From positions 1-59,083 of the forward strand of contig JAADFK010000118.1 in assembly GCA_013152925.1 (NCBI GenBank): a stretch of DNA of 59,083 nt, in the 5' to 3' direction. The position numbers and the translations under genes were made by a program. Positions 1 to 59,083 of this stretch are shown piece by piece. The stretch is from Acidobacteriota bacterium. GTDB lineage: Bacteria; Acidobacteriota; Thermoanaerobaculia; Thermoanaerobaculales; Sulfomarinibacteraceae. Within the stretch, counting starts at the first letter, position 1, and each line of letters starts with the position of its first letter. The notes under the pieces were generated by a model. The model had not been told where the DNA came from, made no database searches, and worked only from the letters and a program-made list of their open reading frames with translations.

Positions 1-191
1 TGGGCCCCTCCGGTCCGTCCGCTGTCAGGTTGATGGTGAAGGTGGCCTTCCACCCCGTGGGACGCTTCGTCGGTTCCGTCCGCGGTGTTCGTGCTTCCCC
101 CATGACCGTGGCCGTGGCCGTGGAAGAAGTGCATTCCAACGCAGACGGCGACAATAAGAAGGAAGAACCAGTTCTCCAGGAGGATGTTCAT
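1..191 (-). CDS. DUF2933-like small His-rich membrane protein (runs off the window edge)
   Basis: Not in the ORF track. Manual translation from ATG at 191 gives MNILLENWFFLLIVAVCVGMHFFHGHGHGHGG..., i.e. a TM helix plus the C-x-x-M-H-x-F-H-G-H-G-H pattern typical of copper-cluster DUF2933 proteins. Confidence 0.75.
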   Translation of the reverse strand, partial: MNILLENWFFLLIVAVCVGMHFFHGHGHGHGGSTNTADGTDEASHGVEGHLHHQPDSGRTGGA

Positions 192-195
192 GGCG

Positions 196-1344
196 TCACA
201 CCCCCTCGGCGAGCTCGTTGTGGCGCTGACACCTGCACCATGTACAATCGCAGCCGGCCGTCAGACATTCCTTGTGGTGGCGCCGGCTTGCCACGCGCTT
301 TTCCACGAGCGGGTACAGCGCCGCCTTCCACAGCTTCGGCGCGTAGAGGCGATGGAGCCAGGCGTGGGGATCACCGTGTGCCGCGACCCGTCCCAGAACC
401 CACGACAGGGCCCGATCGCCGGCGATGCCGAAGAGATAGCGGTTGACGGCTGCGCTCCGCATCTGGCCGGCGAAACGCCGCCTCCACATCTCCTCGTAGC
501 TTTCCGCCGAGCCTGCCAGGTACGCCCGGGCCGCCATGTGACCGGTGACGAGAGCATAGCGGAGCCCGAAACCCCAGAGCGTGTCCTGGAAGCCTGCCGC
601 CTCGCCCACGGTCAGCAGCTGACCCTGGACCGTTGTCCGCGGAAGCTCGAAGTTCCCGTAACCGCTGAAACGCCGCCGGTTCTCGAGCTCCACACCGACC
701 TTCGAGCTGAAGAAGGCCAGGGTTCGCTCCAGGTAGACGGCCTCACGGTGGAAATCCTCGAACATGCAGCTCGCCAGGGTGCCCTGACCGTCGTGGATCA
801 GCAGGTAGGCGTAGCCGCCGGGGGCCAGCTGCCGGTCGATGGCCACCCAGGCGCCGTTCGGCGCACCGGTCTCGAAGAGGTATCCCACGGCGATGGCGTC
901 CACGCCGCGGGGACCGGTCGCCACGATTCCACCCTCGGGCAGGTGGTCCACTCGATCGCCGAAGCGGACCGTGACGCCCAGGTCCAGCGCCTGTTGGAGA
1001 AGCGCCCTGTCGAGGGTCCCCGCTCCCGTGCCACGCCGGACGAGGTAGTACAGGGGCCGGGACGAGCTGGCGGAGAGCTTGCGCCCCGAAGGATCGAAAC
1101 AGACCAGGTCGTGATGGGGGATGTGGTCGAAGCTCGGCTCGATCCCCATGGACTCGATCTCGCTGATGATATCGGTGGACGAGGTCCAGTTCTCCAGCCC
1201 CTGGAAATCTCCGTGGAACCTCCCAGCGACATCGCTCTCCTTTTCGTGAACGACGACCGTGAACCCGGCCTGGGCCGCGGTGATGGCCGCGGCGAGCCCG
1301 GCCGGACCCGCACCGGCAATGTGGAGCTCTCGGTTCGGGATCAT
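196..1344 (-). CDS. NAD(P)/FAD-dependent oxidoreductase (geranylgeranyl-reductase-like) with Cys-rich C-terminus
   Basis: N-terminal Rossmann motif IAGAGPAGLAAA and VGEAAG motif. ATG at 1344 overlaps the upstream stop (ATGA). Tail is HHKECLTAGCDCTWCRC. Confidence 0.85.
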   Translation of the reverse strand: MIPNRELHIAGAGPAGLAAAITAAQAGFTVVVHEKESDVAGRFHGDFQGLENWTSSTDIISEIESMGIEPSFDHIPHHDLVCFDPSGRKLSASSSRPLYYLVRRGTGAGTLDRALLQQALDLGVTVRFGDRVDHLPEGGIVATGPRGVDAIAVGYLFETGAPNGAWVAIDRQLAPGGYAYLLIHDGQGTLASCMFEDFHREAVYLERTLAFFSSKVGVELENRRRFSGYGNFELPRTTVQGQLLTVGEAAGFQDTLWGFGLRYALVTGHMAARAYLAGSAESYEEMWRRRFAGQMRSAAVNRYLFGIAGDRALSWVLGRVAAHGDPHAWLHRLYAPKLWKAALYPLVEKRVASRRHHKECLTAGCDCTWCRCQRHNELAEGV

Positions 1345-2015
1345 GCTGCACCCCCCGGCCCGGCCGGCGCCGGGCGTTTGAACAGATCGCGCAACCTGGG
1401 AACGAACCCCGGAGTCATGGCGGCCCAGGCGGCGTAGGTCTCCCCCTGCGCGGCCCGCACCTCGCGTTCCTCCCGGCGCGCCAGGAGGACGTACATCACC
1501 ACGAGAATGGGGAACATCACCAGGGTCGGCAGCGTCGGCCACTGGAGGAGGAAGCCGACCATGATGACGATGAAGGCCACGTATTGCGGGTGGCGGATGC
1601 GCGCATAAGGACCGGTTGTGGCAAGGCCGCCCCGTTTCTGGGCGGCGAAGAGCACGCGCCAGGCCGAGGCCAGGAGGACGAAGCCACCGAAGATGAACAC
1701 GCTGCTCGCGATGTGAAGTGGGTCGAAGTGCGCATCACCCTTGAGCCCCAGGAGCGTGTGCCACAGGTGTCCTGACTGGTGTGAGTAGAGGTCGATCCCG
1801 GGGAGCTTGGTGCTCAGCCATCCCGAAAGGAGGTAGATCGTCAGTGGGAAACCGTACATCTCGGTGAAGAGGGCGATGACGAACGCCGAGAAGGCCCCGA
1901 GCGATCGCCAGTCGCGTTTCGACCGCGGCCGCGTGAAGCTGAAGGCGAACACGATGATGATCAGCGAGTTGATGATGACGAGCGGCCACAGGCCGTAGGC
2001 GTTGTTACCGTGCAT
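1341..2015 (-). CDS. Isoprenylcysteine carboxyl methyltransferase (ICMT/PEMT) family membrane protein
   Basis: Multi-TM protein with the LATTGPYARIRHPQY and REE motifs. This family is common in copper-resistance clusters. Confidence 0.88.
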   Translation of the reverse strand: MHGNNAYGLWPLVIINSLIIIVFAFSFTRPRSKRDWRSLGAFSAFVIALFTEMYGFPLTIYLLSGWLSTKLPGIDLYSHQSGHLWHTLLGLKGDAHFDPLHIASSVFIFGGFVLLASAWRVLFAAQKRGGLATTGPYARIRHPQYVAFIVIMVGFLLQWPTLPTLVMFPILVVMYVLLARREEREVRAAQGETYAAWAAMTPGFVPRLRDLFKRPAPAGPGGAA

Positions 2016-2901
2016 GGTTGGCCTCCCCCTGCTCCACCGTGGACGGCTCGTTCCGGCTGCCCGGCTCGAGGGCAGCGACGTTGGCCCCGCCGGCGTCGAT
2101 GGAGGTTTTCAACAGTGTTGCAAACCGGTCCGCTGCAGCGAGCATCCGGCGGACGGCCCGGGTCCCCTCCGCCGAAAGGGCACGTTGAGCGCCGAGGTTG
2201 CTCGCCGCAAGGTTGAGCTCCCTGAGGATCGGGATGCTCTTCTGCCGAAGCTCCATGCGGGAGTTCTCCGAGGCCGCCCGCCGTTCCGCCTCCACCCACT
2301 GGGTGATGCTCCGTTCCAGCTCGGCGCCGACGGCCGCGATGTGCCGGCTGAGATCGGCGACCTCCTTGCCGCCACCCACCTCGGCATCGATGTGCCACGG
2401 GCCCCGGCTCATACGGTTCAGCTGGTTCTGGACGCGGCGCAGCGGGAGCACGGCGCCCCAGTAAACCGCCCCCTCGACCGCGATCAGCAGGGCCGCCAGC
2501 ACGCCCAGGGCGAGCAGAATGGAGGAACGCCGCAGCCTGGCCCTCAGGGTTCTGGAAAGATCCTTGGTGGCCCGTGCAACGATGAAACCACGATTGTCCT
2601 TCAGCGGCACGCTGACGGAACGGCTGTCCGGGATCCGGCCCGTGGTGGAGAAGCTGAGGTCGATGCCGAAGGGCCGCAGGTCGGAGGCCGTCCTGGCGAT
2701 GGCTGTCGCCACGTCGGCTGGGAGAGCCGTCTCCATCATATCGGCCACGTGATGGGCGACGGCTGCGGCCTCCTCCCGTTCCCAGGCGGCCACCTGGGCG
2801 CTGGTCGCCCTTCCCGCGAGGACGATGTGCGCGGCCAGCACCACGAGCACCGAAGCGCTGGCTGCCAGGCCGACTCTCTGGGCCAAGGTCAGTCGTCGCA
2901 T
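2005..2901 (-). CDS. HAMP-domain membrane protein (sensor-like, no recognisable kinase domain)
   Basis: TM-periplasmic-TM, then HAMP (PLRRV...KEVADLS) and a coiled coil. No H-box His and no ATPase N/G boxes. Confidence 0.6.
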   Translation of the reverse strand: MRRLTLAQRVGLAASASVLVVLAAHIVLAGRATSAQVAAWEREEAAAVAHHVADMMETALPADVATAIARTASDLRPFGIDLSFSTTGRIPDSRSVSVPLKDNRGFIVARATKDLSRTLRARLRRSSILLALGVLAALLIAVEGAVYWGAVLPLRRVQNQLNRMSRGPWHIDAEVGGGKEVADLSRHIAAVGAELERSITQWVEAERRAASENSRMELRQKSIPILRELNLAASNLGAQRALSAEGTRAVRRMLAAADRFATLLKTSIDAGGANVAALEPGSRNEPSTVEQGEANHAR

Positions 2902-2904
2902 GGC

Positions 2905-3489
2905 TCAACCCCCTCCCCACGTGCCGCTGCCCTGTGGCGGTTGTTCATCGGGAGAGCCGAGCGGCGGCCGGCTTGGAAGCCAGAGGGGCTTCCTGAGCTT
3001 GAGGGTCTCGCCACAGGTGGCACGTTTCGCGCCCAGGTAGGGGTTGCCGATCTCGTCCTCGGAGCGTTGCAACCAGACGTTGTTGTGAAGTGGGCAGAAG
3101 ACCACAACCGGGTCCTTGACCTTGGTTTCGCCTCTGTAGGCCAGCAGCGCCCGTGAAAGGTCGCCGAAGGCGGCGCGCGCGGCCTTGAGATCGGCGCTGT
3201 ACGCCACCTGGCGGGCCGCATCCGAAATGGCCTTGAGCTGCTTGGCGATCGCCGCGTTCTTCTCCCCTCCGGAACGCCGGGCCTCTCCGGCCAGCGTGCG
3301 GGCGAGAATACCCAGTTGCTCCGCGTGGTACTTCAGCTCCGAGGTCGTATCGGCCGCCAGCGCCACGCGGATCGAGTTGTAGTGGTTGAACAGACGCTGG
3401 AACCGCCCGGCCTCTCCGGCGGCGGCCACCTGGGCCAGCAGCAGGGAAACGAGAACGATACGGCCTGCAATGGATGTGATCCTGTTCAT
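2905..3489 (-). CDS. DUF3347-like periplasmic metal-binding protein
   Basis: Signal peptide; YxxIxxALAAD...ARAAFGDLS...FCPLHNNVWLQ...IGNPYLG...CG pattern. Confidence 0.8.
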   Translation of the reverse strand: MNRITSIAGRIVLVSLLLAQVAAAGEAGRFQRLFNHYNSIRVALAADTTSELKYHAEQLGILARTLAGEARRSGGEKNAAIAKQLKAISDAARQVAYSADLKAARAAFGDLSRALLAYRGETKVKDPVVVFCPLHNNVWLQRSEDEIGNPYLGAKRATCGETLKLRKPLWLPSRPPLGSPDEQPPQGSGTWGGG

Positions 3490-3678
3490 GACACCCTCCT
3501 GCCAGTCCACTCCGCCCGCCACTCATCCGTGCCGGCCAGCACTCCGGCCGCCCACGGAAACCCGGCGCCAAGGCTCCTGTTCCGATTCTCAAAGCCGCTC
3601 ATGTCCGTCCTCCGTTTCGGCGGTCGATCCGTTGATGTTCGTTCCGACCGGGTCGGTGGCACCGATCGGCCGGGCGGA

Positions 3679-3707
3679 GCTCCCGGGGGCCGAACGCCCC
3701 CGGGAGC
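3679..3707. terminator. GC-rich stem-loop downstream of a DUF3347 gene
   Basis: Perfect 12-bp stem gctcccgggggc / gcccccgggagc with a 5-nt loop. No clear U-tract. Confidence 0.4.
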
Positions 3708-3720
3708 GTGACGCGTTGCT

Positions 3721-4248
3721 CTATTGGGACACGATGTTGCCGCACTTGAGCATCTTGGAGCCGAGGTACGGGTTGGCGACCTGGTCGGACTCCTGAAGCC
3801 AGGGCTTCTTGACCATGGGGCAGAAAACGACCTTGGGCTTGTCCTTGCTGGTGGACATCTCCCGCCACTGGACCATGGGCCGGGACAGCTCTCCAAAGGC
3901 CTCGCGGGCCTCTTCGAGGGTCGTGGCCTTGGCGAGGCGCGCCGCGGCGCTCTCCACCTTGGGAAGGATGGCCTGGCACTGGGAGGCCTTCTCCGCGCTG
4001 ACGCCGGCGCTCTTGGCGGTGAATGAGGAGGCGGCGTGCCGCGCGGTATCACGGATTGCCCTGGCGTTGTCGGCAACGCCCTTGAGCGAGTCGCCCGCCA
4101 AGGCGTGGTGAATCGCTTCGTAGGGAGCGAGGGCGGCGTCGAAGGCCGAGGCGCCCCGGTGGGTCGTGCCGTGCGCCAGCAGCGTGCCGGCGGTCGAGGC
4201 CAGGATGATAGCCAGGGTAACGGTGCGGACGATGGTGTTTCGATTCAT
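3721..4248 (-). CDS. DUF3347-like periplasmic metal-binding protein
   Basis: Probable start MNRNTIVRT (ATG 4248, GGAGAG upstream). Signal peptide; FCPMVKKPWLQ...NPYLGSKMLKCG. Confidence 0.85.
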   Translation of the reverse strand: MNRNTIVRTVTLAIILASTAGTLLAHGTTHRGASAFDAALAPYEAIHHALAGDSLKGVADNARAIRDTARHAASSFTAKSAGVSAEKASQCQAILPKVESAAARLAKATTLEEAREAFGELSRPMVQWREMSTSKDKPKVVFCPMVKKPWLQESDQVANPYLGSKMLKCGNIVSQ

Positions 4249-4286
4249 GGTAGCTCTCCTTTGCATCTGTCGTGCCGGTTTCCCGG

Positions 4287-4799
4287 TCATTGGTCGTCTG
4301 AAACCCCTTGGCACGGGGCCTGGTCCCGGCGTTCGTAGGGATTGAGGATCTGCTTCCCGTATTTCGTTGCCTGGAGCCAGACGAGATCGCGGTCCTTGCA
4401 CCGGACCACGATGGCCTTCTGCTTTTTGATGACGAGGGCATGCCACCGGGCCAAGCCCCGGCTGAGCTCGAGAAAGGCCCCCCTGGCCTCGCGGACCGAG
4501 CGGGTCGTTCCGAGCCTGCCGGCGGCTTCGATCATGGCCGGCAGGAGCTTGTGAACCTCCACGGCTGCGCCGCGGGGCACACCGGCGTGCAGGGCAGTGA
4601 TGTTCGTGTCGAGGTGGGTCAGCTCGGTCTCCATGCGGGCCGCGTACCTCTCCACACCGTCGAGGCTGTTCCGGGCCAGGGCCAGGCGAACCCGGTCGTA
4701 GTCCTTCAGAACGGTCACGAAGGCGTTCCGCCAGTGGGCGTTGGCGGTTCCCGAGCTCAGCAACCCGATGGCAAGGGTGAACACGATGAGGCGTTTCAA
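4287..4799 (-). CDS. Divergent DUF3347-like periplasmic protein
   Basis: TTG start and signal peptide. ARGAFLELS...C...WLQ...NPY...C pattern parallels the two neighbours. Confidence 0.7.
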   Translation of the reverse strand: MKRLIVFTLAIGLLSSGTANAHWRNAFVTVLKDYDRVRLALARNSLDGVERYAARMETELTHLDTNITALHAGVPRGAAVEVHKLLPAMIEAAGRLGTTRSVREARGAFLELSRGLARWHALVIKKQKAIVVRCKDRDLVWLQATKYGKQILNPYERRDQAPCQGVSDDQ

Positions 4800-5161
4800 C
4801 GGTCGTTCCCTCCATTTCGCCGGTCCAGCGACCGGGGCGCCTCGGCCCCGGTCCGGATCTTGATGGCACGTTCCACGGGGGTGACGAAGACGATGCCGTC
4901 TCCGGAATACCCGGTGTGGGCGGCTTCCAGGATGGCGCCGAGCAACCTATCCACACAATCGTCATCGCAGACAACCTCGATCTTGGCGACCTCTGGCGCC
5001 TTCCTGAGCTCGCTCGGGGCAAGGGTGAAGAGCAGCGGCTCGTAACCGTAGCCAACGCCGTGGACGCGGGTGATCGTGATCCCCGGTGCTTCCGCATCTC
5101 TCAGAGCACGTATGACATCGTCGGTTTTCCTGGTGCGAATGAATGCCTTGAGAAGCTTCAT
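4796..5161 (-). CDS. PII-family signal protein (metal-efflux-associated type)
   Basis: MKLLKAFIR...GITI..V.G.G...KIEVV...AHTG..GDGIVFVTPVE.A..IRTG; lies directly downstream of cusA. Confidence 0.88.
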   Translation of the reverse strand: MKLLKAFIRTRKTDDVIRALRDAEAPGITITRVHGVGYGYEPLLFTLAPSELRKAPEVAKIEVVCDDDCVDRLLGAILEAAHTGYSGDGIVFVTPVERAIKIRTGAEAPRSLDRRNGGNDR

Positions 5162-5173
5162 GGTGTCTCCTTG

Positions 5174-8100
5174 TCATGTGGTTTCTGGGCTGGGCTCAAT
5201 GGCGCCGGGTTTCGTATCGTGGCCGCCATCGGGGAACAGCGGAGTTCGCTTGAGCTTGATCCCCCGCCAGATGAAGTAGATCGCCGGGAAGACGATCAGC
5301 TCCGCGATAAAGGAGCTCAGAACGCCCCCGACCAGCGGCGCTGCGATCCGGCGCATGACGTCGGCACCCGTCCCGGTGGCCCAGAGAAGCGGCCCGAGCG
5401 AAAGCAGAATCGCCATTACGGTCATCATTTTCGGCCGGATTCGCTTGACCGCCCCGTAGTCCACGGCTTCGACGAGATCGTGGAAGTCCTTCATCTGCCC
5501 TTTGTTTCGCCACTGCTCGTAGGCAATGTCCAAATACAGGAGCATCACCACGGCGGTTTCCGCAGCCACCCCGGCGAGAGCGATCACGCCAACCCAAACG
5601 GCGATGGACCAGTTGTAATCCAGCAGGTAGAGCAGCCACACCGACCCAACGATCGAGAAGGGAATCGCCGAAAGGACGATCAACGTCTTCATGATCGACT
5701 TCGTGTTGATATAGAGAATGAGGAACACGAGGAACAGCGTGATGGGCACGATCATCCGGAGGCGCGCCTGCGCCCTCTGCATGTACTCGTACTGGCCGGA
5801 CCAGAAGATCGTGTAGCCGGCGGGGAGCTTGACCCGCTTGGCGACCACCTCCTTGGCGTGCTGGACCCAGGTGCCCACGTCGATGCCGCGGAGGTCCACG
5901 TACACCCAGGCGTTGGGACGAGCATCCTCGGTCTTGATGGCCGGCGGTCCCTGGTGAATGCGGATCGTGGCCACCTGGGACAACGGCACCTGGACGCCGG
6001 TTGGGGTTGCCACCAGCGTGTTCTGGAGCTGCTGCACGCTGTCCCTGAGCTCCCGCGGATACCGGACGTTGATCGGGAAACGGTTCAGGCCCTCCACGGT
6101 CCATGACACGTTCATGCCACCGATGGCGGACATGATGACGTCCTGCACATCACCCACCGTCAGCCCGTAGCGGGCCGCGGCCTTCCGGTCGATATCGAAG
6201 TCCACGTAGTTGCCACCCATGACCCGCTCCGCGTAGGCCGAGAGCGTACCCGGGAGGCCTTTGACAACCGCCTCAACCTCCTTCCCGATCCGTTGGAGCT
6301 CGTTGAGGTCCGAACCGGCGATCTTGATGCCGACGGGGGTCTTGATCCCCGTGGACAGCATGTCGATGCGGGTCTTGATGGGCATGGTCCACGCGTTGGT
6401 CACCCCCGGGATCTGAATGGCCTTGTCCATCTCCTCGATAAGCTTGTCCTTGGTCATCCCGGGACGCCACTCTTTGGGGTCCTTGAGCCTGATGGTGGTC
6501 TCGATCATGGAGAGCGGCGCCGGATCGGTGGCCGTCTCCGCCCGCCCCACTTTGCCGAAGACCGACTTGACCTCCGGGAAGCTCTTGATGATCTTGTCGG
6601 TCTGCTGCAAGAGCTGTTTTGCCTTGGTGATGGAGATGCCCGGGAAGGTTGTCGGCATGTAGAGAAGGTCGCCCTCCCACAGCGGCGGCATGAACTCGGA
6701 CCCCATCTTCTTTGCCGGATACCAGGTCAGAGCGACGATGACAATCGAGACAACCACGACCAGCCAGCGCCACTTGAGGGCAATGTTGAGAAACGGCGTG
6801 TAGACCGCTTGCAAGATGCGGGAGACCGGATGGTTCTCCTCGCTGCGGATGTTGCCCCGAACGAACCAGTACATCAGCACGGGGATGATGGTCACCGCGA
6901 CCAGCGACGCCATGGCGATGGAGTAGGTCTTGGTGAACGCAAGGGGTTTGAACAGCCGGCCTTCCTGCGCCTGGAGCGTGAAGATCGGCAGAAACGACAC
7001 CGTGATCACCATCAGGCTGTAGAAGAGGGTCGGACCAACCTCCTGCGCCGAACGCAGGATGATCTCGAAGTGGCTGCGCTTGCCCTTCCACGCCTCGTAG
7101 TGCTTGTGGCCGTTCTCGATCATGATGATCGCGGCGTCCACGAGAACCCCGATGGAGATGGCGATCCCTCCCAACGACATGATGTTGGCGCCGATCCCCT
7201 GGGCCTTCATCACGATGAAGGCCAGCAGGATCGAAATCGGGATCGAGAGGATGGCGACGAACGCCGATCGGAGGTGAAAGAGGAAGAGGATGCAGACGAG
7301 GGCGACAACAATCGACTCCTCGATTAAGGTGTGCGTCAGTGTCTTGACGGAGCGCTCGATGAGCGGCGTACGATCGTAGGCCACCGAGATGGTCACATCC
7401 TTGGGCAGGCCCTGCTTGAGCTCGGCCAGCCGACTCTTGACCCTTTTGATCGTGGAGAGGGTGTCTGCACCGTACCGGACGACGACGACGCCCCCGACGG
7501 TCTCACCCTCGCCATTCCAGTCGGCCAATCCGCGCCGGATCTCCGGCCCGATGGTGACATGGGCCACGTCCTTGAGGAGGATGGGCGTGCCGCCAGGGCC
7601 CACACCGAGGGCGATGTTCTCCAAGTCCTTGACCTTCTTGACGTAACCCAGGCCGCGGACCATGAACTCCCGCTCACCCACCTCCAAGAGGCGCCCTCCG
7701 ACATCGTTGTTCGAGCGCTTGATGGCCGTTTTGACCTTGTTGAGAGGAATCCGGTAGGCGCGGAGCTTGACCGGGTCCACCTCCACCTGGTACTGACGGA
7801 CGAAGCCGCCAATGGAGGCCACCTCGGAGACGCCCTCCACGGACATGAGCCCGTACTTGAGGTACCAGTCCTGGTAGGTCCTCAGTTGGGCCAGGGATCG
7901 TTTGGGGGAGTTGAGGACGTACATGAACGCCCACCCCACACCGGTGGCGTCGGGTCCCAGCTGAGGCGTAACTCCCTCGGGCAGCTGGCCGCCCATGCCG
8001 TTCAAGTACTCGAGGACGCGGGAACGGGCCCAGTAGAGGTCCGTTCCATCCTCGAAGATGACGTAGACGAAGGAGAATCCGAAGAAAGAGTACCCACGTA

Positions 8101-8344
8101 CAACCTTGGCGAACGGAACAGCCAGCATCTTGGACTCGATCGGGTAGGTCACCTGGTCCTCGACCACCTGCGGCGCCTGCCCGGGGTACTGTGTGTAGAT
8201 GATGACCTGGACGTCGGAAAGGTCCGGGATGGCGTCGAGGCGTGTGTGTTGGATGGACCAGGCCCCGCCGAGAACGGCGAAGAGAACGCCGATCACCACC
8301 ATGAATTGGTTCTTCAGGGACCATTCGATGATCTTATTGAGCAT
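5174..8344 (-). CDS. cusA: CusA/SilA-family heavy-metal efflux RND permease
   Basis: DAIPDLSDVQVI, LGPDATGVGW, LLYMPTT, PAPLSMIET, NAWTMPIKTRIDMLSTG (Met triad), KRIRPKMMT. Confidence 0.95.
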   Translation of the reverse strand: MLNKIIEWSLKNQFMVVIGVLFAVLGGAWSIQHTRLDAIPDLSDVQVIIYTQYPGQAPQVVEDQVTYPIESKMLAVPFAKVVRGYSFFGFSFVYVIFEDGTDLYWARSRVLEYLNGMGGQLPEGVTPQLGPDATGVGWAFMYVLNSPKRSLAQLRTYQDWYLKYGLMSVEGVSEVASIGGFVRQYQVEVDPVKLRAYRIPLNKVKTAIKRSNNDVGGRLLEVGEREFMVRGLGYVKKVKDLENIALGVGPGGTPILLKDVAHVTIGPEIRRGLADWNGEGETVGGVVVVRYGADTLSTIKRVKSRLAELKQGLPKDVTISVAYDRTPLIERSVKTLTHTLIEESIVVALVCILFLFHLRSAFVAILSIPISILLAFIVMKAQGIGANIMSLGGIAISIGVLVDAAIIMIENGHKHYEAWKGKRSHFEIILRSAQEVGPTLFYSLMVITVSFLPIFTLQAQEGRLFKPLAFTKTYSIAMASLVAVTIIPVLMYWFVRGNIRSEENHPVSRILQAVYTPFLNIALKWRWLVVVVSIVIVALTWYPAKKMGSEFMPPLWEGDLLYMPTTFPGISITKAKQLLQQTDKIIKSFPEVKSVFGKVGRAETATDPAPLSMIETTIRLKDPKEWRPGMTKDKLIEEMDKAIQIPGVTNAWTMPIKTRIDMLSTGIKTPVGIKIAGSDLNELQRIGKEVEAVVKGLPGTLSAYAERVMGGNYVDFDIDRKAAARYGLTVGDVQDVIMSAIGGMNVSWTVEGLNRFPINVRYPRELRDSVQQLQNTLVATPTGVQVPLSQVATIRIHQGPPAIKTEDARPNAWVYVDLRGIDVGTWVQHAKEVVAKRVKLPAGYTIFWSGQYEYMQRAQARLRMIVPITLFLVFLILYINTKSIMKTLIVLSAIPFSIVGSVWLLYLLDYNWSIAVWVGVIALAGVAAETAVVMLLYLDIAYEQWRNKGQMKDFHDLVEAVDYGAVKRIRPKMMTVMAILLSLGPLLWATGTGADVMRRIAAPLVGGVLSSFIAELIVFPAIYFIWRGIKLKRTPLFPDGGHDTKPGAIEPSPETT

Positions 8345-9947
8345 CGGCTGCCCCCTTGTCTTCCCGACGCTTGGCATCGATCATTTTTTGAATGGCTTCC
8401 TTGAGGTTCGACTCGGAGTCGATGAGGAACTGGGCCGAGGTGACCACCTCGTCACCGTCGCTCAGGCCCTCGAGCACCTGCACGAAACCATCGCCCTCGG
8501 GGCCGAGCTTGAGGTCACGGGGCGCGAACTTGCCATCTCCCAGGGAAACGACGACAACGTTGCGTTCTCCGGTCCGGAAAACGGCCTCGGAGGGAACGGT
8601 GATCGCCTTCCTGGCGATCACCGGCTCGAAGAGCACCGTCGAATACATGCCGACACGCAACTTCCGCGCCGGGTTCGGTATCTCCAGCGTCAAACGGATC
8701 GTGCGTGTCTTCTCTGAAACTTCGGGCTCGATGTACCGGATGCGGCCGCGAAAGGTCTCTCCGGGGAAGTAGGTCAAGTTTATCTTGGCTGGGCTCCCGA
8801 TCCTGACCCAAGGAAGCTGATTGGAAAACACTTCGACCGTAAGCCACAGGTCCGACAGGTCGGCGATCTTGAGAAGCTCCATCCCCGGTCGTGCCGCCAT
8901 CCCTTCGAGGCCCTCCATGCGGGTCATGACGATGCCACTCGCGGGGGAAACGACCTTGAGCGTGCGGAAGACCTTCCCGGTCTTCTCGAGATCCTCGATC
9001 TGAGCCGCCGTGATATCCCAGTAGCCCAATCGTTCGCGGGCCGCGAGAAGAAGGCTTTTGGCCCGCCGCGCCACTTCGGTCCCGGAGTCAGCCATGTTGT
9101 CGGCGTACCGCTTCGCCGAAAGCAGCTCCTGTTCCGTTTGGACCAACTCCGGTGCGTAGATCTCGAAAAGGGGCTCCCCCTTCTTCACCGGCTGGCCAAT
9201 GTAATTGACATAGGTCTTCTCGATGAATCCAGGATACTTGGTGGTGACGGACACGATCTTCTCGTGGTCATAATCCAGGTAGCCGACCGTCCGAATCTGC
9301 TGGGTGACATCACGCCGTTGCACCTTCTGGATCACGACGTTCATGTTCTGCTGGACCGCCGGGTCGATGGTGACCACGGCAGCCTGGTTGGCGGTGGCCT
9401 CCCCTTGGTCTGCGTAGACCGGCACGTAGTCCATACCCATGTCATCCTTCCGGGGAACCGGCGAGGTGATGGTCGGGTCCATGGGGTTCCTGTAGAAGAG
9501 GATCTTCCGCTCCTTGGGCTTGCCGGCGGCCTGTGGCGCGGATTCTTCGCCCCCGCCCTGTCCCCGAAGCGGCACGAGCTTCATCCCGCAGATCGGGCAA
9601 TTCCCCGGGTGATCTTGAATCACTTGCTGGTGCATGCCACAGGTCCAGAGCTGCTTGTGCTCCTCTTTCCCGGCCGTGCCGGAGGCCGACGTCTGCCCGG
9701 CCGTTCCGCCCTGGCGGGAAAGTCCCAGCCAGCCGTCCACCGGGCTGATACCAAACGGATCGGCTACCAGGAGGATGGCGAGAGCGGCCCCGAGGAAGGC
9801 CCAGAGGATGGCGCGCAGCGTCGCCCCGCCGGCCTCACGGCGGGAGGAGTGAGGGGTGAGGCGTGAGGGGTGAGGGGACACCAAAACCTCCGGAACGTTC
9901 TGTGTTTTCGTGATGTCGTTCGGTGTATTGGATGTGATCGGGTTCAT
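8334..9947 (-). CDS. cusB: CusB-family RND periplasmic adaptor with heavy-metal-binding domains
   Basis: WTCGMH...PGNCPICGMKL, YRNPMDP...KDDMGMDYVPVY, SAQFLIDSESNL. ATG 9947 overlaps the upstream stop. Confidence 0.92.
   Translation of the reverse strand: MNPITSNTPNDITKTQNVPEVLVSPHPSRLTPHSSRREAGGATLRAILWAFLGAALAILLVADPFGISPVDGWLGLSRQGGTAGQTSASGTAGKEEHKQLWTCGMHQQVIQDHPGNCPICGMKLVPLRGQGGGEESAPQAAGKPKERKILFYRNPMDPTITSPVPRKDDMGMDYVPVYADQGEATANQAAVVTIDPAVQQNMNVVIQKVQRRDVTQQIRTVGYLDYDHEKIVSVTTKYPGFIEKTYVNYIGQPVKKGEPLFEIYAPELVQTEQELLSAKRYADNMADSGTEVARRAKSLLLAARERLGYWDITAAQIEDLEKTGKVFRTLKVVSPASGIVMTRMEGLEGMAARPGMELLKIADLSDLWLTVEVFSNQLPWVRIGSPAKINLTYFPGETFRGRIRYIEPEVSEKTRTIRLTLEIPNPARKLRVGMYSTVLFEPVIARKAITVPSEAVFRTGERNVVVVSLGDGKFAPRDLKLGPEGDGFVQVLEGLSDGDEVVTSAQFLIDSESNLKEAIQKMIDAKRREDKGAADAQ
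9850..9877 (+). repeat. Heptamer tandem repeat (TGAGGGG/TGAGGCG) x4 inside the cusB 5' region
   Basis: tgagggg tgaggcg tgagggg tgagggg, read directly from the sequence. Confidence 0.7.
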
Positions 9948-11353
9948 TTGGTTTTCTCCTGCTGGGGAATTTGGGACAGCGGCAGGCCGACGGTGCCCTC
10001 CATCCGTGCCATGGCGACGGCCCAATCGGCCCGGGCCCGGGCAGCGGCGATGCGGACTTCGAGGAGGATCCGTTCGGCGTCGAGGAGGTTGAGAACATCC
10101 ACGTTTCCAGTGGCATACGCCGTCTCGGCGGAGTTGAGGGATTGCTGAGCCTGGGCCACGAGCACCTTGTCGAAGAGGTGCACCTGGGCCGAGGTCGTCT
10201 TCATGGTGTTGTCGAGGTCGGCGATGTCGCCTTCGATCCGTGCCCGGACGGCCCGCCGGCGCTCTTCGGCGGCCATCCGCTGCTGGCCGGCCTCCTCCAC
10301 GCCCGCCGCGAGGCGCTCCCGGTGCACGGGCAGGTTGACAGAGGCGAAGAGGGCCAGCACGTCCTTACCGTTGTCCTGGGGCGGGTTGGCCTGTCCGGCA
10401 GGATCGCTGCGCTTGCCGACCCAGGTCCAGGCGAGGCCGGCCGTCACGTCGGGCGAGTAGTCCTTCTTGGCCACGATGCCTGCGTTCTCCGCCTTCTGGA
10501 TCAGGGCATCGAGCTCGGCGAGCTCGGGCCGCCGGATGAGGGCCTCCTGGAGCAGGCTCTCCGCGGCTGGCCCTTCTTCGATCCGTTTCGGAAGCGAGAA
10601 GGATGGCAACGGGGTTCCACGGGGCCGGTCCCGGAGCGTGTTGAGACGCGCCTCCAGGGTGCCCCGCCGCGTGGAAATCTCCAGGAGCCGGTTGTCGTCC
10701 CGGGTGATCTCGGCCTGGATCTTGATGATGGACTGCTGAATGCCCACGCCCGAGATGTACCGGGCGCGGGCCAGCTCTTCGTAGTGTTCCAAGGTGCTGC
10801 GATCGTCCCGCACCTCCCGCTCCTCATGGTCAAGCCAGGCCAGCTCGTAGGCCAAGCGGCGGGCCTCTGTGACGATCTCGAGCCGCCTCGCGGCCACCCG
10901 GGCCCGGGCCGAGACGGCGGCCGCCAGCTCCACCTGCTCCCGGGCCGGCAGCTTGCCGAACCACGGGAAGCGCTGGGAGAGCGCCACGGTACCGTACTGT
11001 GGGCCCACCCGCGTTTCGGGGCTCAGCAGGAAGGCCGTTACCGAGACCACAGGGTCGGGCAGGGCCTTGACCTGAGGCGCCCGCTGGGCTGCGGCCCGCG
11101 CGTCGGCGGCCAGGGCCGCCACGGAGGGGTTCCGGTCGAGGACCTCCTGGAGGAGGAGTCTCAGGCGGGTATCCCCCTGCGCGGCGACGATCGCGGAGGC
11201 GGGGTCGGGAACGGTGGCCGTTTCCTGGTCGGAAGCCCCGGCCGGAGCCGACGCGTTTCGCTCAAGCTCCTGGGGATGGAGCTCTTGGGCCACGAGGCCC
11301 GGGGTCACGGCCAGCAGGGTGGCCGCGGCCAGTGCAATAGAATGTCGTTTCAC
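9944..11353 (-). CDS. TolC/CusC-family outer-membrane efflux protein
   Basis: GTG start with AGGAAAGGAG RBS; signal peptide; ALPDP...LSQRFPWFGKL, AETAYATG; first structural gene of the RND operon. Confidence 0.9.
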   Translation of the reverse strand: MKRHSIALAAATLLAVTPGLVAQELHPQELERNASAPAGASDQETATVPDPASAIVAAQGDTRLRLLLQEVLDRNPSVAALAADARAAAQRAPQVKALPDPVVSVTAFLLSPETRVGPQYGTVALSQRFPWFGKLPAREQVELAAAVSARARVAARRLEIVTEARRLAYELAWLDHEEREVRDDRSTLEHYEELARARYISGVGIQQSIIKIQAEITRDDNRLLEISTRRGTLEARLNTLRDRPRGTPLPSFSLPKRIEEGPAAESLLQEALIRRPELAELDALIQKAENAGIVAKKDYSPDVTAGLAWTWVGKRSDPAGQANPPQDNGKDVLALFASVNLPVHRERLAAGVEEAGQQRMAAEERRRAVRARIEGDIADLDNTMKTTSAQVHLFDKVLVAQAQQSLNSAETAYATGNVDVLNLLDAERILLEVRIAAARARADWAVAMARMEGTVGLPLSQIPQQEKTK

Positions 11354-11441
11354 AAGCTCTCTCCTTTCCTGAGTCGTCACTGCAGGCGCCATCGCGCCGG
11401 CGGCGGCGTGCCGGAGCACACCGGATTCGCTCAGGAAAGGC

Positions 11442-11855
11442 TCAAATCAGGAGGGCGCAGTCCAGGAGAAAGACGGGAGGCGCCTCGGCCGGCGGCCCGT
11501 GGGCATCAGTTGCAGCGGCGGATGCCCTGACAGTCGATGGGACCGGCTCGACCGTGATCGCGGCCGCAAAGGGCACGGCTCCCTCCGACACGCGGGTCAT
11601 CGTAGCCGTCGTCGCCGAATCCGCGAGCGGTTGCGGCAGGTGGGAGCACGAGCACCTCTGGCCCTGGTGGGCCGCATCGGCAAAGGTGCCGTTCTGACCA
11701 TGGAATACCACATCCGCCTTGGAGCCGTCCATGGCGCAGCAGCCCTGCGTGGCCGGCACTGCATGCAGGCAGGCGGCAAACACCCCGCCCGCCACCAGGC
11801 CCGGGAGGACCAGGATGACGGTGAGGGCGACGGAGAAGCTACGAATACTGCGCAT
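11442..11855 (-). CDS. Small Cys/His-containing leader-like protein upstream of the cus operon
   Basis: Hydrophobic N-terminus, CC-x-M, CSCSH, and C-terminal HGPP...PVFLLDCALLI. Confidence 0.65.
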   Translation of the reverse strand: MRSIRSFSVALTVILVLPGLVAGGVFAACLHAVPATQGCCAMDGSKADVVFHGQNGTFADAAHQGQRCSCSHLPQPLADSATTATMTRVSEGAVPFAAAITVEPVPSTVRASAAATDAHGPPAEAPPVFLLDCALLI

Positions 11856-11875
11856 ACGTTCACTCGAACATTCAG

Positions 11876-11904
11876 ACGATACATTCTATTCCGCCGGATG
11901 TCAA
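11876..11904 (-). promoter_or_regulatory. sigma70-type promoter of the cus operon
   Basis: TTGACA-N17-TATCGT on the minus strand, ending 21 nt before ATG 11855. Confidence 0.6.
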
Positions 11905-12056
11905 ACGGTTTCATCTCGGGTGTTGGGGCGGCAGGCCACGCTCATCGCAACTCCCGCGTCCTCCAGGTATTGGAGGGAACGATGGAATACCGCGATACCG
12001 TGGTGCGTATTTGTCGATGCAGCCGTTCATTGGAGAACAGAGCTCGGGGAGGCGAC

Positions 12057-12257
12057 ATGAGTCCGTTTACATGGATTCGGGAGTTTATGGCGGTCTTCGC
12101 ACTGGCCTTCGTGGTCACCGCTGCGGTTTCATTCCTGTGGAGCCTGACGGCCCACGGAGCCGGCGCCGTGGACTGGGGATCGGCCGTGCGTTTCGGGATC
12201 ATCCTGGGCACCGTTCTGACCTGGATGAAGGCCCGTGACACCGGGAGGTCCGGCTGA
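12057..12257 (+). CDS. Small two-TM hypothetical protein
   Basis: GGGGAGG RBS then MSPFTWIREFMAVFALAFVV...DWGSAVRFGIILG. Confidence 0.65.
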   Translation: MSPFTWIREFMAVFALAFVVTAAVSFLWSLTAHGAGAVDWGSAVRFGIILGTVLTWMKARDTGRSG

Positions 12258-13349
12258 GGGCCGCACTCTCCCCGACGGAACCCTGACCGGAGCCGGAAGG
12301 CCTCTCCGGTGGAGCCGCTGGAGGCTCGCCGAGCCGTAGGTCGCGGGGCCGTGGTCCTTGCCGTGACAGATCAGGTAGCAGGCGCCCGAGCCGGGACCGG
12401 TGGACTCGAAGGCCAGCCGGCCCGTCGAGGGCGACGGCGCCACCCCGGAGATGATGGTCTCCTCGCCGAAGCGGATCAGGGCGCGGTTGATCACCGAGCC
12501 GTGGGGGTTGTGGCAGGTGGCGCAGGAGGCGCCGATCTCCACGATGTGCTCCCCGTGCTGCGGGAACGACGGGCTGCGCAGCACCTTGTCCCGGTCGTGG
12601 CAGGTGTAGCAGAGGGCGTAGGCCTCCTCGCTTTCGGGACCGTCGGTGGTCACGTAGCTCTTGCGGAGGATGTACTGGACCGGCGAGCCGTGCGGGCCCC
12701 GTGGGCCCGCCGGGTCGGCGTTGCCGTGGCAGTCAGTGCAGTTGATCTGCCCTCCTCTGAGCGACTCGATGACGGAGGGAGAGGAGCCGGCGGCCGGGGC
12801 CTCCACGGGGTGGTAGGAGGGGTTGCCGGGGTAGAGGAGCCGGCTGATATCGATGACGCTCTGCGTGGTGGCCCCGGCGCTGCCGTGGCACGACTCGCAG
12901 AGCTCGTACTCGAAACGGCTGGGGTTCCTCGGCGAGCGCTTCGGCGTCCCGCGGGGCACTTCTCCGGCATCGAGGGAGCCGCGGTGCGGGGCGTGGCAGG
13001 AGGTGCAGGTGGCCGTGGAGGCCAGCGCGGCCGAGGTGGCGGTCGTCTCCATGGGGTGGAGGTAGGGCTGGGAGAGAACGGAGGAGAGCAGGGGGGGCGT
13101 GGCGTCGCCGGCCAGCAGGTCCCGCGTCACCATGGCGTTCCTGTCCGCCAGCGTGCCGTGACACTGAAGGCACACGGCTTCAACGGGCTCGGGAAGCATG
13201 GGCGACTCCGGCATCCCGTGGCCCACGTGACAGGCTGGACATCCCCCGGGCACACGGCTCGGGTCCATGTGGGGCGTCTGGGCCGCTGCCGGGCGCACGG
13301 CGGTCGCCAGCGCCACGGCGGCCAGCAGGATCAGCGGAGTGCGTGGCAT
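12129..13349 (-). CDS. Multiheme cytochrome c (7 CxxCH + 1 CX3CH)
   Basis: Signal peptide MPRTPLILL...AAA. Motifs CPACH, CLQCH, CTSCH, CESCH, CTDCH, CYTCH, CATCH, CYLICH. Confidence 0.9.
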   Translation of the reverse strand: MPRTPLILLAAVALATAVRPAAAQTPHMDPSRVPGGCPACHVGHGMPESPMLPEPVEAVCLQCHGTLADRNAMVTRDLLAGDATPPLLSSVLSQPYLHPMETTATSAALASTATCTSCHAPHRGSLDAGEVPRGTPKRSPRNPSRFEYELCESCHGSAGATTQSVIDISRLLYPGNPSYHPVEAPAAGSSPSVIESLRGGQINCTDCHGNADPAGPRGPHGSPVQYILRKSYVTTDGPESEEAYALCYTCHDRDKVLRSPSFPQHGEHIVEIGASCATCHNPHGSVINRALIRFGEETIISGVAPSPSTGRLAFESTGPGSGACYLICHGKDHGPATYGSASLQRLHRRGLPAPVRVPSGRVRPSAGPPGVTGLHPGQNGAQDDPETHGRSPVHGAGSVGRQAPQE

Positions 13350-14029
13350 GTGATACAGACCTCCTGGACCGTCGGTTTCACCCAGAAATGGGGCACCTTG
13401 CCCTTCTCGTAGAACCTGTCGCTGTGGGGATCGTGGCAGGTGGTGCACTGCATCTTCCCCCGGGCGTCCAGGCGGACGTCGGGGTCCGCCGTGATGGAGG
13501 CAAGGGGACGAAGCCCCATGTCGCGGTCCTCCGCCGGGCTGGAGGCGCCGGCGGCGTCGGTCACGACAAAGGAGATGGGGTGGCTCCCGCTGAGGTCGGT
13601 GCCGATGTACCCCGGCCGGCCCGGCGTCAGCCGTTGGGGCCCCGCCATGGGGATGGGCCGTCCGCTCCCGATGTCGCCCAGGGCCACCGTCCCGTCGTGG
13701 CAGGAGAGGCAGAGTCGCGAGGAGCCGTCGGGCTGGGGCGCCGGCGCCGTGCCGCCCGAGGGTGAGGTGAGATCTGGAACGCGGTACTCGGCGGAGGAGA
13801 GGGTGTGGCCCCAGAGGGGGTGGGGCACCACGGCGCTGTGGGGAATGTGGCAGAACTTGCAGACCTCCGTCTCACTGACGGAACGGACCTGCCCGGGTCC
13901 GCTGACCGAGAGGTTGTGGAGCGTGTCGGCCACCCGCTGCTGGGCCCCCGCCGGGGCGGCAAGCCCGGCTGCCAGCCACAGGAACAGACCGGCCGCTGCC
14001 GGACCGACGGATCGGTGGGGAGTGTTCAT
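13331..14029 (-). CDS. OmcE-like tetraheme cytochrome c (divergent paralog)
   Basis: HNLS...VCKFCHIPH...PLW.H...LCLSCHDG...GTDLSGSHPISF...QCTTCHDPH...VCITCH; ATGA overlap with the upstream gene. Confidence 0.85.
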   Translation of the reverse strand: MNTPHRSVGPAAAGLFLWLAAGLAAPAGAQQRVADTLHNLSVSGPGQVRSVSETEVCKFCHIPHSAVVPHPLWGHTLSSAEYRVPDLTSPSGGTAPAPQPDGSSRLCLSCHDGTVALGDIGSGRPIPMAGPQRLTPGRPGYIGTDLSGSHPISFVVTDAAGASSPAEDRDMGLRPLASITADPDVRLDARGKMQCTTCHDPHSDRFYEKGKVPHFWVKPTVQEVCITCHALR

Positions 14030-15027
14030 GGCGTCACCTCCTCCGGAATGGGTGCGAACACCTGAAGGCGCCGGTTGAAGGAATCGGCCACCGCCACCCT
14101 GCCGTCGCCGGCGGCCGCCACCCCCGCGGGGAAGCCAAACTCTCCGGGCGCCGCGCCGTTGTGCCCGATGGACATCAGGTACTCCCCCCGCCGAGTGTAC
14201 AGGGCCACCTGGTCCAGCAGGGCGTCCGTCACCCAGAGCCTGCCCCTGGCGTCCACCGCAACGTCCTTCAAGCGGGGCATCTGGCCGGCCGTGTCGCCCA
14301 GGGTGCCGAAGCTCCCCAGCACTTTCCTGGAGACCGGGTCCACGTGCACGAGCCGGAAGTTGAGGGTGTCGCCGACCCACAGGGTGTCGCCGTCGGCGGC
14401 CAGGGCCGTGGGGAAGTTGAACAGCCCGGGCCCGTTGCCGCGGCCGCCCATCACGGTGGCGGCCTTCCCGTCGGTGAGCTCCACCAGCCGGTGAGCGGCG
14501 GTCTCCACCACGTAGACCCTGCCGGCGAGGCACGCCACCCCCGTGGGACGTTGCAGGTCGCTGGCCAGCCAGCGGACGAGCCGGAGCTTGCGGCCGAGCA
14601 GGGCCACCCGCCCCGCCGGCGGGTCGGAGACCACGATGCCGGCGCCACACGCCGCCACGAATGTCGGCGAGCCAAGGAGCCCCTCGGGGCTCCGGCTCAA
14701 CCCGCCGCCGGCGCCGATCCGGAGGACCCGCCCGGCCCCGGGATCGGCCACCAGGAGATCCCCGCCGTCCCAGGCCACGCCGTAGGGACGGGTGAACAAG
14801 GGCTCCCGGCGCCCCCCCCGCAGCCAGGCCGTGAAGGAACCCCTCGCGAGATCGCCACGGAGCCCGAGAACCCGCACGAGCTCGATGCGGGGATCCTCCG
14901 GAGGCCAGAACCGGACCCCCTCGGTCGATCCGGAGGCCGACGCCCCCGCCGACGGCCGGTGCACCACGGTGCAGCCGCCGGCCAGGAGCCCGGCCGTCAC
15001 CAGCACGAGGAGCGCCCGCCGTTTCAC
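14026..15027 (-). CDS. NHL-repeat beta-propeller lipoprotein
   Basis: Lipobox LAGGC; WPP..PRI motif; repeats of G..G..PG.F.FP..A; GTGA overlap with the upstream gene. Confidence 0.88.
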   Translation of the reverse strand: MKRRALLVLVTAGLLAGGCTVVHRPSAGASASGSTEGVRFWPPEDPRIELVRVLGLRGDLARGSFTAWLRGGRREPLFTRPYGVAWDGGDLLVADPGAGRVLRIGAGGGLSRSPEGLLGSPTFVAACGAGIVVSDPPAGRVALLGRKLRLVRWLASDLQRPTGVACLAGRVYVVETAAHRLVELTDGKAATVMGGRGNGPGLFNFPTALAADGDTLWVGDTLNFRLVHVDPVSRKVLGSFGTLGDTAGQMPRLKDVAVDARGRLWVTDALLDQVALYTRRGEYLMSIGHNGAAPGEFGFPAGVAAAGDGRVAVADSFNRRLQVFAPIPEEVTP

Positions 15028-16799
15028 CGGATGGTCCCCCGCCGCTGGGGCGCGCTGACGAAGGGCAGCCACCCGGCGAAGCGGGCGGTAACGGCGAGCA
15101 GGGCCCCCCGCGTTCGCCGCCGGCTTCCCTCGACGGTTTCCGTCTGGTCCCACAGCTGGGCCAGGAGAGCGTACCGGCCGAAATGCAGCTGGGCCGTTCC
15201 CTCGATCCGCCGGCGGTCCACGTCAGGACCCTGGGAGACCTCGCTGACGTTGTCGTTGTAGTTGACTCTCAGCGTGAGGAACCGCAGCGGCGCCCAGTGG
15301 ACGCTGGCGGCGAAGAAGCGGACGTTCTGGCGGATTTCGGAGCGGCCTGTGGTCTTTCCGGCATCGATGGTGCATCCCACACGGGGACCCGTGAGGGTAA
15401 CATCCAGGATGTCCGAGTCCACGGTCACCGGGACGATCTGGAAGCTCTCCTGCTTGCGGCGGCGGTGTTCCAGATAGGTGCTCAGATGCCAGCGTCTGAA
15501 CCGGCGGCGCAGGGTGACGCGGGCCCGGGCCCCGTCGTGGATACCGACACGCTCGTACTCCGTGCCGAGGTCGGGGAGCTCCACCAGGGCATCGCCGACG
15601 GTGCGCAGCTCGTTGTGGGCCACGGCCAGGTCCAGCTCGGCCCGAAGACGCTCCTCGGAGCCGGTTCCAAGAGTGCCGCCGGCCGACCAGGCGACCACCG
15701 TGGTCCGCTGGGAGCCGCCGTCCCACGACGTGTCGATCCTGGAGCTGCTGAGCCCGCCGTTGAGGCTGAGGTCGTACCCCTCGCCCGCACGGTTCCACGA
15801 CACGCTGACGCCGGCGGTCGGGGCCTTCACCGTGGTGTCGCCGCCCTGTTGCAGGGTGTAGCTGGCCGTCGGGATCACCTGGACGGCCGAGACGGCATGC
15901 CAGACGTAGCGCGCGGCCACGGTGTTGGTGGTGGTGGTCCGCTCGGCGTTCCGGCTGAGGCCGCCGGTGTAGGAGAGATCCACCAGGTCGCTGCGCGGTG
16001 TGGTGTAGACGAACCGGCTGCGAAGCCGCGCCGTGTCCACCGTGTTGCTGGTGTCCTCGTAGTCGAAGCTGCGGTGGAATCCGATGCCGCTGAGGTCCCA
16101 GCGCCAGCTGTCCGAGAGCAGGCCGTGCTCGTCCACCGTCAGGGTGTAGTCGTCGGTGGTGTAGCGGGTCCGGCCGTAGCGCCGGTACTGCCGTTCGAGG
16201 CGGTAGTGGTGGTTGATCCTGGCCGACGAGCCGGACCAGTCGAGGTACTGATGGATGAAGGCCTCGTCGCGGACCTTCGGGTCGATGAAGCTGGTGTCCG
16301 TCCGCTGGGTGCTGGCGGACAGCCCGCGGAAGATCCCCCCCCGGAAACGGACCCTCGCACCCCAGCTGGTGGTGGCATCCGCCAGGCCCGTGGTGGCCAG
16401 GGGGTCGTCGCTGTTGAGAACGTAGCCGTAGCGGCTGTGGGACAGAAAAAAGTGGGAGGGGTACAGCCCGAAGGGCAGGAGGGCGAGCTGCACCCTGAAG
16501 CCCAGCCGGTTGTTGTCAGGAGCCGTCGTGCCGGAGTAGTTGGAGAGCAATCCGTCGAGGCCGAGGCGGAACCGCGCGATGGCCGGGTGAATGATGAAGC
16601 CGTTCATACCGAGGTTCAGACGGAAGCTGCGCTCGGTGTAGTCGGTCAGGGCTCTTCCCTCGATCTCCGTCAGAAAGGACCGTTGCTGGAGCCCCAACAG
16701 CGCATCCCACGACCACTGACCGAAGAGCTGCCCCGCGGCATTCCGCGGGACGAGGAACGTTGCCCCCACCAGGAGCAGCGCCACGCCCCATCTGCGCAC
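15024..16799 (-). CDS. Putative large outer-membrane beta-barrel (porin/secretion channel)
   Basis: Signal peptide, then ~560 aa of alternating amphipathic strands rich in Y/R/S/T; no heme motifs. Confidence 0.7.
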   Translation of the reverse strand: MRRWGVALLLVGATFLVPRNAAGQLFGQWSWDALLGLQQRSFLTEIEGRALTDYTERSFRLNLGMNGFIIHPAIARFRLGLDGLLSNYSGTTAPDNNRLGFRVQLALLPFGLYPSHFFLSHSRYGYVLNSDDPLATTGLADATTSWGARVRFRGGIFRGLSASTQRTDTSFIDPKVRDEAFIHQYLDWSGSSARINHHYRLERQYRRYGRTRYTTDDYTLTVDEHGLLSDSWRWDLSGIGFHRSFDYEDTSNTVDTARLRSRFVYTTPRSDLVDLSYTGGLSRNAERTTTTNTVAARYVWHAVSAVQVIPTASYTLQQGGDTTVKAPTAGVSVSWNRAGEGYDLSLNGGLSSSRIDTSWDGGSQRTTVVAWSAGGTLGTGSEERLRAELDLAVAHNELRTVGDALVELPDLGTEYERVGIHDGARARVTLRRRFRRWHLSTYLEHRRRKQESFQIVPVTVDSDILDVTLTGPRVGCTIDAGKTTGRSEIRQNVRFFAASVHWAPLRFLTLRVNYNDNVSEVSQGPDVDRRRIEGTAQLHFGRYALLAQLWDQTETVEGSRRRTRGALLAVTARFAGWLPFVSAPQRRGTIR

Positions 16800-16805
16800 G
16801 TGGAG

Positions 16806-17792
16806 CTACTCCCCCCCCTCACCCTGGCGCAACGCCGGATCGAGGATGACCACCGGATGTTTGGCCTGTACCTCGTCATACCACCGCTTTTCCGCCCTCT
16901 TGAGCGCAGCCTTCTCCAGCTCCTTCCGGAGCATCGGCGCCGCTTCTTCGAAGCTCAGGGTCCGGCCGGGGCGGGCCTCCTTGACCAGCAGGAGATGGAC
17001 TCCCTCCCTGGTCCGGATGGGGCCCACGATGGATCCCACCGTGGCCTTCCAGGCCGCCTTCTCCAACGCCGGTTGGAGCCGTCCCCGGTGAACCCAGCCA
17101 AGGTCACCGCCCTTGATCCGGTACATCCCCTCGGAATCCCGGGCGGCCAGGTCGGTGAAGGGCGTGCCCGCCTCGGCCTCGGCCTTGATCTTTCGCGCCT
17201 CGGCCTCCCGTTTCGCCCACCGGGATCCATCGGCCGAGGGCGGCACCTTGAGCAGGATGTGGTAGAGATGCAGAGAGGGGGGCATCTTCCAGCGCGCGAC
17301 GTTGGCATCGTACGCCTTCCGAACGGCCGCCTCCGGGACCTTGGCCTTCTCCGTGACGAAGCGCCGGTACGCCTCCTGACCCAGCAGGGTCTCGGTGAGC
17401 GCGCGCACGTGATCCTCCCTGGTCCAGCCGTTGGCCTTCAGAGAACGCTCGTACTCCGTGGTCCCAAGCTGGATTTCCATGGCCGCCCGGCGACCCTCGG
17501 CATCCTTGGTTGGAGGTTTCAGCCCCCGGTCCCGGGCGCCCAGAACGTCCAGCTGGCGGTGGATCAGCGCTTGGAGCTGCTGGCGCCGAAGCGTGTCGAG
17601 CATCGCCTCGGGGAGCCGCTTGTGGTAGTACCCGGAGTTGACCGCCCGCTGGACGGCCAGATCGAGCTCCGCACGGGTGATGACCCTATTGCCCACCCTG
17701 GCGACGATATCAGCCTCGGCGGCCCTGGCCGGAGCCGCAAGAACGAACACTCCCGACATCGCCATGGCGGCCGCGAGCCAGCTCTTCATCAT
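16806..17792 (-). CDS. Parvulin/SurA-type peptidyl-prolyl isomerase
   Basis: Signal peptide; IVARVGNRVIT, HILLK, F.DLA...S...KGGDLGW, GPIRT.EG.HL. Confidence 0.9.
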   Translation of the reverse strand: MMKSWLAAAMAMSGVFVLAAPARAAEADIVARVGNRVITRAELDLAVQRAVNSGYYHKRLPEAMLDTLRRQQLQALIHRQLDVLGARDRGLKPPTKDAEGRRAAMEIQLGTTEYERSLKANGWTREDHVRALTETLLGQEAYRRFVTEKAKVPEAAVRKAYDANVARWKMPPSLHLYHILLKVPPSADGSRWAKREAEARKIKAEAEAGTPFTDLAARDSEGMYRIKGGDLGWVHRGRLQPALEKAAWKATVGSIVGPIRTREGVHLLLVKEARPGRTLSFEEAAPMLRKELEKAALKRAEKRWYDEVQAKHPVVILDPALRQGEGGE

Positions 17793-17892
17793 GTGTCCCA
17801 TGGGGTGATGCTCCTCCGTTTTCCGGACAGCGATTCATGCCACGCCGTGCGCGGCCGATTATCTCACGGACACTGGACAATTCTGACAAACC

Positions 17893-17921
17893 GGCGGGGA
17901 CCGGTGGTACCGGTCCCCGCC
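17893..17921 (-). terminator. Stem-loop (terminator or RNA stabiliser) directly after the main omcE-like gene
   Basis: Perfect 13-bp stem ggcggggaccggt / accggtccccgcc, followed by GGTTTGT on the minus strand. Confidence 0.6.
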
Positions 17922-17946
17922 TTCGGATCGCTGGTTCGTCTCCCGA

Positions 17947-18621
17947 CTACTTGATGTGGCAGGTGGTGCAGAGCGCGCTGGCGGTGTTGTCCATCACCAG
18001 GAAGGGCACGTTCGTCGGATCATGCACCTCGTGGCAGGAGGTGCACTGGACCTTGCTGTTGATGAGGAGCGCCGCCACCGCCGTGTCTGTGGCTGGATCG
18101 TTCAGGGCGCCATCGGCGGTCGCCAGGGCTGTGTCGTAGGTGAAGTTGACGGGATGATCGTCGGTCAGGTCCGTCCCCAGGTTGGCCGTGCTGATGATCA
18201 GTCCACCGGAATCGATTCGCCCGGAAATGGCCGTGATGGTCGGCGTGGTATCCTCGTTGGGCGGGTTGTACATGCTGGCAACGGAGACCGTGCCGTCGTG
18301 ACAGGACAGGCAGAGGTTCGAGGTCGGCGCCGTACCGGCCGTGGCGCCGCCAAGGTCCGTGACGTCGGTGGCGTCCAGCGTCGAGCTCGAGTAGGTGCCG
18401 TAGCTCGCCGTTGAGGACAGCGTGTGGTTCCACAGGGGGTACTGGCCGTTGGCCGCGCTGGCCTGGTGAGGGGTGTGGCAGAACACACAGACGCGGGTCA
18501 CATCGGTGGCAGGGGTCCCACCGGTGGTGCTCAGGTCGTGTTTCGAGCCAACGATGGTCTGCGCGTTGGCCATGACGGCGGTGACAAGCACCGCCAGGCA
18601 GATGATCAAAACTCTCTTCAT
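17947..18621 (-). CDS. omcE: OmcE-family tetraheme cytochrome c, candidate nanowire subunit
   Basis: GGAGG RBS and signal peptide. KHDLS...CVFCHTPH...PLWN...CLSCHDG...NLGTDLTDDHPVNF...CTSCHEVHD...PFL...LCTTCH.K matches the recalled Geobacter OmcE motif order throughout. Confidence 0.85.
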   Translation of the reverse strand: MKRVLIICLAVLVTAVMANAQTIVGSKHDLSTTGGTPATDVTRVCVFCHTPHQASAANGQYPLWNHTLSSTASYGTYSSSTLDATDVTDLGGATAGTAPTSNLCLSCHDGTVSVASMYNPPNEDTTPTITAISGRIDSGGLIISTANLGTDLTDDHPVNFTYDTALATADGALNDPATDTAVAALLINSKVQCTSCHEVHDPTNVPFLVMDNTASALCTTCHIK

Positions 18622-18690
18622 GATTCCTCCCTCGTTCTCCATATTTTCCCCCCACCCCCTCGAATCGCGGGTGCGAGTGCCAACAGGAGT

Positions 18691-18706
18691 TGCAACCTCC
18701 GTGCCA
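18691..18706 (-). promoter_or_regulatory. sigma54 -24/-12 promoter for omcE
   Basis: TGGCAC-GGAGG-TTGCA, a perfect consensus. Confidence 0.85.
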
Positions 18707-18958
18707 GCCGTGTGGAGGCCCCTGCTGCGGCAGGTGACCCGTGGGCGCGGACGAGGACCGTCGGTCCCGGGGCTCGTTGAGAAACCCGCCCCAACCGGCT
18801 CTTTGGGGTCCATTTCAGTGGAATTGCACGTCTCCTCAAGCGTCCAAGGGAAGCCCTCGCCGCCGGATCCGCCGGGAAAGGGACCCGCACGGGCGCAGGC
18901 GTTGCCACCTGCAATGGGCGGAGCGGCCTCCCGGAGGTGTTTCCAGACCCGCAGGAAT

Positions 18959-19006
18959 GGGGTGAAAAGGCGCAGCCAACGGCGCCGGGCTGGGGATTAT
19001 TCCCCA
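18959..19006. promoter_or_regulatory. Paired palindromic sites (TGGGG-N6-CCCCA), candidate enhancer
   Basis: TGGGGATTATTCCCCA at 18991-19006 and a weaker GGGGTGAAAAGGCGCA at 18959-18974. Confidence 0.55.
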
Positions 19007-20058
19007 CTCTTCGGCTCGATGAAGCGGAAGAGCTGAACCCGCTTGTTGAGCTGGTCCACCACGGCGAAGAAGGGCCCATGGACTGCCACGCCGCCGGGGA
19101 GCTGGAACTGGCCGGGGCCGCTGCCGTTTTCGCCGACGAAGGTCAGCAGCCTGAGGTCGGCGTCGAAGATCTGGACGTTGCCGAAGGCGGCGTCGGTGAC
19201 GAAGACCAGGCCGTCGGCGTTGACGGCCACGTCCTTGGGCCGGACGAAGTTGCCGAAGCCAACGCCCAGGGCGCCGAAGGTCTCCAGCACCTCGCCGTCG
19301 GTGGTGAACACCTGGACGCGGGAGTTCATCTGGTCGACGACGAAGAGATCGCCCTCCGGCGAAAACGCCAGGGCGGAGGGGAAGTTGAACTGGCCCGGTC
19401 CCGTGCCCCGGGATCCGAAGCTCATGACGATCTCGCCGGTTCGGAGATCGAAGACCACGACCTTGTGGGCCTTGGAGTCGGTGACGTAAAGCCGGGTGCC
19501 GTCGGGCGAGACCTTGGCGTCGGTCGGATTGACCAGCTCTCCCTGGTGGCCGAAGACCTTGAGCAGCTTGCCCTCGGGCGAGAAGGCCACAACCTTGGTC
19601 AGGCCGGGATCCGCCACGTAGATCGTGCCGTCAGGCCCCACGGAGACACCAAGGGGAACCTTGAGACGGACCGCTCCCTTGACGCCGATCACGTCCATCT
19701 TGCGGCCGGCGCGGTCGAAGCGCACCAGGGCGCTGGTTCCCGGGTCGGTCACGAGGATCCGGTTCTGGCCGTCCAGGGCCACGCCGAAGGGCTTCTTGAG
19801 GAAGTCCCACGGGCTGTGGGGGCTCGAGCCGATGAGCGCCTTCTCGAAATTGGAGCGTGGCTCCACGTCGAGGCGGCTGTGGATGATGTCCACGAGCCGG
19901 ATGCGGGGCGTGTCCGGAGGTGGCGGCCACACATACTCGGCGTACTTGTCCTCGCGGCTCTTGGCCTCGGTGGGCTCGGCCTTGTGGACCGTGGTGCAGG
20001 CGAGGCTCCCGGCGGCCAGCGCCAGGGCGAGAACGAAACGGCAGGCTCGGGTCATCAT
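18997..20058 (-). CDS. NHL-repeat six-bladed beta-propeller lipoprotein
   Basis: Lipobox SLAC; VWPPPPDTPRI; repeated FG..G...GQF..P...A; GGAGG upstream. Confidence 0.9.
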   Translation of the reverse strand: MMTRACRFVLALALAAGSLACTTVHKAEPTEAKSREDKYAEYVWPPPPDTPRIRLVDIIHSRLDVEPRSNFEKALIGSSPHSPWDFLKKPFGVALDGQNRILVTDPGTSALVRFDRAGRKMDVIGVKGAVRLKVPLGVSVGPDGTIYVADPGLTKVVAFSPEGKLLKVFGHQGELVNPTDAKVSPDGTRLYVTDSKAHKVVVFDLRTGEIVMSFGSRGTGPGQFNFPSALAFSPEGDLFVVDQMNSRVQVFTTDGEVLETFGALGVGFGNFVRPKDVAVNADGLVFVTDAAFGNVQIFDADLRLLTFVGENGSGPGQFQLPGGVAVHGPFFAVVDQLNKRVQLFRFIEPKSGE

Positions 20059-20072
20059 CTCGGTCCTCCGGA

Positions 20073-21824
20073 TCACTTGGGATGGCAGTGGGCGCAGGCC
20101 TCGAAGGTGGTCCTGGCACCCCAGCGCAGCAACAGGCGCGACCGGCCCTTGTGGGGGTTGTGGCAGCTCAGGCAGTGGAGCGTACCCTCGAAGTGGGCGT
20201 CGTTTCGCTTGAGCTCCTCCGCGCTCGGCGTTCCCAGCACCCGGTGGTTGGTCACCGGGTGACCGCGGGTGCCGTCCGGGCTGAGCCTGAGGGACGCCAT
20301 GACGCGGGCGACCTCCGCCGGGATCTCGAACTGGCCCAGCACCTGCACCGGCTTCGTGGAGCCCCGCGGCGGCGTGTGGCTCGCATCGTGACAGCTGAGG
20401 CAAAGCGCGTCCGGATCCTTGCGCAGGAGGTGCTTCCGTGAGCCCCCGTGGGGCTCGTGGCAGGCCCGGCAGCCGATCAGCGTGATGGCGCCGTGGGCCA
20501 CCTCGTTCGGGCCGGCTCCCATGTCGTCGTGACAGCTCAGGCACTCCTTGCCGGCCGGCTCCTTGACCAGGTGGTCCTGGGCGCTGGCGTGGGGGTTGTG
20601 ACAGGTGGTGCAGGGCGCCATCTCCAGGGCCGCATGGGGGAAGGCGGCCTGCTTGATCGTCTCACCGATCGCGTCGTGACAGGTCAGACACAGGCTGGAC
20701 TCACCATCGTCCATCAGCTTGTTGTACGCCCCCTCGTGGCAGGTGTCGCAGCCCTCGAGGACGGGGGGATGAACGGTCTTGGCCAGGAGGTGCTCGTTGC
20801 CGTCGCCGTGGGGCGTGTGGCAGCTGACGCAGGGCAGCGTGTTCATGTCGGCGCCGAGGTGCGCCGTACGGAGCTCCTTGTCGTCGGCGTCGTGGCATTC
20901 CAGGCACAGCGCGGGCGTGGCCTCCGTCAGCAGGTGCCGTTGGGACGCGTCGTGGGGCTTGTGGCAGTTGGTGCAATCCTCGGCGGCGGCCGCATGCCCG
21001 GTGCCGGCTCTCGCCGCCTTGACGATCTCCGGATGGCACTTCTCACAGAGGTCGGGACCCCCGGCAACCAGCAGGGAGGCGTTGTCGCTCATGTGAGGGT
21101 TGTGACAGGCGACGCAGACCTTCCGGTTGCGCCGGCGATCGAGGGCCGGATGAACGCTGACCGCCTTGGGGTCGACGATCTCTCCGTGGCAGGAGGTGCA
21201 CACCTTGGCACCGCGGGCGCGCAGCCTGACCCGGCCCGCGAAGGGCTTGCGGTGGCACGCATCGCATTCACCCTCGCCGAAGGGCGGGTGCTGGACCGAA
21301 CCGAGCAGCATGTTCGGCGCCTCGCTTCCGTGGGGCGCGTGACAGGCGAGACAGTTGACCTGCTTCCCCAGCTGGCCGCCATGCTTGGGCTGGAGCCCCT
21401 CCATGTCGTGGCATTCAAAACAGAGGGCGGGAACGGCCTCGTTGAGGAGGTGTTTCTGGGTGCTGCCGTGGGGGTCATGGCAGTTGAGGCACGAGTCAGT
21501 GACGGGGGCGTGCGAGCTCGCCAGCTTGCCCTCGGCCGCCTTCTCCTTGTCGTCGTGACACTCCAGGCAGAGGGCGGGGACCTTCTCGTTGAGCCCGATG
21601 GTCGTGCCCGTGCTGGAGATCTGGACATCGTGGCAGGAGGTGCAGTCCTCCTCGGCCGGGGGATGGACCGAGGTCTTGCCCCGGAGAAGCTTCCCGTGGC
21701 AGGTGGAGCACCTCGAAGCCTCCACCGAGACGAGCCGCGGATGCGAGCCCGCCACGGCCACGGGCGCGAAGGCGATCATGGCAAACGATGTGATCAACGC
21801 TGGACGTACGATCCACTTCAACAC
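20073..21824 (-). CDS. Large periplasmic multiheme cytochrome c (21 CxxCH)
   Basis: GTG start with GGAGGA RBS; signal peptide. 21 CxxCH counted in repeating H-x-P...CxxCH-x-PH...LCxxCH units. Confidence 0.92.
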   Translation of the reverse strand: MLKWIVRPALITSFAMIAFAPVAVAGSHPRLVSVEASRCSTCHGKLLRGKTSVHPPAEEDCTSCHDVQISSTGTTIGLNEKVPALCLECHDDKEKAAEGKLASSHAPVTDSCLNCHDPHGSTQKHLLNEAVPALCFECHDMEGLQPKHGGQLGKQVNCLACHAPHGSEAPNMLLGSVQHPPFGEGECDACHRKPFAGRVRLRARGAKVCTSCHGEIVDPKAVSVHPALDRRRNRKVCVACHNPHMSDNASLLVAGGPDLCEKCHPEIVKAARAGTGHAAAAEDCTNCHKPHDASQRHLLTEATPALCLECHDADDKELRTAHLGADMNTLPCVSCHTPHGDGNEHLLAKTVHPPVLEGCDTCHEGAYNKLMDDGESSLCLTCHDAIGETIKQAAFPHAALEMAPCTTCHNPHASAQDHLVKEPAGKECLSCHDDMGAGPNEVAHGAITLIGCRACHEPHGGSRKHLLRKDPDALCLSCHDASHTPPRGSTKPVQVLGQFEIPAEVARVMASLRLSPDGTRGHPVTNHRVLGTPSAEELKRNDAHFEGTLHCLSCHNPHKGRSRLLLRWGARTTFEACAHCHPK

Positions 21825-21853
21825 GGCTTGAGCTCCTCCGGAAAACACTCGAG

Positions 21854-22240
21854 CTATCCCGGCGATTGTGCGGCGGCATCCCGGGAGCCGACGCGATCGA
21901 GCAGATCCCGAACGGCCAGGCGCAGCTGCCGGATCTCCACAGGGGAGACAGCGGCATCGGCCACCGCCTGCGGCACGGGCTCGCCCGCCGGGAGGGCGGT
22001 CAGGGAATAGTAGAGGAGATAGGGGATCTCCGGGCGGCAGGAGGTGCAGATCTTCAGAAGGTCGTCCCACGGCAAACGCCCGGCGGTGAGACCGATGAGA
22101 ACGGCGTCCGGCGGCGCCTCGGAGAGCACCCGGCGCGCCTCCTCGAAGGTGGGCAGCACGTCGTAATCCACCCCCGGCGGCAGCAACCGGGTGATCGTCC
22201 ACGCCGTCAGCGGCGAGCAGTCGAGAATCGCGATCCGCAT
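21854..22240 (-). CDS. Stand-alone atypical (pseudo-)receiver domain protein
   Basis: REC fold pattern MRIAILD...FEEARRVL...PPDAVLIG, with the phosphoacceptor position occupied by Gly; contains CTSC. Confidence 0.6.
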   Translation of the reverse strand: MRIAILDCSPLTAWTITRLLPPGVDYDVLPTFEEARRVLSEAPPDAVLIGLTAGRLPWDDLLKICTSCRPEIPYLLYYSLTALPAGEPVPQAVADAAVSPVEIRQLRLAVRDLLDRVGSRDAAAQSPG

Positions 22241-22263
22241 CGTTCCACCTGGGCGACAACATC

Positions 22264-22279
22264 AGCAAGGATCGTGCCA
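22264..22279 (-). promoter_or_regulatory. sigma54 -24/-12 promoter
   Basis: TGGCAC-GATCC-TTGCT, perfect consensus, in the 45-bp gap before gene 22240. Confidence 0.85.
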
Positions 22280-22285
22280 TCAGCG

Positions 22286-23644
22286 TCACCCGGCGAGCTC
22301 GGGAAAACGTTTGAGCCGGTAACGGAGCTGGTCCCGGGTGATCCCCAGGAGCTCGGCCGCCCGGGTCTGGTTGCCTCCCGTGGCCCGCATGGCCCTCCGG
22401 ACCAGCTCCCGCTCGGCGGTCTCCAGGGGGACGATGCCCGCCAGGGGATCGTCCGGAGACGAGGCGACCGGCCCCCCGGTTTCCGGATCGAGAATGAGGG
22501 AAGATGGCGTGATCTCCTCGTTCTTCTCCAGGATCATGGCCCGCTCCACCACGTTGCGCAGCTCCCGCACGTTGCCCGGCCACGAATAGCCCAGCAGGAG
22601 ATTCTCGGCCTGCCGGGTCAGACCGCTGAAACGCCGGCCCATGGCGGGTTGCAACATCCGGAGGAAGGCCCGTGCCAGCGGGAGAACATCCTCCTGGCGT
22701 TCCCGGAGCGGCGGTACGGTGATGGGGAAGACGTTGAGCCGGTAGTAGAGGTCCGCACGGAAGGCGCCGGCGGCCACCATCTTGCGGAGATCCTGGTTCG
22801 TCAGGGCAATGACGCGGGTCTCCACACGGATCTCCCGGAGCCCTCCCACGCGCCGGAAGACCCTGGACTCGAGAAACTGCAGCAGCTTGGCCTGCACCTC
22901 GAGCTTGAGCTCGCTGATCTCGTCGAGCACGACGCATCCCGCCGCAGCCAGCTCGAGAGTCCCCTTCTTGGAGGCCTTGGCGTCGGTGAAGGCCCCGCGC
23001 TCGTGGCCGAAGAGCTCGCTTTCCACCAGGTGCTCTGGAAGCGCCGCGCAGTTGATCTCCAGGAGGGGCTTGTGCCGGCGTTCCGAGGCGGCGTGGATGT
23101 ACCGTGCCACCACGTTCTTGCCGGTCCCGCTCTCGCCCTGGATGAGAATGGTGTCCACGTGGGACTGGGCCACCTGGCAGGCGATCTCCAACACCCGCTT
23201 GAACGCCGGCGAGTGGGCCACGATGTCGACGCTGGTGCGGCTCTCCTGCTCACGGCGGGCGACCTGGGCGGTGAGGCACTCTTCCCGCCGTGCCAGCGAC
23301 CGGTCGATCAGCTCGAGGAGCTCCGGGGTGTCCACCGGCTTCGAAAGAAAATCGAAGGCGCCGAGCTTCATGGCGCGGACGGCATCCTCCACCTCGCCGA
23401 CGGCGGTCATGACGATGGTGACGGTACTTTCCAAGTCGGCGTGGTGGGCCTCGAAAAAATCGAGACCGTGCCCGTCCGGCAGGGCGAGGTCCAGGAGCAT
23501 GAGGTCCGGCTGGCGCCTCCTCAGGCGTTCGGCCGCCTCCGCAAGGTTGCCGGCTTCATCGACGGCATGACCGGCCTTCGCAAGCCGCTTGGCGAGCGTC
23601 CAGCGAAGCAGCTCTTCGTCCTCCACCAGCAGGATCAACGCCAT
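22286..23644 (-). CDS. sigma54-dependent response regulator (NtrC/AtoC family, REC-AAA+-Fis HTH)
   Basis: LLVEDE...LLDLALPD, GESGTGKN, ESELFGHERGAFTDA, WPGNVRELRN, NQTRAAELLGI. Confidence 0.95.
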   Translation of the reverse strand: MALILLVEDEELLRWTLAKRLAKAGHAVDEAGNLAEAAERLRRRQPDLMLLDLALPDGHGLDFFEAHHADLESTVTIVMTAVGEVEDAVRAMKLGAFDFLSKPVDTPELLELIDRSLARREECLTAQVARREQESRTSVDIVAHSPAFKRVLEIACQVAQSHVDTILIQGESGTGKNVVARYIHAASERRHKPLLEINCAALPEHLVESELFGHERGAFTDAKASKKGTLELAAAGCVVLDEISELKLEVQAKLLQFLESRVFRRVGGLREIRVETRVIALTNQDLRKMVAAGAFRADLYYRLNVFPITVPPLRERQEDVLPLARAFLRMLQPAMGRRFSGLTRQAENLLLGYSWPGNVRELRNVVERAMILEKNEEITPSSLILDPETGGPVASSPDDPLAGIVPLETAERELVRRAMRATGGNQTRAAELLGITRDQLRYRLKRFPELAG

Positions 23645-23647
23645 GGC

Positions 23648-25138
23648 TCAGGCCTCCCTCTGACCGGCGGGCACACTCCCGTGCGCCGGATCGGGAAGGA
23701 GCAGGAACACCGTCGTTCCCTCTCCCGGAGCAGAGGATACCTCGATACTCCCCCCGTGTTCCTCGACGATCTTCGAGGCGACGGCCAGCCCGAGCCCCGT
23801 TCCGTGCAGCTTGGTGGTGAAGAAGGGCTCGAACACACGCTTCTGGGTCTCCTCATCCATCCCGTGGCCGTCATCGACGACGGCGAGGATCAGGCCGTTT
23901 CCCTCCGGGAAAGGGGTCGCCAGGAGCTCGATCGTTCCCGGATCCCCGATGGCGTCCGCGGCGTTGGTGATCAGGTTGACGATGACCTGGCGAATCTGGC
24001 CCGGATCGAGGGTGAAGGTCCCCACGTGCTCGTCCACGGCAACGGTCAGGGTGATGTTCCGCCGGGAAAACCCCGGTCGCACGAGCCCGGCGACGTCCTC
24101 CAGCAGATCCCGGATATCCGTCGTGACCCGGCGCGGCTTTCTCGGACGGGCGAAGTGAAGAAGCGAATGCAGGGTCTCGTTGACCCTTCTCAGCTCCTCG
24201 AGCATCCGCCGGTAGAGCTCGATCCGCTCGTCGTTGCCGCACTCCTCCACCAGGAGCTCCAGGGCGCCCTGCACGCCGGCAAGAGGATTCTTGATCTCGT
24301 GGGCCAGTCCCGCGGCGAGCTGGCCCATTGAGGCGAGCCGCTCCGCGTCCGCAAACCGGCTCTCCATGGTGGCACGTTCCTCGTGATGCTCCCGGAGGGT
24401 CCTTTCCAGGCTCCGGTACAGCTCCTGCGACAACGAGTCCATTCCCAGGGTCACCGATGGCGAAGGCGCCGGGGCCGATGGCTCCGCGGCCACCCGTGCC
24501 TTCAGAGCGTCCACGGACGCCCAGGCCAGCCGCCGGCTCGCCAGGTTGATCACCGCCACCAGCGCAATCCACCCCGCGACGAGCACGGCGAGACCACGCC
24601 CGGCACGGGATCGTGTCGCCTTCAAGGAATCGCTGATGTCGCGGGAGACCACGGCGGCGCCGAGGACGGCGCCGCGGGGGTGGCATGGCTCGCAATCCCG
24701 GGTCGCACGGATCTTCGCCATCGCGGTGAGCGTTGCCAGGCGCCCCTTCTCGAAGATCCGGACCTGCCGGTTCTTTCCGGCCGACAGGAAGGCTGCGACC
24801 CCGGGCTCATCGGCGCCCTCGGGAGAGATGGGCTTGCCCTCCGCATCGAAAAGGCTCAAGCCGAGAACCCGGTGGGACGTCACGAACTCATCCAGCCGGT
24901 GCTGAAGGTCGTTTGCATCCGAGCACACCATGGCCGGGTGGATGCTGTTCACCGCATCGGCCAGGAGGAGCCCACTGTCGCTCTCGTAGGTCATGGAGAC
25001 CTCCCCCATGATGAGGTGAAACACGGCCAGGTACAGCAGGGCGAATGCCACGAGATGCAGCGGCGCCTGGATCAGGATGGTCCGAGGGGACCATGGCAGG
25101 CGGAATCCATGGCTCGTGGCGTGCGGCTTCGAGAACAC
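23648..25138 (-). CDS. Sensor histidine kinase with periplasmic c-type heme motif
   Basis: TM - periplasmic domain with CEPCH - TM; H-box LAHEIKNPL; N/G boxes NLITNA, DDGHG, FFTTK, GTGLGL. Start codon is uncertain (GTG 25138 chosen). Confidence 0.9.
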   Translation of the reverse strand: MFSKPHATSHGFRLPWSPRTILIQAPLHLVAFALLYLAVFHLIMGEVSMTYESDSGLLLADAVNSIHPAMVCSDANDLQHRLDEFVTSHRVLGLSLFDAEGKPISPEGADEPGVAAFLSAGKNRQVRIFEKGRLATLTAMAKIRATRDCEPCHPRGAVLGAAVVSRDISDSLKATRSRAGRGLAVLVAGWIALVAVINLASRRLAWASVDALKARVAAEPSAPAPSPSVTLGMDSLSQELYRSLERTLREHHEERATMESRFADAERLASMGQLAAGLAHEIKNPLAGVQGALELLVEECGNDERIELYRRMLEELRRVNETLHSLLHFARPRKPRRVTTDIRDLLEDVAGLVRPGFSRRNITLTVAVDEHVGTFTLDPGQIRQVIVNLITNAADAIGDPGTIELLATPFPEGNGLILAVVDDGHGMDEETQKRVFEPFFTTKLHGTGLGLAVASKIVEEHGGSIEVSSAPGEGTTVFLLLPDPAHGSVPAGQREA

Positions 25139-25282
25139 TTGGCAACCCCCCAAGCGGGAGATTGTACCCCAGCTCAATTGTTCCTGACGGCAAGTTGCGA
25201 TAGTCTTGGCCCAGAAGCGAAGCGATCCGGAACGCTCATGCCACACGGCACGGTGGCCGGCGTGGAACACGGCCACGCGCGG

Positions 25283-25298
25283 CGGAACGGTTCTTGCT
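25283..25298 (+). promoter_or_regulatory. Probable sigma54 promoter for the plus-strand cytochrome operon
   Basis: CGGAAC-GGTTC-TTGCT (GG-N10-GC), 13 nt before a GGAGG RBS. Confidence 0.6.
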
Positions 25299-25323
25299 CG
25301 CTGTTTGACTGGAGGTGGCGACC

Positions 25324-28300
25324 GTGAATGCCTGGGGAACCATCACCGACATCGGTGGGGAAGTGGGGATTTTCCCCCACCTCCGGACCGTGCTGCTCGG
25401 AGCCGTCATGATGGCCGCGGCCACGGGAGCTTTCGCCGCCCAGCCCGTGGTCGATTCCTTTGAGGCCACCCCGGCCTCCGTGCAACCCGGCGCCACCGTG
25501 ACGCTCACCGTCACGGCCCACGATCCCGACTGCCCGGACAGCTGTACCTCGGGATGCGGCCAGTACATCCGTGCGGACCTGACCCAGTGGGACCCCGGCG
25601 CCGGCAGCTTCGACAGCACGGACAACGGGAGCAGCGGCTCGCCCTACACCGCCTCGGCCGTGTGGAGAGCCCCGTCCGCTGAAGGACCGGTCACCGTGAC
25701 GGTCACCCTCGCCGACAGCGGGACCTTCATGTGCGGCGGGCGCCAGACGGCCAGCGCCCAGGTGGTGATCCAGGTCAGCGTCAACGCCGGCCAGGAGCCG
25801 GTGATCACCTCCCTGACCATCGACCCGAACCCCGTGAGGACCGGAACCGAGGCGACGGTCACCGCCACGGCCGAGGACCCTCAGGGTGATCCCGTCAGCT
25901 TCAGCTGGAGCATCGACCGGGGCACCATCACGCCCGGAACGGAGGGCACGGCCACCTACAGCGCTCCGGCGACCCCCGGGCCGGTCAACCTCATCTGTAC
26001 CGCCAGTGACCCGGGGGGCGCGAGCTCTTCCAAGACGCTGACCTTTTCGGTAACGGACGTGGAGCCGGAGGTGCTCCTGGACGGCGAGATGGCGGCGCCT
26101 CACGACGTGGCCGCCAACGTCTTCGGAGATCTCCTGGTCGTCGATGACGGCCTCGGCGGCCTGGCCATCGTCAACGGCGTCACGGGAGAGGCCCTCACCG
26201 TGGTACGTCTGGCCGGCGCCACGAGCGTTGTGGAGGACTGGCTGGGCCGCGTTGTGGTGGGAACCCGGACGGGCGGCATCCTGCTTCTCGCCCAGGACGG
26301 AGCCCTGACCGGCACCCTCGTCCCGCCGACTCTCCTGGGGCCCGTGACCGATCTGGCCGCGGATGCAGCGGGCCGGAAGATCTGGGCTCTCTACGGTACA
26401 GCCGCCCGGGTGGTCGCCTACGACGCGGGCGGCAACCAGGTGGCCGCCTTCGGGGAACGGGGCGGGGGACCGGGCGAGCTGCGCGAGCCGGTGGCCGTGG
26501 CGTGGTCACCGGTGGGCGAGGTGCTGGTCGCCGATGCGGCGCTGGGCCAGGTGCTGGCCTTTTCGCCGTCCGGGTCCTGGTTGAGGTCCATGGGCGGCCT
26601 GGGAGCCGCCGCCGGCGAGTTCACCCGGCTCGGCGGCGTGGCGGCCACCGCCGCGGGCGTCATCTACGCCACAGACACCTTCCAGAGCCGTTTCCAGAGC
26701 TTCAATCCCGACGGATCCCTCCGGGAGGTCGTCGGTGTCTTCGGGCACGCGCTGGGCGAGCTCGACACACCCGCCGGCATCACGCTGCTGGGCTCGCCCC
26801 CCAGGCTGGCCGTGGCCTCGGTCAACGGGCCCAACGTGCAGATCTTCCGTCTCGACGACACGCAGCCGGCCACGCCTCAGGCCGCGGTGAGCCCGGCCAG
26901 CCTGGACCTGGGAAGCGTGCCGGTGGGCGAGCGAAGCGACCCCGCGGTCGTCACCCTTCGCAACACGGGCACGGTGCCCGTGGGGATCTATGGCATCGAC
27001 AGCCCCGGCCTGTTCCAGGTCCAGAGCACATGTGGCAACGGGCTCGATCCCGGAGAAAGCTGCACGGCCACCGTTGTCTTCGAGCCGGAGCGCGCCGGCA
27101 GGGTCGTCGGCACCCTGGCGTTCCGTTGCAGCGGCGTGGGCGACCAGGCAGTGACGCTCGTGGCCCGGGGCACCGCGCTGGAGGCGGCCATGGCGGCGAT
27201 CTCGGAGAGCTCGGTGGACTTCGGTGGGCTCCCCGTGGGGCGGACCAGTGGGGTCCGCACGCTGGTCGTCACCAACACGGGCGGGGTACAGCTCAACGTC
27301 AACTCCGTGCTCCTCGGCGGTGCTGCAGCGTCTCAGTTCGTCGTGCAGAGCGACACCTGCACCGGAGCGGCTCTCGGGGCCGGCGAGACCTGTGTCATCG
27401 GCGTGGCCTTTGCGCCCACTGGCGAGGGCCGGCATTCGGCGATTCTCACGGTGGAGAGCAACTCGGCGGGAGGTCCCCTGGCGGTCGATCTCTCCGGCGA
27501 GGGCGTGGAAGCTCTCCCCATCCCCACGGTGGGACCGTGGGGAACGGGGCTGCTGGTCCTCCTCCTGGCGCTGGCCGGGCTCCTGGGCCTCGGCCGCCGG
27601 CGGGCCGTCATCGGGTTGATGATGGTGTCAATGCTGGCGACCGCCGGCGTGGCCTTGGCGGTGGATCCCCCCCACTGGTATTTCGGAATGGACTGCGCAT
27701 CGTGCCACACCGGGCACAACGCGGCCGGGGGCAACCTGACCGTTTCGGCCGGCAACGTCAACCTCTGCCAGTCCTGCCACAACCCGTCGGGGCTGGCCTC
27801 GGCCCTGCCCATCAACTCCTCGGACCGTGCCGTTCCGGGCCAGGCCGGAACCTCGCACCGCTTCGACATGCCGGTCGATGCGTCCCACCAGGGCGCCCAG
27901 ATGCCCACCAACCCCGAGATGGCCGCGCGGATCATGGGGGGTAATGTCGTCTGCTCCACCTGTCACGACCAGCATGCCGCCAAGGCCAGCAACCGGGGAC
28001 AGCTGCGGGTCTCCGTTCCAGAGCGCCTGACCTCCCTGGGGAGCACGGGACAGGTCTCGGTTGGGGGAAGCTACACTGGCGCCGGCGGCTCGTCCTACCT
28101 GATCGAGATCACCATCGCCGACGCCCACTTCCGGTACTCCAAGGACGGCGGGTCCACGTGGGCCGGGGAGGCGGATATCGGAACCGGCGTGCCCCTGGAC
28201 AACGGCCTGACGGTGACCTTCTCCGGGGGGAGCTTCGCACTGGGGGAGCGGTGGCGCTTCACGGCTTCCTACCCCTTCCTCCGGGCGGCGCTGGACCAGG

Positions 28301-28608
28301 GCGACAACACGAGCGGCGACAGGTTCTGCCGGGACTGCCACTCGCTCTGGACCATGGATTACAACGCCGTCGAGGTCTTCGACTGGACGTGGAAAAGCCA
28401 TCCTGTCGGCGTGGCCCTCAACGCCAACGGGCGCGGTTACGATCGCACGACGCCCCTGGACGGCAACGGCGCCGTGCAGGGTAGCGGCGGGGGGGCCGGT
28501 GTCGCTTCGAGCGTCCTCAAGCTCGACTCCGGCGGTCTCGTCCAGTGCCTCACCTGTCACGGCGTCCACTACACGGACAGCAATACCCTGACGGAGGACG
28601 GACCATGA
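25324..28608 (+). CDS. Multidomain surface protein: Ig-like + NHL propeller + 2 choice-of-anchor-D-like domains + internal IPTL-CTERM + second signal peptide + pentaheme cytochrome
   Basis: Signal peptide ..AFA; A.DP.GD Ig repeats; NHL repeats; two 'L.FG.VPVG..S....TL.NTG...C...L..GE.C..V.F.P' domains; IPTVGPWG-TM-RRR; CASCH, CQSCH, CSTCH, CRDCH, CLTCH. Start codon uncertain. Confidence 0.85.
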   Translation: MNAWGTITDIGGEVGIFPHLRTVLLGAVMMAAATGAFAAQPVVDSFEATPASVQPGATVTLTVTAHDPDCPDSCTSGCGQYIRADLTQWDPGAGSFDSTDNGSSGSPYTASAVWRAPSAEGPVTVTVTLADSGTFMCGGRQTASAQVVIQVSVNAGQEPVITSLTIDPNPVRTGTEATVTATAEDPQGDPVSFSWSIDRGTITPGTEGTATYSAPATPGPVNLICTASDPGGASSSKTLTFSVTDVEPEVLLDGEMAAPHDVAANVFGDLLVVDDGLGGLAIVNGVTGEALTVVRLAGATSVVEDWLGRVVVGTRTGGILLLAQDGALTGTLVPPTLLGPVTDLAADAAGRKIWALYGTAARVVAYDAGGNQVAAFGERGGGPGELREPVAVAWSPVGEVLVADAALGQVLAFSPSGSWLRSMGGLGAAAGEFTRLGGVAATAAGVIYATDTFQSRFQSFNPDGSLREVVGVFGHALGELDTPAGITLLGSPPRLAVASVNGPNVQIFRLDDTQPATPQAAVSPASLDLGSVPVGERSDPAVVTLRNTGTVPVGIYGIDSPGLFQVQSTCGNGLDPGESCTATVVFEPERAGRVVGTLAFRCSGVGDQAVTLVARGTALEAAMAAISESSVDFGGLPVGRTSGVRTLVVTNTGGVQLNVNSVLLGGAAASQFVVQSDTCTGAALGAGETCVIGVAFAPTGEGRHSAILTVESNSAGGPLAVDLSGEGVEALPIPTVGPWGTGLLVLLLALAGLLGLGRRRAVIGLMMVSMLATAGVALAVDPPHWYFGMDCASCHTGHNAAGGNLTVSAGNVNLCQSCHNPSGLASALPINSSDRAVPGQAGTSHRFDMPVDASHQGAQMPTNPEMAARIMGGNVVCSTCHDQHAAKASNRGQLRVSVPERLTSLGSTGQVSVGGSYTGAGGSSYLIEITIADAHFRYSKDGGSTWAGEADIGTGVPLDNGLTVTFSGGSFALGERWRFTASYPFLRAALDQGDNTSGDRFCRDCHSLWTMDYNAVEVFDWTWKSHPVGVALNANGRGYDRTTPLDGNGAVQGSGGGAGVASSVLKLDSGGLVQCLTCHGVHYTDSNTLTEDGP
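25333..25379. promoter_or_regulatory. Paired TGGGG-N6-CCCCA-type sites
   Basis: TGGGGATTTTCCCCCA at 25364-25379, with a weaker TGGGGAACCATCACCG starting 31 bp earlier. Confidence 0.5.
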
Positions 28609-31439
28609 ATCTCCGCGGCGCGTTGGCAGGTCTGTTCCTTGGCGCGATCCTGGTCTTTCCCATGGTTGCAACCGCCGGCAACGACACGGTCGTCGTCGGT
28701 TCAAACGTCCTGGTCTCCTCGTGCACCCAGCTGACGGTCACGGCAAGGTTCACCGGAGATGACAACGGCGACGGTGTTGCCGAGGTCGAGTACAACACGG
28801 CCGACGCCTGGCCTGGAACAGTCGCCTGCGATGCCCTCTCCGGGGGCTCTCCCCGCCAGTGTCTGGTCCCGGATCTGACCGCCGGCCAGAGCTACTGGGT
28901 GCGGGTGACCTTCACCGATCCTGACGGCGTTTCCGGGCCCAACCCCGAGGTGCTCGGCCCGTACACCCTCCCCGCGTGCGGGACCGACACGGTGGCGCCC
29001 ACCGTGCTGTTCATCGTCCCGGCCCAGGGCGCCGTGATCGGCGGGACCGACCGGTTCAAGGTCCAGGTGTGGGACGAAGGAGGCTTGGCCGCCAACCCCT
29101 TGAGCTGGTACGTGGACGGAGGAGCCTCCTCCACCACGGCCGTCAACAACACCAACTACGACTGCGGTGCCAACTGCACCGTCTGGGAGCTCGACGTGGA
29201 CGTCACGGGGCTGGCCAGGGGCTGGCACGAGGTGACCGCGGAGGTGACCGACCAGGCGGGCAATGTGGCCCGGGCGGTGCGGGGGTTCTGGGTGCGCAAC
29301 AGGGGAACCCGGCCCGCGGGGAGCGGGGAGCTCCTTCGTCGAACCAACAGCTCCCAGCTGTGCCGGGACTGCCACAACCTGGCGACGCACTCGAGCCAGC
29401 ACACGGGGACCACCTACGGGAGCTGGGCCGTGGACTGCCTGACCTGTCACACGCCACACCAGACCCTCAACATCTACCTGATCCGGGGGGACCTGCAGAC
29501 GCCGTCCAGTGGGACAAAGAGCATCACCTTCTGGGAGGATGACCGGGCTGGCGGAACGAACCCCAACCGCAGCTACCTGGGTACCGTGCCGCCTCCGAGC
29601 TCCGCGCCCTACGACGACGGCATCTGCGAGGCCTGCCACACGCGAACCAAGTACCACCGGAACAACGCCTCCGGCAACCACACCCACAACGCCGACCGCC
29701 GGTGCGTCAACTGTCATCCCCACAACCAGGGCTTCGCCGCCACCGAGAGCAAGGGCGGCACGGACTGCGCCGGCTGCCATCCCGACATCTGGGAGGGCAT
29801 GAACGGGACGACGGCGAAGACGAGCCGCCATACCATCGGCTCGGTGCTCGGCGTCAACGACAGCTTCACGGACACCAACGTCGCCTGGACGTCGCCTCTG
29901 ACCGGCGTGGCGCCCGCCGACCGCTCCTGCGTCAACATGTGCCACCCCGACCACGTCCACAACACGCCGGGCGGCACGAGCCACGACTACAACGTGCACC
30001 AGGACGCCTCGACCCAGGCGAGCCGTGCCGTGGGCCGGAATGTCAACGGTGAGATCATCGCCGGGACGCCGGCCCGGACGGATTTCGACGCCGCGCAGAC
30101 CAACGGCGGGATGTGCGTTTCGTGCCATCAAAACGCCGTGAGCACCGGGCGGCCGGCCATCGACGCGGCAGCCTACGGGGCCTCGGCCCACAACTTCACC
30201 TCCAACACCTATGGGGCTTGGACCTACGATCTTCATGACGGCTCGAGCTTCGACCGCAATTGCACCAAGTGCCACGCGGATCGTGGTGACGCACGCCCCG
30301 GAGCCTCGTCGAGCCCCTTTGGTGCGGTCCACTTTTCGGACTACCCGAAGCTGCTCACCGGCTCGGTCAACCCGGCCGGCGCCGCTGCCACCTTCGTCTG
30401 CTACACCTGCCATGGCAACGGGAGCACCGGCGCCGATCTTTCCGGGAAGGATCTGGCCACGGTGATCGCCAAGACGTCGAGCCACCCGGTGAACGCGGAC
30501 GCCGTCCACGACACGGTGGCCGAGGAGAGGGCGACCTACAACGATGGCACCTTCTCCGGAGGGAACCGGCACGTCAACTGCCTGGACTGCCACGCCACCC
30601 ACCGGGCGCAGTCCGGGCTCCACACGCCGGCCGCAGCGGGTCTCGCGGGGGCCCTGACGGGCGCCACCGGGATCGGCATCGCCTCCCTTCCCAACGAGTG
30701 GGCCGTGTTCGGCTCGGGGAACTTCACAACGAATCCAGAGAGTGCGGCGGTGGAGTACCAGGTCTGCTTCAAGTGCCACAGCTCCTTCGCCTTCGGCACT
30801 TCCTCCCCGACCGGAGAGACCGACCAGGCGCGGGAGCTCAACGTCAACAACGATTCGTATCACTGGGTCATGACCGATCAGACGGCGACGCAGGCGCCCG
30901 ACTGGACCACCGCCAACGACACGCCCCGGACCAACAGCACCAGCCGGTACATGACCTTCACCTCGGGCTCGCCGTGGGCCAAGGACTCGCCCATGGTCTG
31001 CTCCGACTGCCACGGCAACGACGACGCGGCGGCGGTCCAGGGTCCTCACGGCTCGGCGAACGCACCAATCCTCAGGAAGCCCTGGGACGCATCGAGCGGG
31101 ATCAACACGCCCAACGGTCTGTGCTTCAACTGCCACGACTACCAGACCTACGCGGGCAAGAACGACAGGGTGGGGGTCAGCGGGTTTGCCAGGTACAGAA
31201 GCATGAGCTACCGGAACCTGCACGGAACCCATTCGGGGGAGTTCCCGACGACGTTCAAGTGTGCCTGGTGCCACTCGGCCGTTCCCCACGGGTGGAGCCG
31301 CAAGGCGCTCATCGTGCTGACCTCCGATCCCGCCCCGTACAACGCGGGCGGCAACACGGCGCGGATCATCTCCTGGTACATCTCCAACAGCCGGAACTAC
31401 CGGAAGAGCTCGTGTGGCACGGTCAGCGGATGTCATTGA
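28605..31439 (+). CDS. Large extracellular-type multiheme cytochrome with N-terminal FN3/Ig-like domains (13 CxxCH + CX3CH + CX5CH)
   Basis: ATGA-coupled to the upstream gene; signal peptide; L.AGQSYWVRV and D.AGN Ig motifs; 13 canonical motifs plus CVNMCH and terminal CGTVSGCH. Confidence 0.9.
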   Translation: MNLRGALAGLFLGAILVFPMVATAGNDTVVVGSNVLVSSCTQLTVTARFTGDDNGDGVAEVEYNTADAWPGTVACDALSGGSPRQCLVPDLTAGQSYWVRVTFTDPDGVSGPNPEVLGPYTLPACGTDTVAPTVLFIVPAQGAVIGGTDRFKVQVWDEGGLAANPLSWYVDGGASSTTAVNNTNYDCGANCTVWELDVDVTGLARGWHEVTAEVTDQAGNVARAVRGFWVRNRGTRPAGSGELLRRTNSSQLCRDCHNLATHSSQHTGTTYGSWAVDCLTCHTPHQTLNIYLIRGDLQTPSSGTKSITFWEDDRAGGTNPNRSYLGTVPPPSSAPYDDGICEACHTRTKYHRNNASGNHTHNADRRCVNCHPHNQGFAATESKGGTDCAGCHPDIWEGMNGTTAKTSRHTIGSVLGVNDSFTDTNVAWTSPLTGVAPADRSCVNMCHPDHVHNTPGGTSHDYNVHQDASTQASRAVGRNVNGEIIAGTPARTDFDAAQTNGGMCVSCHQNAVSTGRPAIDAAAYGASAHNFTSNTYGAWTYDLHDGSSFDRNCTKCHADRGDARPGASSSPFGAVHFSDYPKLLTGSVNPAGAAATFVCYTCHGNGSTGADLSGKDLATVIAKTSSHPVNADAVHDTVAEERATYNDGTFSGGNRHVNCLDCHATHRAQSGLHTPAAAGLAGALTGATGIGIASLPNEWAVFGSGNFTTNPESAAVEYQVCFKCHSSFAFGTSSPTGETDQARELNVNNDSYHWVMTDQTATQAPDWTTANDTPRTNSTSRYMTFTSGSPWAKDSPMVCSDCHGNDDAAAVQGPHGSANAPILRKPWDASSGINTPNGLCFNCHDYQTYAGKNDRVGVSGFARYRSMSYRNLHGTHSGEFPTTFKCAWCHSAVPHGWSRKALIVLTSDPAPYNAGGNTARIISWYISNSRNYRKSSCGTVSGCH

Positions 31440-31487
31440 TGCCATGAAGGGGTGTGCCGCACGGGAGCTGCACGGAAGGAGGGGTGG

Positions 31488-32282
31488 ATGAGATCTCGGT
31501 ACATGATGACGATCCTGGCGGCGCTGCTGGCCGGCGGCATGGCCTGGTCCCTGGCCTGGAGCCAGACCACCGGCGTCCGGAAGCGCCGTCCCAAGCCCAA
31601 CGAGTACGGAACGGAGATCATCGACAACGCTTCTGTTGCCAACGGGATGGCCCCGGTGGCGTTTCCCCACTGGGTTCACCGGGCCCGCTACACCTGCCGG
31701 CTCTGCCACGTCGACATCGGTTTCGCCATGACCGCCGGGGAAACGGGCATCACCGAGGAGGACAACCGGCACGGGATGTACTGCGGCACCTGCCACAACG
31801 GCAAGATCGCCTTCCGGTGGGAAGAGGGCAGCAAGGGGGCTGTGAAGAAGAGCTGCCAACGGTGTCATTCGGTGGGGCTTCACGTCAAGATGCAGAACGA
31901 CTTCTACGCCTTTCGCGCGAAGATGCCGCGGCAGCGATTCGGGAACGGCATCGACTGGCTCAAGGCCGAGGAGGAGGGGCTCATCAAGCTGACCGACACC
32001 CTGCCCGGTGTCTCCTTCCAGCGGCCCAAGCTCCAGAGCCCTTCCGACGAGGAGCTGGTGGCCCGCGAGATCAACATGCCGAAAATCATCTTCTCCCACA
32101 AGAAGCACGCGGTGGAGGCCGGGTGCGAGCTTTGCCACCCGCAGATCTTCCCCATCAAGAAGGGGGCCGTCAGCTACTCCATGCAGGACATCTTCGACGG
32201 GAAGTACTGCGGCGCGTGCCACGGGAAGGTGTCCTTTCCCAACGCCGACTGCCAGCGCTGCCACACGGAGCCTGTGTTCTGA
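31488..32282 (+). CDS. c7-type hexaheme cytochrome c
   Basis: F.HW.HRARYTCRLCH, CGTCH, CQRCH, CELCH, CGACH, CQRCH; AGGAGG RBS. Confidence 0.9.
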   Translation: MRSRYMMTILAALLAGGMAWSLAWSQTTGVRKRRPKPNEYGTEIIDNASVANGMAPVAFPHWVHRARYTCRLCHVDIGFAMTAGETGITEEDNRHGMYCGTCHNGKIAFRWEEGSKGAVKKSCQRCHSVGLHVKMQNDFYAFRAKMPRQRFGNGIDWLKAEEEGLIKLTDTLPGVSFQRPKLQSPSDEELVAREINMPKIIFSHKKHAVEAGCELCHPQIFPIKKGAVSYSMQDIFDGKYCGACHGKVSFPNADCQRCHTEPVF

Positions 32283-33061
32283 TGCGGTCCACGCCGCCCG
32301 CCATCGCGGCGCTCCTCGGCGCCGCCCTGGTGGCCGCGACCGTTTGGGCCCAGGGACGGTTTCCCCTGCCAAAGCTGCCTCCTCCCGATCGCTACGGCAC
32401 GATCCTGATGGATCGTGCGTCCACCGGGGCCGGTGTCGAGCCCGTGGTGTTCGCCCACTGGCGGCACAGGGCCCGGTACAGCTGCCGGGTGTGCCACTTC
32501 GAGCTGGAATTCGCCCTGAAAACCGGCGCCACCGGAATCACCGAGGAGGACAACCGGCACGGGATGTACTGTGGCGCGTGCCACGATGGAACGACGGCCT
32601 TTGCCGTGACGGCGAACGACAACTGCCCTCGGTGCCACACGGGGAAGATCCGATCCGGGAAGAAGGCGTTCCGGAGGTTTGCCAGGAACCTCCCCACAGC
32701 GCCCTACGGCAACCACATCGACTGGGTGGCCGCCGAGAAGATCCTCAAGCCCAGGTACGCCCTGTACACCCGTGAGAAGCCGATCCAGTTCGACAAGAAG
32801 CTGGTCCTTCAAGCCGAGTGGTTCGGCATTCCGCCAGCCGTGTTTCCCCACGGCGTCCACGAGAGGTTCCTGGACTGCGGCAATTGCCATCCGGACATAT
32901 TCAACATCAAGAAGAAGACCACGAAACACTTCGAGATGCGGTACATCCTCCAGGGGAGGTTCTGCGGGGTCTGCCACCTGACGGTCGCCTTCCCCCTGGA
33001 CGACTGCCAACGCTGTCATCCCGCCATGCATCGGAGAAGAGGAGCCCAGGACCATGGCTAG
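32282..33061 (+). CDS. c7-type hexaheme cytochrome c (paralog of the upstream gene)
   Basis: TGATG coupling; CRVCH, CGACH, CPRCH, CGNCH, CGVCH, CQRCH; shares TGITEEDNRHGMYCG with its neighbour. Confidence 0.9.
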   Translation: MRSTPPAIAALLGAALVAATVWAQGRFPLPKLPPPDRYGTILMDRASTGAGVEPVVFAHWRHRARYSCRVCHFELEFALKTGATGITEEDNRHGMYCGACHDGTTAFAVTANDNCPRCHTGKIRSGKKAFRRFARNLPTAPYGNHIDWVAAEKILKPRYALYTREKPIQFDKKLVLQAEWFGIPPAVFPHGVHERFLDCGNCHPDIFNIKKKTTKHFEMRYILQGRFCGVCHLTVAFPLDDCQRCHPAMHRRRGAQDHG

Positions 33062-33125
33062 GATTATCGTCCTCGAGACCCGTTCATCGGCCATTCATGG
33101 ACGTTCAAGGAAGGGGGTTGCAACC

Positions 33126-34181
33126 ATGGAATCAGGAGCCAGGCTGGTCGGCGTCGTGATGATCATGCTGGGGGTGATGATGTGGGGAGGGCCGCTCGTG
33201 GCCGGTGCCGGGGTCGCACCCCTGCCCAAGGGCGCCACCATCGTCTGGAGCCACGCGCCGTACGGGATGGGCGAGTGCGGGATCTGCCACGTCAGGGACG
33301 ATCCGGCCGACCCCGGTCCCATCACGACCCAGAACGTCACCGAGCTCTGCTTTGGCTGCCACGAGGAGCTTCAAGACGCCATGGCAAAGTCCCGGTATTC
33401 CCATGCGGCGGTGGAAGACAGTTGCACCAACTGCCACAACCCGCACAACTCCGCCTACAAGAAGCTCCTGATCGCCGAGCCTCCCTCCCTCTGCGCCCAG
33501 TGCCATCAGGACATCTGGGACGAGGCGACCAAGGCCCCGGTACAGCACCGCGCGGTCCGTGACGGCAAGAGCTGCCTCAACTGCCATTCACCCCACGCTT
33601 CCAACGTGGACAGCCTCCTCCTGGACCTGCCGTACAACCTCTGTGTGACCTGCCACGGCAAGGACGGCGTCAAGGACGAGCAGGGCAAGACACTGACCAA
33701 CATCGCCGCCCTGCTGGCCAGCAACCCCGTGATCCACGGGCCGGTGGCTGACAAGGATTGCAGCGCCTGCCACACGCCCCATGGGGGAAAGTACTTCCGC
33801 CTCCTGACGACGGAGTACCCGGCCACGTTCTACTCGCCCTTCGACCCCAAGAGCTACGCCCTCTGCTTCACCTGTCACAACAGTGAGATCGTTGCGGTGG
33901 AAAGGACAACGACGCTCACGGGTTTCCGTGACGGCAACCGGAATCTCCACTACGTCCATGTCAACAAGAAAGAACGCGGCCGGACCTGCCGTGCCTGCCA
34001 CGAGGTTCACGCGGCCCCCCAGCCCCACCTGATCCGCAACGGCGTCCCCTACGGCAAGTCCGGCTGGATCCTCAAGATCAACTACACCCCGCTGCCCAAC
34101 GGCGGCCGGTGCGAAAAGACCTGCCACGGTGCCTTCACCTACGACCGGACCAAGGGCACGGCGTCCGGAGGAAGCTCGTGA
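33126..34181 (+). CDS. Decaheme cytochrome c (9 CxxCH + CX3CH)
   Basis: Signal peptide; CGICH, CFGCH, CTNCH, CAQCH, CLNCH, CVTCH, CSACH, CFTCH, CRACH, CEKTCH. Confidence 0.9.
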   Translation: MESGARLVGVVMIMLGVMMWGGPLVAGAGVAPLPKGATIVWSHAPYGMGECGICHVRDDPADPGPITTQNVTELCFGCHEELQDAMAKSRYSHAAVEDSCTNCHNPHNSAYKKLLIAEPPSLCAQCHQDIWDEATKAPVQHRAVRDGKSCLNCHSPHASNVDSLLLDLPYNLCVTCHGKDGVKDEQGKTLTNIAALLASNPVIHGPVADKDCSACHTPHGGKYFRLLTTEYPATFYSPFDPKSYALCFTCHNSEIVAVERTTTLTGFRDGNRNLHYVHVNKKERGRTCRACHEVHAAPQPHLIRNGVPYGKSGWILKINYTPLPNGGRCEKTCHGAFTYDRTKGTASGGSS

Positions 34182-34987
34182 GGCGGGGGGTCGCGGGCTT
34201 CACCCCGGTCCTCTTGGCCCTGACCATGGGATTGGCCTTCGTCAAGGTCGGTACCGTGATCCCCAACCCCGACCTCCCCGGCCTCGACGGGAGTGAGCAT
34301 GCCCTGGTCGATCGGCAACGGTTGACAGTCTTCCTGTTCTTCGACCCTGCCCAGCCCCGTTGCCTGGAGGTCATGCGGGAGATGGGGGGCCTCCAGGGTA
34401 GCTTCCCCAAGGAAAAGGTCCGCTGGGTCGGTATCGTCTCCGACCGGTTCGATCCGGCCAAGGCTGTAACGGCAGCGCGGGAGGCCGGCCTGGGCCTGGA
34501 GCTGCTGACCGACAGGGGCGACCAGCTCTACGGTGCCCTCGAGGTGCGCCTGTACCCCACCGTCGGCATCGTGGACACCAAGGGCGTCCTCAGGGCCTAC
34601 CTTCCCTACCACAAGGTCAATTTCACCGGTGCTCTCGATGCCGAGATCCGGCACGCCCTGGGCGAGATCGACGATGCCGCGCTCGAGCGCGCGCTCCACC
34701 CGCAGGCCGCGGACATCGGAACCAAGCAGGCCGAGGCGGGAAGGTACCTTCGGTTCGCCGAGATGCTGTGGAAGATGGGCAAGAGGGACAAGGCCATCGC
34801 CAAGGCACGCGAAGCTGCCGGGATCGCTCCCGGCTCCGCGGCGGCTCACGCCCTCCTTGGCAGCTACCTGGCCGGCGCCGGCGACTGCGAGAAAGCCCGC
34901 CCGGAGCTGGAGAAGGCCCTCCAGCTCGACCCGGACAACGAGCAGGCCCGCAAGGCCATGGAGGCGTGCCCGAAGCAGGGGCCGTAA
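34178..34987 (+). CDS. Redoxin (thioredoxin-fold) + TPR protein
   Basis: VG..IP...LPGLDG, QPRC in place of CxxC, cis-Pro loop LYPT.GIVD..G; C-terminal TPRs (LEKALQLDPDN). Confidence 0.75.
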   Translation: MRRGVAGFTPVLLALTMGLAFVKVGTVIPNPDLPGLDGSEHALVDRQRLTVFLFFDPAQPRCLEVMREMGGLQGSFPKEKVRWVGIVSDRFDPAKAVTAAREAGLGLELLTDRGDQLYGALEVRLYPTVGIVDTKGVLRAYLPYHKVNFTGALDAEIRHALGEIDDAALERALHPQAADIGTKQAEAGRYLRFAEMLWKMGKRDKAIAKAREAAGIAPGSAAAHALLGSYLAGAGDCEKARPELEKALQLDPDNEQARKAMEACPKQGP

Positions 34988-35322
34988 CTCCGGACCCCGC
35001 CAGGCGCGCCAGGCCCTGGAGGGCATGTTTTGCGGGGCTTGCCACCCCGGCACCTGGTGGAGCGGCAGCTTCGAAAACGCGAGACAAGACGGTGAGGCCT
35101 GCAAGAAGGGCCAGGGACGGCGTCTTGGCGAGACCCCATGCCGGATCGGGATCCTGCAGGCCGGCGACACGGCTTTCAGGCAGAGGGCTCAGCGCCAGCA
35201 GCTGAAGGATCACCATCGACCTTGGTTGGGGCTTCGCCACCCCGGGGATCGCCTTCCCACCGGACGGTTGCACGGGCCGCCATCCGAGGGGAGCGCCTCC
35301 GACTCGTCCATGGTTGCTCAAC

Positions 35323-35338
35323 TGGCACGATTTCTGCT
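35323..35338 (+). promoter_or_regulatory. sigma54 -24/-12 promoter
   Basis: TGGCAC-GATTT-CTGCT upstream of the HD-GYP gene. Confidence 0.75.
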
Positions 35339-35403
35339 GTATCCTGGCAAAGAGGGCGGATGGGCGCCGCAACTGCGGATCTTCAGCGCCCGGGGGGGAC
35401 TCG

Positions 35404-36576
35404 GTGGGGAAAAGTTCGCACGTCGTGGGTTTCGGCGAGGACCCGGACTGGGATACCGGCCGGGCTGCCGGGGCCGCCTTCGGCCGGCTCCGAGGGGTGG
35501 TCGCAGCCGGCCACGGCCTCCTGGAACAGGGCACGGAGGGCTACCAGAAGGCGCTGGAGAGCTCCTGCGCCCAGATCGGGGTGCCGGTGGGGCTGCTCTT
35601 CATCCTCCGCCCGGAGGGGGATACCCTCGAGCTCATGGCGAGCCAGGGGATTCCCTGCTGCCAGGGGGACGTCCCGACCATCGGGGTGCAGGAGGGTCTT
35701 TCCGGATGGGTCGCCGCCGCGCGGACCATGGTCGTCGTCAACGACGTGGAGGACGACGGCCGGTTCGGCCCGGTGTCGGCGCTCGGGTACCGGCGCCTGT
35801 CCGCCATCAGCGTGCCGCTCGAGCACGACGGTGACCTGCTCGGCGTCCTCACGCTGGCGAGCCCCCAACCCAACGCGTTCGCCACCGAGGATCTGCTGGT
35901 GGTGGAGGCGCTGGCGACAAACCTCTCGCTGGGGCTCCGGTGCCGGGAGTACCGGGAGGCCGAGGCCCGGAACTACCTCGGTATCATCCGTGGGCTCGCC
36001 ACGGCGCTGGAGGCCAAGGACGCGGTGACGCGAGGTCACTCGGCGAGAGTCGCCCACATGTGCCACCACATCGGGCTTGCCCTCGGCGTGGAACAGCCCG
36101 CACTGGAACGTCTGGAAGTGGCTGCTTCGCTCCACGACCTGGGCAAGATCGGCGTCCCCGAGGCCGTGCTGAACAAGCCCGGGCCGCTCGATTCTCACGA
36201 GCTGGAGCTGATACGGCGTCATCCCGCCGTGGGGGCGGAGATGCTGGAGGAGATCCCGCTGCTCTCGGATCTGGCACCGGTGGTGCGGGGCCACCACGAG
36301 CGCTTCGGTGGAGGAGGCTATCCGGACGGCCTTGAGGGCCACGGGATCCCGCTCCACAGCCGGATCATTGCGGTGGCCGACGCTCTCGATGCCATGCTCA
36401 TGCCGAGGCCCTACCGCCGGGACCGGACGGTGGACGAAGCGCTGGCCGAGCTTCGGGAGTGCTCGGGAACCCACTTCGATCCGCGGGTCGTGGAGGCCCT
36501 GACCCGGGTTGTGACCGCGGAGGGTTGCGGCCACTTCTTCTCGCCGCTCCCGCCGGCCTGCTGCACCGTCACTTGA
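35404..36576 (+). CDS. GAF + HD-GYP cyclic-dinucleotide phosphodiesterase
   Basis: EAKD..TRGHS.RV, LHDLGKIG, HHERFGGGGYPDGL, RIIAVADALDAM. Start placed downstream of the sigma54 promoter. Confidence 0.9.
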   Translation: MGKSSHVVGFGEDPDWDTGRAAGAAFGRLRGVVAAGHGLLEQGTEGYQKALESSCAQIGVPVGLLFILRPEGDTLELMASQGIPCCQGDVPTIGVQEGLSGWVAAARTMVVVNDVEDDGRFGPVSALGYRRLSAISVPLEHDGDLLGVLTLASPQPNAFATEDLLVVEALATNLSLGLRCREYREAEARNYLGIIRGLATALEAKDAVTRGHSARVAHMCHHIGLALGVEQPALERLEVAASLHDLGKIGVPEAVLNKPGPLDSHELELIRRHPAVGAEMLEEIPLLSDLAPVVRGHHERFGGGGYPDGLEGHGIPLHSRIIAVADALDAMLMPRPYRRDRTVDEALAELRECSGTHFDPRVVEALTRVVTAEGCGHFFSPLPPACCTVT

Positions 36577-37306
36577 CGTGACAGGTGGTACAGAGCTGGC
36601 TGCCGTCGTTCGGTATCCGGAGGAAGGGGACGTTGGCCGGGTCATGGACGTTGTGGCAGGTGGGGCACTCCACCTTTCCGGCGTAGAGCGGGACCAGCGC
36701 CCATCCGGCGTTCAGGTCCGGCGGCGTGTTGAACATGGGGTCCTGCGCGGTGGTCGGGTAGGTCATGGCGATGGGATGATCATCGGAGAGGTCCGTTCCC
36801 TGCCAGACCGGTGGAGGATCCCCGTAGATCGGCCCGTGGCAACGCCGGCAGTTGGGGTAGGAGGATGTGTCCGGGATGCCACCAGGTCCAGGGGCGTTGA
36901 TCAGGTCGTGCTTGGTGCTCCCGGTGATACCGTTGACCACCGCCGTTCCGTTGGTTCCGTCATGGCATCCGAGGCACAGCATGGAAACCGTGGTGTTGGG
37001 GTTGCCAGGCGTCGTGTCCATGGTGGGGCTGGTGTAGACGGTAAAGGTCTCGTTGGTGTCGATGAAGCGGTTCCACAGCGGCGCCTGGATGGGTAGCGTC
37101 GGATTGGCAAAGTGCGGTGTGTGGCAGAACACGCAGACCCGGTCGGAGTACGGATCCACGCCAGTGGTGGAAAGATCGTGCTTCGAACCGAGAATGCTGG
37201 CGCCGATGACGACGCCGGTGGAAACCATGAAAACGACGATCCCAAGGCCGGCGGTCAGTCGAAACCGCAAGCCGCGCTTCTCATGAACGGTCCAATGTTT
37301 CGCCAT
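36569..37306 (-). CDS. OmcE-family cytochrome c with five CxxCH motifs
   Basis: GSKHDLS...CVFCHTPH...PLWNR...CLGCHDG...CRRCH...GTDLSDDHP...CPTCHNVHDP..PFLR...LCTTCHVK. Confidence 0.88.
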   Translation of the reverse strand: MAKHWTVHEKRGLRFRLTAGLGIVVFMVSTGVVIGASILGSKHDLSTTGVDPYSDRVCVFCHTPHFANPTLPIQAPLWNRFIDTNETFTVYTSPTMDTTPGNPNTTVSMLCLGCHDGTNGTAVVNGITGSTKHDLINAPGPGGIPDTSSYPNCRRCHGPIYGDPPPVWQGTDLSDDHPIAMTYPTTAQDPMFNTPPDLNAGWALVPLYAGKVECPTCHNVHDPANVPFLRIPNDGSQLCTTCHVK

Positions 37307-37361
37307 ATGTCGTGGTCCTCATGCGGTCAACGTTCCAGGCCCTGCACTGCCTGAAGCCAGT

Positions 37362-37377
37362 TACAAGAACCGTGCCA
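37362..37377 (-). promoter_or_regulatory. Probable sigma54 promoter for the pentaheme omcE paralog
   Basis: TGGCAC-GGTTC-TTGTA (one mismatch at -12). Confidence 0.65.
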
Positions 37378-37452
37378 GGTTGAACGGCGTTGGAAGAGAC
37401 CGCGGTTGGGCCGAGATCTCCACGTTTTTTCAGTTGGCCCCCGCCAGCACGG

Positions 37453-37499
37453 TGGGGACACCTGCGCAATGAAGGGGGCCATGTGGGGATCTTTACCCA
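37453..37499. promoter_or_regulatory. Paired TGGGG-N6-CCCCA-type sites
   Basis: TGGGGACACCTGCGCA (37453-37468) and TGGGGATCTTTACCCA (37484-37499), 31 bp apart. Confidence 0.55.
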
Positions 37500-37755
37500 C
37501 CAGGCGGGTGGCTTCTGCCACGAAACGAGAGAGCCGTCCTGCCGGGTTCCGGTGGCCTTGCCACGAACTGTCCCGCTCTGGGAAAAGGAAGGGGGCGGGC
37601 TCTCGATGGGTTTACACCGCGAGGCTCCAGGTCCACCGCCCGGGCCCCTCGCCTCCCTGATGTGGGTAGAATGGTGCATGACCTGGGCTGAGGGCAGGGC
37701 CGACGACCGGTTTCACGGGACGGAGCTTCCGGCTTCAGGAAGAGTCGGTCCGACG

Positions 37756-39054
37756 GTGACTGTCAACATCGCGGCTGTGTTGTCCACCGTTGTTTTTCTC
37801 CCCGCCGCCGAGGCCTCGGCTTCCGGTGCCGTTTTCGTCCAGCCGCCGCCCTTTGCGGAGAGGTTCTGGTTTCTCGCTCTTCTGGTCTTCGTCACGACCC
37901 TGCTGGTCGCCTTGCTGGCCCGGTGGCAGCTGGCAAGCCACCGGAAGGTCAAGGAACGGCTCGAGCATGAGGTCCAGATCCGCACGGAGGAGATCGAACG
38001 AACGAGTGAGATCCTCCGGCGCATCAACGAGGGGATCGGCCTCGAGGAGATCCTCGATCTCGTCTACGAGTCGTTTCGTCCCTTGATCCCGTACAACCGC
38101 ATCGGCTATGCCGAGCTCCTCGACGATGACACCAGGGTGGGTTCGGTGTGGACCCGTACCGACGCCGACGAGCCCCTGATCCCCGTGGGCTTCGAGGTGC
38201 CTATCGGAAAGACCAGCTTAGGTGGCGTCCTCGAACGTGGCGAGCCCAGGATTCTCAACGACCTGGAGGCCTATCTTCACGATCACCCTGGCTCGCTCTC
38301 GACCCGCCTCATCGTCAAAGAGGGCATGCGTTCCAGCCTGACGGTGCCACTTCGCGGGCTCGACCGCGCGCAGGGCTTTCTCTTCTTCTCCTGCCGCCGC
38401 ACGAATGTGTACACCGCCGACCACGTGCGGATCATTCAACGGCTGGCCTCCCAGCTGGCGGTCATCATCGGCAAGTCCCGTCTCCACGAGGAGCTGGTGG
38501 TCACCACCTGGAACCTCGAAGAAGCCAACCGGCGCCTGGAAGAGCTGGCGACCTCCGACGCCCTGACGGGCTTGGGGAACCGCCGCTTCTTCGAGGAACG
38601 CTTGGAGGCCGAGTGGCGCCGTCAGATGCGCCTGGGACGCTCCCTGGCCCTGCTCATGGTCGACGTGGACCATTTCAAGAAGTACAACGACGCCAGGGGC
38701 CACCAGGAGGGCGACTTCTGCCTGCAGAAGATCTCCGCCATCCTCCAGTCCATGACGCGGCGGGCCGGCGATGTGGTCGCCCGATGGGGTGGCGAGGAGC
38801 TCGCCGTCCTTCTCCCGGAGATGGAGCTCGAACAGGCCTGCGAGGTGGCGGAGAACCTCCGCCGGGCGGTCGAGGAGGCGCATCTTGATCACCCGGCTTC
38901 TCCGGTCGCTCCAGTGGTCACCATCAGTGTCGGTTGTACCGCCACCGTCCCGACCCCGAATCGTGCTCCCCAGGAGCTCGTGACGACAGCAGACGCCGCC
39001 CTCTACCGGGCCAAGGCCTCGGGGCGAAACCGCGTGGAGGGCTGCGGACCGTAG
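37756..39054 (+). CDS. Membrane-anchored GAF + GGDEF diguanylate cyclase
   Basis: TM segment, GAF, DALTGLGNRR, DVDHFKKYND..GH..GD, I-site RAGD, RWGGEEL. Start codon uncertain. Confidence 0.9.
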   Translation: MTVNIAAVLSTVVFLPAAEASASGAVFVQPPPFAERFWFLALLVFVTTLLVALLARWQLASHRKVKERLEHEVQIRTEEIERTSEILRRINEGIGLEEILDLVYESFRPLIPYNRIGYAELLDDDTRVGSVWTRTDADEPLIPVGFEVPIGKTSLGGVLERGEPRILNDLEAYLHDHPGSLSTRLIVKEGMRSSLTVPLRGLDRAQGFLFFSCRRTNVYTADHVRIIQRLASQLAVIIGKSRLHEELVVTTWNLEEANRRLEELATSDALTGLGNRRFFEERLEAEWRRQMRLGRSLALLMVDVDHFKKYNDARGHQEGDFCLQKISAILQSMTRRAGDVVARWGGEELAVLLPEMELEQACEVAENLRRAVEEAHLDHPASPVAPVVTISVGCTATVPTPNRAPQELVTTADAALYRAKASGRNRVEGCGP

Positions 39055-39210
39055 GACGAAGATCCGAGGATACGGCGCAGCTCGGGCCCGCGGGTCGCCT
39101 TGGACTCTCCTCGCTGTCCATTATTCGTCCAACCGCGCAAGTTAGGGTATGCTTTGGGTGTAAAGGAGGGCCGAAGGGGGAGCCCGGCCACGGGCTGTTT
39201 CCGCCGGATC

Positions 39211-40353
39211 ATGGGTTTCGTAGGCCGTCTCGAGGATCTCGCCGTCGCCGACATCTTTCAAATCGTCGCGCTGGGGAAGCGTACGGGGAAGCTGACCCTG
39301 ACGCGCAGGAAGGACCAGGGACTCGTGGTCTTCCGCAACGGCGGCATCGTCTTCTGCCAGACCAACGCCATCCACGAGACCCTCGGGAGCATCCTGGTCA
39401 ACCGCCACTACATCGACGAGGCTACCCTCCTGGCCGCCCTGGACGTCCAGCAGGCCTCGGACAGCCCCCGTCCGCTGGGAAGCATCCTGGTGGAAATGGA
39501 TGCCATCTCGCCGGAGACCCTCCGGGACGTGGCCTACGAGCAGGTCAAGGCCGTTCTCTCCGAGCTCCTGCTCTGGGACAGCGGGGTCTTCCAGTTCGAA
39601 TCCGTGGAGCTGGAAGAGGTGTTCAAGACCGCCTTCGACACCAGCGAGTTCCTGGTGGAGGATGGCCTCCGCACCGAGGAAGTCCTCCTGGACCTCCTGA
39701 CCCAGCTGGATCGTTCGGCCTTCGAAGACCTCTCCGCGGGACCGGAGGCCGGGACCTCGGGCCTCGAGCTCCGGGCGCCGTCATCGGGCGGAGAAGAGCC
39801 CCCCGGCCGGCGAACGCGATCGCACGGCTTCGCATCACTGAAGGGCATCATGACCGAGCTCCGGAACCGTCCGGTCACATTCACGGGAGAGCTGACGCTG
39901 ATGTTGCTCCGGTACACGGCGGAGTTGGTCAACCGGGCGGTTCTCTTCGGCGTTCGCGGCGACGTTCTCGTGGGCATCGGGCAGTTCGGGATCGAGGTGG
40001 AGGGAGTATCCGCCGACCAGCGCGTGCGGTCCATCCAGATACCCACCAACGAGCCTTCTGTCCTCGCCGACGTGGTCCGCCGCCGGGAGCCCTACCGCGG
40101 GCGCCTGGCCAGGACACCCTTCAACAACTACCTGGTGGGCGAGCTCGGCGGCATGGCCCCCCGCGAGGTGATCGCTGTCCCCATCGTCGTCGAGGGCAAG
40201 GTCGTCGCCGTCGTCTACGGCGACAACCTCCCCTCCGATACTCCCATCGGACCCATCGAGGGTCTCGAGCTCCTGATGCTCCAGGCGGGCCTGATTATCG
40301 AGAAGAACCGCCTGATACAACGCCTGAGCGAGCTTCGTACGGTGGAGCCCTGA
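39211..40353 (+). CDS. DUF4388 (PatA-N-like) + GAF-like domain protein
   Basis: G.LEDL...DIFQ......RTG.L...F.NG.I, LGSILV repeats, W..G.F.F; C-terminal VPI..EGKVVAVVYGDN. Confidence 0.75.
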   Translation: MGFVGRLEDLAVADIFQIVALGKRTGKLTLTRRKDQGLVVFRNGGIVFCQTNAIHETLGSILVNRHYIDEATLLAALDVQQASDSPRPLGSILVEMDAISPETLRDVAYEQVKAVLSELLLWDSGVFQFESVELEEVFKTAFDTSEFLVEDGLRTEEVLLDLLTQLDRSAFEDLSAGPEAGTSGLELRAPSSGGEEPPGRRTRSHGFASLKGIMTELRNRPVTFTGELTLMLLRYTAELVNRAVLFGVRGDVLVGIGQFGIEVEGVSADQRVRSIQIPTNEPSVLADVVRRREPYRGRLARTPFNNYLVGELGGMAPREVIAVPIVVEGKVVAVVYGDNLPSDTPIGPIEGLELLMLQAGLIIEKNRLIQRLSELRTVEP

Positions 40354-40375
40354 TCGGCTGCGATATCATGCCCCG

Positions 40376-41875
40376 GTGACCGCACGAGGAAAGAAACAAC
40401 GCCAGCGTGAAGGGGCGGCACCGCCGTGGTGGACCGCACCGGCCGTGCCGAGGCGCTGGACCAGGGGCTGGGTGGTAGCTCTCCTGCTGCTGACCCTCGC
40501 CGTCGGCGCCACGCGCCTGGCCTCTCTTCCCGGTTCCCTGTGGCATCAGGACGAGGTCGAGTTTGCCAGCGCCGTCCTCAGCTTCGACATCACCTGGAAT
40601 CGCCCCCACCCGCCCTGGTTTCCCCTGTGGATCGTTCTCGGCAAGGCTGTCCACGGCAGCTCCGGCCTCCCCGCCGGGCGCAGCCTCCAGCTACTCAGCG
40701 CCGTCTTCTCCACCGCGACCCTGATCCCGCTGACACTCCTGTGGGGGTTATGGCTCCGCCGCGAGCTGGCCGTGGCGGCCTCCCTGCTCTTCCTCTTTCT
40801 CCCGGGCGTCTGGATGCTCTCCGGACGGGCCTTCACCGACACCCCGGCCCTGGCCCTCCTGGCTGCCGCCCTGGCGTGTTGGCTCGATCCCGGCGCTAAC
40901 CGGAAAAAGACCACCCTCGGCTCGTTCCTTGCCGGGCTGACCATCCTCGTCCGGCCACACCACGCCGCGCTCCTCGCGGGTCCCCTCATCGTCGCCTGGA
41001 GGCGGGGCGCCAGCCGCCGGGCGCTCCTTCTTCCGGCGGCTGCCCTGGGCATTGCGGGCACCGGCGGCCTTCTGCTCTGGGGTGGATCACCCTCGCTGCT
41101 CTGGAAGGCCCTTCGGCTTCATGCGACGTACCAGGAAGCCGGCCTGGGGTCGACCTCCCATACCTTCGCCAATCTGGGCCTGGCACGGATCCTCCTCAAC
41201 TCCTGGACCACCGTCGTGTGGCTGCTCCTGGCCTGCGCCGGAGCGGTCGTCCTCCGGAGGTTCTCGCGCCGCCCAACGGGAGGGCTCCTCTGGGCCACGC
41301 TGGCACCCGCCGCGATCCTCGCGGTCACCGTGGTCAATCCCATCATGCCGCGCTACTGGCTACCCTTCATGGCGCTCAGCTCGGGCCTCGTCCTGGCGGC
41401 CGTGGCGTCCGCCGCCCGGATGTGGAGCCTTCCCATGGCCGGCCTGGCCGTGGCCCTCTCGGCCTGGACCGTCGTCCCGGCGCTGGCCAGCTTCCGTACC
41501 GAGATCTCCCCACCTTTCCGCGGCCTGGCCGAGGCCGAGCGCCTGGCCCGGGGCCGTGGATGGAACGTGGTGGCGGACTTCAACCTGTACCCGTTCGCCG
41601 AGTTCCGTCGCCTGGAAGGCCGCCTCTTTCTGCCCGTGAGCTACGACGTTGAGCTTGGCCGCAACAAGGGCATCCCGCCCCCCTGGAGCGTGGTGGCCCT
41701 CTACACCGACCATCAGGACCGCTTCATCGTCGAGGGCGACCGGCCCATGGTCTTTCGCAGCCACACGCCCCTGCTCCACCGTCTCATGCCGGGGCCCTAC
41801 TTGACGACCACCGTCGTCCCGGCAGCCAGGGTCCGCCCCGCCCGCCGCCGCCTCCCGAACGAGACGCCGCCATAA
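40376..41875 (+). CDS. GT-C fold (PMT-like) polytopic membrane glycosyltransferase
   Basis: DE motif after TM1 (WHQDE), PHPP, FTD.P, VRP, PRYWLP; about 10 TM helices. Confidence 0.7.
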   Translation: MTARGKKQRQREGAAPPWWTAPAVPRRWTRGWVVALLLLTLAVGATRLASLPGSLWHQDEVEFASAVLSFDITWNRPHPPWFPLWIVLGKAVHGSSGLPAGRSLQLLSAVFSTATLIPLTLLWGLWLRRELAVAASLLFLFLPGVWMLSGRAFTDTPALALLAAALACWLDPGANRKKTTLGSFLAGLTILVRPHHAALLAGPLIVAWRRGASRRALLLPAAALGIAGTGGLLLWGGSPSLLWKALRLHATYQEAGLGSTSHTFANLGLARILLNSWTTVVWLLLACAGAVVLRRFSRRPTGGLLWATLAPAAILAVTVVNPIMPRYWLPFMALSSGLVLAAVASAARMWSLPMAGLAVALSAWTVVPALASFRTEISPPFRGLAEAERLARGRGWNVVADFNLYPFAEFRRLEGRLFLPVSYDVELGRNKGIPPPWSVVALYTDHQDRFIVEGDRPMVFRSHTPLLHRLMPGPYLTTTVVPAARVRPARRRLPNETPP

Positions 41876-42036
41876 GTCTCCGGGCACGAGGACCACGCTT
41901 CCCGATCGGTTTCATCGCGAGACCGCCGGGAGGGGGAGGAAACGCCGCAGGGCGATGTCCGCGAAGCGGGCGCACTCCCATCGCCCCCGACCCCCCTCCC
42001 GCCCCGAATGCCTCCACCTCACGTCCATATTCTTCC

Positions 42037-42353
42037 GTCCCAAGGGTTCGGGAGGGATTCGTCGCGAGGGTGCCGTGAGGACCGTCAGTGTGGTGATTCG
42101 ACCGGGGTCCGCACCGTTGGCGACGGTCCTGCTGCAACGGGAGAAGTACGGCGCGTGGCGGCGTCTTCTCGATCCGGTCGCTCGACGTGCCTCAAGCACG
42201 CCTGCGCTCCCGGATCGTGCGAGGACGCCACCACGCACCGCACCTCTCCCGTTTCGCGACGGACCTCACCAACGATGCTGCCCCGCGCCGCCGAGGCGTA
42301 CCCCAGGTACGCCGCAGGCGCCGCCGCCGGAAAAAACGCCGCAATGGCGGCCC
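42037..42353. repeat. Interrupted copy of the palindromic MITE/REP-like element carrying a ~180-nt hairpin insert
   Basis: 42286-42353 matches 42601-42668 (68 bp, 1 mismatch), and the left arm matches copy 2. 42104-42284 is an inserted long inverted repeat. Confidence 0.75.
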
Positions 42354-42528
42354 CGGCCAACACAAGCTCGTTCCCAACACCCACTCCCCACGGCCAGCCG
42401 CCGCAAACCAGTGGCGTCCGGTCTCCCCAGTGCTGTGCCCGCAAAGCGGACGAGCTCCCACCGCCCCAGCAATTCCTGACGCCCGTCCCCGGGGCGACGG
42501 CCAGCACCCAATACCGACTCGTCTTCCC

Positions 42529-42710
42529 GTCCCGGCGGATTCGGGAGGATTTCGTAACGAGGCCGCCGTGAGGACCGTCAGTGTGGTGTTTCGACCAAGG
42601 CGCCGCCGAGGCGTACCCCAGGTACGCCGCAGGCGCCGCCGCCGGAAGAAACGCCGCAATGGCGGCCCTCACGGCGGCCGCAGTAGAAATCCTCCCGAAT
42701 CCGCCGGGAC
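42529..42710. mobile_element. 182-bp MITE/REP-like palindromic element
   Basis: Perfect 25-bp terminal inverted repeats (42529-42553 / 42686-42710), imperfect inner arms and a central GGCGTACC-CCA-GGTACGCC palindrome. Confidence 0.7.
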
Positions 42711-42712
42711 CC

Positions 42713-43996
42713 CTAGACCCAACCCCGAAGCCGGCAGGCGGTGGCGACGCGCTGGATGGCGATCATGTAAGCAGCGTCGCGCATGTACTCGCCCGTGTCG
42801 TCGGCCAGGTCAGCCACGGCGTGGAAGGCCGTGGTCATTTTCTGGTCGAGCCGCTGGAGCACCTCGTCCTTGGGCCAGTAGAAGTTGGTATTGGACTGGA
42901 CCTGCTCGAAGTAGGAGCAGGTGACACCGCCGGCGTTGCACAGGAAGTCGGGAATGACGAAGATCCCCTTCTCCTTGAGGATGGCGTCCGCCTCCGGCGT
43001 CGTCGGGCCGTTGGCGCCCTCGGCGAGCAGCCGGACCGCCGGCTTGATCCTCTGAGCGGTTTCGCCGGTCACCTGGTTCTCCAGGGCCGCGGGAATCAGG
43101 ATCTCGGCCTCCTGCTCGATCCAGGCATCGGCCTCCAGCACACCGTAGCCGGCGGCACGGGCCTTGTCCTTGTCGATGGAGCCGAAGCGGTCGGTGATGG
43201 AGAGGAGGAACGCCACGTCCACACCGTCGCCCTTGGCGAAGGTGTAGGCCCTTCGATCGTTGTTGTCCCAGGAAGCCACGGCCACCACGGTGCCGCCGAG
43301 CTCGATCAGCTTCTTGGCGGCGTACTGGGCCACGTTGCCGAAACCCTGGATGGATGCACGGACGCCCTTGGTGTCGATGCCCAGCCGCTTGAGAGCCTCA
43401 CGGACAGCGTAGATGACTCCGAAACCGGTGGCCTCGGTGCGGCCAAGGGACCCCCCGACCTCCACCGGCTTGCCCGTGATGAAGCCCGGCGCATGGCCGC
43501 CCGTGATCTTCTCGTACTCGTCCATCATCCACACCATGTGCTGCGGGTTGGTCATGACGTCGGGCGCCGGAACGTCCTGGACCGGACCGATGTTCCGGAC
43601 AACCTGGCGGACCCAGCCGCGGCACAGCTGCTCCTGCTCGCGCGGGGAGAGATTCGGAGGGTTGCAGATGACGCCACCCTTGCCGCCGCCCAGGGGGATG
43701 TCGACCACGGCGCACTTCCAGGTCATCCACATGGCCAGGGCGCGGACCGTATCGACGGTCTCCTGGGGGTGGAAGCGAATGCCGCCCTTGGCCGGACCCC
43801 GCGCGTCGTTGTGCTGCACCCGGTAGCCCTTGAAGACCTGCACCGAGCCGTCCTCCATGTGCACGGGGATCAGGAAGTGGTATTCCCGGAGGGGCCACCT
43901 GAGAAGCTCCCGGGAGCCGCCGTCCAGTTGCAACTTTTCCGCAACGGCGTCGAACTGCGCCTGGGCCATCTCGAACGCGTTGAACTGCTTCGTCAT
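42713..43996 (-). CDS. gdhA: Glu/Leu/Phe/Val dehydrogenase (glutamate dehydrogenase)
   Basis: RVQHN..RGPAKGGIRFHP, MTWKCA, GGGKGG, DVPAPD, GGSLGR.EATG, QGFGNV, EGANGP, NAGGV..SY.E. Confidence 0.95.
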   Translation of the reverse strand: MTKQFNAFEMAQAQFDAVAEKLQLDGGSRELLRWPLREYHFLIPVHMEDGSVQVFKGYRVQHNDARGPAKGGIRFHPQETVDTVRALAMWMTWKCAVVDIPLGGGKGGVICNPPNLSPREQEQLCRGWVRQVVRNIGPVQDVPAPDVMTNPQHMVWMMDEYEKITGGHAPGFITGKPVEVGGSLGRTEATGFGVIYAVREALKRLGIDTKGVRASIQGFGNVAQYAAKKLIELGGTVVAVASWDNNDRRAYTFAKGDGVDVAFLLSITDRFGSIDKDKARAAGYGVLEADAWIEQEAEILIPAALENQVTGETAQRIKPAVRLLAEGANGPTTPEADAILKEKGIFVIPDFLCNAGGVTCSYFEQVQSNTNFYWPKDEVLQRLDQKMTTAFHAVADLADDTGEYMRDAAYMIAIQRVATACRLRGWV

Positions 43997-44164
43997 TATC
44001 GTTTCCTCCACTGCCGGTTCGCATCCATCATAGCGCAGGCCCAGGGCCGATCGCGCGCCTCCCGGCGGCCTCTACTCCGGCCGCCGTGCTCACTCCCGCC
44101 TCCCACGTATCGAATACCGCCTGCCGTGGTCCAATCCCCGAGCGGCAGCCGGCGCCAGACGGAG

Positions 44165-44193
44165 CTTATACGCCCCGCGTCAGGGAAGGTCAA
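44165..44193 (-). promoter_or_regulatory. sigma70 promoter of gdhA
   Basis: TTGACC-N17-TATAAG on the minus strand. Confidence 0.7.
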
Positions 44194-44209
44194 CCCCTCG
44201 GCCGCGAAT

Positions 44210-44227
44210 TTGTGAACACATTCACAA
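44210..44227. promoter_or_regulatory. Rex-box / CRP-type palindrome
   Basis: TTGTGAA-CACA-TTCACAA fits both the Rex consensus and TGTGA-N6-TCACA. Confidence 0.75.
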
Positions 44228-44264
44228 GTCCGTGGCATTCCACCCTTCCACGTCCTGCTATGCT

Positions 44265-44446
44265 GGTCCCGGAAAGTCCGGCGGGGCAACCTGGTGAGAA
44301 ACCAGGGCGGTCGCGCCGCCGTAAGGGGAGGGGTCGCGCGACCCCTCGGGAACCGACGCCACCGGGATGGAACCCCGGGAAGGCGCCCGGGTCCGGATCG
44401 GGCGGGAAGCTCGACGGACCTCCCGAGCCGGAACACCCGCCGGGCC
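44265..44446 (+). ncRNA. Cobalamin riboswitch
   Basis: GGG.AA.CTGGTG.GAAACCAG..CGG.CGCGCCGCCGTAA, GCCACCGGG...CCCGGGAAGGC, B12-box GAGCCGGAACACCCGCC; lies upstream of btuF-like genes. Confidence 0.85.
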
Positions 44447-44502
44447 GGGCCCGCCGTGAAGACGGCGGGGGCCCCCGCGCCTGGGGCCGGAGGTGGTAGC
44501 GC

Positions 44503-45363
44503 ATGAGAGCTCGAAGGAGCAGAATCCTCGCCGGCATGCTTGTGTCGATGGTGGCCACGGCCTGGGCCGCCGGACCACGGCGTGTCATCTCTTTGGGTCC
44601 CAGCCTGACGGAAACCGTCTTCGCCCTGGGGTGCAGTGATCGCGTCGCCGGTGTCGGCGACTACGCCCAGTGGCCCCCCGAGGTCCGGAAGCTTCCCCGC
44701 CTCGGCGGTCTGTACAACCCCAGTCTGGAGCGGATCCTCGCCCTTGAGCCCGACCTCGTCCTCCTTCCCTCTCCCATGCCCCGGCTCCAGGCCGCCTGCC
44801 GCCGGGCCGGCGTTACCGTGGCGATCGTTCCCGTCAGGAGCCTTCACGGCGTTCTGGCCGCCATCGAGCGAGTGGCAAAGCTCCTTCACTGCCCGGAGCG
44901 GGGCCGCGCCCTGGCGGCTTCCATCTCGCGCAGGCTCGCCGCCGTCCGCCACCGCACGGCAGGTCTCCCGCGCCGGCGTGTCCTGCTCCAGGTGGGACAG
45001 GCGCCGGGACCCGGCCTTCAGGGGATGACCGTGGCTGGAGGTGGGACCTTCCTGTCGGATCTCGCGGCGGCCGCCGGCGGCACCAACGTTTTCCAAGATC
45101 CCGGGATGCGCTATTTCCGGCCCTCGCTGGAGAGCGTCGTCACGGCCCGGCCCGAGGTCGTCCTGCTCTTCGACGCCTCGGCGCCCGACCCGCGGGCGGC
45201 CGGCGAGGCAGCCCGGAAAGCTTGGGCGGCCCTCCTGCCGCCCCCTCGGACCCCGGAGGTCCACGTGCTGACGGACCAGGTCTTCGTCCTTCCCGGACCC
45301 AGGGTGGCCGAAGCCGCCGAAGGTCTTGAGCGCCGTCTTCACCCGGGAGCCACGGCCCCATGA
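44503..45363 (+). CDS. btuF: Cobalamin ABC transporter substrate-binding protein (BtuF-like)
   Basis: RRVISLGPSLTETVFALG, P.LERILALEPDLV, PGPRV; follows the B12 riboswitch. Confidence 0.8.
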   Translation: MRARRSRILAGMLVSMVATAWAAGPRRVISLGPSLTETVFALGCSDRVAGVGDYAQWPPEVRKLPRLGGLYNPSLERILALEPDLVLLPSPMPRLQAACRRAGVTVAIVPVRSLHGVLAAIERVAKLLHCPERGRALAASISRRLAAVRHRTAGLPRRRVLLQVGQAPGPGLQGMTVAGGGTFLSDLAAAAGGTNVFQDPGMRYFRPSLESVVTARPEVVLLFDASAPDPRAAGEAARKAWAALLPPPRTPEVHVLTDQVFVLPGPRVAEAAEGLERRLHPGATAP

Positions 45364-46148
45364 AGCTCCGGACCTCCGAGCTGATCTTCTCCTGGGACCC
45401 CACCGTGCCGCCGGCCATCGACACGCTCTCCCTGGAGCTGTCCCCCGGCCAGCTGACCGTGGTGGCCGGTCCCAACGGCAGTGGCAAATCGACCCTCCTG
45501 GCGCTCCTGTCCGGCTTGATCCAGCCGGACGCCGGCATCGTGGAGCTGGACGGCGCCGCCATGACGCGGATCCCACGGCGGCAACGGGCCCGCCTGCTGG
45601 CGTACCTGCCGCAACAGGTGACGCCCCTGTACGATCTTTCCGTGCGCGAGCTGGTGGCCTCCGGGCGCTATCCATGGGCAGGCCCCTGGGGAGGGGCCGA
45701 CCCCGGCCGTGACGACGCGGTTCGCCGCGCCTTGGAGGCCACCGACACCGTGCACCTGGCCCACCGGGGCTTCGGCTCCCTTTCCGGCGGGGAGCGCCAG
45801 CGTTGCCTGGTCGCCGCCGTGCTGGCCCAGGAACCGCGGTGGCTCCTCCTGGACGAGCCAACGGCTTCCCTGGACCTCCACCATGCCGCGGGGGTCTTCC
45901 GCGTCCTTCAGCGGACAGCCCGGCAGGGGCGCGGCGTCGTGGCCGTCACCCACGACCTCAACCTCGCCGGCCTCTTCGCCGATCGCATCGTTCTCCTCTC
46001 GGGCGGACGAAAACACGCCGAGGGCTCTGCGGAGCAGGTGTTGCGCCAGGAGGTGCTCGCGGCGGCCTACGGTGCCGAGCTCGTCGTCGTCCGACACCCC
46101 GTCAGCGGCCGGCCGGCCGTGCTGCCCGGCCCGGCGGAGGCCCCATGA
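45360..46148 (+). CDS. ABC transporter ATP-binding protein (BtuD/FecE-like)
   Basis: GPNGSGKST, LSGGERQR, LLLDEPT, THDLN. Confidence 0.92.
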   Translation: MKLRTSELIFSWDPTVPPAIDTLSLELSPGQLTVVAGPNGSGKSTLLALLSGLIQPDAGIVELDGAAMTRIPRRQRARLLAYLPQQVTPLYDLSVRELVASGRYPWAGPWGGADPGRDDAVRRALEATDTVHLAHRGFGSLSGGERQRCLVAAVLAQEPRWLLLDEPTASLDLHHAAGVFRVLQRTARQGRGVVAVTHDLNLAGLFADRIVLLSGGRKHAEGSAEQVLRQEVLAAAYGAELVVVRHPVSGRPAVLPGPAEAP

Positions 46149-47161
46149 GCCGCGGCGGGCGCCTCGTCTGGACAGCCCTGGTGCTCCTGGCCCTGGCCGT
46201 ACCCCTCGCTGCCCCCCTCCTGGGACCGGTGCACCTGGCGCCCCACCAGCTGCTGGATGCCGTCCTTCATCCGGCCACCGCCGATCCCCTGGCCGTCCAG
46301 ATCCTCGGCCTGCGCCTCCCGCGGACCGTCCTGGCGTTCCTGGCGGGCGCCTGTTTGGCCGTGGCCGGGGCCGCCTTCCAGACCCTGCTCGGCAACCCCC
46401 TGGCCACCCCCTACACCGTTGGCGTCGCCTCGGCCGGCTCCTTCGGTGCGTTCCTCGCCCTGGCCTTCCCCTCCCTCGCGCTGCTGGGGCCCCTGGGCTC
46501 CGTGCCGGTCCAGGCCCTCCTGTGGGCCTCCCTCGAGCTGGTCTTCCTGGTCGCCCTGGCGCGAAGGGCCCAGTGGGGGCCGACGGCGCTGGTCCTGGCC
46601 GGGGTCACCCTCAACTTCCTCTTCGCCGGCGCCACACTGCTGGTGCGGCTCGTGGCCAGCCCCTTCCGGCTCGCGGCGATGGAGCGCTGGCTGATGGGAT
46701 CTCTCGATGTGGTCGGCTGGACGCCCGTGGTCACGACGGCTTTCCTGGCCCTGCCGGCTCTCCTCGTGCTGGGCGCCTCGGCGCCTGTGCTGGACCAGCT
46801 GGCCCTGGGCCCGGGCATGGCCCATGGCCGCGGCGTCTCCGTCCGGCGGTGGCAACCGGTCATCCTGGCCGCCGGCGCCTGGGTGACGGCCGCCATCGTC
46901 GCCCGTACCGGACCCATCGCCTTCGTCGGGCTGGTGGTACCCCACGCCGTCCGCGCGGTTTTCGGCGCGGCCCATCGGCGCGTTTTCACCGCCGGCGCCC
47001 TGGCCGGAGGCGCCGGCCTCGTCCTCTGCGATACCCTGGCGCGGACCCTATCCCTGCCCGGCGGCGGCGAGATCCCAGTGGGCGTTCTCACGGCCCTGAT
47101 CGGCGGCCCCGTCTTCCTCCTCCTCCTCTCCCGCCGCTTCGGCACCACCCCACGTGCCTGA
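46145..47161 (+). CDS. FecCD/BtuC-family ABC permease
   Basis: LRLPR, Q.LLGNPLA.PY..GV.S, GPIAFVGLVVPH, EIPVGV.TALIGGP. Confidence 0.92.
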   Translation: MSRGGRLVWTALVLLALAVPLAAPLLGPVHLAPHQLLDAVLHPATADPLAVQILGLRLPRTVLAFLAGACLAVAGAAFQTLLGNPLATPYTVGVASAGSFGAFLALAFPSLALLGPLGSVPVQALLWASLELVFLVALARRAQWGPTALVLAGVTLNFLFAGATLLVRLVASPFRLAAMERWLMGSLDVVGWTPVVTTAFLALPALLVLGASAPVLDQLALGPGMAHGRGVSVRRWQPVILAAGAWVTAAIVARTGPIAFVGLVVPHAVRAVFGAAHRRVFTAGALAGGAGLVLCDTLARTLSLPGGGEIPVGVLTALIGGPVFLLLLSRRFGTTPRA

Positions 47162-47177
47162 GCTCCGGCCGCCCTTC

Positions 47178-47412
47178 CCGTGGAGTGCCACTCACGCACT
47201 TCTCTCCTCGGCGTCAAGGGATCGCCGGCGCGCTTGGGAGAAGTACGTGGGCGGCACGTCCCGTCCGGCTGTCCCTTCGCCCGGGGAGTGGGTTCACCAC
47301 CCCGACCGGAGCAGGTCGCGACGGGTGGCACGTGCCAACCATGTACTTCTCCCGATGTCGTTTAGCTCCACCGTGACGTCGAGGGGAGAAGTGCATGATT
47401 GGCACTGCACGG
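47178..47412. repeat. 235-nt nested inverted repeat (REPIN/MITE-like)
   Basis: Outer arms 47178-47216 / 47374-47412 (39 bp, 5 mismatches); inner arms 47234-47259 / 47330-47355 (26 bp, 4 mismatches). Confidence 0.8.
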
Positions 47413-47527
47413 CGACACCGGTGGCAGAAGGTGTCGGCCCTCCTGAGAAGCGTCCCGCACCGGACTCCGGCGGGCGCCTTCGACGCCTCGTCCTTCCGAC
47501 GACGTTGCGCCCGCCGGAGGAGGACGG

Positions 47528-47564
47528 CGTTACCTTGCGGACGCTTCCGGTCCGCAAGGTAACG
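47528..47564. repeat. Perfect 15-bp stem hairpin
   Basis: cgttaccttgcggac-gcttccg-gtccgcaaggtaacg. Confidence 0.65.
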
Positions 47565-47628
47565 GACGCCGGAGCTGAACGAAGAGGCGTCCCGCAGGTT
47601 TCCGCCGGCGCGTGTCTATACTGCCGCC

Positions 47629-48759
47629 ATGACCGCACCGCTTCGCATCGTGCATGCCCTGGAGAAGAACCGGCTGACCACGGGGTCGGTGGTGCAGATG
47701 CTGGAGGCGGCGCGCGGGCTGGCCGCGCGGGGCCATCGCGTCACGGTTGTCAGCCGGCCGGGGGGCGATCTCGAGGCCGCCTGCGGCGGGGACAGCCTGG
47801 AGTTCCTGCCCCTTCCGCTGCGCAGCGAATTCGACCTGGGCTCGGCCCGCGCCTGGCGCCGGGCCATGAGGGCTGAGCGGCCGGACATCGTCCACGTCCA
47901 CAAGGGGAGGCCCCACTCGCTGGCCCTGCTCGCCGCAGCGGGGTTGGGGCCGCGGCCGGTGCTGGTGGTCAACCGCGGCGTCTCCTTTCCGCTGGATCCC
48001 TTCAACAAGTGGAAGTACCGCCACCCGCGCGTGGGCGCCGTCGTCTGCGTGGCCGAGGCCATCCGGGAGATCGTCATCCGCTCCGGCGGCCTGCCGCCAG
48101 AGAAGGTCCAGACCATCCACGCGGGAACGGACACGTCCCGATTCGACCCCGCCCGCGTGGACACCACGGCCGTCCGGCGGGAGCTCGGCCTCGGACCGGA
48201 CGAGCTGCTGGTCACCCAGGTCTCGGTGCGGGACTGGAAGGGCTGGCGCGAGCTCGCGGAGGCCTTCGCGCTCGTGGCGGACACCCATCCACGCGCCCGC
48301 CTGCTGCTCGTGGGGTGCGAGCCCGAGGCCGAGCGGGAGAAGGTCGTCTCGGCCGCCGGGGAGTTGGGGACCGCGGACCGGCTCCTGACGCTGCCCTACC
48401 GCACGGATATGCCCGAGGTGCTCGGGGCCTCGGACATCGTCGCCGACGCCTCCTGGGCCGGCACGGGTATCACCGGCACCATCCGCGAGGCCATGGCCAT
48501 GGAGCGTGCCGTGCTCGCCACCGACTGTGCCGGCAACCGCGAGCTCGTCCTCGACGGCGAGGTGGGGCTTCTGGTTCCCCAGAAGGACGTGGCCGCCCTG
48601 GCCTCGGCCCTCGACCGGCTCCTGTCCGATGCCGCGCTGCGGGATCGCATGGGGGCAGCCGGCCGGCGCCGGGTGCTTGAGGGGTTTTCGACCGAGGTCC
48701 GGCTCCAGCGGCTTGAAGATCTCTACATCCGGCTCTGTGCTGAGCCGCGCCGACATTGA
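47629..48759 (+). CDS. Glycosyltransferase family 4 (GT-B)
   Basis: ARGHRVTVV, PDIVHVH, WKG, EAMA....VLATD..GN.ELV.DG..GLLVP. Confidence 0.9.
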   Translation: MTAPLRIVHALEKNRLTTGSVVQMLEAARGLAARGHRVTVVSRPGGDLEAACGGDSLEFLPLPLRSEFDLGSARAWRRAMRAERPDIVHVHKGRPHSLALLAAAGLGPRPVLVVNRGVSFPLDPFNKWKYRHPRVGAVVCVAEAIREIVIRSGGLPPEKVQTIHAGTDTSRFDPARVDTTAVRRELGLGPDELLVTQVSVRDWKGWRELAEAFALVADTHPRARLLLVGCEPEAEREKVVSAAGELGTADRLLTLPYRTDMPEVLGASDIVADASWAGTGITGTIREAMAMERAVLATDCAGNRELVLDGEVGLLVPQKDVAALASALDRLLSDAALRDRMGAAGRRRVLEGFSTEVRLQRLEDLYIRLCAEPRRH

Positions 48760-48803
48760 TCGCGGGGCTGCCCGGCTCCTCGCCGGCTGCGGCTCCCGGG
48801 CGC

Positions 48804-50156
48804 TCACCGGCGGTTTCCGAGGGATTGGAACCGTTCCAGGGCACGCGCCGTCGGCCGCGACCTGGAGATCCTCGCCGTGAAGTACACGAGATCGAAGGCC
48901 TCACTGGGTACGAGGACTGCCTCGGTGTCCTGGGCGCGCCACCCTCGAGGCTGCCCGAGCCAGTCCTCGGCGGCGGAGCCACGCTCCACATCCCGCAGAT
49001 CGGTCAGGAAGAGGGGCGCTCCAACCCGGGCCATGGCGCCATCCATGGTGTCTTCGGGGGGCCTGTCGAAGTGGCGCTCCCCCGGGGGAAGGCTGGCCGG
49101 GAAAGAACCCGTTCCGAAGGTACCACCGATGGCGAGGTAGCGTTCTCCAAGCTGTTTGCTCAGCTCGATTCCCATCGGCTCCAACGGCCCCTCCGCGAGG
49201 CCTGGCATCCGAAAGGGCGCCTTGGCCACGTGCAGGTTGTGGGCCCAGAGGATCGCCCTGCCACCGGGAGCCTCCCGCTCGAGAATCCACAGGATGGCTT
49301 GCGCCATGCCGTGCTCCCGGATGATCCCGCCCTTCTCCCGGTCAGCGGATGAGAAGAGCTTGTTTCCCATCCTCCCGACCTCGGCCAGCCACAGAAGCCG
49401 GTCAGACTCGGACTTCGAGAAAACCGGGGCAAGCCTGTCCCTGCTGGCCCCGACAAGCCTCACGAGCTCCTCGTAGCTCTCGGCCAACTCCTCTCGCCGC
49501 CTTTCCGGCAGAGCCGCATACCGTTCCCACGTGGCCGGCCAGAAGTCACCCTCCTGGAGATCAAGGCCGAGGGTTCCGCCGTCCAGCCGAACACCGACCC
49601 CGGCCGATCTCAGGGAATCGAGAACGGTGCGAACCCCAGGGGCGGGCGCTGTGATGTCCATGCCAAAGACGCGAACCCGTCGATCCGGCGGGCGGCTCTC
49701 GTTGAAGGTCCGGAGCCAACGCATGAGGTCCAGCATCTCCTCCGTGTCCCAGAGGTACCAGCCCGCCAGGCGGCTCATGATCTCTTGCAGGTCGCCTTCC
49801 CCGGACGAAACGTACCGGTCGAGGGACTGTGCGTGCGGGAAGCTTTCCTCCAGGATCAGGACACGGAATCCCAGCTCTTCCACCAGGTGGCGGACCAGGA
49901 GCTTCTTGAGCAGGAGTTGCTCCCGGGTGTCGTGCCGGCTCTCGCCGAGGCCTATGACCGTTGCCCCTGCGATGGAAGCGCGGAGCGCCCCGCGGGTGAT
50001 CGCAGGCAGTGGTGCGTCGAAGCTTCCAATGGGGATCAAGTGCCTGGAGGTCCAGCCGATGAAGCTCCGGGTTGCCGACGGCCTGCTCCCGGCGCCCCCA
50101 CATGCGAGGCTGACCGCCAGGAGGCCGTGCAGAAGAACCCGCCTTATCTGGAACAT
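48804..50156 (-). CDS. Erythromycin esterase family lipoprotein
   Basis: Lipobox SLAC; IGLGESRH...E, LVEELGFRVLILEE, W.TEEM, FGMD, LWAHNLHV. Start could instead be 50186. Confidence 0.85.
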   Translation of the reverse strand: MFQIRRVLLHGLLAVSLACGGAGSRPSATRSFIGWTSRHLIPIGSFDAPLPAITRGALRASIAGATVIGLGESRHDTREQLLLKKLLVRHLVEELGFRVLILEESFPHAQSLDRYVSSGEGDLQEIMSRLAGWYLWDTEEMLDLMRWLRTFNESRPPDRRVRVFGMDITAPAPGVRTVLDSLRSAGVGVRLDGGTLGLDLQEGDFWPATWERYAALPERRREELAESYEELVRLVGASRDRLAPVFSKSESDRLLWLAEVGRMGNKLFSSADREKGGIIREHGMAQAILWILEREAPGGRAILWAHNLHVAKAPFRMPGLAEGPLEPMGIELSKQLGERYLAIGGTFGTGSFPASLPPGERHFDRPPEDTMDGAMARVGAPLFLTDLRDVERGSAAEDWLGQPRGWRAQDTEAVLVPSEAFDLVYFTARISRSRPTARALERFQSLGNRR

Positions 50157-50443
50157 CCCCGCCAGTATATCAGCAGGAAGGGCCATGCCGCCGCGCAGGC
50201 ACACAGATCCCGCGTGAGGGCCGGGAGCTGCGGGTCGTTTCCCTCGGGAGACCCATCGGCCGCCGCTCCCTCGGCCAAGGTCCATGAGGGGTGTGTCCCG
50301 CGTCCCGGGACATCCCATCGATCCCCGGCCTCCGCGGATTCCTTGGAACGGAAAGGGATCCCTTCTGTACAGGTTTCGGCGCCCATGGATACGTCGAGGG
50401 GGCCATGCGGCCCCCTCGACTCTGTCTTGACATGGGAAGAAGC

Positions 50444-52699
50444 TCAGGCGTCGTTCCGCGTGCCGTTCACGGACCAACCGGTTTTCAAACCGACGACGAA
50501 GAGCACGAGGCCCACCATCCCCAGGGCGAACAGGCTGTCACCTGGCACACGCATCCATCGGAGGGTCTGCAGGAATGGCTGCTGGAGGAACTCCGCGGAG
50601 CGCGCGTACCACAAACCGTCCTTGATGGAAGCCACGGCCTGTGCTATGCCCACGGGCAGCAGGCTCAGCAGCACCATCATTGCCAGGCCGATGTTGAGCG
50701 CCCAGAAGGAGAAGCCCAGCAGCTTGGACTTCCAGACGACGCGCGGGCTCATGGCCCGGAGGCTGAAGAGCATCAGCCCGATTCCCAGCATGCCGTAGAC
50801 CCCGAAGAGGGCCGTGTGGCCGTGCACCGGGGTCGTGTTGAGCCCCTGCAGGTAGTAGAGAGAGATGGGCGGATTGATCAGGAAGCCGAAGAGGCCGGCA
50901 CCCACCAGGTTCCAAAATGCGACAGCGACGAAGAAGTAGATCGGCCAGCGATAGTTCTGGACCCACTCTGCGGCCCGGGACTCCCGAAGGCTCTTCATCG
51001 CCTCGAAGCCAACCAGCACCAGGGGCACGATCTCCAGGGCGGAGAAGACGGCACCCCAGGCCAGCACGCCCGTGGGGGTGCCGGCGAAGTAGAGGTGGTG
51101 CATGGTCCCGATGATCCCGCCGGTCAGGTAGATGGTGCTGGAAAAGATGGCCGCCTTCCCGGCAGTGCTGGCTCGGACCAGTCCCATGCGGGCGAAGAGG
51201 AAGGCGATCACCACCGTGGCGAAGACCTCGAAGAAGCCCTCGACCCACAGGTGGACGACCCACCAGCGCCAGTACTCTGCGATGCTCAGGGGCGTGTGCT
51301 GTCCCCACATCAGGCCGGCGCCGTAAAAGAGGCCGATGGCCGCGGAGGCCAGCACGAAAAGCCTGAGCAGGGCCCCGCTCTCCCTGTCCGATCTCAGTGC
51401 CGGCAGAAGGGCTCGAACGAGGAGGAACAGCCAGATGAACAACCCGGCGAAGAGGAAGGCCTGCCAGAACCGCCCGAGCTCCACGTACTCGTAGCCCTGA
51501 TGCCCGAACCAGAAGTTCGTGCCCAGGTCCAGCTTCTGCATGGCGCCCATCCACTCGCCCGCCATGGAGCCGCCGACGATGACCAGGAGCGCCACGAAGA
51601 GGACATTGACGCCGAGACGCTGGAGCTTCGGCTCCTTGCCGCCGACGGCCGGTGCGATGAACAACCCCGTGGCCAGCCAGGCGGTGGCGATCCAGAAGAT
51701 GCCCGTCTGGATGTGCCACGTCCGGGTCACCGAGTAGGGGAGCCAGCGGGCCAGGTCGATTCCGAAGAAGCCCTGGCCCTCCACGCCGTAGTGTGCGGTG
51801 ATGATCCCGACCCCGATCTGGACGAGCATCAGCAGGCAGACGACCCAGAAGTACTTGGTCGTGGCCCTCATGGAAGGCGTCGGTTGAAGGCCGAGGAGCG
51901 GATCCGTTTCGGGCACGGCCGTGGGCTCCTCGTCGCGGCCGGCCGCCATGTACCAGACCAGGGCGCCGATTCCCGCCAGAAGACCGACGATGCTGACGAA
52001 GGACCAGATGAAGAGGGGTGCCTGGGGCGTGTTGCCCACCAGCTCGTCCGGCGGCCAGTTGTTGGTGTAGCTGACCGTGCTGCCCGGCCGCGAGGCGGTG
52101 CAGGCCCAGGAGGTCCAGAAGAAGAAGGCCTCCAGGGCCTTCCGCCGGGCCGGATCGGCAACGGTGGGTTTCCGCATGGCGTAGTCCTCGCGGAGCGTGT
52201 CCAGGGAAGGGTCGTCGCCGAAGAGGCCATCGTAGTGCCTTACGACCTGGGCGACCGCCTGGGCCCGGATGGGTGAGATCACCAGGTCTCCCGTGGCCGG
52301 ATCGTAGGTGTTCCTCCGAAGCTCCCCCTGCACAATCTCTCGAAGCGCCGCCTGCGCCGGGGCGTCGAGCCCGCCATAGGCCTTGCCGTACCTCTCCTGC
52401 GCCATCAGGTCGAGGAGGGCCACCGCCTCGCGGTGGAGCCAGTCCGCCGACCAATCCGGGGCCACGTAGGCCCCGTGGCCCCACACCGAGCCCAGATCCT
52501 GCCCCCCCGTGCTCTGCCAGACGTTCTGCCCCTCCCGGATCCCCTCACCCGTGAAGACAACCTGCCCGTCGCTCGTGATCACCCGCTTGGGAATCGGCGG
52601 GGCCTGAACGTAGATCTGATAGCCGTAGTAGCCCAACACCGCGAACGAGAGGACCACGACCGCGGCGAACCCGAACCAGAGTTTCCGTGTTGATCTCAT
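50444..52699 (-). CDS. norZ: Quinol-dependent nitric oxide reductase (qNor)
   Basis: GSVWGHGAYVAPDWSADWLH, YTNNWP, RWWVVHLWVEGFFEVF, GTMHHLY, HGHTALFGVYG. Confidence 0.95.
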   Translation of the reverse strand: MRSTRKLWFGFAAVVVLSFAVLGYYGYQIYVQAPPIPKRVITSDGQVVFTGEGIREGQNVWQSTGGQDLGSVWGHGAYVAPDWSADWLHREAVALLDLMAQERYGKAYGGLDAPAQAALREIVQGELRRNTYDPATGDLVISPIRAQAVAQVVRHYDGLFGDDPSLDTLREDYAMRKPTVADPARRKALEAFFFWTSWACTASRPGSTVSYTNNWPPDELVGNTPQAPLFIWSFVSIVGLLAGIGALVWYMAAGRDEEPTAVPETDPLLGLQPTPSMRATTKYFWVVCLLMLVQIGVGIITAHYGVEGQGFFGIDLARWLPYSVTRTWHIQTGIFWIATAWLATGLFIAPAVGGKEPKLQRLGVNVLFVALLVIVGGSMAGEWMGAMQKLDLGTNFWFGHQGYEYVELGRFWQAFLFAGLFIWLFLLVRALLPALRSDRESGALLRLFVLASAAIGLFYGAGLMWGQHTPLSIAEYWRWWVVHLWVEGFFEVFATVVIAFLFARMGLVRASTAGKAAIFSSTIYLTGGIIGTMHHLYFAGTPTGVLAWGAVFSALEIVPLVLVGFEAMKSLRESRAAEWVQNYRWPIYFFVAVAFWNLVGAGLFGFLINPPISLYYLQGLNTTPVHGHTALFGVYGMLGIGLMLFSLRAMSPRVVWKSKLLGFSFWALNIGLAMMVLLSLLPVGIAQAVASIKDGLWYARSAEFLQQPFLQTLRWMRVPGDSLFALGMVGLVLFVVGLKTGWSVNGTRNDA

Positions 52700-52756
52700 G
52701 TGTGGCTCCTTCTTTCCTCTTTTCTCATGAATAACAATAACGTGAATGATATCTAG

Positions 52757-52780
52757 TGGAGTTCTGGATATTGAACTCCA
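52757..52780. promoter_or_regulatory. Palindromic operator candidate between norZ and the Rrf2 gene
   Basis: TGGAGTTC-N8-GAACTCCA in an AT-rich divergent intergenic region. Confidence 0.5.
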
Positions 52781-52875
52781 AATTTGACGTGAATCCTACG
52801 ATCATCTATTGTGGATGTCAAGGTCCAACTATCTCGGGGCCACGGCGGTCGACGGCCTCGCACGGAGCCAGCGTC

Positions 52876-53343
52876 ATGAACACGATCTCCCAAACGGCCG
52901 AGTACGCGCTCCGGGCTGTGGTGTGTCTGGCGGCCAGGCCCGAACGGCACCTGACGACCCGGGAGATCGCGGAGATCACCCAGGTACCGGCGGATTACCT
53001 GTCCAAGGTTCTTCAAACACTCGTCCGCGGCAAGATCGTTCGCTCACGCCGCGGCCTCGGGGGTGGCTTCACCCTGTGCTGCAAGGCCGGGGAGCTGACG
53101 ATCCTCGATGTGGTCGCCGTGGTGGATCCCATCCAGAGAATCCGGGAGTGCCCCCTCCACCTGGAGGCGCACCGCGACGCCCTGTGTCCGCTGCACCGCC
53201 GGCTCGACGAGGCCATGGCCGCCATCGAGGACAGCCTCCGCAATACCACCCTGGCCGAGATCATGAGCGACCCGGACGACCACGTGCCGCTCGGACGGGT
53301 TGCTCCCGAGGATGGATCATGGGGAGGGGCCGGCGGCAGCTGA
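52876..53343 (+). CDS. Rrf2-family transcriptional regulator
   Basis: SQTAEYALRA, YLSKVLQ.L, S.RG..GGF.L, CPLH...H...CPLH. Confidence 0.9.
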   Translation: MNTISQTAEYALRAVVCLAARPERHLTTREIAEITQVPADYLSKVLQTLVRGKIVRSRRGLGGGFTLCCKAGELTILDVVAVVDPIQRIRECPLHLEAHRDALCPLHRRLDEAMAAIEDSLRNTTLAEIMSDPDDHVPLGRVAPEDGSWGGAGGS

Positions 53344-53371
53344 GAGAACACCGGCGAGGACATTGGCCTCC

Positions 53372-53827
53372 TCAGGGGCGCTCCCGGCGGATCGCCTGGA
53401 TCATCTGATCGAGCCGTTGCAGAAACCGCGAGCGATCGCGCCTGGTCAGCGGCGGCGGACCGCCCGTTCTCTCGCCCGCACCGCGCAGCTGGGCGAGCAG
53501 CTCTCGCGTCGCCAGGGCGTCGCCGATGTTGTCATCGGTGAACGGCTTCCCACTCGGACCGAGGACCTGCGCACCGGCCCTCAGGCACCGGCCGGCGAGG
53601 ACGATGTCCGCCGTGACAACGAGGTCGCCGGATCCAACATGCTCCGCGATCCAGTCATCCGCCGCGTCGAAACCGCTCCCAACGACCTCGAGCCGGATCC
53701 ACTCTTCATCGGGGGTCCGCATCCACGAGTTGGTCACCACCGTGACCCGGAGATCGTACCGCTTCGCCACACGGTACACCTCCCCCTTGACCGGGCAGGC
53801 ATCGGCATCGATGAAAACGTGCAGCAC
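53372..53827 (-). CDS. YaiI/YqxD family protein (DUF188)
   Basis: IDADACPVK, DAADDWI, VVTADI.LA, GGP.P....DRSRF. Confidence 0.9.
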   Translation of the reverse strand: MLHVFIDADACPVKGEVYRVAKRYDLRVTVVTNSWMRTPDEEWIRLEVVGSGFDAADDWIAEHVGSGDLVVTADIVLAGRCLRAGAQVLGPSGKPFTDDNIGDALATRELLAQLRGAGERTGGPPPLTRRDRSRFLQRLDQMIQAIRRERP

Positions 53828-53951
53828 GGGTCCCTCCCCTTGTCCGGACGTCAATGCACGTGCATCGCCAGGTGCGCGGCGGTGACGAGGAGGCACCAGT
53901 CACTGGCGCCGACCATCCCCACGATGGAGACCAACGCCTCGCACACCGGCA

Positions 53952-54212
53952 TCAGCCGCAGATCCCCCGGCCTCCGTGCACCTCGGGCCGGCGGTCGCGC
54001 AGGAAGAGGCGCCGGGCGTGCGACCGCTCCACTTGGGCGAGGTCAAGCTCACAGGGCAGTGTCTCGCTGGTCCCGCGCCCCGTCCTCGCGACGACCCGTC
54101 CCGCTGGCTCGCAGGCGAATGGCTCCCCGGTGAGCTCCAGACACTCCTCCCGGCCCGCCCGGTTGACCTCCCGGTCCTCCGTGGCCCGTTGCTGTGAACG
54201 AGCGATCCTCAT
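53952..54212 (-). pseudogene. Internally deleted carbon-nitrogen hydrolase (nitrilase family) remnant
   Basis: MRIA.SQQRATEDRE.N (family N-terminus) is joined directly to NR.G.E..LE..GE.F...P.G.VVA...LDL..V..SHARRLFLRDRRPE (family C-terminus); the catalytic core is absent. Confidence 0.65.
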
Positions 54213-54397
54213 CTCCCGCCTCCCGCCTCCCATGATCCCATGTCCCGGTTTCCGCCCCATTCCCGCCTCGTCCGGCGCCGTGCCAGCCGGGCATCGCTCA
54301 CCGCAAGAGACACACGGCACCGGCATGGCCGGGACCGGAAGCCCGGCGTTCAACACGGCCCGCGTGGGGTTCCGGGCGGCTGCTACCATGGGTTCAG

Positions 54398-55858
54398 ATG
54401 GTATTCGGATTCCTGGGCGTGGCGGTGGCGGGGCTGATCCTCCTCGGACGCGTGGTGGAGTGGCCCTTCCTCCGCCGCTTGACCGGGGTGCTGGCCCTGG
54501 TGGCCCTCGCCTGCTGGGCCGAGTGGGGCGCCGTCGTGTTCTCGGTGGCTGGAAACTTCCGCCGGTGGATCGACGCAGGTGTCGTGGTTGCCGTGGGCCT
54601 TCTGATCGTCCGCGGTGCCCTGATCCTCCTCTTCGAGTGGCTGATGGAGGGCCGCCTCGGCCTCGGTGTACCCCGCCTGGCCCGGGACGTCGTGGGCCTG
54701 GTGGTCTACCTCCTGGTGGTGGCGGGGGTGCTCCACGCCGTCCTCGGTGTGGAGATCAAGGGGCTGCTGGCAACCTCGGCCGTGGTGACGGTCGTCATCG
54801 GGCTGGCGCTGCAGGAGACTCTGGGGACCCTCCTGGCCGGCCTGACCCTGACCTGGGAGCAGCAGCTCCAGCGGGGAACCTGGGTCGAGCTGGAGGGCAA
54901 GACCGGCCGCGTGGAAGAGCTGGGGTGGAGGTCGTTGACCCTGAGGACCTTGCTGGGGGAGCGCCTGCTGATTCCCAACTCGACGGTGTCCCGCTCCGAG
55001 ATCCGGGTGCTGGGAACGGGCGCCAGGCCCGCGGCCGTACCCGTGACGCTCGGCGTGTCGTACGGCGTACCCCCCGATCGGGTCAAGGAGGTGCTCGCCC
55101 CCGTGCTGGCCGACCTTCCCATGGCAGCCTCGCGGCCGGCTCCGCAGGTGCTGGTGCGGGAGCTCGGAGAGAGCGCCATCCTCTACGAGTGCCGCGTGTG
55201 GACGCTTCAGCCGTGGCGGAAGCCGGAGATCACGGACACGGTGTTGACCAGAGCGTGCGCCGCCCTGGCGCGGGCTGGAATGGAGATCCCCTTCCCGCAA
55301 CGCACGATCCACGTGCGGAGGGACCGGGAGCCCGAAGACCCCGGCGTCCTCGCCCGGAAGGCCCTGGCGTCCAGCACCCTCTTCGCCGGCCTCCCGGACG
55401 ACGCCCTCGACCGTCTGGCCGCCCACTCACGGTGGCTTCGCTTCGCGGCGGGCGAGGCCGTGATTCGCGAGGGGGAGGACTCCCGGGCCATGTACCTCAT
55501 CGCCCATGGAACAGCGTCGGTGCTGCAGAACGGGAAGGAGCTGGCCCACCTTGGAGACGGGGAGCTCTTCGGCGAGATCGCCTTCCTGACCGGCCAGCGC
55601 CGTTCGGCCACGATCCGGGCCGCCGGCGAGCTCACCATCGTGGAGATCGACGGTGTCGCCTTGGCGGCCCTCCTGGAGCGCCGCCCCGACCTGGCCGAAG
55701 AGCTGGAGCGCCGCATGGCCATGCGGCTCGAGGACCTCGGCCAGGCTCGAATGCGGGGCGAGAGCACGGAGCTCGAGGTGGGCATTCTGCAGCAGCTCGG
55801 TTTGCGCCTTCGCCGCCTGGTGAGCGGTGGCCACGACGCCGGCGCTTCCGAAAGCTGA
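54398..55858 (+). CDS. MscS-family mechanosensitive channel with C-terminal cNMP-binding domain
   Basis: TSAV..VVIGLALQETLG, G.V.E.GWRS, IPNS, IPFPQR; cNMP motif LFGEIAFLTGQRRSATI. Confidence 0.92.
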   Translation: MVFGFLGVAVAGLILLGRVVEWPFLRRLTGVLALVALACWAEWGAVVFSVAGNFRRWIDAGVVVAVGLLIVRGALILLFEWLMEGRLGLGVPRLARDVVGLVVYLLVVAGVLHAVLGVEIKGLLATSAVVTVVIGLALQETLGTLLAGLTLTWEQQLQRGTWVELEGKTGRVEELGWRSLTLRTLLGERLLIPNSTVSRSEIRVLGTGARPAAVPVTLGVSYGVPPDRVKEVLAPVLADLPMAASRPAPQVLVRELGESAILYECRVWTLQPWRKPEITDTVLTRACAALARAGMEIPFPQRTIHVRRDREPEDPGVLARKALASSTLFAGLPDDALDRLAAHSRWLRFAAGEAVIREGEDSRAMYLIAHGTASVLQNGKELAHLGDGELFGEIAFLTGQRRSATIRAAGELTIVEIDGVALAALLERRPDLAEELERRMAMRLEDLGQARMRGESTELEVGILQQLGLRLRRLVSGGHDAGASES

Positions 55859-55971
55859 GGCCCCGGGGCCGTGCGGGCCTCCGTCCCGTGGCCCCCGCCG
55901 CCCTCCGCGCCGGCTTCACGGTCCCTTGCCGAGTGGTGCGGCCGTGGCGCCTCGTGCTGTAGGATGACGTC

Positions 55972-57207
55972 ATGACGAGGCTCGCCGACGCGGTGCACAC
56001 CTGGAGGAAGGTCCTGGCCGGGGCTGGCATCGTGGTCTTGGTGTCGCTCGGAGGCGCTGACCTCGCCGCGCAGGAGCAACCCTCCCGGATCCCACAGGCG
56101 GCCACGCCGGCCGTGGCAACCGGTCCTGCGGGCGCGACGGCTCCCGAAGCCGTGGCTCCGGAGCCCGCCGGGCCGGGTGGTGACAACGCGGCGGCGAGCG
56201 CCGAGGGCACGAAAAAGACCGGCTTCGTCGGCCTGCCCATCCCCATCGCCAACCCGACGCTGCAACAGGGCCTGGCGCTGGTCGGCGCCGCCCTCTACCA
56301 TCTGGGCCAGGACGCCCCGGCCTCGATGACGGGGGTGGGCGCCCTGTACACCTCCACCAAGAGCTGGGGTTACGGTCTGATACAGAAGGTCTACACCTCC
56401 CACGACCGGTGGCGGATCACGGCGGGCGCCCTCCGCCTCAAGCTCAACCTCCGGTTCTACGGCATCGGGGCGAACCCTGGTCCCGACGATCCCTACCTCC
56501 CATTCTCCCTGGACGGCAAGGTTTACGGCGCCCAGGTGCTCCGGAGCCTCGGGAAGCACGCCTATCTGGGCGCCGGGTACATCTACCTCTCCAACACGAC
56601 GGCCTTCGATTTCAAGAACGGTCTCCCCGAAGCTCCCCCCGGGGACCTCGGCCTCGAGCAATCGGTGGCCGTCCTTTCCCTGCCCTTCCTGTGGGATACG
56701 CGGGACAATCTCCTCAACCCGAAGCAGGGCAACTACCTCAATGTCACCGCCATCCTCTCCGACCCCGGCATCGGCAGCGATGTGACCTTCCAGCAGTACC
56801 GCTTCGGTTACAACCACTACGCCCGTCTCAACGACCGCATGGTCCTGGCTGTCCGCGGAACGGCCTGCGACACCCGCGACAGGGCGCCCTTTTATCTCCT
56901 GTGCACACTGGGAGCCGGCGACGGCCTGCGCGGTTTCCCGACCGAGGTCTACTGGAGCGGCTCCACCGCCGCGGGCGTGGCCGAGTGGCGCTGGAGCTTC
57001 GCGGGCCGCTGGGGCATGGTCGCCTTCGCCGGCGCCGGCGCCACCGGCCGCAAGATCACCGATCTCAAGCTCGACGACGTGGTCCCGAGCTACGGCGCCG
57101 GTATCCGCTTCATGATGGCCAAGGATTACGGCGTCAACATTGGTATCGACTACGGCCGCAGTCACGGCCGTGATGCGATCTACTTTCGCGTCGGCGAGGC
57201 CTTCTGA
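55972..57207 (+). CDS. Omp85/BamA-TamA-like outer-membrane barrel without POTRA domains
   Basis: Signal peptide, Pro/Ala linker, WDTRDN..NP..G, LRGF, YGAGIRF, C-terminal GEAF. Confidence 0.8.
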   Translation: MTRLADAVHTWRKVLAGAGIVVLVSLGGADLAAQEQPSRIPQAATPAVATGPAGATAPEAVAPEPAGPGGDNAAASAEGTKKTGFVGLPIPIANPTLQQGLALVGAALYHLGQDAPASMTGVGALYTSTKSWGYGLIQKVYTSHDRWRITAGALRLKLNLRFYGIGANPGPDDPYLPFSLDGKVYGAQVLRSLGKHAYLGAGYIYLSNTTAFDFKNGLPEAPPGDLGLEQSVAVLSLPFLWDTRDNLLNPKQGNYLNVTAILSDPGIGSDVTFQQYRFGYNHYARLNDRMVLAVRGTACDTRDRAPFYLLCTLGAGDGLRGFPTEVYWSGSTAAGVAEWRWSFAGRWGMVAFAGAGATGRKITDLKLDDVVPSYGAGIRFMMAKDYGVNIGIDYGRSHGRDAIYFRVGEAF

Positions 57208-57300
57208 GGCGGCCGGCCCTCCTCTCGGGACCCGCATCCCCTGCCTGAGCGCTTCCAAGCCAACGGCAGCGGGAAGGCGGCTGTGAGAGCCGGAAGCACC

Positions 57301-59083
57301 TCACCCCTCCTGGAGGGCGCGAACGCTGAGGGGGCCGAGACCGAGGGTGGCGACGGCCTCAGCGGCGGCGTGGGCGCCGGGGATGGTGGTCAGGTAGGGG
57401 ACGCCGGCCTCCAGGGCGGCGCGGCGGATGGATCCGGCGTCGCGGCGGGCCCGGCGGCCCGCCGTGGTGTTGACCACCAGGGCGATCTCGCCGGCAGCCA
57501 GGAGCGAGGGGATATCGGCGTCGTGCTGGCCAACCTTGGCCACGGCCCGGACGCCAGGGATCCCGGCGGCCCCCATGGCAGCCGCCGTACCCTCGGTGGC
57601 CAGCAGCTCGAAGCCCAGCTCGCCCCAGCGGGAGGCCAGGGCGGGCAGGCGCGGCTTGTCCCGGTCGGCCAGTGAGAGCAGCACGCCGCCGGCCGAGGGC
57701 ATCCGCCAGCCCGCCGCCAGGGCGGCCTTGGCGAAGGCCTCCCCGAAGGTACGGCCCCGGCCCATGACCTCGCCCGTGGAGCGCATCTCGGGGCCTGGCA
57801 GGGGATCGACCCCAGGGAATCGCTCGAAGGGGAAGACGGGCAGCTTGACCGCCACCTCGGCGGGGATGCCGTCGTGAATGCCCAGGCCGTCCAGGCTCGC
57901 ACCGGCGCACACCCGGGCGGCCACCTCTGCCCAGGGGATCCCCGTGGCCCGCGCCAGGAAGGGCACCGTGCGGGAAGCGCGCGGGTTGGCCTCGATGATG
58001 AAGACGTGGCCCTCCTGGATGGCAAACTGGACGTTCATCAGACCGCGAACGTCGAGGGCCAGGGCCAGCAACCGTACCTGGCGGCGCAGCTCGGCCTGGA
58101 TCTCCAGGGGCAGGCTGACGGGGGGCGTGACGGCGGCCGAGTCGCCCGAGTGGACGCCGGCCTCCTCGATATGCTCGAGGATGCCGCAGATGGCCACGCG
58201 GCGTCCGTCGGCCACGGCGTCCACGTCGACCTCCACGGCCCGCTCCAGGTACCGGTCCACGAGGACGGGCCGGTCGGGATCCACGGCGGCGGCCCGCTCC
58301 AGGTAATCCACCAGGTCCTCGTCGGCGTAGACGATCTCCATGGCCCGGCCGCCGAGGACGTAGGAGGGCCTGACAAGGACCGGGTAGCCAAGCTCCGCCG
58401 CCACGGCCAGGGCGTCCTTGGTGGAGGTGACCACGCGCCCCGGCGGCTGGGCCAGGCGCAAACCGGCCAGCAGCTCGCCGAAACGGCCCCGGTCCTCGGC
58501 GCGGTCGATGGCCTCCCGGCCCGTGCCCATGACGGGGACGCCGGCGGTTTCGAGATCGGCCGCCAGGCCCAGGGGCGTCTGACCCCCCAGCTGGACGATG
58601 ACGCCCACGGGACGCTCGGCGGCGCAGATGTCCAGCACGTCCTCGCGGTGGAGGGGGTCGAAGTGAAGGCGGTCGGCCGCGTCATAGTCCGTGGAAACGG
58701 TCTCGGGGTTGCAGTTGACCATGACGGCCTCGAAGCCTTCGGCGTTGAGCCCGGCCACGGCCTCCACGCAGCAGGTGTCGAACTCGATGCCCTGGCCGAT
58801 GCGGACGGGACCGCCACCGAGTATCAGCACGGGCCGGCGGGTCCGCGGGAGCTCGTCACCGTCGCCGAAGGAGCCGTAGAGGTAGGGTGTCTGCGCGGCG
58901 AACTCGGCGGCGCAGGTGTCCACCCGGCGGCGGACCCGCGTGATCCCGAGCTCCACACGCTCCCGGCGGACCCCCGCCTCCGTGCGGCCCCAGAGGCGGG
59001 CCAGCTGGGCGTCCGCGAGGCCCAACCGCTTGGCCGCCTCCAGCGCCTCGGGATCGCCCGCCCGCGCCCGGAGCGCCGCCTCC
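57301..59083 (-). CDS. carB: Carbamoyl-phosphate synthase large subunit (5' end outside the window)
   Basis: VDTCAAEF, GGGPVRIGQGIEFD, NCNPETVSTDYD, RPSYVLGGRAM, GVHSGDS, NPRASRTVPF, MGS-like tail. Confidence 0.95.
   Translation of the reverse strand, partial: EAALRARAGDPEALEAAKRLGLADAQLARLWGRTEAGVRRERVELGITRVRRRVDTCAAEFAAQTPYLYGSFGDGDELPRTRRPVLILGGGPVRIGQGIEFDTCCVEAVAGLNAEGFEAVMVNCNPETVSTDYDAADRLHFDPLHREDVLDICAAERPVGVIVQLGGQTPLGLAADLETAGVPVMGTGREAIDRAEDRGRFGELLAGLRLAQPPGRVVTSTKDALAVAAELGYPVLVRPSYVLGGRAMEIVYADEDLVDYLERAAAVDPDRPVLVDRYLERAVEVDVDAVADGRRVAICGILEHIEEAGVHSGDSAAVTPPVSLPLEIQAELRRQVRLLALALDVRGLMNVQFAIQEGHVFIIEANPRASRTVPFLARATGIPWAEVAARVCAGASLDGLGIHDGIPAEVAVKLPVFPFERFPGVDPLPGPEMRSTGEVMGRGRTFGEAFAKAALAAGWRMPSAGGVLLSLADRDKPRLPALASRWGELGFELLATEGTAAAMGAAGIPGVRAVAKVGQHDADIPSLLAAGEIALVVNTTAGRRARRDAGSIRRAALEAGVPYLTTIPGAHAAAEAVATLGLGPLSVRALQEG

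What the first reader, a model, noticed from the sequence alone, without database searches (positions are those of the whole stretch)
12129..37377. Candidate OmcE-type cytochrome nanowire production, export and regulation island
Seen: ~25 kb with 10 multiheme cytochromes (about 84 heme motifs by manual count), including three OmcE-like paralogs. It also holds two NHL lipoproteins, a ~590-aa beta-barrel, a parvulin PPIase, a redoxin-TPR protein and a dedicated two-component system; many genes are translationally coupled. Established: Geobacter OmcE polymerises into conductive filaments, and from memory Geobacter nanowire loci are flanked by NHL-propeller and cytochrome genes. Inference: this is a self-contained extracellular electron transfer system (periplasmic 21-, 10- and 6-heme relay, barrel, surface filament) in a host that is probably not Geobacter. 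No heme-maturation genes and no quinol-oxidising inner-membrane partner are in the window.
Basis: partly seen in the sequence, partly recalled or inferred. Interest (0 to 1): 0.9.

Follow-up and report, generated by a model that had tools for sequence, protein, structure and literature searches.

The report
OmcE nanowire cluster with candidate anchor
This uncultured sulfur-cycling acidobacterium carries a gene cluster of the type that builds Geobacter's conductive OmcE cytochrome filaments, plus a two-gene piece, fused in many other bacteria, that likely ends the filament and may plug it into an outer-membrane pore, a part whose identity is still open.

Summary
In detail: ten multiheme cytochromes (84 motifs including a sensor kinase), three OmcE homologues with all eight heme histidines, a predicted 28-strand unplugged barrel and two NHL lipoproteins. 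The host is a dsr/apr/qmo-bearing Thermoanaerobaculia genome; heme maturation genes and candidate quinol oxidases lie on other contigs.

The core is the known omcE-type cluster (Petersen 2026). The same gene order was tabulated in Ca. Sulfomarinibacter (Flieder 2021) without being recognised as OmcE.

What this window adds is a likely division of labour. omcE_B has its own sigma-54 box and is likely the shaft. omcE_A plus the overlapping 7(8)-heme gene are a split form of a widespread 11-heme protein with an OmcE head and an MtrA-like stem. Histidine counting makes it a likely chain terminator, coupled to the barrel gene: a candidate for the in-operon anchor or tip that Petersen did not find. 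omcE_C is a 5-heme variant. A divergent operon encodes an exosortase/signal-peptidase polyprotein predicted to release a pentaheme cytochrome.

The scan had already noted the fused end-piece idea on two other genomes. Filaments, binding and function are untested.

The parts
12129..13349 (-). MHC7: 7 CxxCH + 1 CxxxCH cytochrome; C-terminal half of the widespread 11-heme fusion; MtrA-like stem; candidate terminator/plug
   Evidence: overlaps omcE_A by 19 nt
13331..14029 (-). omcE_A: tetraheme OmcE-fold head, N-terminal half of the 11-heme fusion; likely minor end subunit
   Evidence: no sigma-54 box upstream in 0 of 12 relative rows
14026..15027 (-). NHL1 beta-propeller lipoprotein (lipobox LAGGC read from the sequence)
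15024..16799 (-). Predicted 28-strand plug-less outer-membrane beta-barrel, no Pfam/NCBIfam family
16806..17801 (-). SurA/parvulin-type periplasmic PPIase-chaperone
17893..17921 (-). 13-bp GC-rich hairpin just after the omcE_B stop (possible terminator or mRNA stabiliser)
   Evidence: no shuffle control
17947..18621 (-). omcE_B: tetraheme OmcE orthologue at the canonical NHL-omcE-barrel position; likely major filament subunit
18692..18706 (-). Exact sigma-54 -24/-12 box, 71 nt before the omcE_B start
   Evidence: 2 exact matches in the window, 0.13 expected; 7 of 13 distinct relatives
18997..20058 (-). NHL2 beta-propeller lipoprotein (lipobox SLAC read from the sequence)
20073..21824 (-). MHC21: 21-heme paired-CXXCH wire, predicted periplasmic, with exactly 21 invariant distal His (closed chain)
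21854..22240 (-). Small receiver-like protein heading the core operon (no family hit; receiver-like is my reading of the sequence)
22265..22279 (-). Exact sigma-54 box before the core operon
   Evidence: 5 of 7 distinct relatives
22286..23644 (-). NtrC-family sigma-54 response regulator
23648..25138 (-). Histidine kinase with a periplasmic sensor domain (PF21563) carrying one CxxCH
   Evidence: motif kept in relatives
25283..25297 (+). Degenerate sigma-54-like box before the polyprotein operon (read by eye)
   Evidence: similar box in G036
25324..28608 (+). Polyprotein: Ig/PKD + NHL + two choice-of-anchor-D domains, internal IPTL-CTERM (27520-27600), second signal peptide, pentaheme cytochrome (from about 27661)
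28605..31439 (+). MHC13: N-terminal heme-free region plus 13 CxxCH + 1 CxxxCH; C-terminal part resembles the MHC7 module; likely surface cytochrome
31488..33061 (+). Two c7-type hexaheme cytochromes (TIGR04257 twice each); accessory block
33054..34181 (+). MHC10: 9 CxxCH + 1 CxxxCH paired-CXXCH cytochrome; accessory block
34178..34987 (+). Redoxin-fold/TPR protein without a CxxC motif; accessory block
35323..36576 (+). One-mismatch sigma-54 box (35323-35337) and GAF/HD-GYP c-di-GMP phosphodiesterase gene (35404-36576)
36569..37377 (-). omcE_C (36569-37306): five-heme OmcE-like protein with an inserted His + CxxCH; one-mismatch sigma-54 box at 37363-37377

Best explanation
The region is an omcE-type gene cluster that likely builds a conductive cytochrome filament: OmcE_B would polymerise as the shaft, while the OmcE_A-MHC7 pair, one fused 11-heme protein in many other bacteria, is predicted to end the chain and would sit in the predicted 28-strand barrel as its anchor. 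Shown: OmcE homology and ligands, the gene order shared with other omcE clusters, the fusion in homologues, and the sigma-54 boxes. Inferred: (1) the heme-bearing kinase and the NtrC regulator switch on sigma-54 promoters before the core operon and, separately, before omcE_B, so that it is made in excess over the translationally coupled barrel-NHL1-omcE_A-MHC7 block; (2) Ccm system I matures the cytochromes, and the PPIase and two NHL lipoproteins help fold and load the barrel; (3) each OmcE subunit donates the His after its first heme motif to the open third heme of its neighbour; (4) MHC7 donates such a His to OmcE_A and has no open heme left, so the chain stops there; (5) electrons pass from inner-membrane cytochromes encoded elsewhere through the closed 21-heme periplasmic wire and the MtrA-like stem into the filament, most likely towards Fe(III)/Mn(IV) oxides, sulfur or partner cells. 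OmcE_C (five hemes) is likely an alternative or 'leaky' subunit. The divergent operon likely adds surface-displayed partners.
For: Homology: OmcE matches for all three paralogues; the eight canonical His are present in at least 99% of 135 aligned OmcE domains. Cluster type: the gene set equals Petersen's minimal cluster, and the barrel profile hits ~600-aa ORFs next to omcE in 21 of 80 loci at E<1e-3. Fusion: 119 of the 120 best longer homologues of OmcE_A have an OmcE head and an MHC7-like tail, 116 of them with 11 CxxCH; 23 of 80 loci hold the fusion and 9 a stand-alone MHC7-type gene; 12 of 13 split heads nest among fused ones (SH-aLRT 99, quick tree). Structure: a model of the fused homologue P0003 matches OmcE over residues 27-220 (Z 8.7, 3.6 A, 159 aligned) and chain A of the Mtr complex over 209-560 (Z 7.3, 4.3 A, 212 aligned). 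His counting: MHC21 has exactly 21 invariant distal His for 21 hemes, and its module-initial motifs lack the following His (11 of 11 sequences); MHC7 keeps that His on its first motif (116 of 116 fused, 13 of 13 stand-alone) and has 10 distal His for 8 hemes. Regulation: a sigma-54 box lies before omcE_B in 7 of 13 distinct relatives and before omcE_A in 0 of 11, against a 1% background; rpoN is present. Support genes: ccmABC/F-like genes and candidate inner-membrane cytochromes lie on other contigs.
Against: No filament, expression or electron transfer was observed. The end piece is not universal: 15 of 28 loci with a barrel hit and at least 4 kb of downstream DNA lack it, and the G. sulfurreducens operon gsu0615-0617 lies upstream of omcE, so its two cytochromes take the MHC21 position. 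The His-to-heme assignment is inferred from sequence pattern; no model with hemes was inspected, and the OmcE structure paper could not be read. MHC7 has two surplus His where the model needs one, fused forms have two more, and OmcE_A and OmcE_B carry further conserved His, so the count is not exact. The MtrA match is below Z 8 and may reflect a common multiheme arrangement. The role of cytochrome filaments in Fe(III) reduction is itself disputed (Schwarz 2024 abstract). Six of 13 relatives lack the sigma-54 box under my pattern.
Confidence: 0.6

Rival explanations
1. The same filament is made, but OmcE_A-MHC7 is the distal tip, secreted first, that starts the filament and contacts minerals; new OmcE_B subunits are added underneath.
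For: The His logic fixes only which chemical end is capped, not whether that end faces the cell. Surplus His and a low-complexity tail would suit an exposed tip. Petersen names the tip as an open question.
Against: The tail half resembles the barrel-filling chain of the Mtr complex, and the genes are coupled to the barrel by overlapping stops and starts. By the chaperone-usher analogy, a donor without an open acceptor is the anchor.
Confidence: 0.2
2. No long filament is made: the cluster is a short Mtr-like porin-cytochrome conduit with OmcE-fold surface cytochromes, as such acidobacterial clusters were read by Flieder 2021 and, probably, Fiorito 2026 (EET1).
For: The large barrel, the MtrA-like stem and the periplasmic wire are enough for a conduit. 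Both papers read the clusters that way.
Against: OmcE_B keeps the spare first-motif His and open third-heme pattern of polymer-forming OmcE, and it has its own promoter and downstream hairpin, which suggests non-stoichiometric excess. Both solved homologues are filaments.
Confidence: 0.2
3. Filaments form but serve mainly electron uptake or biofilm cohesion in a sulfur-cycling cell, not metal-oxide respiration.
For: The host has dsrAB, dsrMKJOP, aprA and qmo. c-di-GMP enzymes lie in and beside the cluster. Close omcE_B relatives occur in genomes labelled Thiobacillus, Sideroxydans and Sulfuricella. Bundles have been proposed to aid biofilms.
Against: Flieder reports a syntenic cluster in Thermoanaerobaculum aquaticum, an Fe/Mn-oxide reducer said to have no other predicted extracellular cytochromes; that this is the same cluster type rests on the table order.
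Confidence: 0.2
4. All 25 kb are one functional, self-contained island, with the c7 hexahemes and the decaheme as obligatory relay steps.
For: The block is co-oriented and coupled downstream of MHC13 here and lies on the polyprotein contig in G006. A c7 pair or a related 14-heme/redoxin pair lies near the core in L003 and L005.
Against: The block is absent from the same position in G036, G027 and G014. The first c7 gene was found in 2 of 60 relatives against 7 of 60 for the barrel. Maturation and quinol-oxidation genes lie elsewhere.
Confidence: 0.12

Closest known systems
omcE cluster of Desulfuromonadia (G. sulfurreducens OmcE, PDB 7TFS; D. soudanensis OmcE, PDB 9YUQ; Petersen et al. 2026, PMC13712944)
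   Same: OmcE subunit with four CxxCH and four distal His, two beta-propeller lipoproteins, a large barrel and upstream multiheme cytochrome(s); no glycosylation genes seen beside it, as in the marine/thermophilic minimal type.
   Different: The host phylum, Acidobacteriota, is not among the paper's five. One 21-heme gene replaces two upstream cytochromes. A PPIase is inserted. An in-operon OmcE-head/MHC7 end piece is present, where the paper found no tip or anchor candidate in omcE operons. A linked five-heme paralogue and a dedicated sigma-54 two-component system are added, and the host uses Ccm rather than the adjacent ResB/CcsB.
'Extracellular cytochromes' cluster of Ca. Sulfomarinibacter and T. 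aquaticum (Flieder et al. 2021, PMC8528874, Suppl. Table 5 rows 63-70)
   Same: Same class and consecutive order: multiheme, NHL, (row 65 not seen), PPIase, barrel, 'barrel', multiheme.
   Different: Read there as a porin-cytochrome metal-reduction candidate; 'OmcE' does not occur in the text or the two held supplements, nor 'nanowire' in the text. Identity with this cluster rests on gene order, not sequence.
EET1 porin-scaffold-cytochrome cluster of peat Terriglobia (Fiorito et al. 2026, bioRxiv 10.64898/2026.05.27.727921)
   Same: Acidobacteriota; porin plus scaffold plus 'OmcE-like' multiheme models of 8-13 hemes, transcribed in situ. My Terriglobales loci carry the fused 11-heme form.
   Different: Interpreted as an Mtr-like conduit; 'nanowire' does not occur in the text. 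Figures and supplements could not be seen, so the match is probable, not shown.
osc (OmcS companion) cluster (Shen et al. 2025; seen only second-hand in PMC13194489 passages)
   Same: Filament subunit with paralogues, large multiheme cytochromes and proteins proposed for folding and secretion in one operon.
   Different: Built on hexaheme OmcS; no window protein matched OmcS by sequence in the PDB searches.
MtrAB (PDB 6R2Q)
   Same: Large barrel plus a multiheme stem; longest barrel alignment (453 residues, Z 12.5) and best fold match of the end-piece tail (Z 7.3).
   Different: 28 predicted strands against 26; 11% identity; the stem is joined to an OmcE head, not paired with MtrC.
IPTL-CTERM / midcut-by-XrtH proteins (TIGR04174, NF033207)
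   Same: Internal IPTL motif, transmembrane helix and basic cluster, then a second hydrophobic helix; exosortase H is in the genome.
   Different: The downstream payload is a pentaheme cytochrome; the NF033207 score is below its cut-off (29.8 of 45 bits); MYXO-CTERM versions of the same design exist (P0302, P0303).

Membership tests
omcE-type nanowire cluster | OmcE-homologous tetraheme subunit | tested here: met
   E 1e-30 to 7TFS and 9YUQ for omcE_B
omcE-type nanowire cluster | Four CxxCH plus four conserved distal His | tested here: met
   All eight present in A, B and C; at least 99% over 135 rows
omcE-type nanowire cluster | Large outer-membrane beta-barrel next to omcE | tested here: met
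   28-strand model, pLDDT 95.2; profile hits at the same position in other phyla
omcE-type nanowire cluster | Two beta-propeller lipoproteins | tested here: met
   PF01436 in both; lipoboxes read from the sequence
omcE-type nanowire cluster | Companion multiheme cytochromes | tested here: met
   MHC21 upstream, MHC7 downstream; orthology to GSU0615/0616 not tested by sequence
omcE-type nanowire cluster | Barrel homologous to the Geobacter/Desulfuromonas omcE-cluster barrel | not tested
   No Desulfuromonadia locus was among the 80 fetched
omcE-type nanowire cluster | Inter-subunit His coordination of one heme | tested here: inconclusive
   All ligands are conserved and the spare-His pattern is present; which His crosses the interface is inferred, as the structure paper was not held
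omcE-type nanowire cluster | Forms conductive extracellular filaments | not testable with these tools
   Needs cryo-EM and conductivity measurements
Five-heme OmcE-like family (Petersen 2026) | OmcE core plus one extra CxxCH at similar length | tested here: met
   omcE_C, 245 aa, with an inserted His + CxxCH in 5 of 6 C-type rows
'Anchor' subunit as defined by Petersen 2026 | OmcE-like fold with a surplus His so that no heme stays open | tested here: inconclusive
   OmcE head shown; the pair has surplus conserved His, but geometry with hemes was not modelled
'Anchor' subunit as defined by Petersen 2026 | Encoded in and inherited with the omcE cluster | tested here: met
   Beside the barrel in 7 of 7 barrel-bearing relatives; fused or split form in 32 of 80 loci
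Mtr/Pcc porin-cytochrome conduit | MtrB/PioB-family barrel | tested here: inconclusive
   No family hit; generic barrel matches only
Mtr/Pcc porin-cytochrome conduit | Multiheme cytochrome filling the barrel lumen | tested here: inconclusive
   MtrA-like tail at Z 7.3; not shown to bind
OmcS/osc cluster | Hexaheme OmcS-family subunit | tested here: inconclusive
   No OmcS sequence match for the five window cytochromes searched against the PDB; the polyprotein's pentaheme has an OmcS-like motif rhythm (recalled), untested by fold
IPTL-CTERM / XrtH substrate | IPTL motif, transmembrane helix, basic cluster | tested here: met
   TIGR04174 27.8 bits, cut-off 20.5
IPTL-CTERM / XrtH substrate | Exosortase H in the genome | tested here: met
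   TIGR04177 117.5 bits, cut-off 86, contig C101
midcut-by-XrtH (NF033207) | Score over the curated cut-off | tested here: not met
   29.8 of 45 bits here, 43.5 in P0294; the architecture is alike

The most novel reading that the evidence does not exclude
OmcE nanowires outside Geobacter are built like chaperone-usher pili with a dedicated end piece: an OmcE-head/MtrA-like-stem cytochrome (fused 11-12 hemes in Acidobacteriota, Bacteroidota, Ignavibacteria and Gammaproteobacteria; split in Thermoanaerobaculia) that plugs a 28-strand barrel, ends polymerisation by histidine donation and wires the filament to the periplasm. This locus adds a switchable five-heme subunit and a self-splitting surface-protein/cytochrome polyprotein.
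Probability: 0.35. Interest if true: 0.82.

Novelty: new variant of a known kind. Interest (0 to 1): 0.58.

Why it matters
How cytochrome nanowires are secreted, anchored and ended is stated as unanswered in 2026, with no tip or anchor candidate found in omcE operons. This cluster type offers an in-operon candidate with specific residues to test and a sequence rule (His counting) that separates closed wires, polymer subunits and terminators. It also recasts clusters already seen in marine and peat Acidobacteriota as probable nanowire loci. If the T. aquaticum cluster named by Flieder is of this type, a cultured Fe/Mn reducer is available for the test. The core itself is not new.

Tried and rejected
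1. MHC21 as an open 'base' subunit, because its end resembles OmcE's: rejected, since its His budget closes at 21 of 21.

2. Complex prediction of barrel with MHC7: no answer, score 0.00, controls not run; not used either way.

3. Expression: no RNA holder was listed. Three added runs (X1-X3) gave only short chance matches in the pieces listed; no evidence either way.

4. OmcS identity of the polyprotein's pentaheme: no PDB match by sequence or profile. The Atlas gave only a generic paired-CXXCH cluster.

5. A close solved relative of the barrel: none listed.

6. Mobile-island signs: no tRNA and no clear GC shift. The patchy distribution (7 of 60) and differing flanks fit transfer or loss; not resolved.

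7. The one-mismatch sigma-54 scan alone is not significant (6 found, 3.8 expected); only the exact matches and their conservation are used. The sigma-70 and terminator scans were at chance level.

8. dsrD was not found, but the control also gave nothing, so the direction of sulfur metabolism is open.

9. Rows dropped or corrected: L048 and L058 were false 'MHC7' labels from a text-matching slip. L005/L101 is one genome and was counted once (L103 duplicates L001 and was left out). P0002 looks like a run-through gene call of the split form. The tree is the quick search on 90 subsampled rows.

10. Papers not held: Wang 2022 (OmcE structure) and Shen 2025 (osc). Petersen's supplement was unreadable, Fiorito's supplements are closed, and no figures were visible; any of these may list Acidobacteriota or the fused protein.

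Full report
Observation. The window (68% GC, contig C118 of a 3.68 Mb genome, 95.85% complete) holds ten multiheme cytochromes between 12129 and 37306, with 80 CxxCH motifs. The core runs on the minus strand: kinase, NtrC regulator, small receiver-like gene, 21-heme MHC21, NHL2, omcE_B, PPIase, barrel, NHL1, omcE_A, MHC7. A divergent plus-strand set holds a 1094-aa 5-heme ORF, a 13-heme gene, two c7 hexahemes, a decaheme, a redoxin-TPR gene and an HD-GYP gene. omcE_C follows on the minus strand.

OmcE identity. Each paralogue matches only the two solved OmcE chains: omcE_B at about 1e-30, omcE_C at 1e-26, omcE_A at 2e-19. The four proximal and four distal histidines are present in all three and in at least 99% of 135 aligned domains. 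omcE_C has an inserted His plus a fifth CxxCH, the five-heme type that Petersen et al. already proposed as a separate family (section 9 read). The 591-aa protein has no Pfam, NCBIfam or PDB sequence match, but it folds with pLDDT 95.2 into 28 strands without a plug. Fold searches return only generic barrels, the longest alignment being chain B of the Mtr complex. Its profile hits ~600-aa ORFs beside omcE in 21 of 80 loci at E<1e-3 and more weakly in many others.

Host. CarB is 95% identical to that of the genome behind L001, labelled Thermoanaerobaculia, and 78% to one labelled Thermoanaerobaculales, against 51-54% for three others. The genome encodes dsrAB, dsrK/J/P, aprA, qmoC and ccmA/B/C/F-like genes. 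It also encodes candidate inner-membrane electron donors: a NapC/NirT-type pentaheme, a 23-heme cytochrome fused to cytochrome b561, and 9- and 11-heme genes beside cytochrome b genes. It has 31 ORFs with three or more CxxCH, and OmcE homologues occur only in this window.

Distribution. The barrel was found in 7 of 60 relatives. All seven have NHL-omcE_B-PPIase-barrel-NHL1-omcE_A-MHC7, six with MHC21 directly in front. G036 and G027 keep the whole order from omcE_C to MHC7, and G014 keeps it from MHC13 to MHC7; none of the three has the c7/c7/decaheme/redoxin block there, and the block's first gene was found in 2 of 60 relatives. omcE_C lies by the cluster in 5 of the 7. The genome scan found 292 related stretches; the best 80 include Acidobacteriota, Pseudomonadota, Nitrospirota, Bacteroidota and Ignavibacteria.

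What is known. Petersen et al. 2026 (passages plus sections 8, 9 and 12 read) define the minimal cluster as two multiheme cytochromes, two propeller lipoproteins, OmcE and a large barrel. They list five phyla without Acidobacteriota, call secretion and termination unanswered, and find no tip or anchor candidate in omcE operons. Flieder et al. 2021 (passages and supplement rows) tabulate multiheme-NHL-(row not seen)-PPIase-barrel-'barrel'-multiheme in Ca. Sulfomarinibacter and call such clusters syntenic with T. aquaticum, without naming OmcE. Fiorito et al. 2026 (abstract, sections 9 and 11, passages) describe a transcribed porin-scaffold-cytochrome cluster with 'OmcE-like' models in Terriglobia, read as an Mtr-like conduit. 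The core is thus a known kind, already seen in this phylum under another reading. A search for 'OmcE-like' with 'nanowire' listed only Petersen, and one for Acidobacteriota with OmcE listed four papers, of which I read passages of two; neither proposed an end piece in what I saw. Two key papers and several supplements were not readable.

Division of labour. Two exact sigma-54 boxes occur in the window against 0.13 expected: before the core operon and 71 nt before omcE_B (consensus recalled). In relatives a box precedes omcE_B in 7 of 13 distinct genomes and the operon head in 5 of 7. None precedes omcE_A, NHL1, the barrel or the PPIase; background is 1%. One-mismatch boxes precede omcE_C and the HD-GYP gene, and rpoN is present. 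A GC-rich hairpin follows omcE_B in all 14 rows folded, without a shuffle control. By contrast barrel, NHL1, omcE_A and MHC7 overlap by 4, 4 and 19 nt. I infer a major subunit made in excess and a stoichiometric envelope block.

The end piece. Of the 120 best longer homologues of OmcE_A (999 passed E 0.001), 119 have an OmcE head and an MHC7-like tail, 116 of them with 11 CxxCH. Among the 80 loci, 23 have the fusion, 9 a stand-alone MHC7-type gene and 48 neither; many of the 48 are cut short, but 15 of 28 loci with a barrel hit and at least 4 kb downstream truly lack it. In a quick tree, 12 of 13 split heads nest among fused ones (support 99), apart from the B and C types, so the window's pair is likely a fission. 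A model of the fused homologue P0003 (pLDDT 76) matches OmcE over its first 220 residues (Foldseek E 1.8e-5; Z 8.7) and, best for the rest, chain A of the Mtr complex (Z 7.3, 212 residues; that this chain is MtrA is recalled). Z under 8 is only suggestive.

Histidine counting (inference). These proteins repeat a unit: His, then CxxCH-xx-His, then CxxCH. In MHC21 the first motifs of each module lack the trailing His, the last unit has a doubled leading His, and exactly 21 distal His are invariant for 21 hemes in 11 sequences. This implies that the trailing His binds the odd heme of the previous unit and that MHC21 is a closed wire. In OmcE the first motif has the trailing His with no previous unit, and the third heme has no later donor. 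That fits the published cross-subunit coordination (passages of PMC9473688 and PMC12954529) and my recollection of OmcS. MHC7 keeps the trailing His on its first motif in 116 of 116 fused and 13 of 13 stand-alone copies and ends in a doubled His, with 10 distal His for 8 hemes. It can donate to OmcE_A and offers no open heme, which is Petersen's anchor criterion. The count is not exact: one His is left over, fused forms have two more, and A and B types carry a ninth His in 83-91% of rows.

The polyprotein. The 1094-aa ORF carries Ig/PKD, NHL and two choice-of-anchor-D domains, an IPTL-CTERM signal over the cut-off, a second signal peptide and a pentaheme domain. It is one ORF in G000, G036, G006, G007 and G018 and in 13 protein clusters. 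It is two genes in G014 and G027, where the first ends in the IPTL-type tail and the second has its own signal peptide. Exosortase H is in the genome, and this is its only over-cut-off IPTL signal. P0302 and P0303 use MYXO-CTERM in the same design. I infer cleavage into a surface protein and a cytochrome at 1:1. The pentaheme has six invariant distal His for five hemes, so it too may donate to a partner. None of the 12 papers listed (of 29) contains 'IPTL-CTERM', 'midcut' or 'XrtH'.

Verdict. This is a real omcE-type cluster (about 0.9) that probably makes OmcE_B filaments (about 0.7). OmcE_A-MHC7 is probably a terminal piece, more likely an anchor than a tip. I reached the end-piece reading before consulting the scan's notes; two earlier notes on other genomes say the same and are not independent evidence. 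The additions here are the split form, the His control, the promoter pattern and the polyprotein. Novelty: new variant of a known kind; interest 0.58.

Noticed in passing
window 5174-11855 (-): CusA/CzcA-type RND pump, CusB-like adaptor with a heavy-metal-binding domain, outer-membrane efflux protein and a small Cys/His-rich gene directly downstream of the core operon; not beside the cluster in the relatives fetched.
   Followed up: no
window 37678-40353 (+): GAF-GGDEF diguanylate cyclase divergent from omcE_C, then a DUF4388-GAF gene; with the HD-GYP gene this puts c-di-GMP synthesis and breakdown on both sides of omcE_C.
   Followed up: no
window 50444-52699 (-): Single-subunit nitric oxide reductase (NorB cytochrome-c-like + COX1 domains).
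   Followed up: no
L124:669-2636 (-) (G000 C6): A 9-heme cytochrome fused to a TauE/SafE sulfite-exporter domain, directly after qmoC in the apr-qmo locus; unusual architecture.
   Followed up: no
L121:3003-8575 (-) (G000 C105): 23-heme cytochrome fused to cytochrome b561, followed by a 19-heme cytochrome; candidate quinol oxidase and periplasmic wire.
   Followed up: partly
L120:2045-8361 (+) (G000 C149): DUF3373 protein, octaheme tetrathionate-reductase-like gene, and GSU2203/GSU2204-family pair over their cut-offs.
   Followed up: no
L125:3501-6860 (-) (G000 C50): 1120-aa 9-heme MtrC/MtrF-like cytochrome with PKD and Ig domains, a second candidate surface cytochrome.
   Followed up: no
P0001: A 495-aa protein joining an NHL propeller to an OmcE_A domain, a possible second fusion hint that NHL1 and OmcE_A act together; single short contig, may be a gene-calling artefact.
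   Followed up: no
L063, L066, L071: Bacteroidota loci with NHL, the fused 11-heme gene first and then two stand-alone OmcE-like genes; no barrel hit in the fetched DNA.
   Followed up: no
L075, L077, L079, L080: Acidobacteriaceae loci where one to three 330-440 aa ORFs with 3-4 heme motifs and no match to window proteins stand where omcE is expected, upstream of the fused 11-heme gene.
   Followed up: no
L013, L027, L028, L031, L033-L035, L040, L041, L047, L051, L055: Proteobacterial variant: NHL-omcE-barrel followed by unrelated 8-, 7-/6- and 3-heme genes and another NHL/multiheme pair, without the end piece in the fetched flank.
   Followed up: partly
L095:13440-14951 (G050): The NtrC-family regulator is split into two ORFs in this relative; pseudogene or assembly error.
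   Followed up: no
window omcE_B His66, omcE_A His75 and His214: A ninth His (LWxH) is kept in 83-91% of B, A and fused rows but is Arg in both solved OmcE chains and in omcE_C; a further His is kept in 80% of split A types only. Role unexplained.
   Followed up: partly
L112, L113, L114: Relatives with a separate NHL + 11-13-heme gene whose front resembles the polyprotein's pentaheme; in G050 the rear resembles MHC13, suggesting a second head-plus-stem fusion family.
   Followed up: no

Follow-up and report, generated by a model that had tools for sequence, protein, structure and literature searches.

The fused gene and its neighbourhood

The window analysed in this study comprises 59,083 nucleotides of contig JAADFK010000118.1 from an Acidobacteriota bacterium (GCA_013152925.1). 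On its forward strand, an open frame runs uninterrupted from 25315 to 28608, with GTG 25324 as the likely start codon. In the ORF 25324–28608, two genes that form a conserved pair are fused in frame; they encode an Ig/NHL-propeller scaffold and a five-heme cytochrome. The likely start with its ribosome-binding site (25311–25316) is followed by a first Sec-type signal peptide (25324–25437); homologues begin at the equivalent place, and the hydrophobic segment ending in A-F-A at aa 41 is conserved in them as judged by eye. The scaffold part consists of two N-terminal Ig-like domains of the PKD/Big_9-like type (25441–26067; PF17963 and PF00801 above cut-off), an NHL-type beta-propeller (26068–26850; NF035926 at aa 363–512 below cut-off, PF01436 in several homologues), and two choice-of-anchor D domains of the ASH/HYDIN-type Ig class (26872–27504; NF012200 with 112.8 bits in two stretches, PF15780, PF22544). 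Then follow an internal IPTL-CTERM tag (27520–27603) composed of the motif, transmembrane helix 1, and the basic cluster RRR (27595–27603), the h- and c-region of a predicted second signal peptide (27604–27660) with A-L-A at 27652–27660, and a c-type cytochrome of the paired-CXXCH type (27661–28608) with five CxxCH motifs at 27694, 27766, 27952, 28327, and 28546. This is the layout given by the initial annotation, whose coordinates we could confirm.

The assignment of the cytochrome is based on PF09699 and TIGR01905, both above cut-off, on conserved CxxCH motifs, and on the cytochrome c maturation proteins including PF01578 proteins encoded in the genome. Eleven His residues are conserved, one more than five hemes need. 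A first fold model, built from nine sequences, was unusable (pLDDT 45.6); the model used here reached a pLDDT of 83.8 and predicts an inserted, FlgL/FlgK-like beta-domain (Z 9.9) of ~90 residues at about 28003–28272. When the model was searched with Foldseek, this beta insert alone was matched.

Upstream of the fused gene, a sigma-54-type consensus motif at 25283–25298 marks a putative promoter. It is the sole match on the forward strand in the window, and such a motif was present upstream in six of nine loci checked. The next gene on the same strand (28605–31439) codes for an Ig-containing cytochrome with 13 CxxCH motifs and overlaps the stop codon of the fused gene (ATGA); behind it lie genes for two double-c7 cytochromes and a paired-CXXCH cytochrome. 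On the reverse strand, a divergent OmcE-type nanowire cluster (12129–21866) encodes two NHL lipoproteins, a putative beta-barrel protein, a prolyl isomerase, and multiheme cytochromes. Its OmcE homologue (17947–18624; PDB 9yuq, E 1.7e-31; 7tfs, E 1.4e-30) is located ~10 kb from the fused gene. The make-up of such clusters is described in the available part of PMC13712944, where Acidobacteriota are absent from the five phyla listed.

The initial annotation had considered a missed stop codon or an indel at the junction. In four metagenome runs of one study, one contig each spanned 25200–28800 with 122–125 substitutions and zero gaps; these are assembled contigs and not raw reads, and with ~96.6% identity they represent another strain. 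Between 27380 and 27800 there were 18 differences, and none of the 15 listed creates a stop codon. The frame is kept and no stop is seen in the assembled contigs of this related strain, and an artefact or missed stop is ruled out by the intact frame together with the homologous fusions described below.

Export signals at the junction

A scan with TIGR04174 (cut-off 20.5 bits) scored 20.9 bits with the whole protein and 27.1 bits with a fragment, locating the tag at aa 736–762 and upholding the initial assignment as IPTL-CTERM. A genome-wide search with the same model yielded 12 matches, of which that of the fused ORF alone was above cut-off (27.8 bits). The residues I736, P737, and G743 are invariant in all 14 aligned fusions, whereas the positions around them vary. 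The motif of the fused ORF scores like those of terminal tags (23.8; leave-one-out median of the terminal tags 20.6, n = 96), and three of 15 fused tags fall below the 10th percentile of the terminal ones. The tag departs from its class in position: 335 residues follow it, whereas 96 of 113 matches in the family are terminal. An exosortase, for which the initial annotation had proposed to search, was found in the genome: XrtH (TIGR04177, 117.5 bits; cut-off 86) is the only one detected. XrtH is so widespread in the family (70 of 77 genomes) that finding it here has no discriminating value. The HMM score, the succession of motif, helix, and basic cluster, the N-terminal signal peptide, and XrtH in the genome are in agreement with an exosortase H substrate, and by analogy we propose that the fused protein is likely cleaved and anchored at the tag by XrtH.

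Relatives served as the reference for judging the second signal peptide. In stand-alone relatives, their own signal peptide ends at the residue equivalent to A782. A basic n-region followed by an h-region, with small residues in positions −3 and −1 and with −2 free to vary, was found in 19 of 19 fusions and in 58 of 59 stand-alone relatives. The (−3,−1) rule is kept in every fusion, with 11 different residues at −2. Ala occupies −1 in 17 of 19 fusions (13 of 13 in the main clade), and pairwise identity at most h-region positions is 0.09–0.38. With a strict rule, 17 of 19 fusions fit at the predicted site compared to at most nine of 19 at 13 shifted offsets. Residues that speak against the site occur in P0014, where Leu occupies −3 and Pro −2, and in P0030, where −1 is Thr. 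These comparisons bear out the predicted SPase I site A782|V783, where the initial annotation had let a Sec signal end in A-L-A ahead of VDPPH, and they argue for its view of one translation product with both halves exported. RRR is predicted to serve both as the basic cluster of the tag and as the n-region of the second signal.

Fused and split relatives

In total, 19 non-redundant fused proteins were found, the fused ORF and 18 others, and homologues are not always two genes, which the initial annotation had named as a possible outcome speaking against it. Thirteen further proteins with the same fusion show 49–87% identity over junction and cytochrome, which is more than a chance occurrence, and the main-clade fusions (n = 13; 60–87% identity or more) have a junction of 45–48 residues in common. 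The same gene pair is also fused via MYXO-CTERM (P0016, P0031) and via CFI-box-CTERM (P0032). Among the 78 cytochromes compared, 59 are encoded by separate genes, usually directly behind a homologous Ig/NHL gene; 32 of 35 upstream ORFs of at least 600 aa match the NHL part. Most partners of separate cytochromes are without tag, and in the two closest split lineages of a quick tree, the upstream gene carries a terminal IPTL-like tag. With most cytochromes separate and most partners untagged, a need for the fixed 1:1 stoichiometry envisaged initially is not borne out.

This quick tree also underlies the placement of origins. A single origin of all 15 IPTL fusions was rejected (p-AU 3e-6), while a single origin of the 13 main-clade fusions was not (p-AU 0.56). 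The long-branched MYXO and CFI sequences, whose placement is unsure, may go back to a single old fusion followed by tag swaps or to more than one fusion. Fused and split forms of one gene pair neighbour each other in the tree and thereby provide a natural experiment. A search of the available literature found no description of this fused family.

Proposed processing, role, and comparison with known systems

On balance, we favour the reading that the product is a precursor which SPase I and XrtH cleave to give two exported proteins. The scaffold would be exported by Sec, helix 1 would stop the transfer with RRR remaining cytoplasmic, and helix 2 would restart export, as required by the hemes because attachment of c-type hemes takes place outside the cytoplasm. 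SPase I, which is encoded in the genome, would quite probably cut after A782 and free a cytochrome with the N-terminus of the stand-alone relatives. XrtH would probably cut at or near the IP motif, by analogy with archaeosortase, and the scaffold would be re-anchored. The GspD matches in the genome were all below cut-off, and a T2SS secretin as the route to the outer surface is not supported by them. The fusion likely arose when the tag's basic tail and the basic n-region of the following signal peptide became one, and it would be tolerated because processing gives back two products.

It is unlikely that SPase I alone cuts, which would free the cytochrome and keep the scaffold in the inner membrane on an uncut helical hairpin with the mid-protein tag unprocessed. 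Such an outcome would be consistent with the SPase I signature being the best-conserved feature, with the low scores of some fused tags, and with a literature search that found no experiment on XrtH or exosortase H. However, the I-P pair and G743 are retained amid variable neighbours, three unrelated tags are found in the junction position, and an archaeosortase cleaves central tags (HVO_0405; available part of PMC7157517). We regard it as rather improbable that neither signal is cut, or that XrtH cuts only, and that helix 2 tethers the cytochrome to the inner membrane. Internal signal peptides can function as anchors, and helix 2, being hydrophobic and 17–21 residues long in the main clade, would be long enough for an uncut one; but Q, R, E, and N at −2 and helix-breaking G/S/P at −7 to −4 suit a c-region and not an anchor, and all 59 stand-alone relatives are without partner-derived anchor. 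As a point against the favoured reading, the A-x-A, which lies beside the start of a conserved domain, may have been inherited as a relic.

Internal translation initiation in the fused frame is a very improbable additional or main source of the cytochrome. The fused ORF contains TTG/ATG/ATG/GTG at −15 to −12, and start codons that lie at −35 to −38 in four related fused genes show pairing energies between −4.7 and −6.0 kcal/mol. Against this, pairing reaches just −1.5 to −3.2 kcal/mol for the internal starts of the fused ORF, compared to −6.9 to −11.0 kcal/mol in five split genes, and a protein begun at these starts would be missing the basic n-region. A start codon between −35 and −38 is absent from the ORF, and Met follows the basic cluster in just two of 15 IPTL fusions. 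Independent initiation at ATG 27619/27622, raised initially as an argument against a single product, is not supported as the main route in view of weak pairing and the lacking n-region. The chance that an assembly error or recent stop loss hides a true state of two genes is negligible: most compared cytochromes are separate genes, but the frame is kept in four independent assemblies of another strain, and the main-clade fusions have their junction in common.

For the favoured two-cut precursor, the divergent OmcE-type cluster suggests a role of the products in electron export, and they would likely serve the adjacent multiheme/OmcE system. It is quite doubtful whether the precursor supplies a cytochrome nanowire with its base or cap, with the XrtH-anchored scaffold as docking site for the SPase I-released cytochrome, which would also dock on the OmcE filament; 11 His equals the 2n+1 count proposed, in the available part of PMC13712944, for a missing 'anchor' subunit terminating OmcE filaments. 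If true, repeated fusion via three unrelated tags would indicate selection for co-export of the partners. The association with an OmcE-type cluster in a lineage of the Acidobacteriota points to an unrecognised electron-export machinery. Secreted polyproteins of bacteria have seldom been described, and annotation pipelines assuming terminal tags would mis-localise both halves of such a protein. The heme-stainable C-terminal product offers an easy read-out for exosortase H.

Precursors split at an internal signal sequence are known from the cytochrome b-c1 precursor FbcH of Bradyrhizobium japonicum, from which a c-type cytochrome is released, and from flavivirus-type anchor/signal hairpins, which release the next protein; both differ from the fused protein in having no sortase tag. 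Against OmcE and OmcS of Geobacter (PDB 7tfs, 6ef8), the modelled heme scaffold gave weak fold matches (Z 5.7, 115 aligned, rmsd 3.4; Z 4.5, 183 aligned, rmsd 5.2). When the PDB was searched by sequence with the cytochrome profile, no match below E 0.2 was obtained, and the alignment of this profile to that of the neighbouring OmcE homologue covered just 27 columns, around a single CxxCH. The cytochrome differs from these proteins by its five hemes, the 11 conserved His, and the 90-residue beta insert.

Mid-protein tags are already catalogued (NF033207) and published (PMC11980579, PMC7157517), which limits the surprise of the general layout, and the initial annotation overrated its novelty. 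Judging from the model's name and scores, the NF033207 'midcut-by-XrtH protein' is alike in having a mid-protein IPTL tag in an XrtH genome; no paper on it was found in a literature search. The model spans aa 715–815 of the fused protein, i.e. tag, helix 2, and beyond. With 30.1 bits (28.9 in a second search), the fused protein is below the cut-off of 45 and is not a member by score, whereas its 87%-identical homologue P0003 is above it (54.8 bits); none of the 77 family genomes gave a match above cut-off. The fused protein differs in that its tag lies 735 residues in and is followed, as cargo, by a complete cytochrome, for which relatives have a gene of its own. In MXAN_5598 of Myxococcus xanthus, an internal MYXO-CTERM was ascribed to fusion of two neighbouring genes, and processing of the N-terminal part was proposed, not shown (Guo, Haft and Wall 2025, PMC11980579). 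Tag and protease are different there, the cargo is a beta-barrel/OmpA protein, and the available part of that paper does not mention a second signal peptide. According to the part of PMC7157517 available, HVO_0405 of Haloferax volcanii is a gene fusion with a central PGF tag cleaved by archaeosortase A, an enzyme from the same exosortase/archaeosortase family; it is, however, an archaeal Tat substrate and is described as a strain-specific fusion, whereas the one studied here recurs and has been conserved in several genera. What is new here is that three unrelated kinds of tag join one gene pair, which suggests that any tag plus a signal peptide may act as a self-resolving linker.

Integrity and relatives of the fused gene

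The frame at 25315-28608 comprises 1097 open codons in the sequence of the window, and GTG 25324 was taken as the probable start codon because of a ribosome-binding site at 25311-25316 and the start positions of homologues. Ig-like, NHL propeller, two choice-of-anchor D, IPTL-CTERM and paired-CXXCH motif matches were obtained with NCBIfam and Pfam, and the internal IPTL-CTERM tag proposed in the initial annotation was recovered above the cut-off of TIGR04174 at aa 736-762. A missed stop codon or indel at the junction had been considered there as well. For this check, assembled contigs and not raw reads were compared: four runs of one study each yielded a contig across 25200-28800 with 122-125 substitutions and zero gaps, and of 18 differences at the junction the 15 listed cause four amino-acid changes and no stop. 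The frame is intact in all four contigs and is not an artefact. The first codons (25333-25375) contain a G/A-rich and a T/C-rich box that form an imperfect inverted pair; this pair is conserved just past the start codon in L151, L153, L156 and L162, split relatives included, and could act as a regulator site or an RNA hairpin, which would account for the unusually long n-region.

The same fusion occurs elsewhere, as shown by the homologue search that had been proposed. Using aa 690-1097 as query, 27 proteins were found; besides the window's own, 13 span the whole region at 49-87% identity. Among 77 family genomes, five including this one carry the fusion, four have a separate cytochrome, and two cases are cut by contig ends; genome and protein counts are not additive because the four other genome fusions have junctions identical to those of the database proteins P0006 and P0009-P0011. 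Sampling of 76 loci (L151-172, L229-282) plus the fused proteins retained 78 distinct cytochrome domains, of which 19 are fused and 59 stand-alone, a few of the latter adjoining contig ends; left out were duplicates, rows lacking a recognisable start and those with a length outside 290-420 aa. Stand-alone cytochromes bear an ordinary signal peptide terminating at the same residue as the site in the fusions. An upstream ORF is present for 50 of them and has at least 600 aa in 35, of which 32 match the NHL part of the window protein. Most of these partners carry no tag; about six end, as judged by eye, in a tag-like helix with basic tail (L154, L155, L161, L229, L230, L266). In a quick tree, L154, L155, L229 and L230 group closest to the main fused clade, and in these four loci the tagged gene ends at, or close to, the point where the cytochrome gene begins. 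The fused gene is a conserved gene pair joined in frame; a short deletion would merge the two basic clusters, of the tag tail and of the next signal peptide, into the fused layout.

Homologous NHL scaffolds are joined to the same cytochrome also via MYXO-CTERM (P0016 and P0031; TIGR03901 over cut-off), via a similar Cys tag without a score at E 0.001 (P0029), and via CFI-box-CTERM (P0032; 76.5 vs a cut-off of 40); behind each tag lie a basic cluster and a segment resembling a signal peptide. The scaffold-cytochrome fusion is real, conserved and recurrent. In the quick tree, where the deep MYXO/CFI rows sit on long branches, a single clade of the 15 IPTL fusions was rejected (p-AU 3.35e-6), and one clade of the 13 main IPTL fusions was not (p 0.56). 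With FastTree on the N-terminal half, P0030 falls among split genes. Therefore, at least two fusions or fissions occurred among the IPTL forms.

Tag, probable second signal peptide and predicted processing

I736, P737 and G743 do not vary among the 14 aligned fusions. A scoring matrix was built from terminal tags, 96 in all, whose leave-one-out scores have a median of 20.6 and a 10th percentile of 16.7. With it, the window tag reaches 23.8, and the fused tags (n = 15) range over 14.0-25.3, with three under the 10th percentile; the internal tag thus looks functional. In the host genome, SPase I and two PF01578 proteins are present, and the exosortase search proposed initially returned exosortase H (XrtH) over cut-off as the sole exosortase found. 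Since 70 of 77 family genomes have XrtH, its presence is permissive and not discriminating. The xrtH gene (L001:1423-2578, on G000:C101) has an overlapping membrane-protein gene behind and a Ser/Thr kinase-like gene in front.

In helix 2, the probable second signal peptide, all 19 fused proteins obey the (-3,-1) rule, as do 58 of the 59 stand-alone ones; its strict version fits 17 of 19 fusions at the site, whereas none of 13 shifted offsets gives more than 9 of 19. Position -1 is Ala in 17 of 19 fusions, and -2 accepts 11 different residues, Q, R, E and N among them. Within the main clade of 13 fusions, -1 does not vary, and most h-region positions have pairwise identities of 0.09-0.38 (-9: 0.71; -3: 0.50); the junction comprises 45-48 residues, and the hairpin is without an acidic residue. 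Helix 2 seems to have remained a functional signal peptide. Alternatively, the A-x-A conservation may be a relic beside a conserved domain start, and atypical SPase I sites in P0014 and P0030 count against a working signal peptide.

Internal translation initiation is unlikely as the main way in which the cytochrome is made. Helix 1, the transmembrane helix of the tag, contains starts with -4.7 to -6.0 kcal/mol in four related fusions, but these are absent from the window. The window starts at -15 to -10 show an anti-SD pairing, calculated with an assumed motif, of -1.5 to -3.2 kcal/mol vs -6.9 to -11.0 kcal/mol in five split genes, and no basic residue follows them; a Met past the basic cluster occurs in only 2 of 15 IPTL fusions. 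We regard the fusion product, with moderate confidence, as a precursor predicted to be resolved by SPase I and XrtH.

Cytochrome fold and OmcE-type neighbourhood

The cytochrome fold predicted from 63 sequences (pLDDT 83.8) contains a 90-residue beta insert between hemes 3 and 4 (28003-28272), similar to the outer domains of the flagellar junction proteins FlgL and FlgK (Z 9.9 and 9.2), and a heme scaffold weakly matching OmcE (Z 5.7) and OmcS (Z 4.5). For its five hemes, the cytochrome has 11 conserved His, each present in 62-63 of 63 rows, two of these His being partly owed to selection patterns.

The window holds three OmcE-like tetraheme genes and a complete OmcE-type nanowire cluster (12129-21866, minus strand; also 13331-14029 and 36569-37306, both minus), encoding an OmcE homologue, two NHL lipoproteins, a putative barrel, a prolyl isomerase and multiheme cytochromes. 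It is divergent from the fused gene across a sigma-54 two-component pair. Three sigma-54-type promoter motifs (25283-25298, plus; 22279 and 18706, minus) face the cytochrome operons and flank the sigma-54 regulator gene (22286-23644) on either side. Directly downstream of the cluster, CusCBA-like heavy-metal efflux genes follow (3721-11419, minus). The gene content matches the cluster described in PMC13712944, and the five phyla listed there for such clusters do not include Acidobacteriota, the probable phylum of this genome. NHL genes are present in cytochrome clusters (PMC9769857). OmcE-like genes were found in 17 of 77 family genomes, namely in 9 of 11 with this cytochrome vs 8 of 66 others, kin not being independent; in four genomes, both lie on the same contig about 10 kb apart. 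PMC13712944 proposes an as yet unknown subunit that has one His to spare and serves as anchor; purely as a hypothesis, the five-heme cytochrome could be this OmcE anchor subunit, which the 2n+1 His count would fit.

The linker with other cargo and known mid-protein tags

TIGR04174 gave 113 matches in the 77 genomes: 96 terminal, 12 internal, four without IP motif and one running into a gap. Five internal tags belong to the scaffold-cytochrome family, six have other cargo behind the second helix, and one is atypical. A profile of 11 hairpins, a search circular by design, retrieved 485 clusters at E 0.001; among the best 150, 55 have an internal tag, 48 a second hydrophobic segment with loose A-x-A, and at least eight several units. 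Two or three IPTL tags per chain, some units duplicated, were seen in P0130, P0131, P0133, P0136, P0138, P0141, P0142 and P0187. In L084, L121 and L049 (G013:C43, G006:C14, G005:C3), an IPTL hairpin that lies some 180-205 residues from the start of the frame precedes a common short domain, which is sometimes followed by long adhesin repeats. In L085 and L071 (G030:C38, G006:C5), Calx-beta-like repeats come first, then an IPTL hairpin and, behind it, a small and highly basic domain of some 130 aa. In L137 (G039:C22), the tag is in frame with an M1-type aminopeptidase and the helix looks uncleaved, whereas G041 and G042 have similar tags in terminal position; L137 is possibly a recent fusion.

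No description of the scaffold-cytochrome fusion family was found in the literature searched. FbcH, a cytochrome b-c1 precursor that is reportedly cut at an internal signal, offers a comparison.

The signature of such sorting tags includes C-terminal location (Haft, bioRxiv), an IPTL-CTERM protein is reported as S-layer protein (PMC8671808), and exosortases were stated in 2018 as not yet analysed experimentally (PMC6098224). Tags are stated to work in mid-protein in PMC11980579, where the internal MYXO-CTERM of MXAN_5598 is ascribed to a probable gene fusion, and a central site of the fusion protein HVO_0405 is cut by archaeosortase (PMC7157517). NF033207 ('midcut-by-XrtH') spans aa 715-815 of the window protein with 30.1 bits vs a cut-off of 45, so that the protein is not a member by score; from this match in the NCBIfam scan it follows that IPTL tags in mid-protein are already catalogued. 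The window fusion, its cleavage being predicted, is likened to midcut-by-XrtH, MXAN_5598 and HVO_0405.
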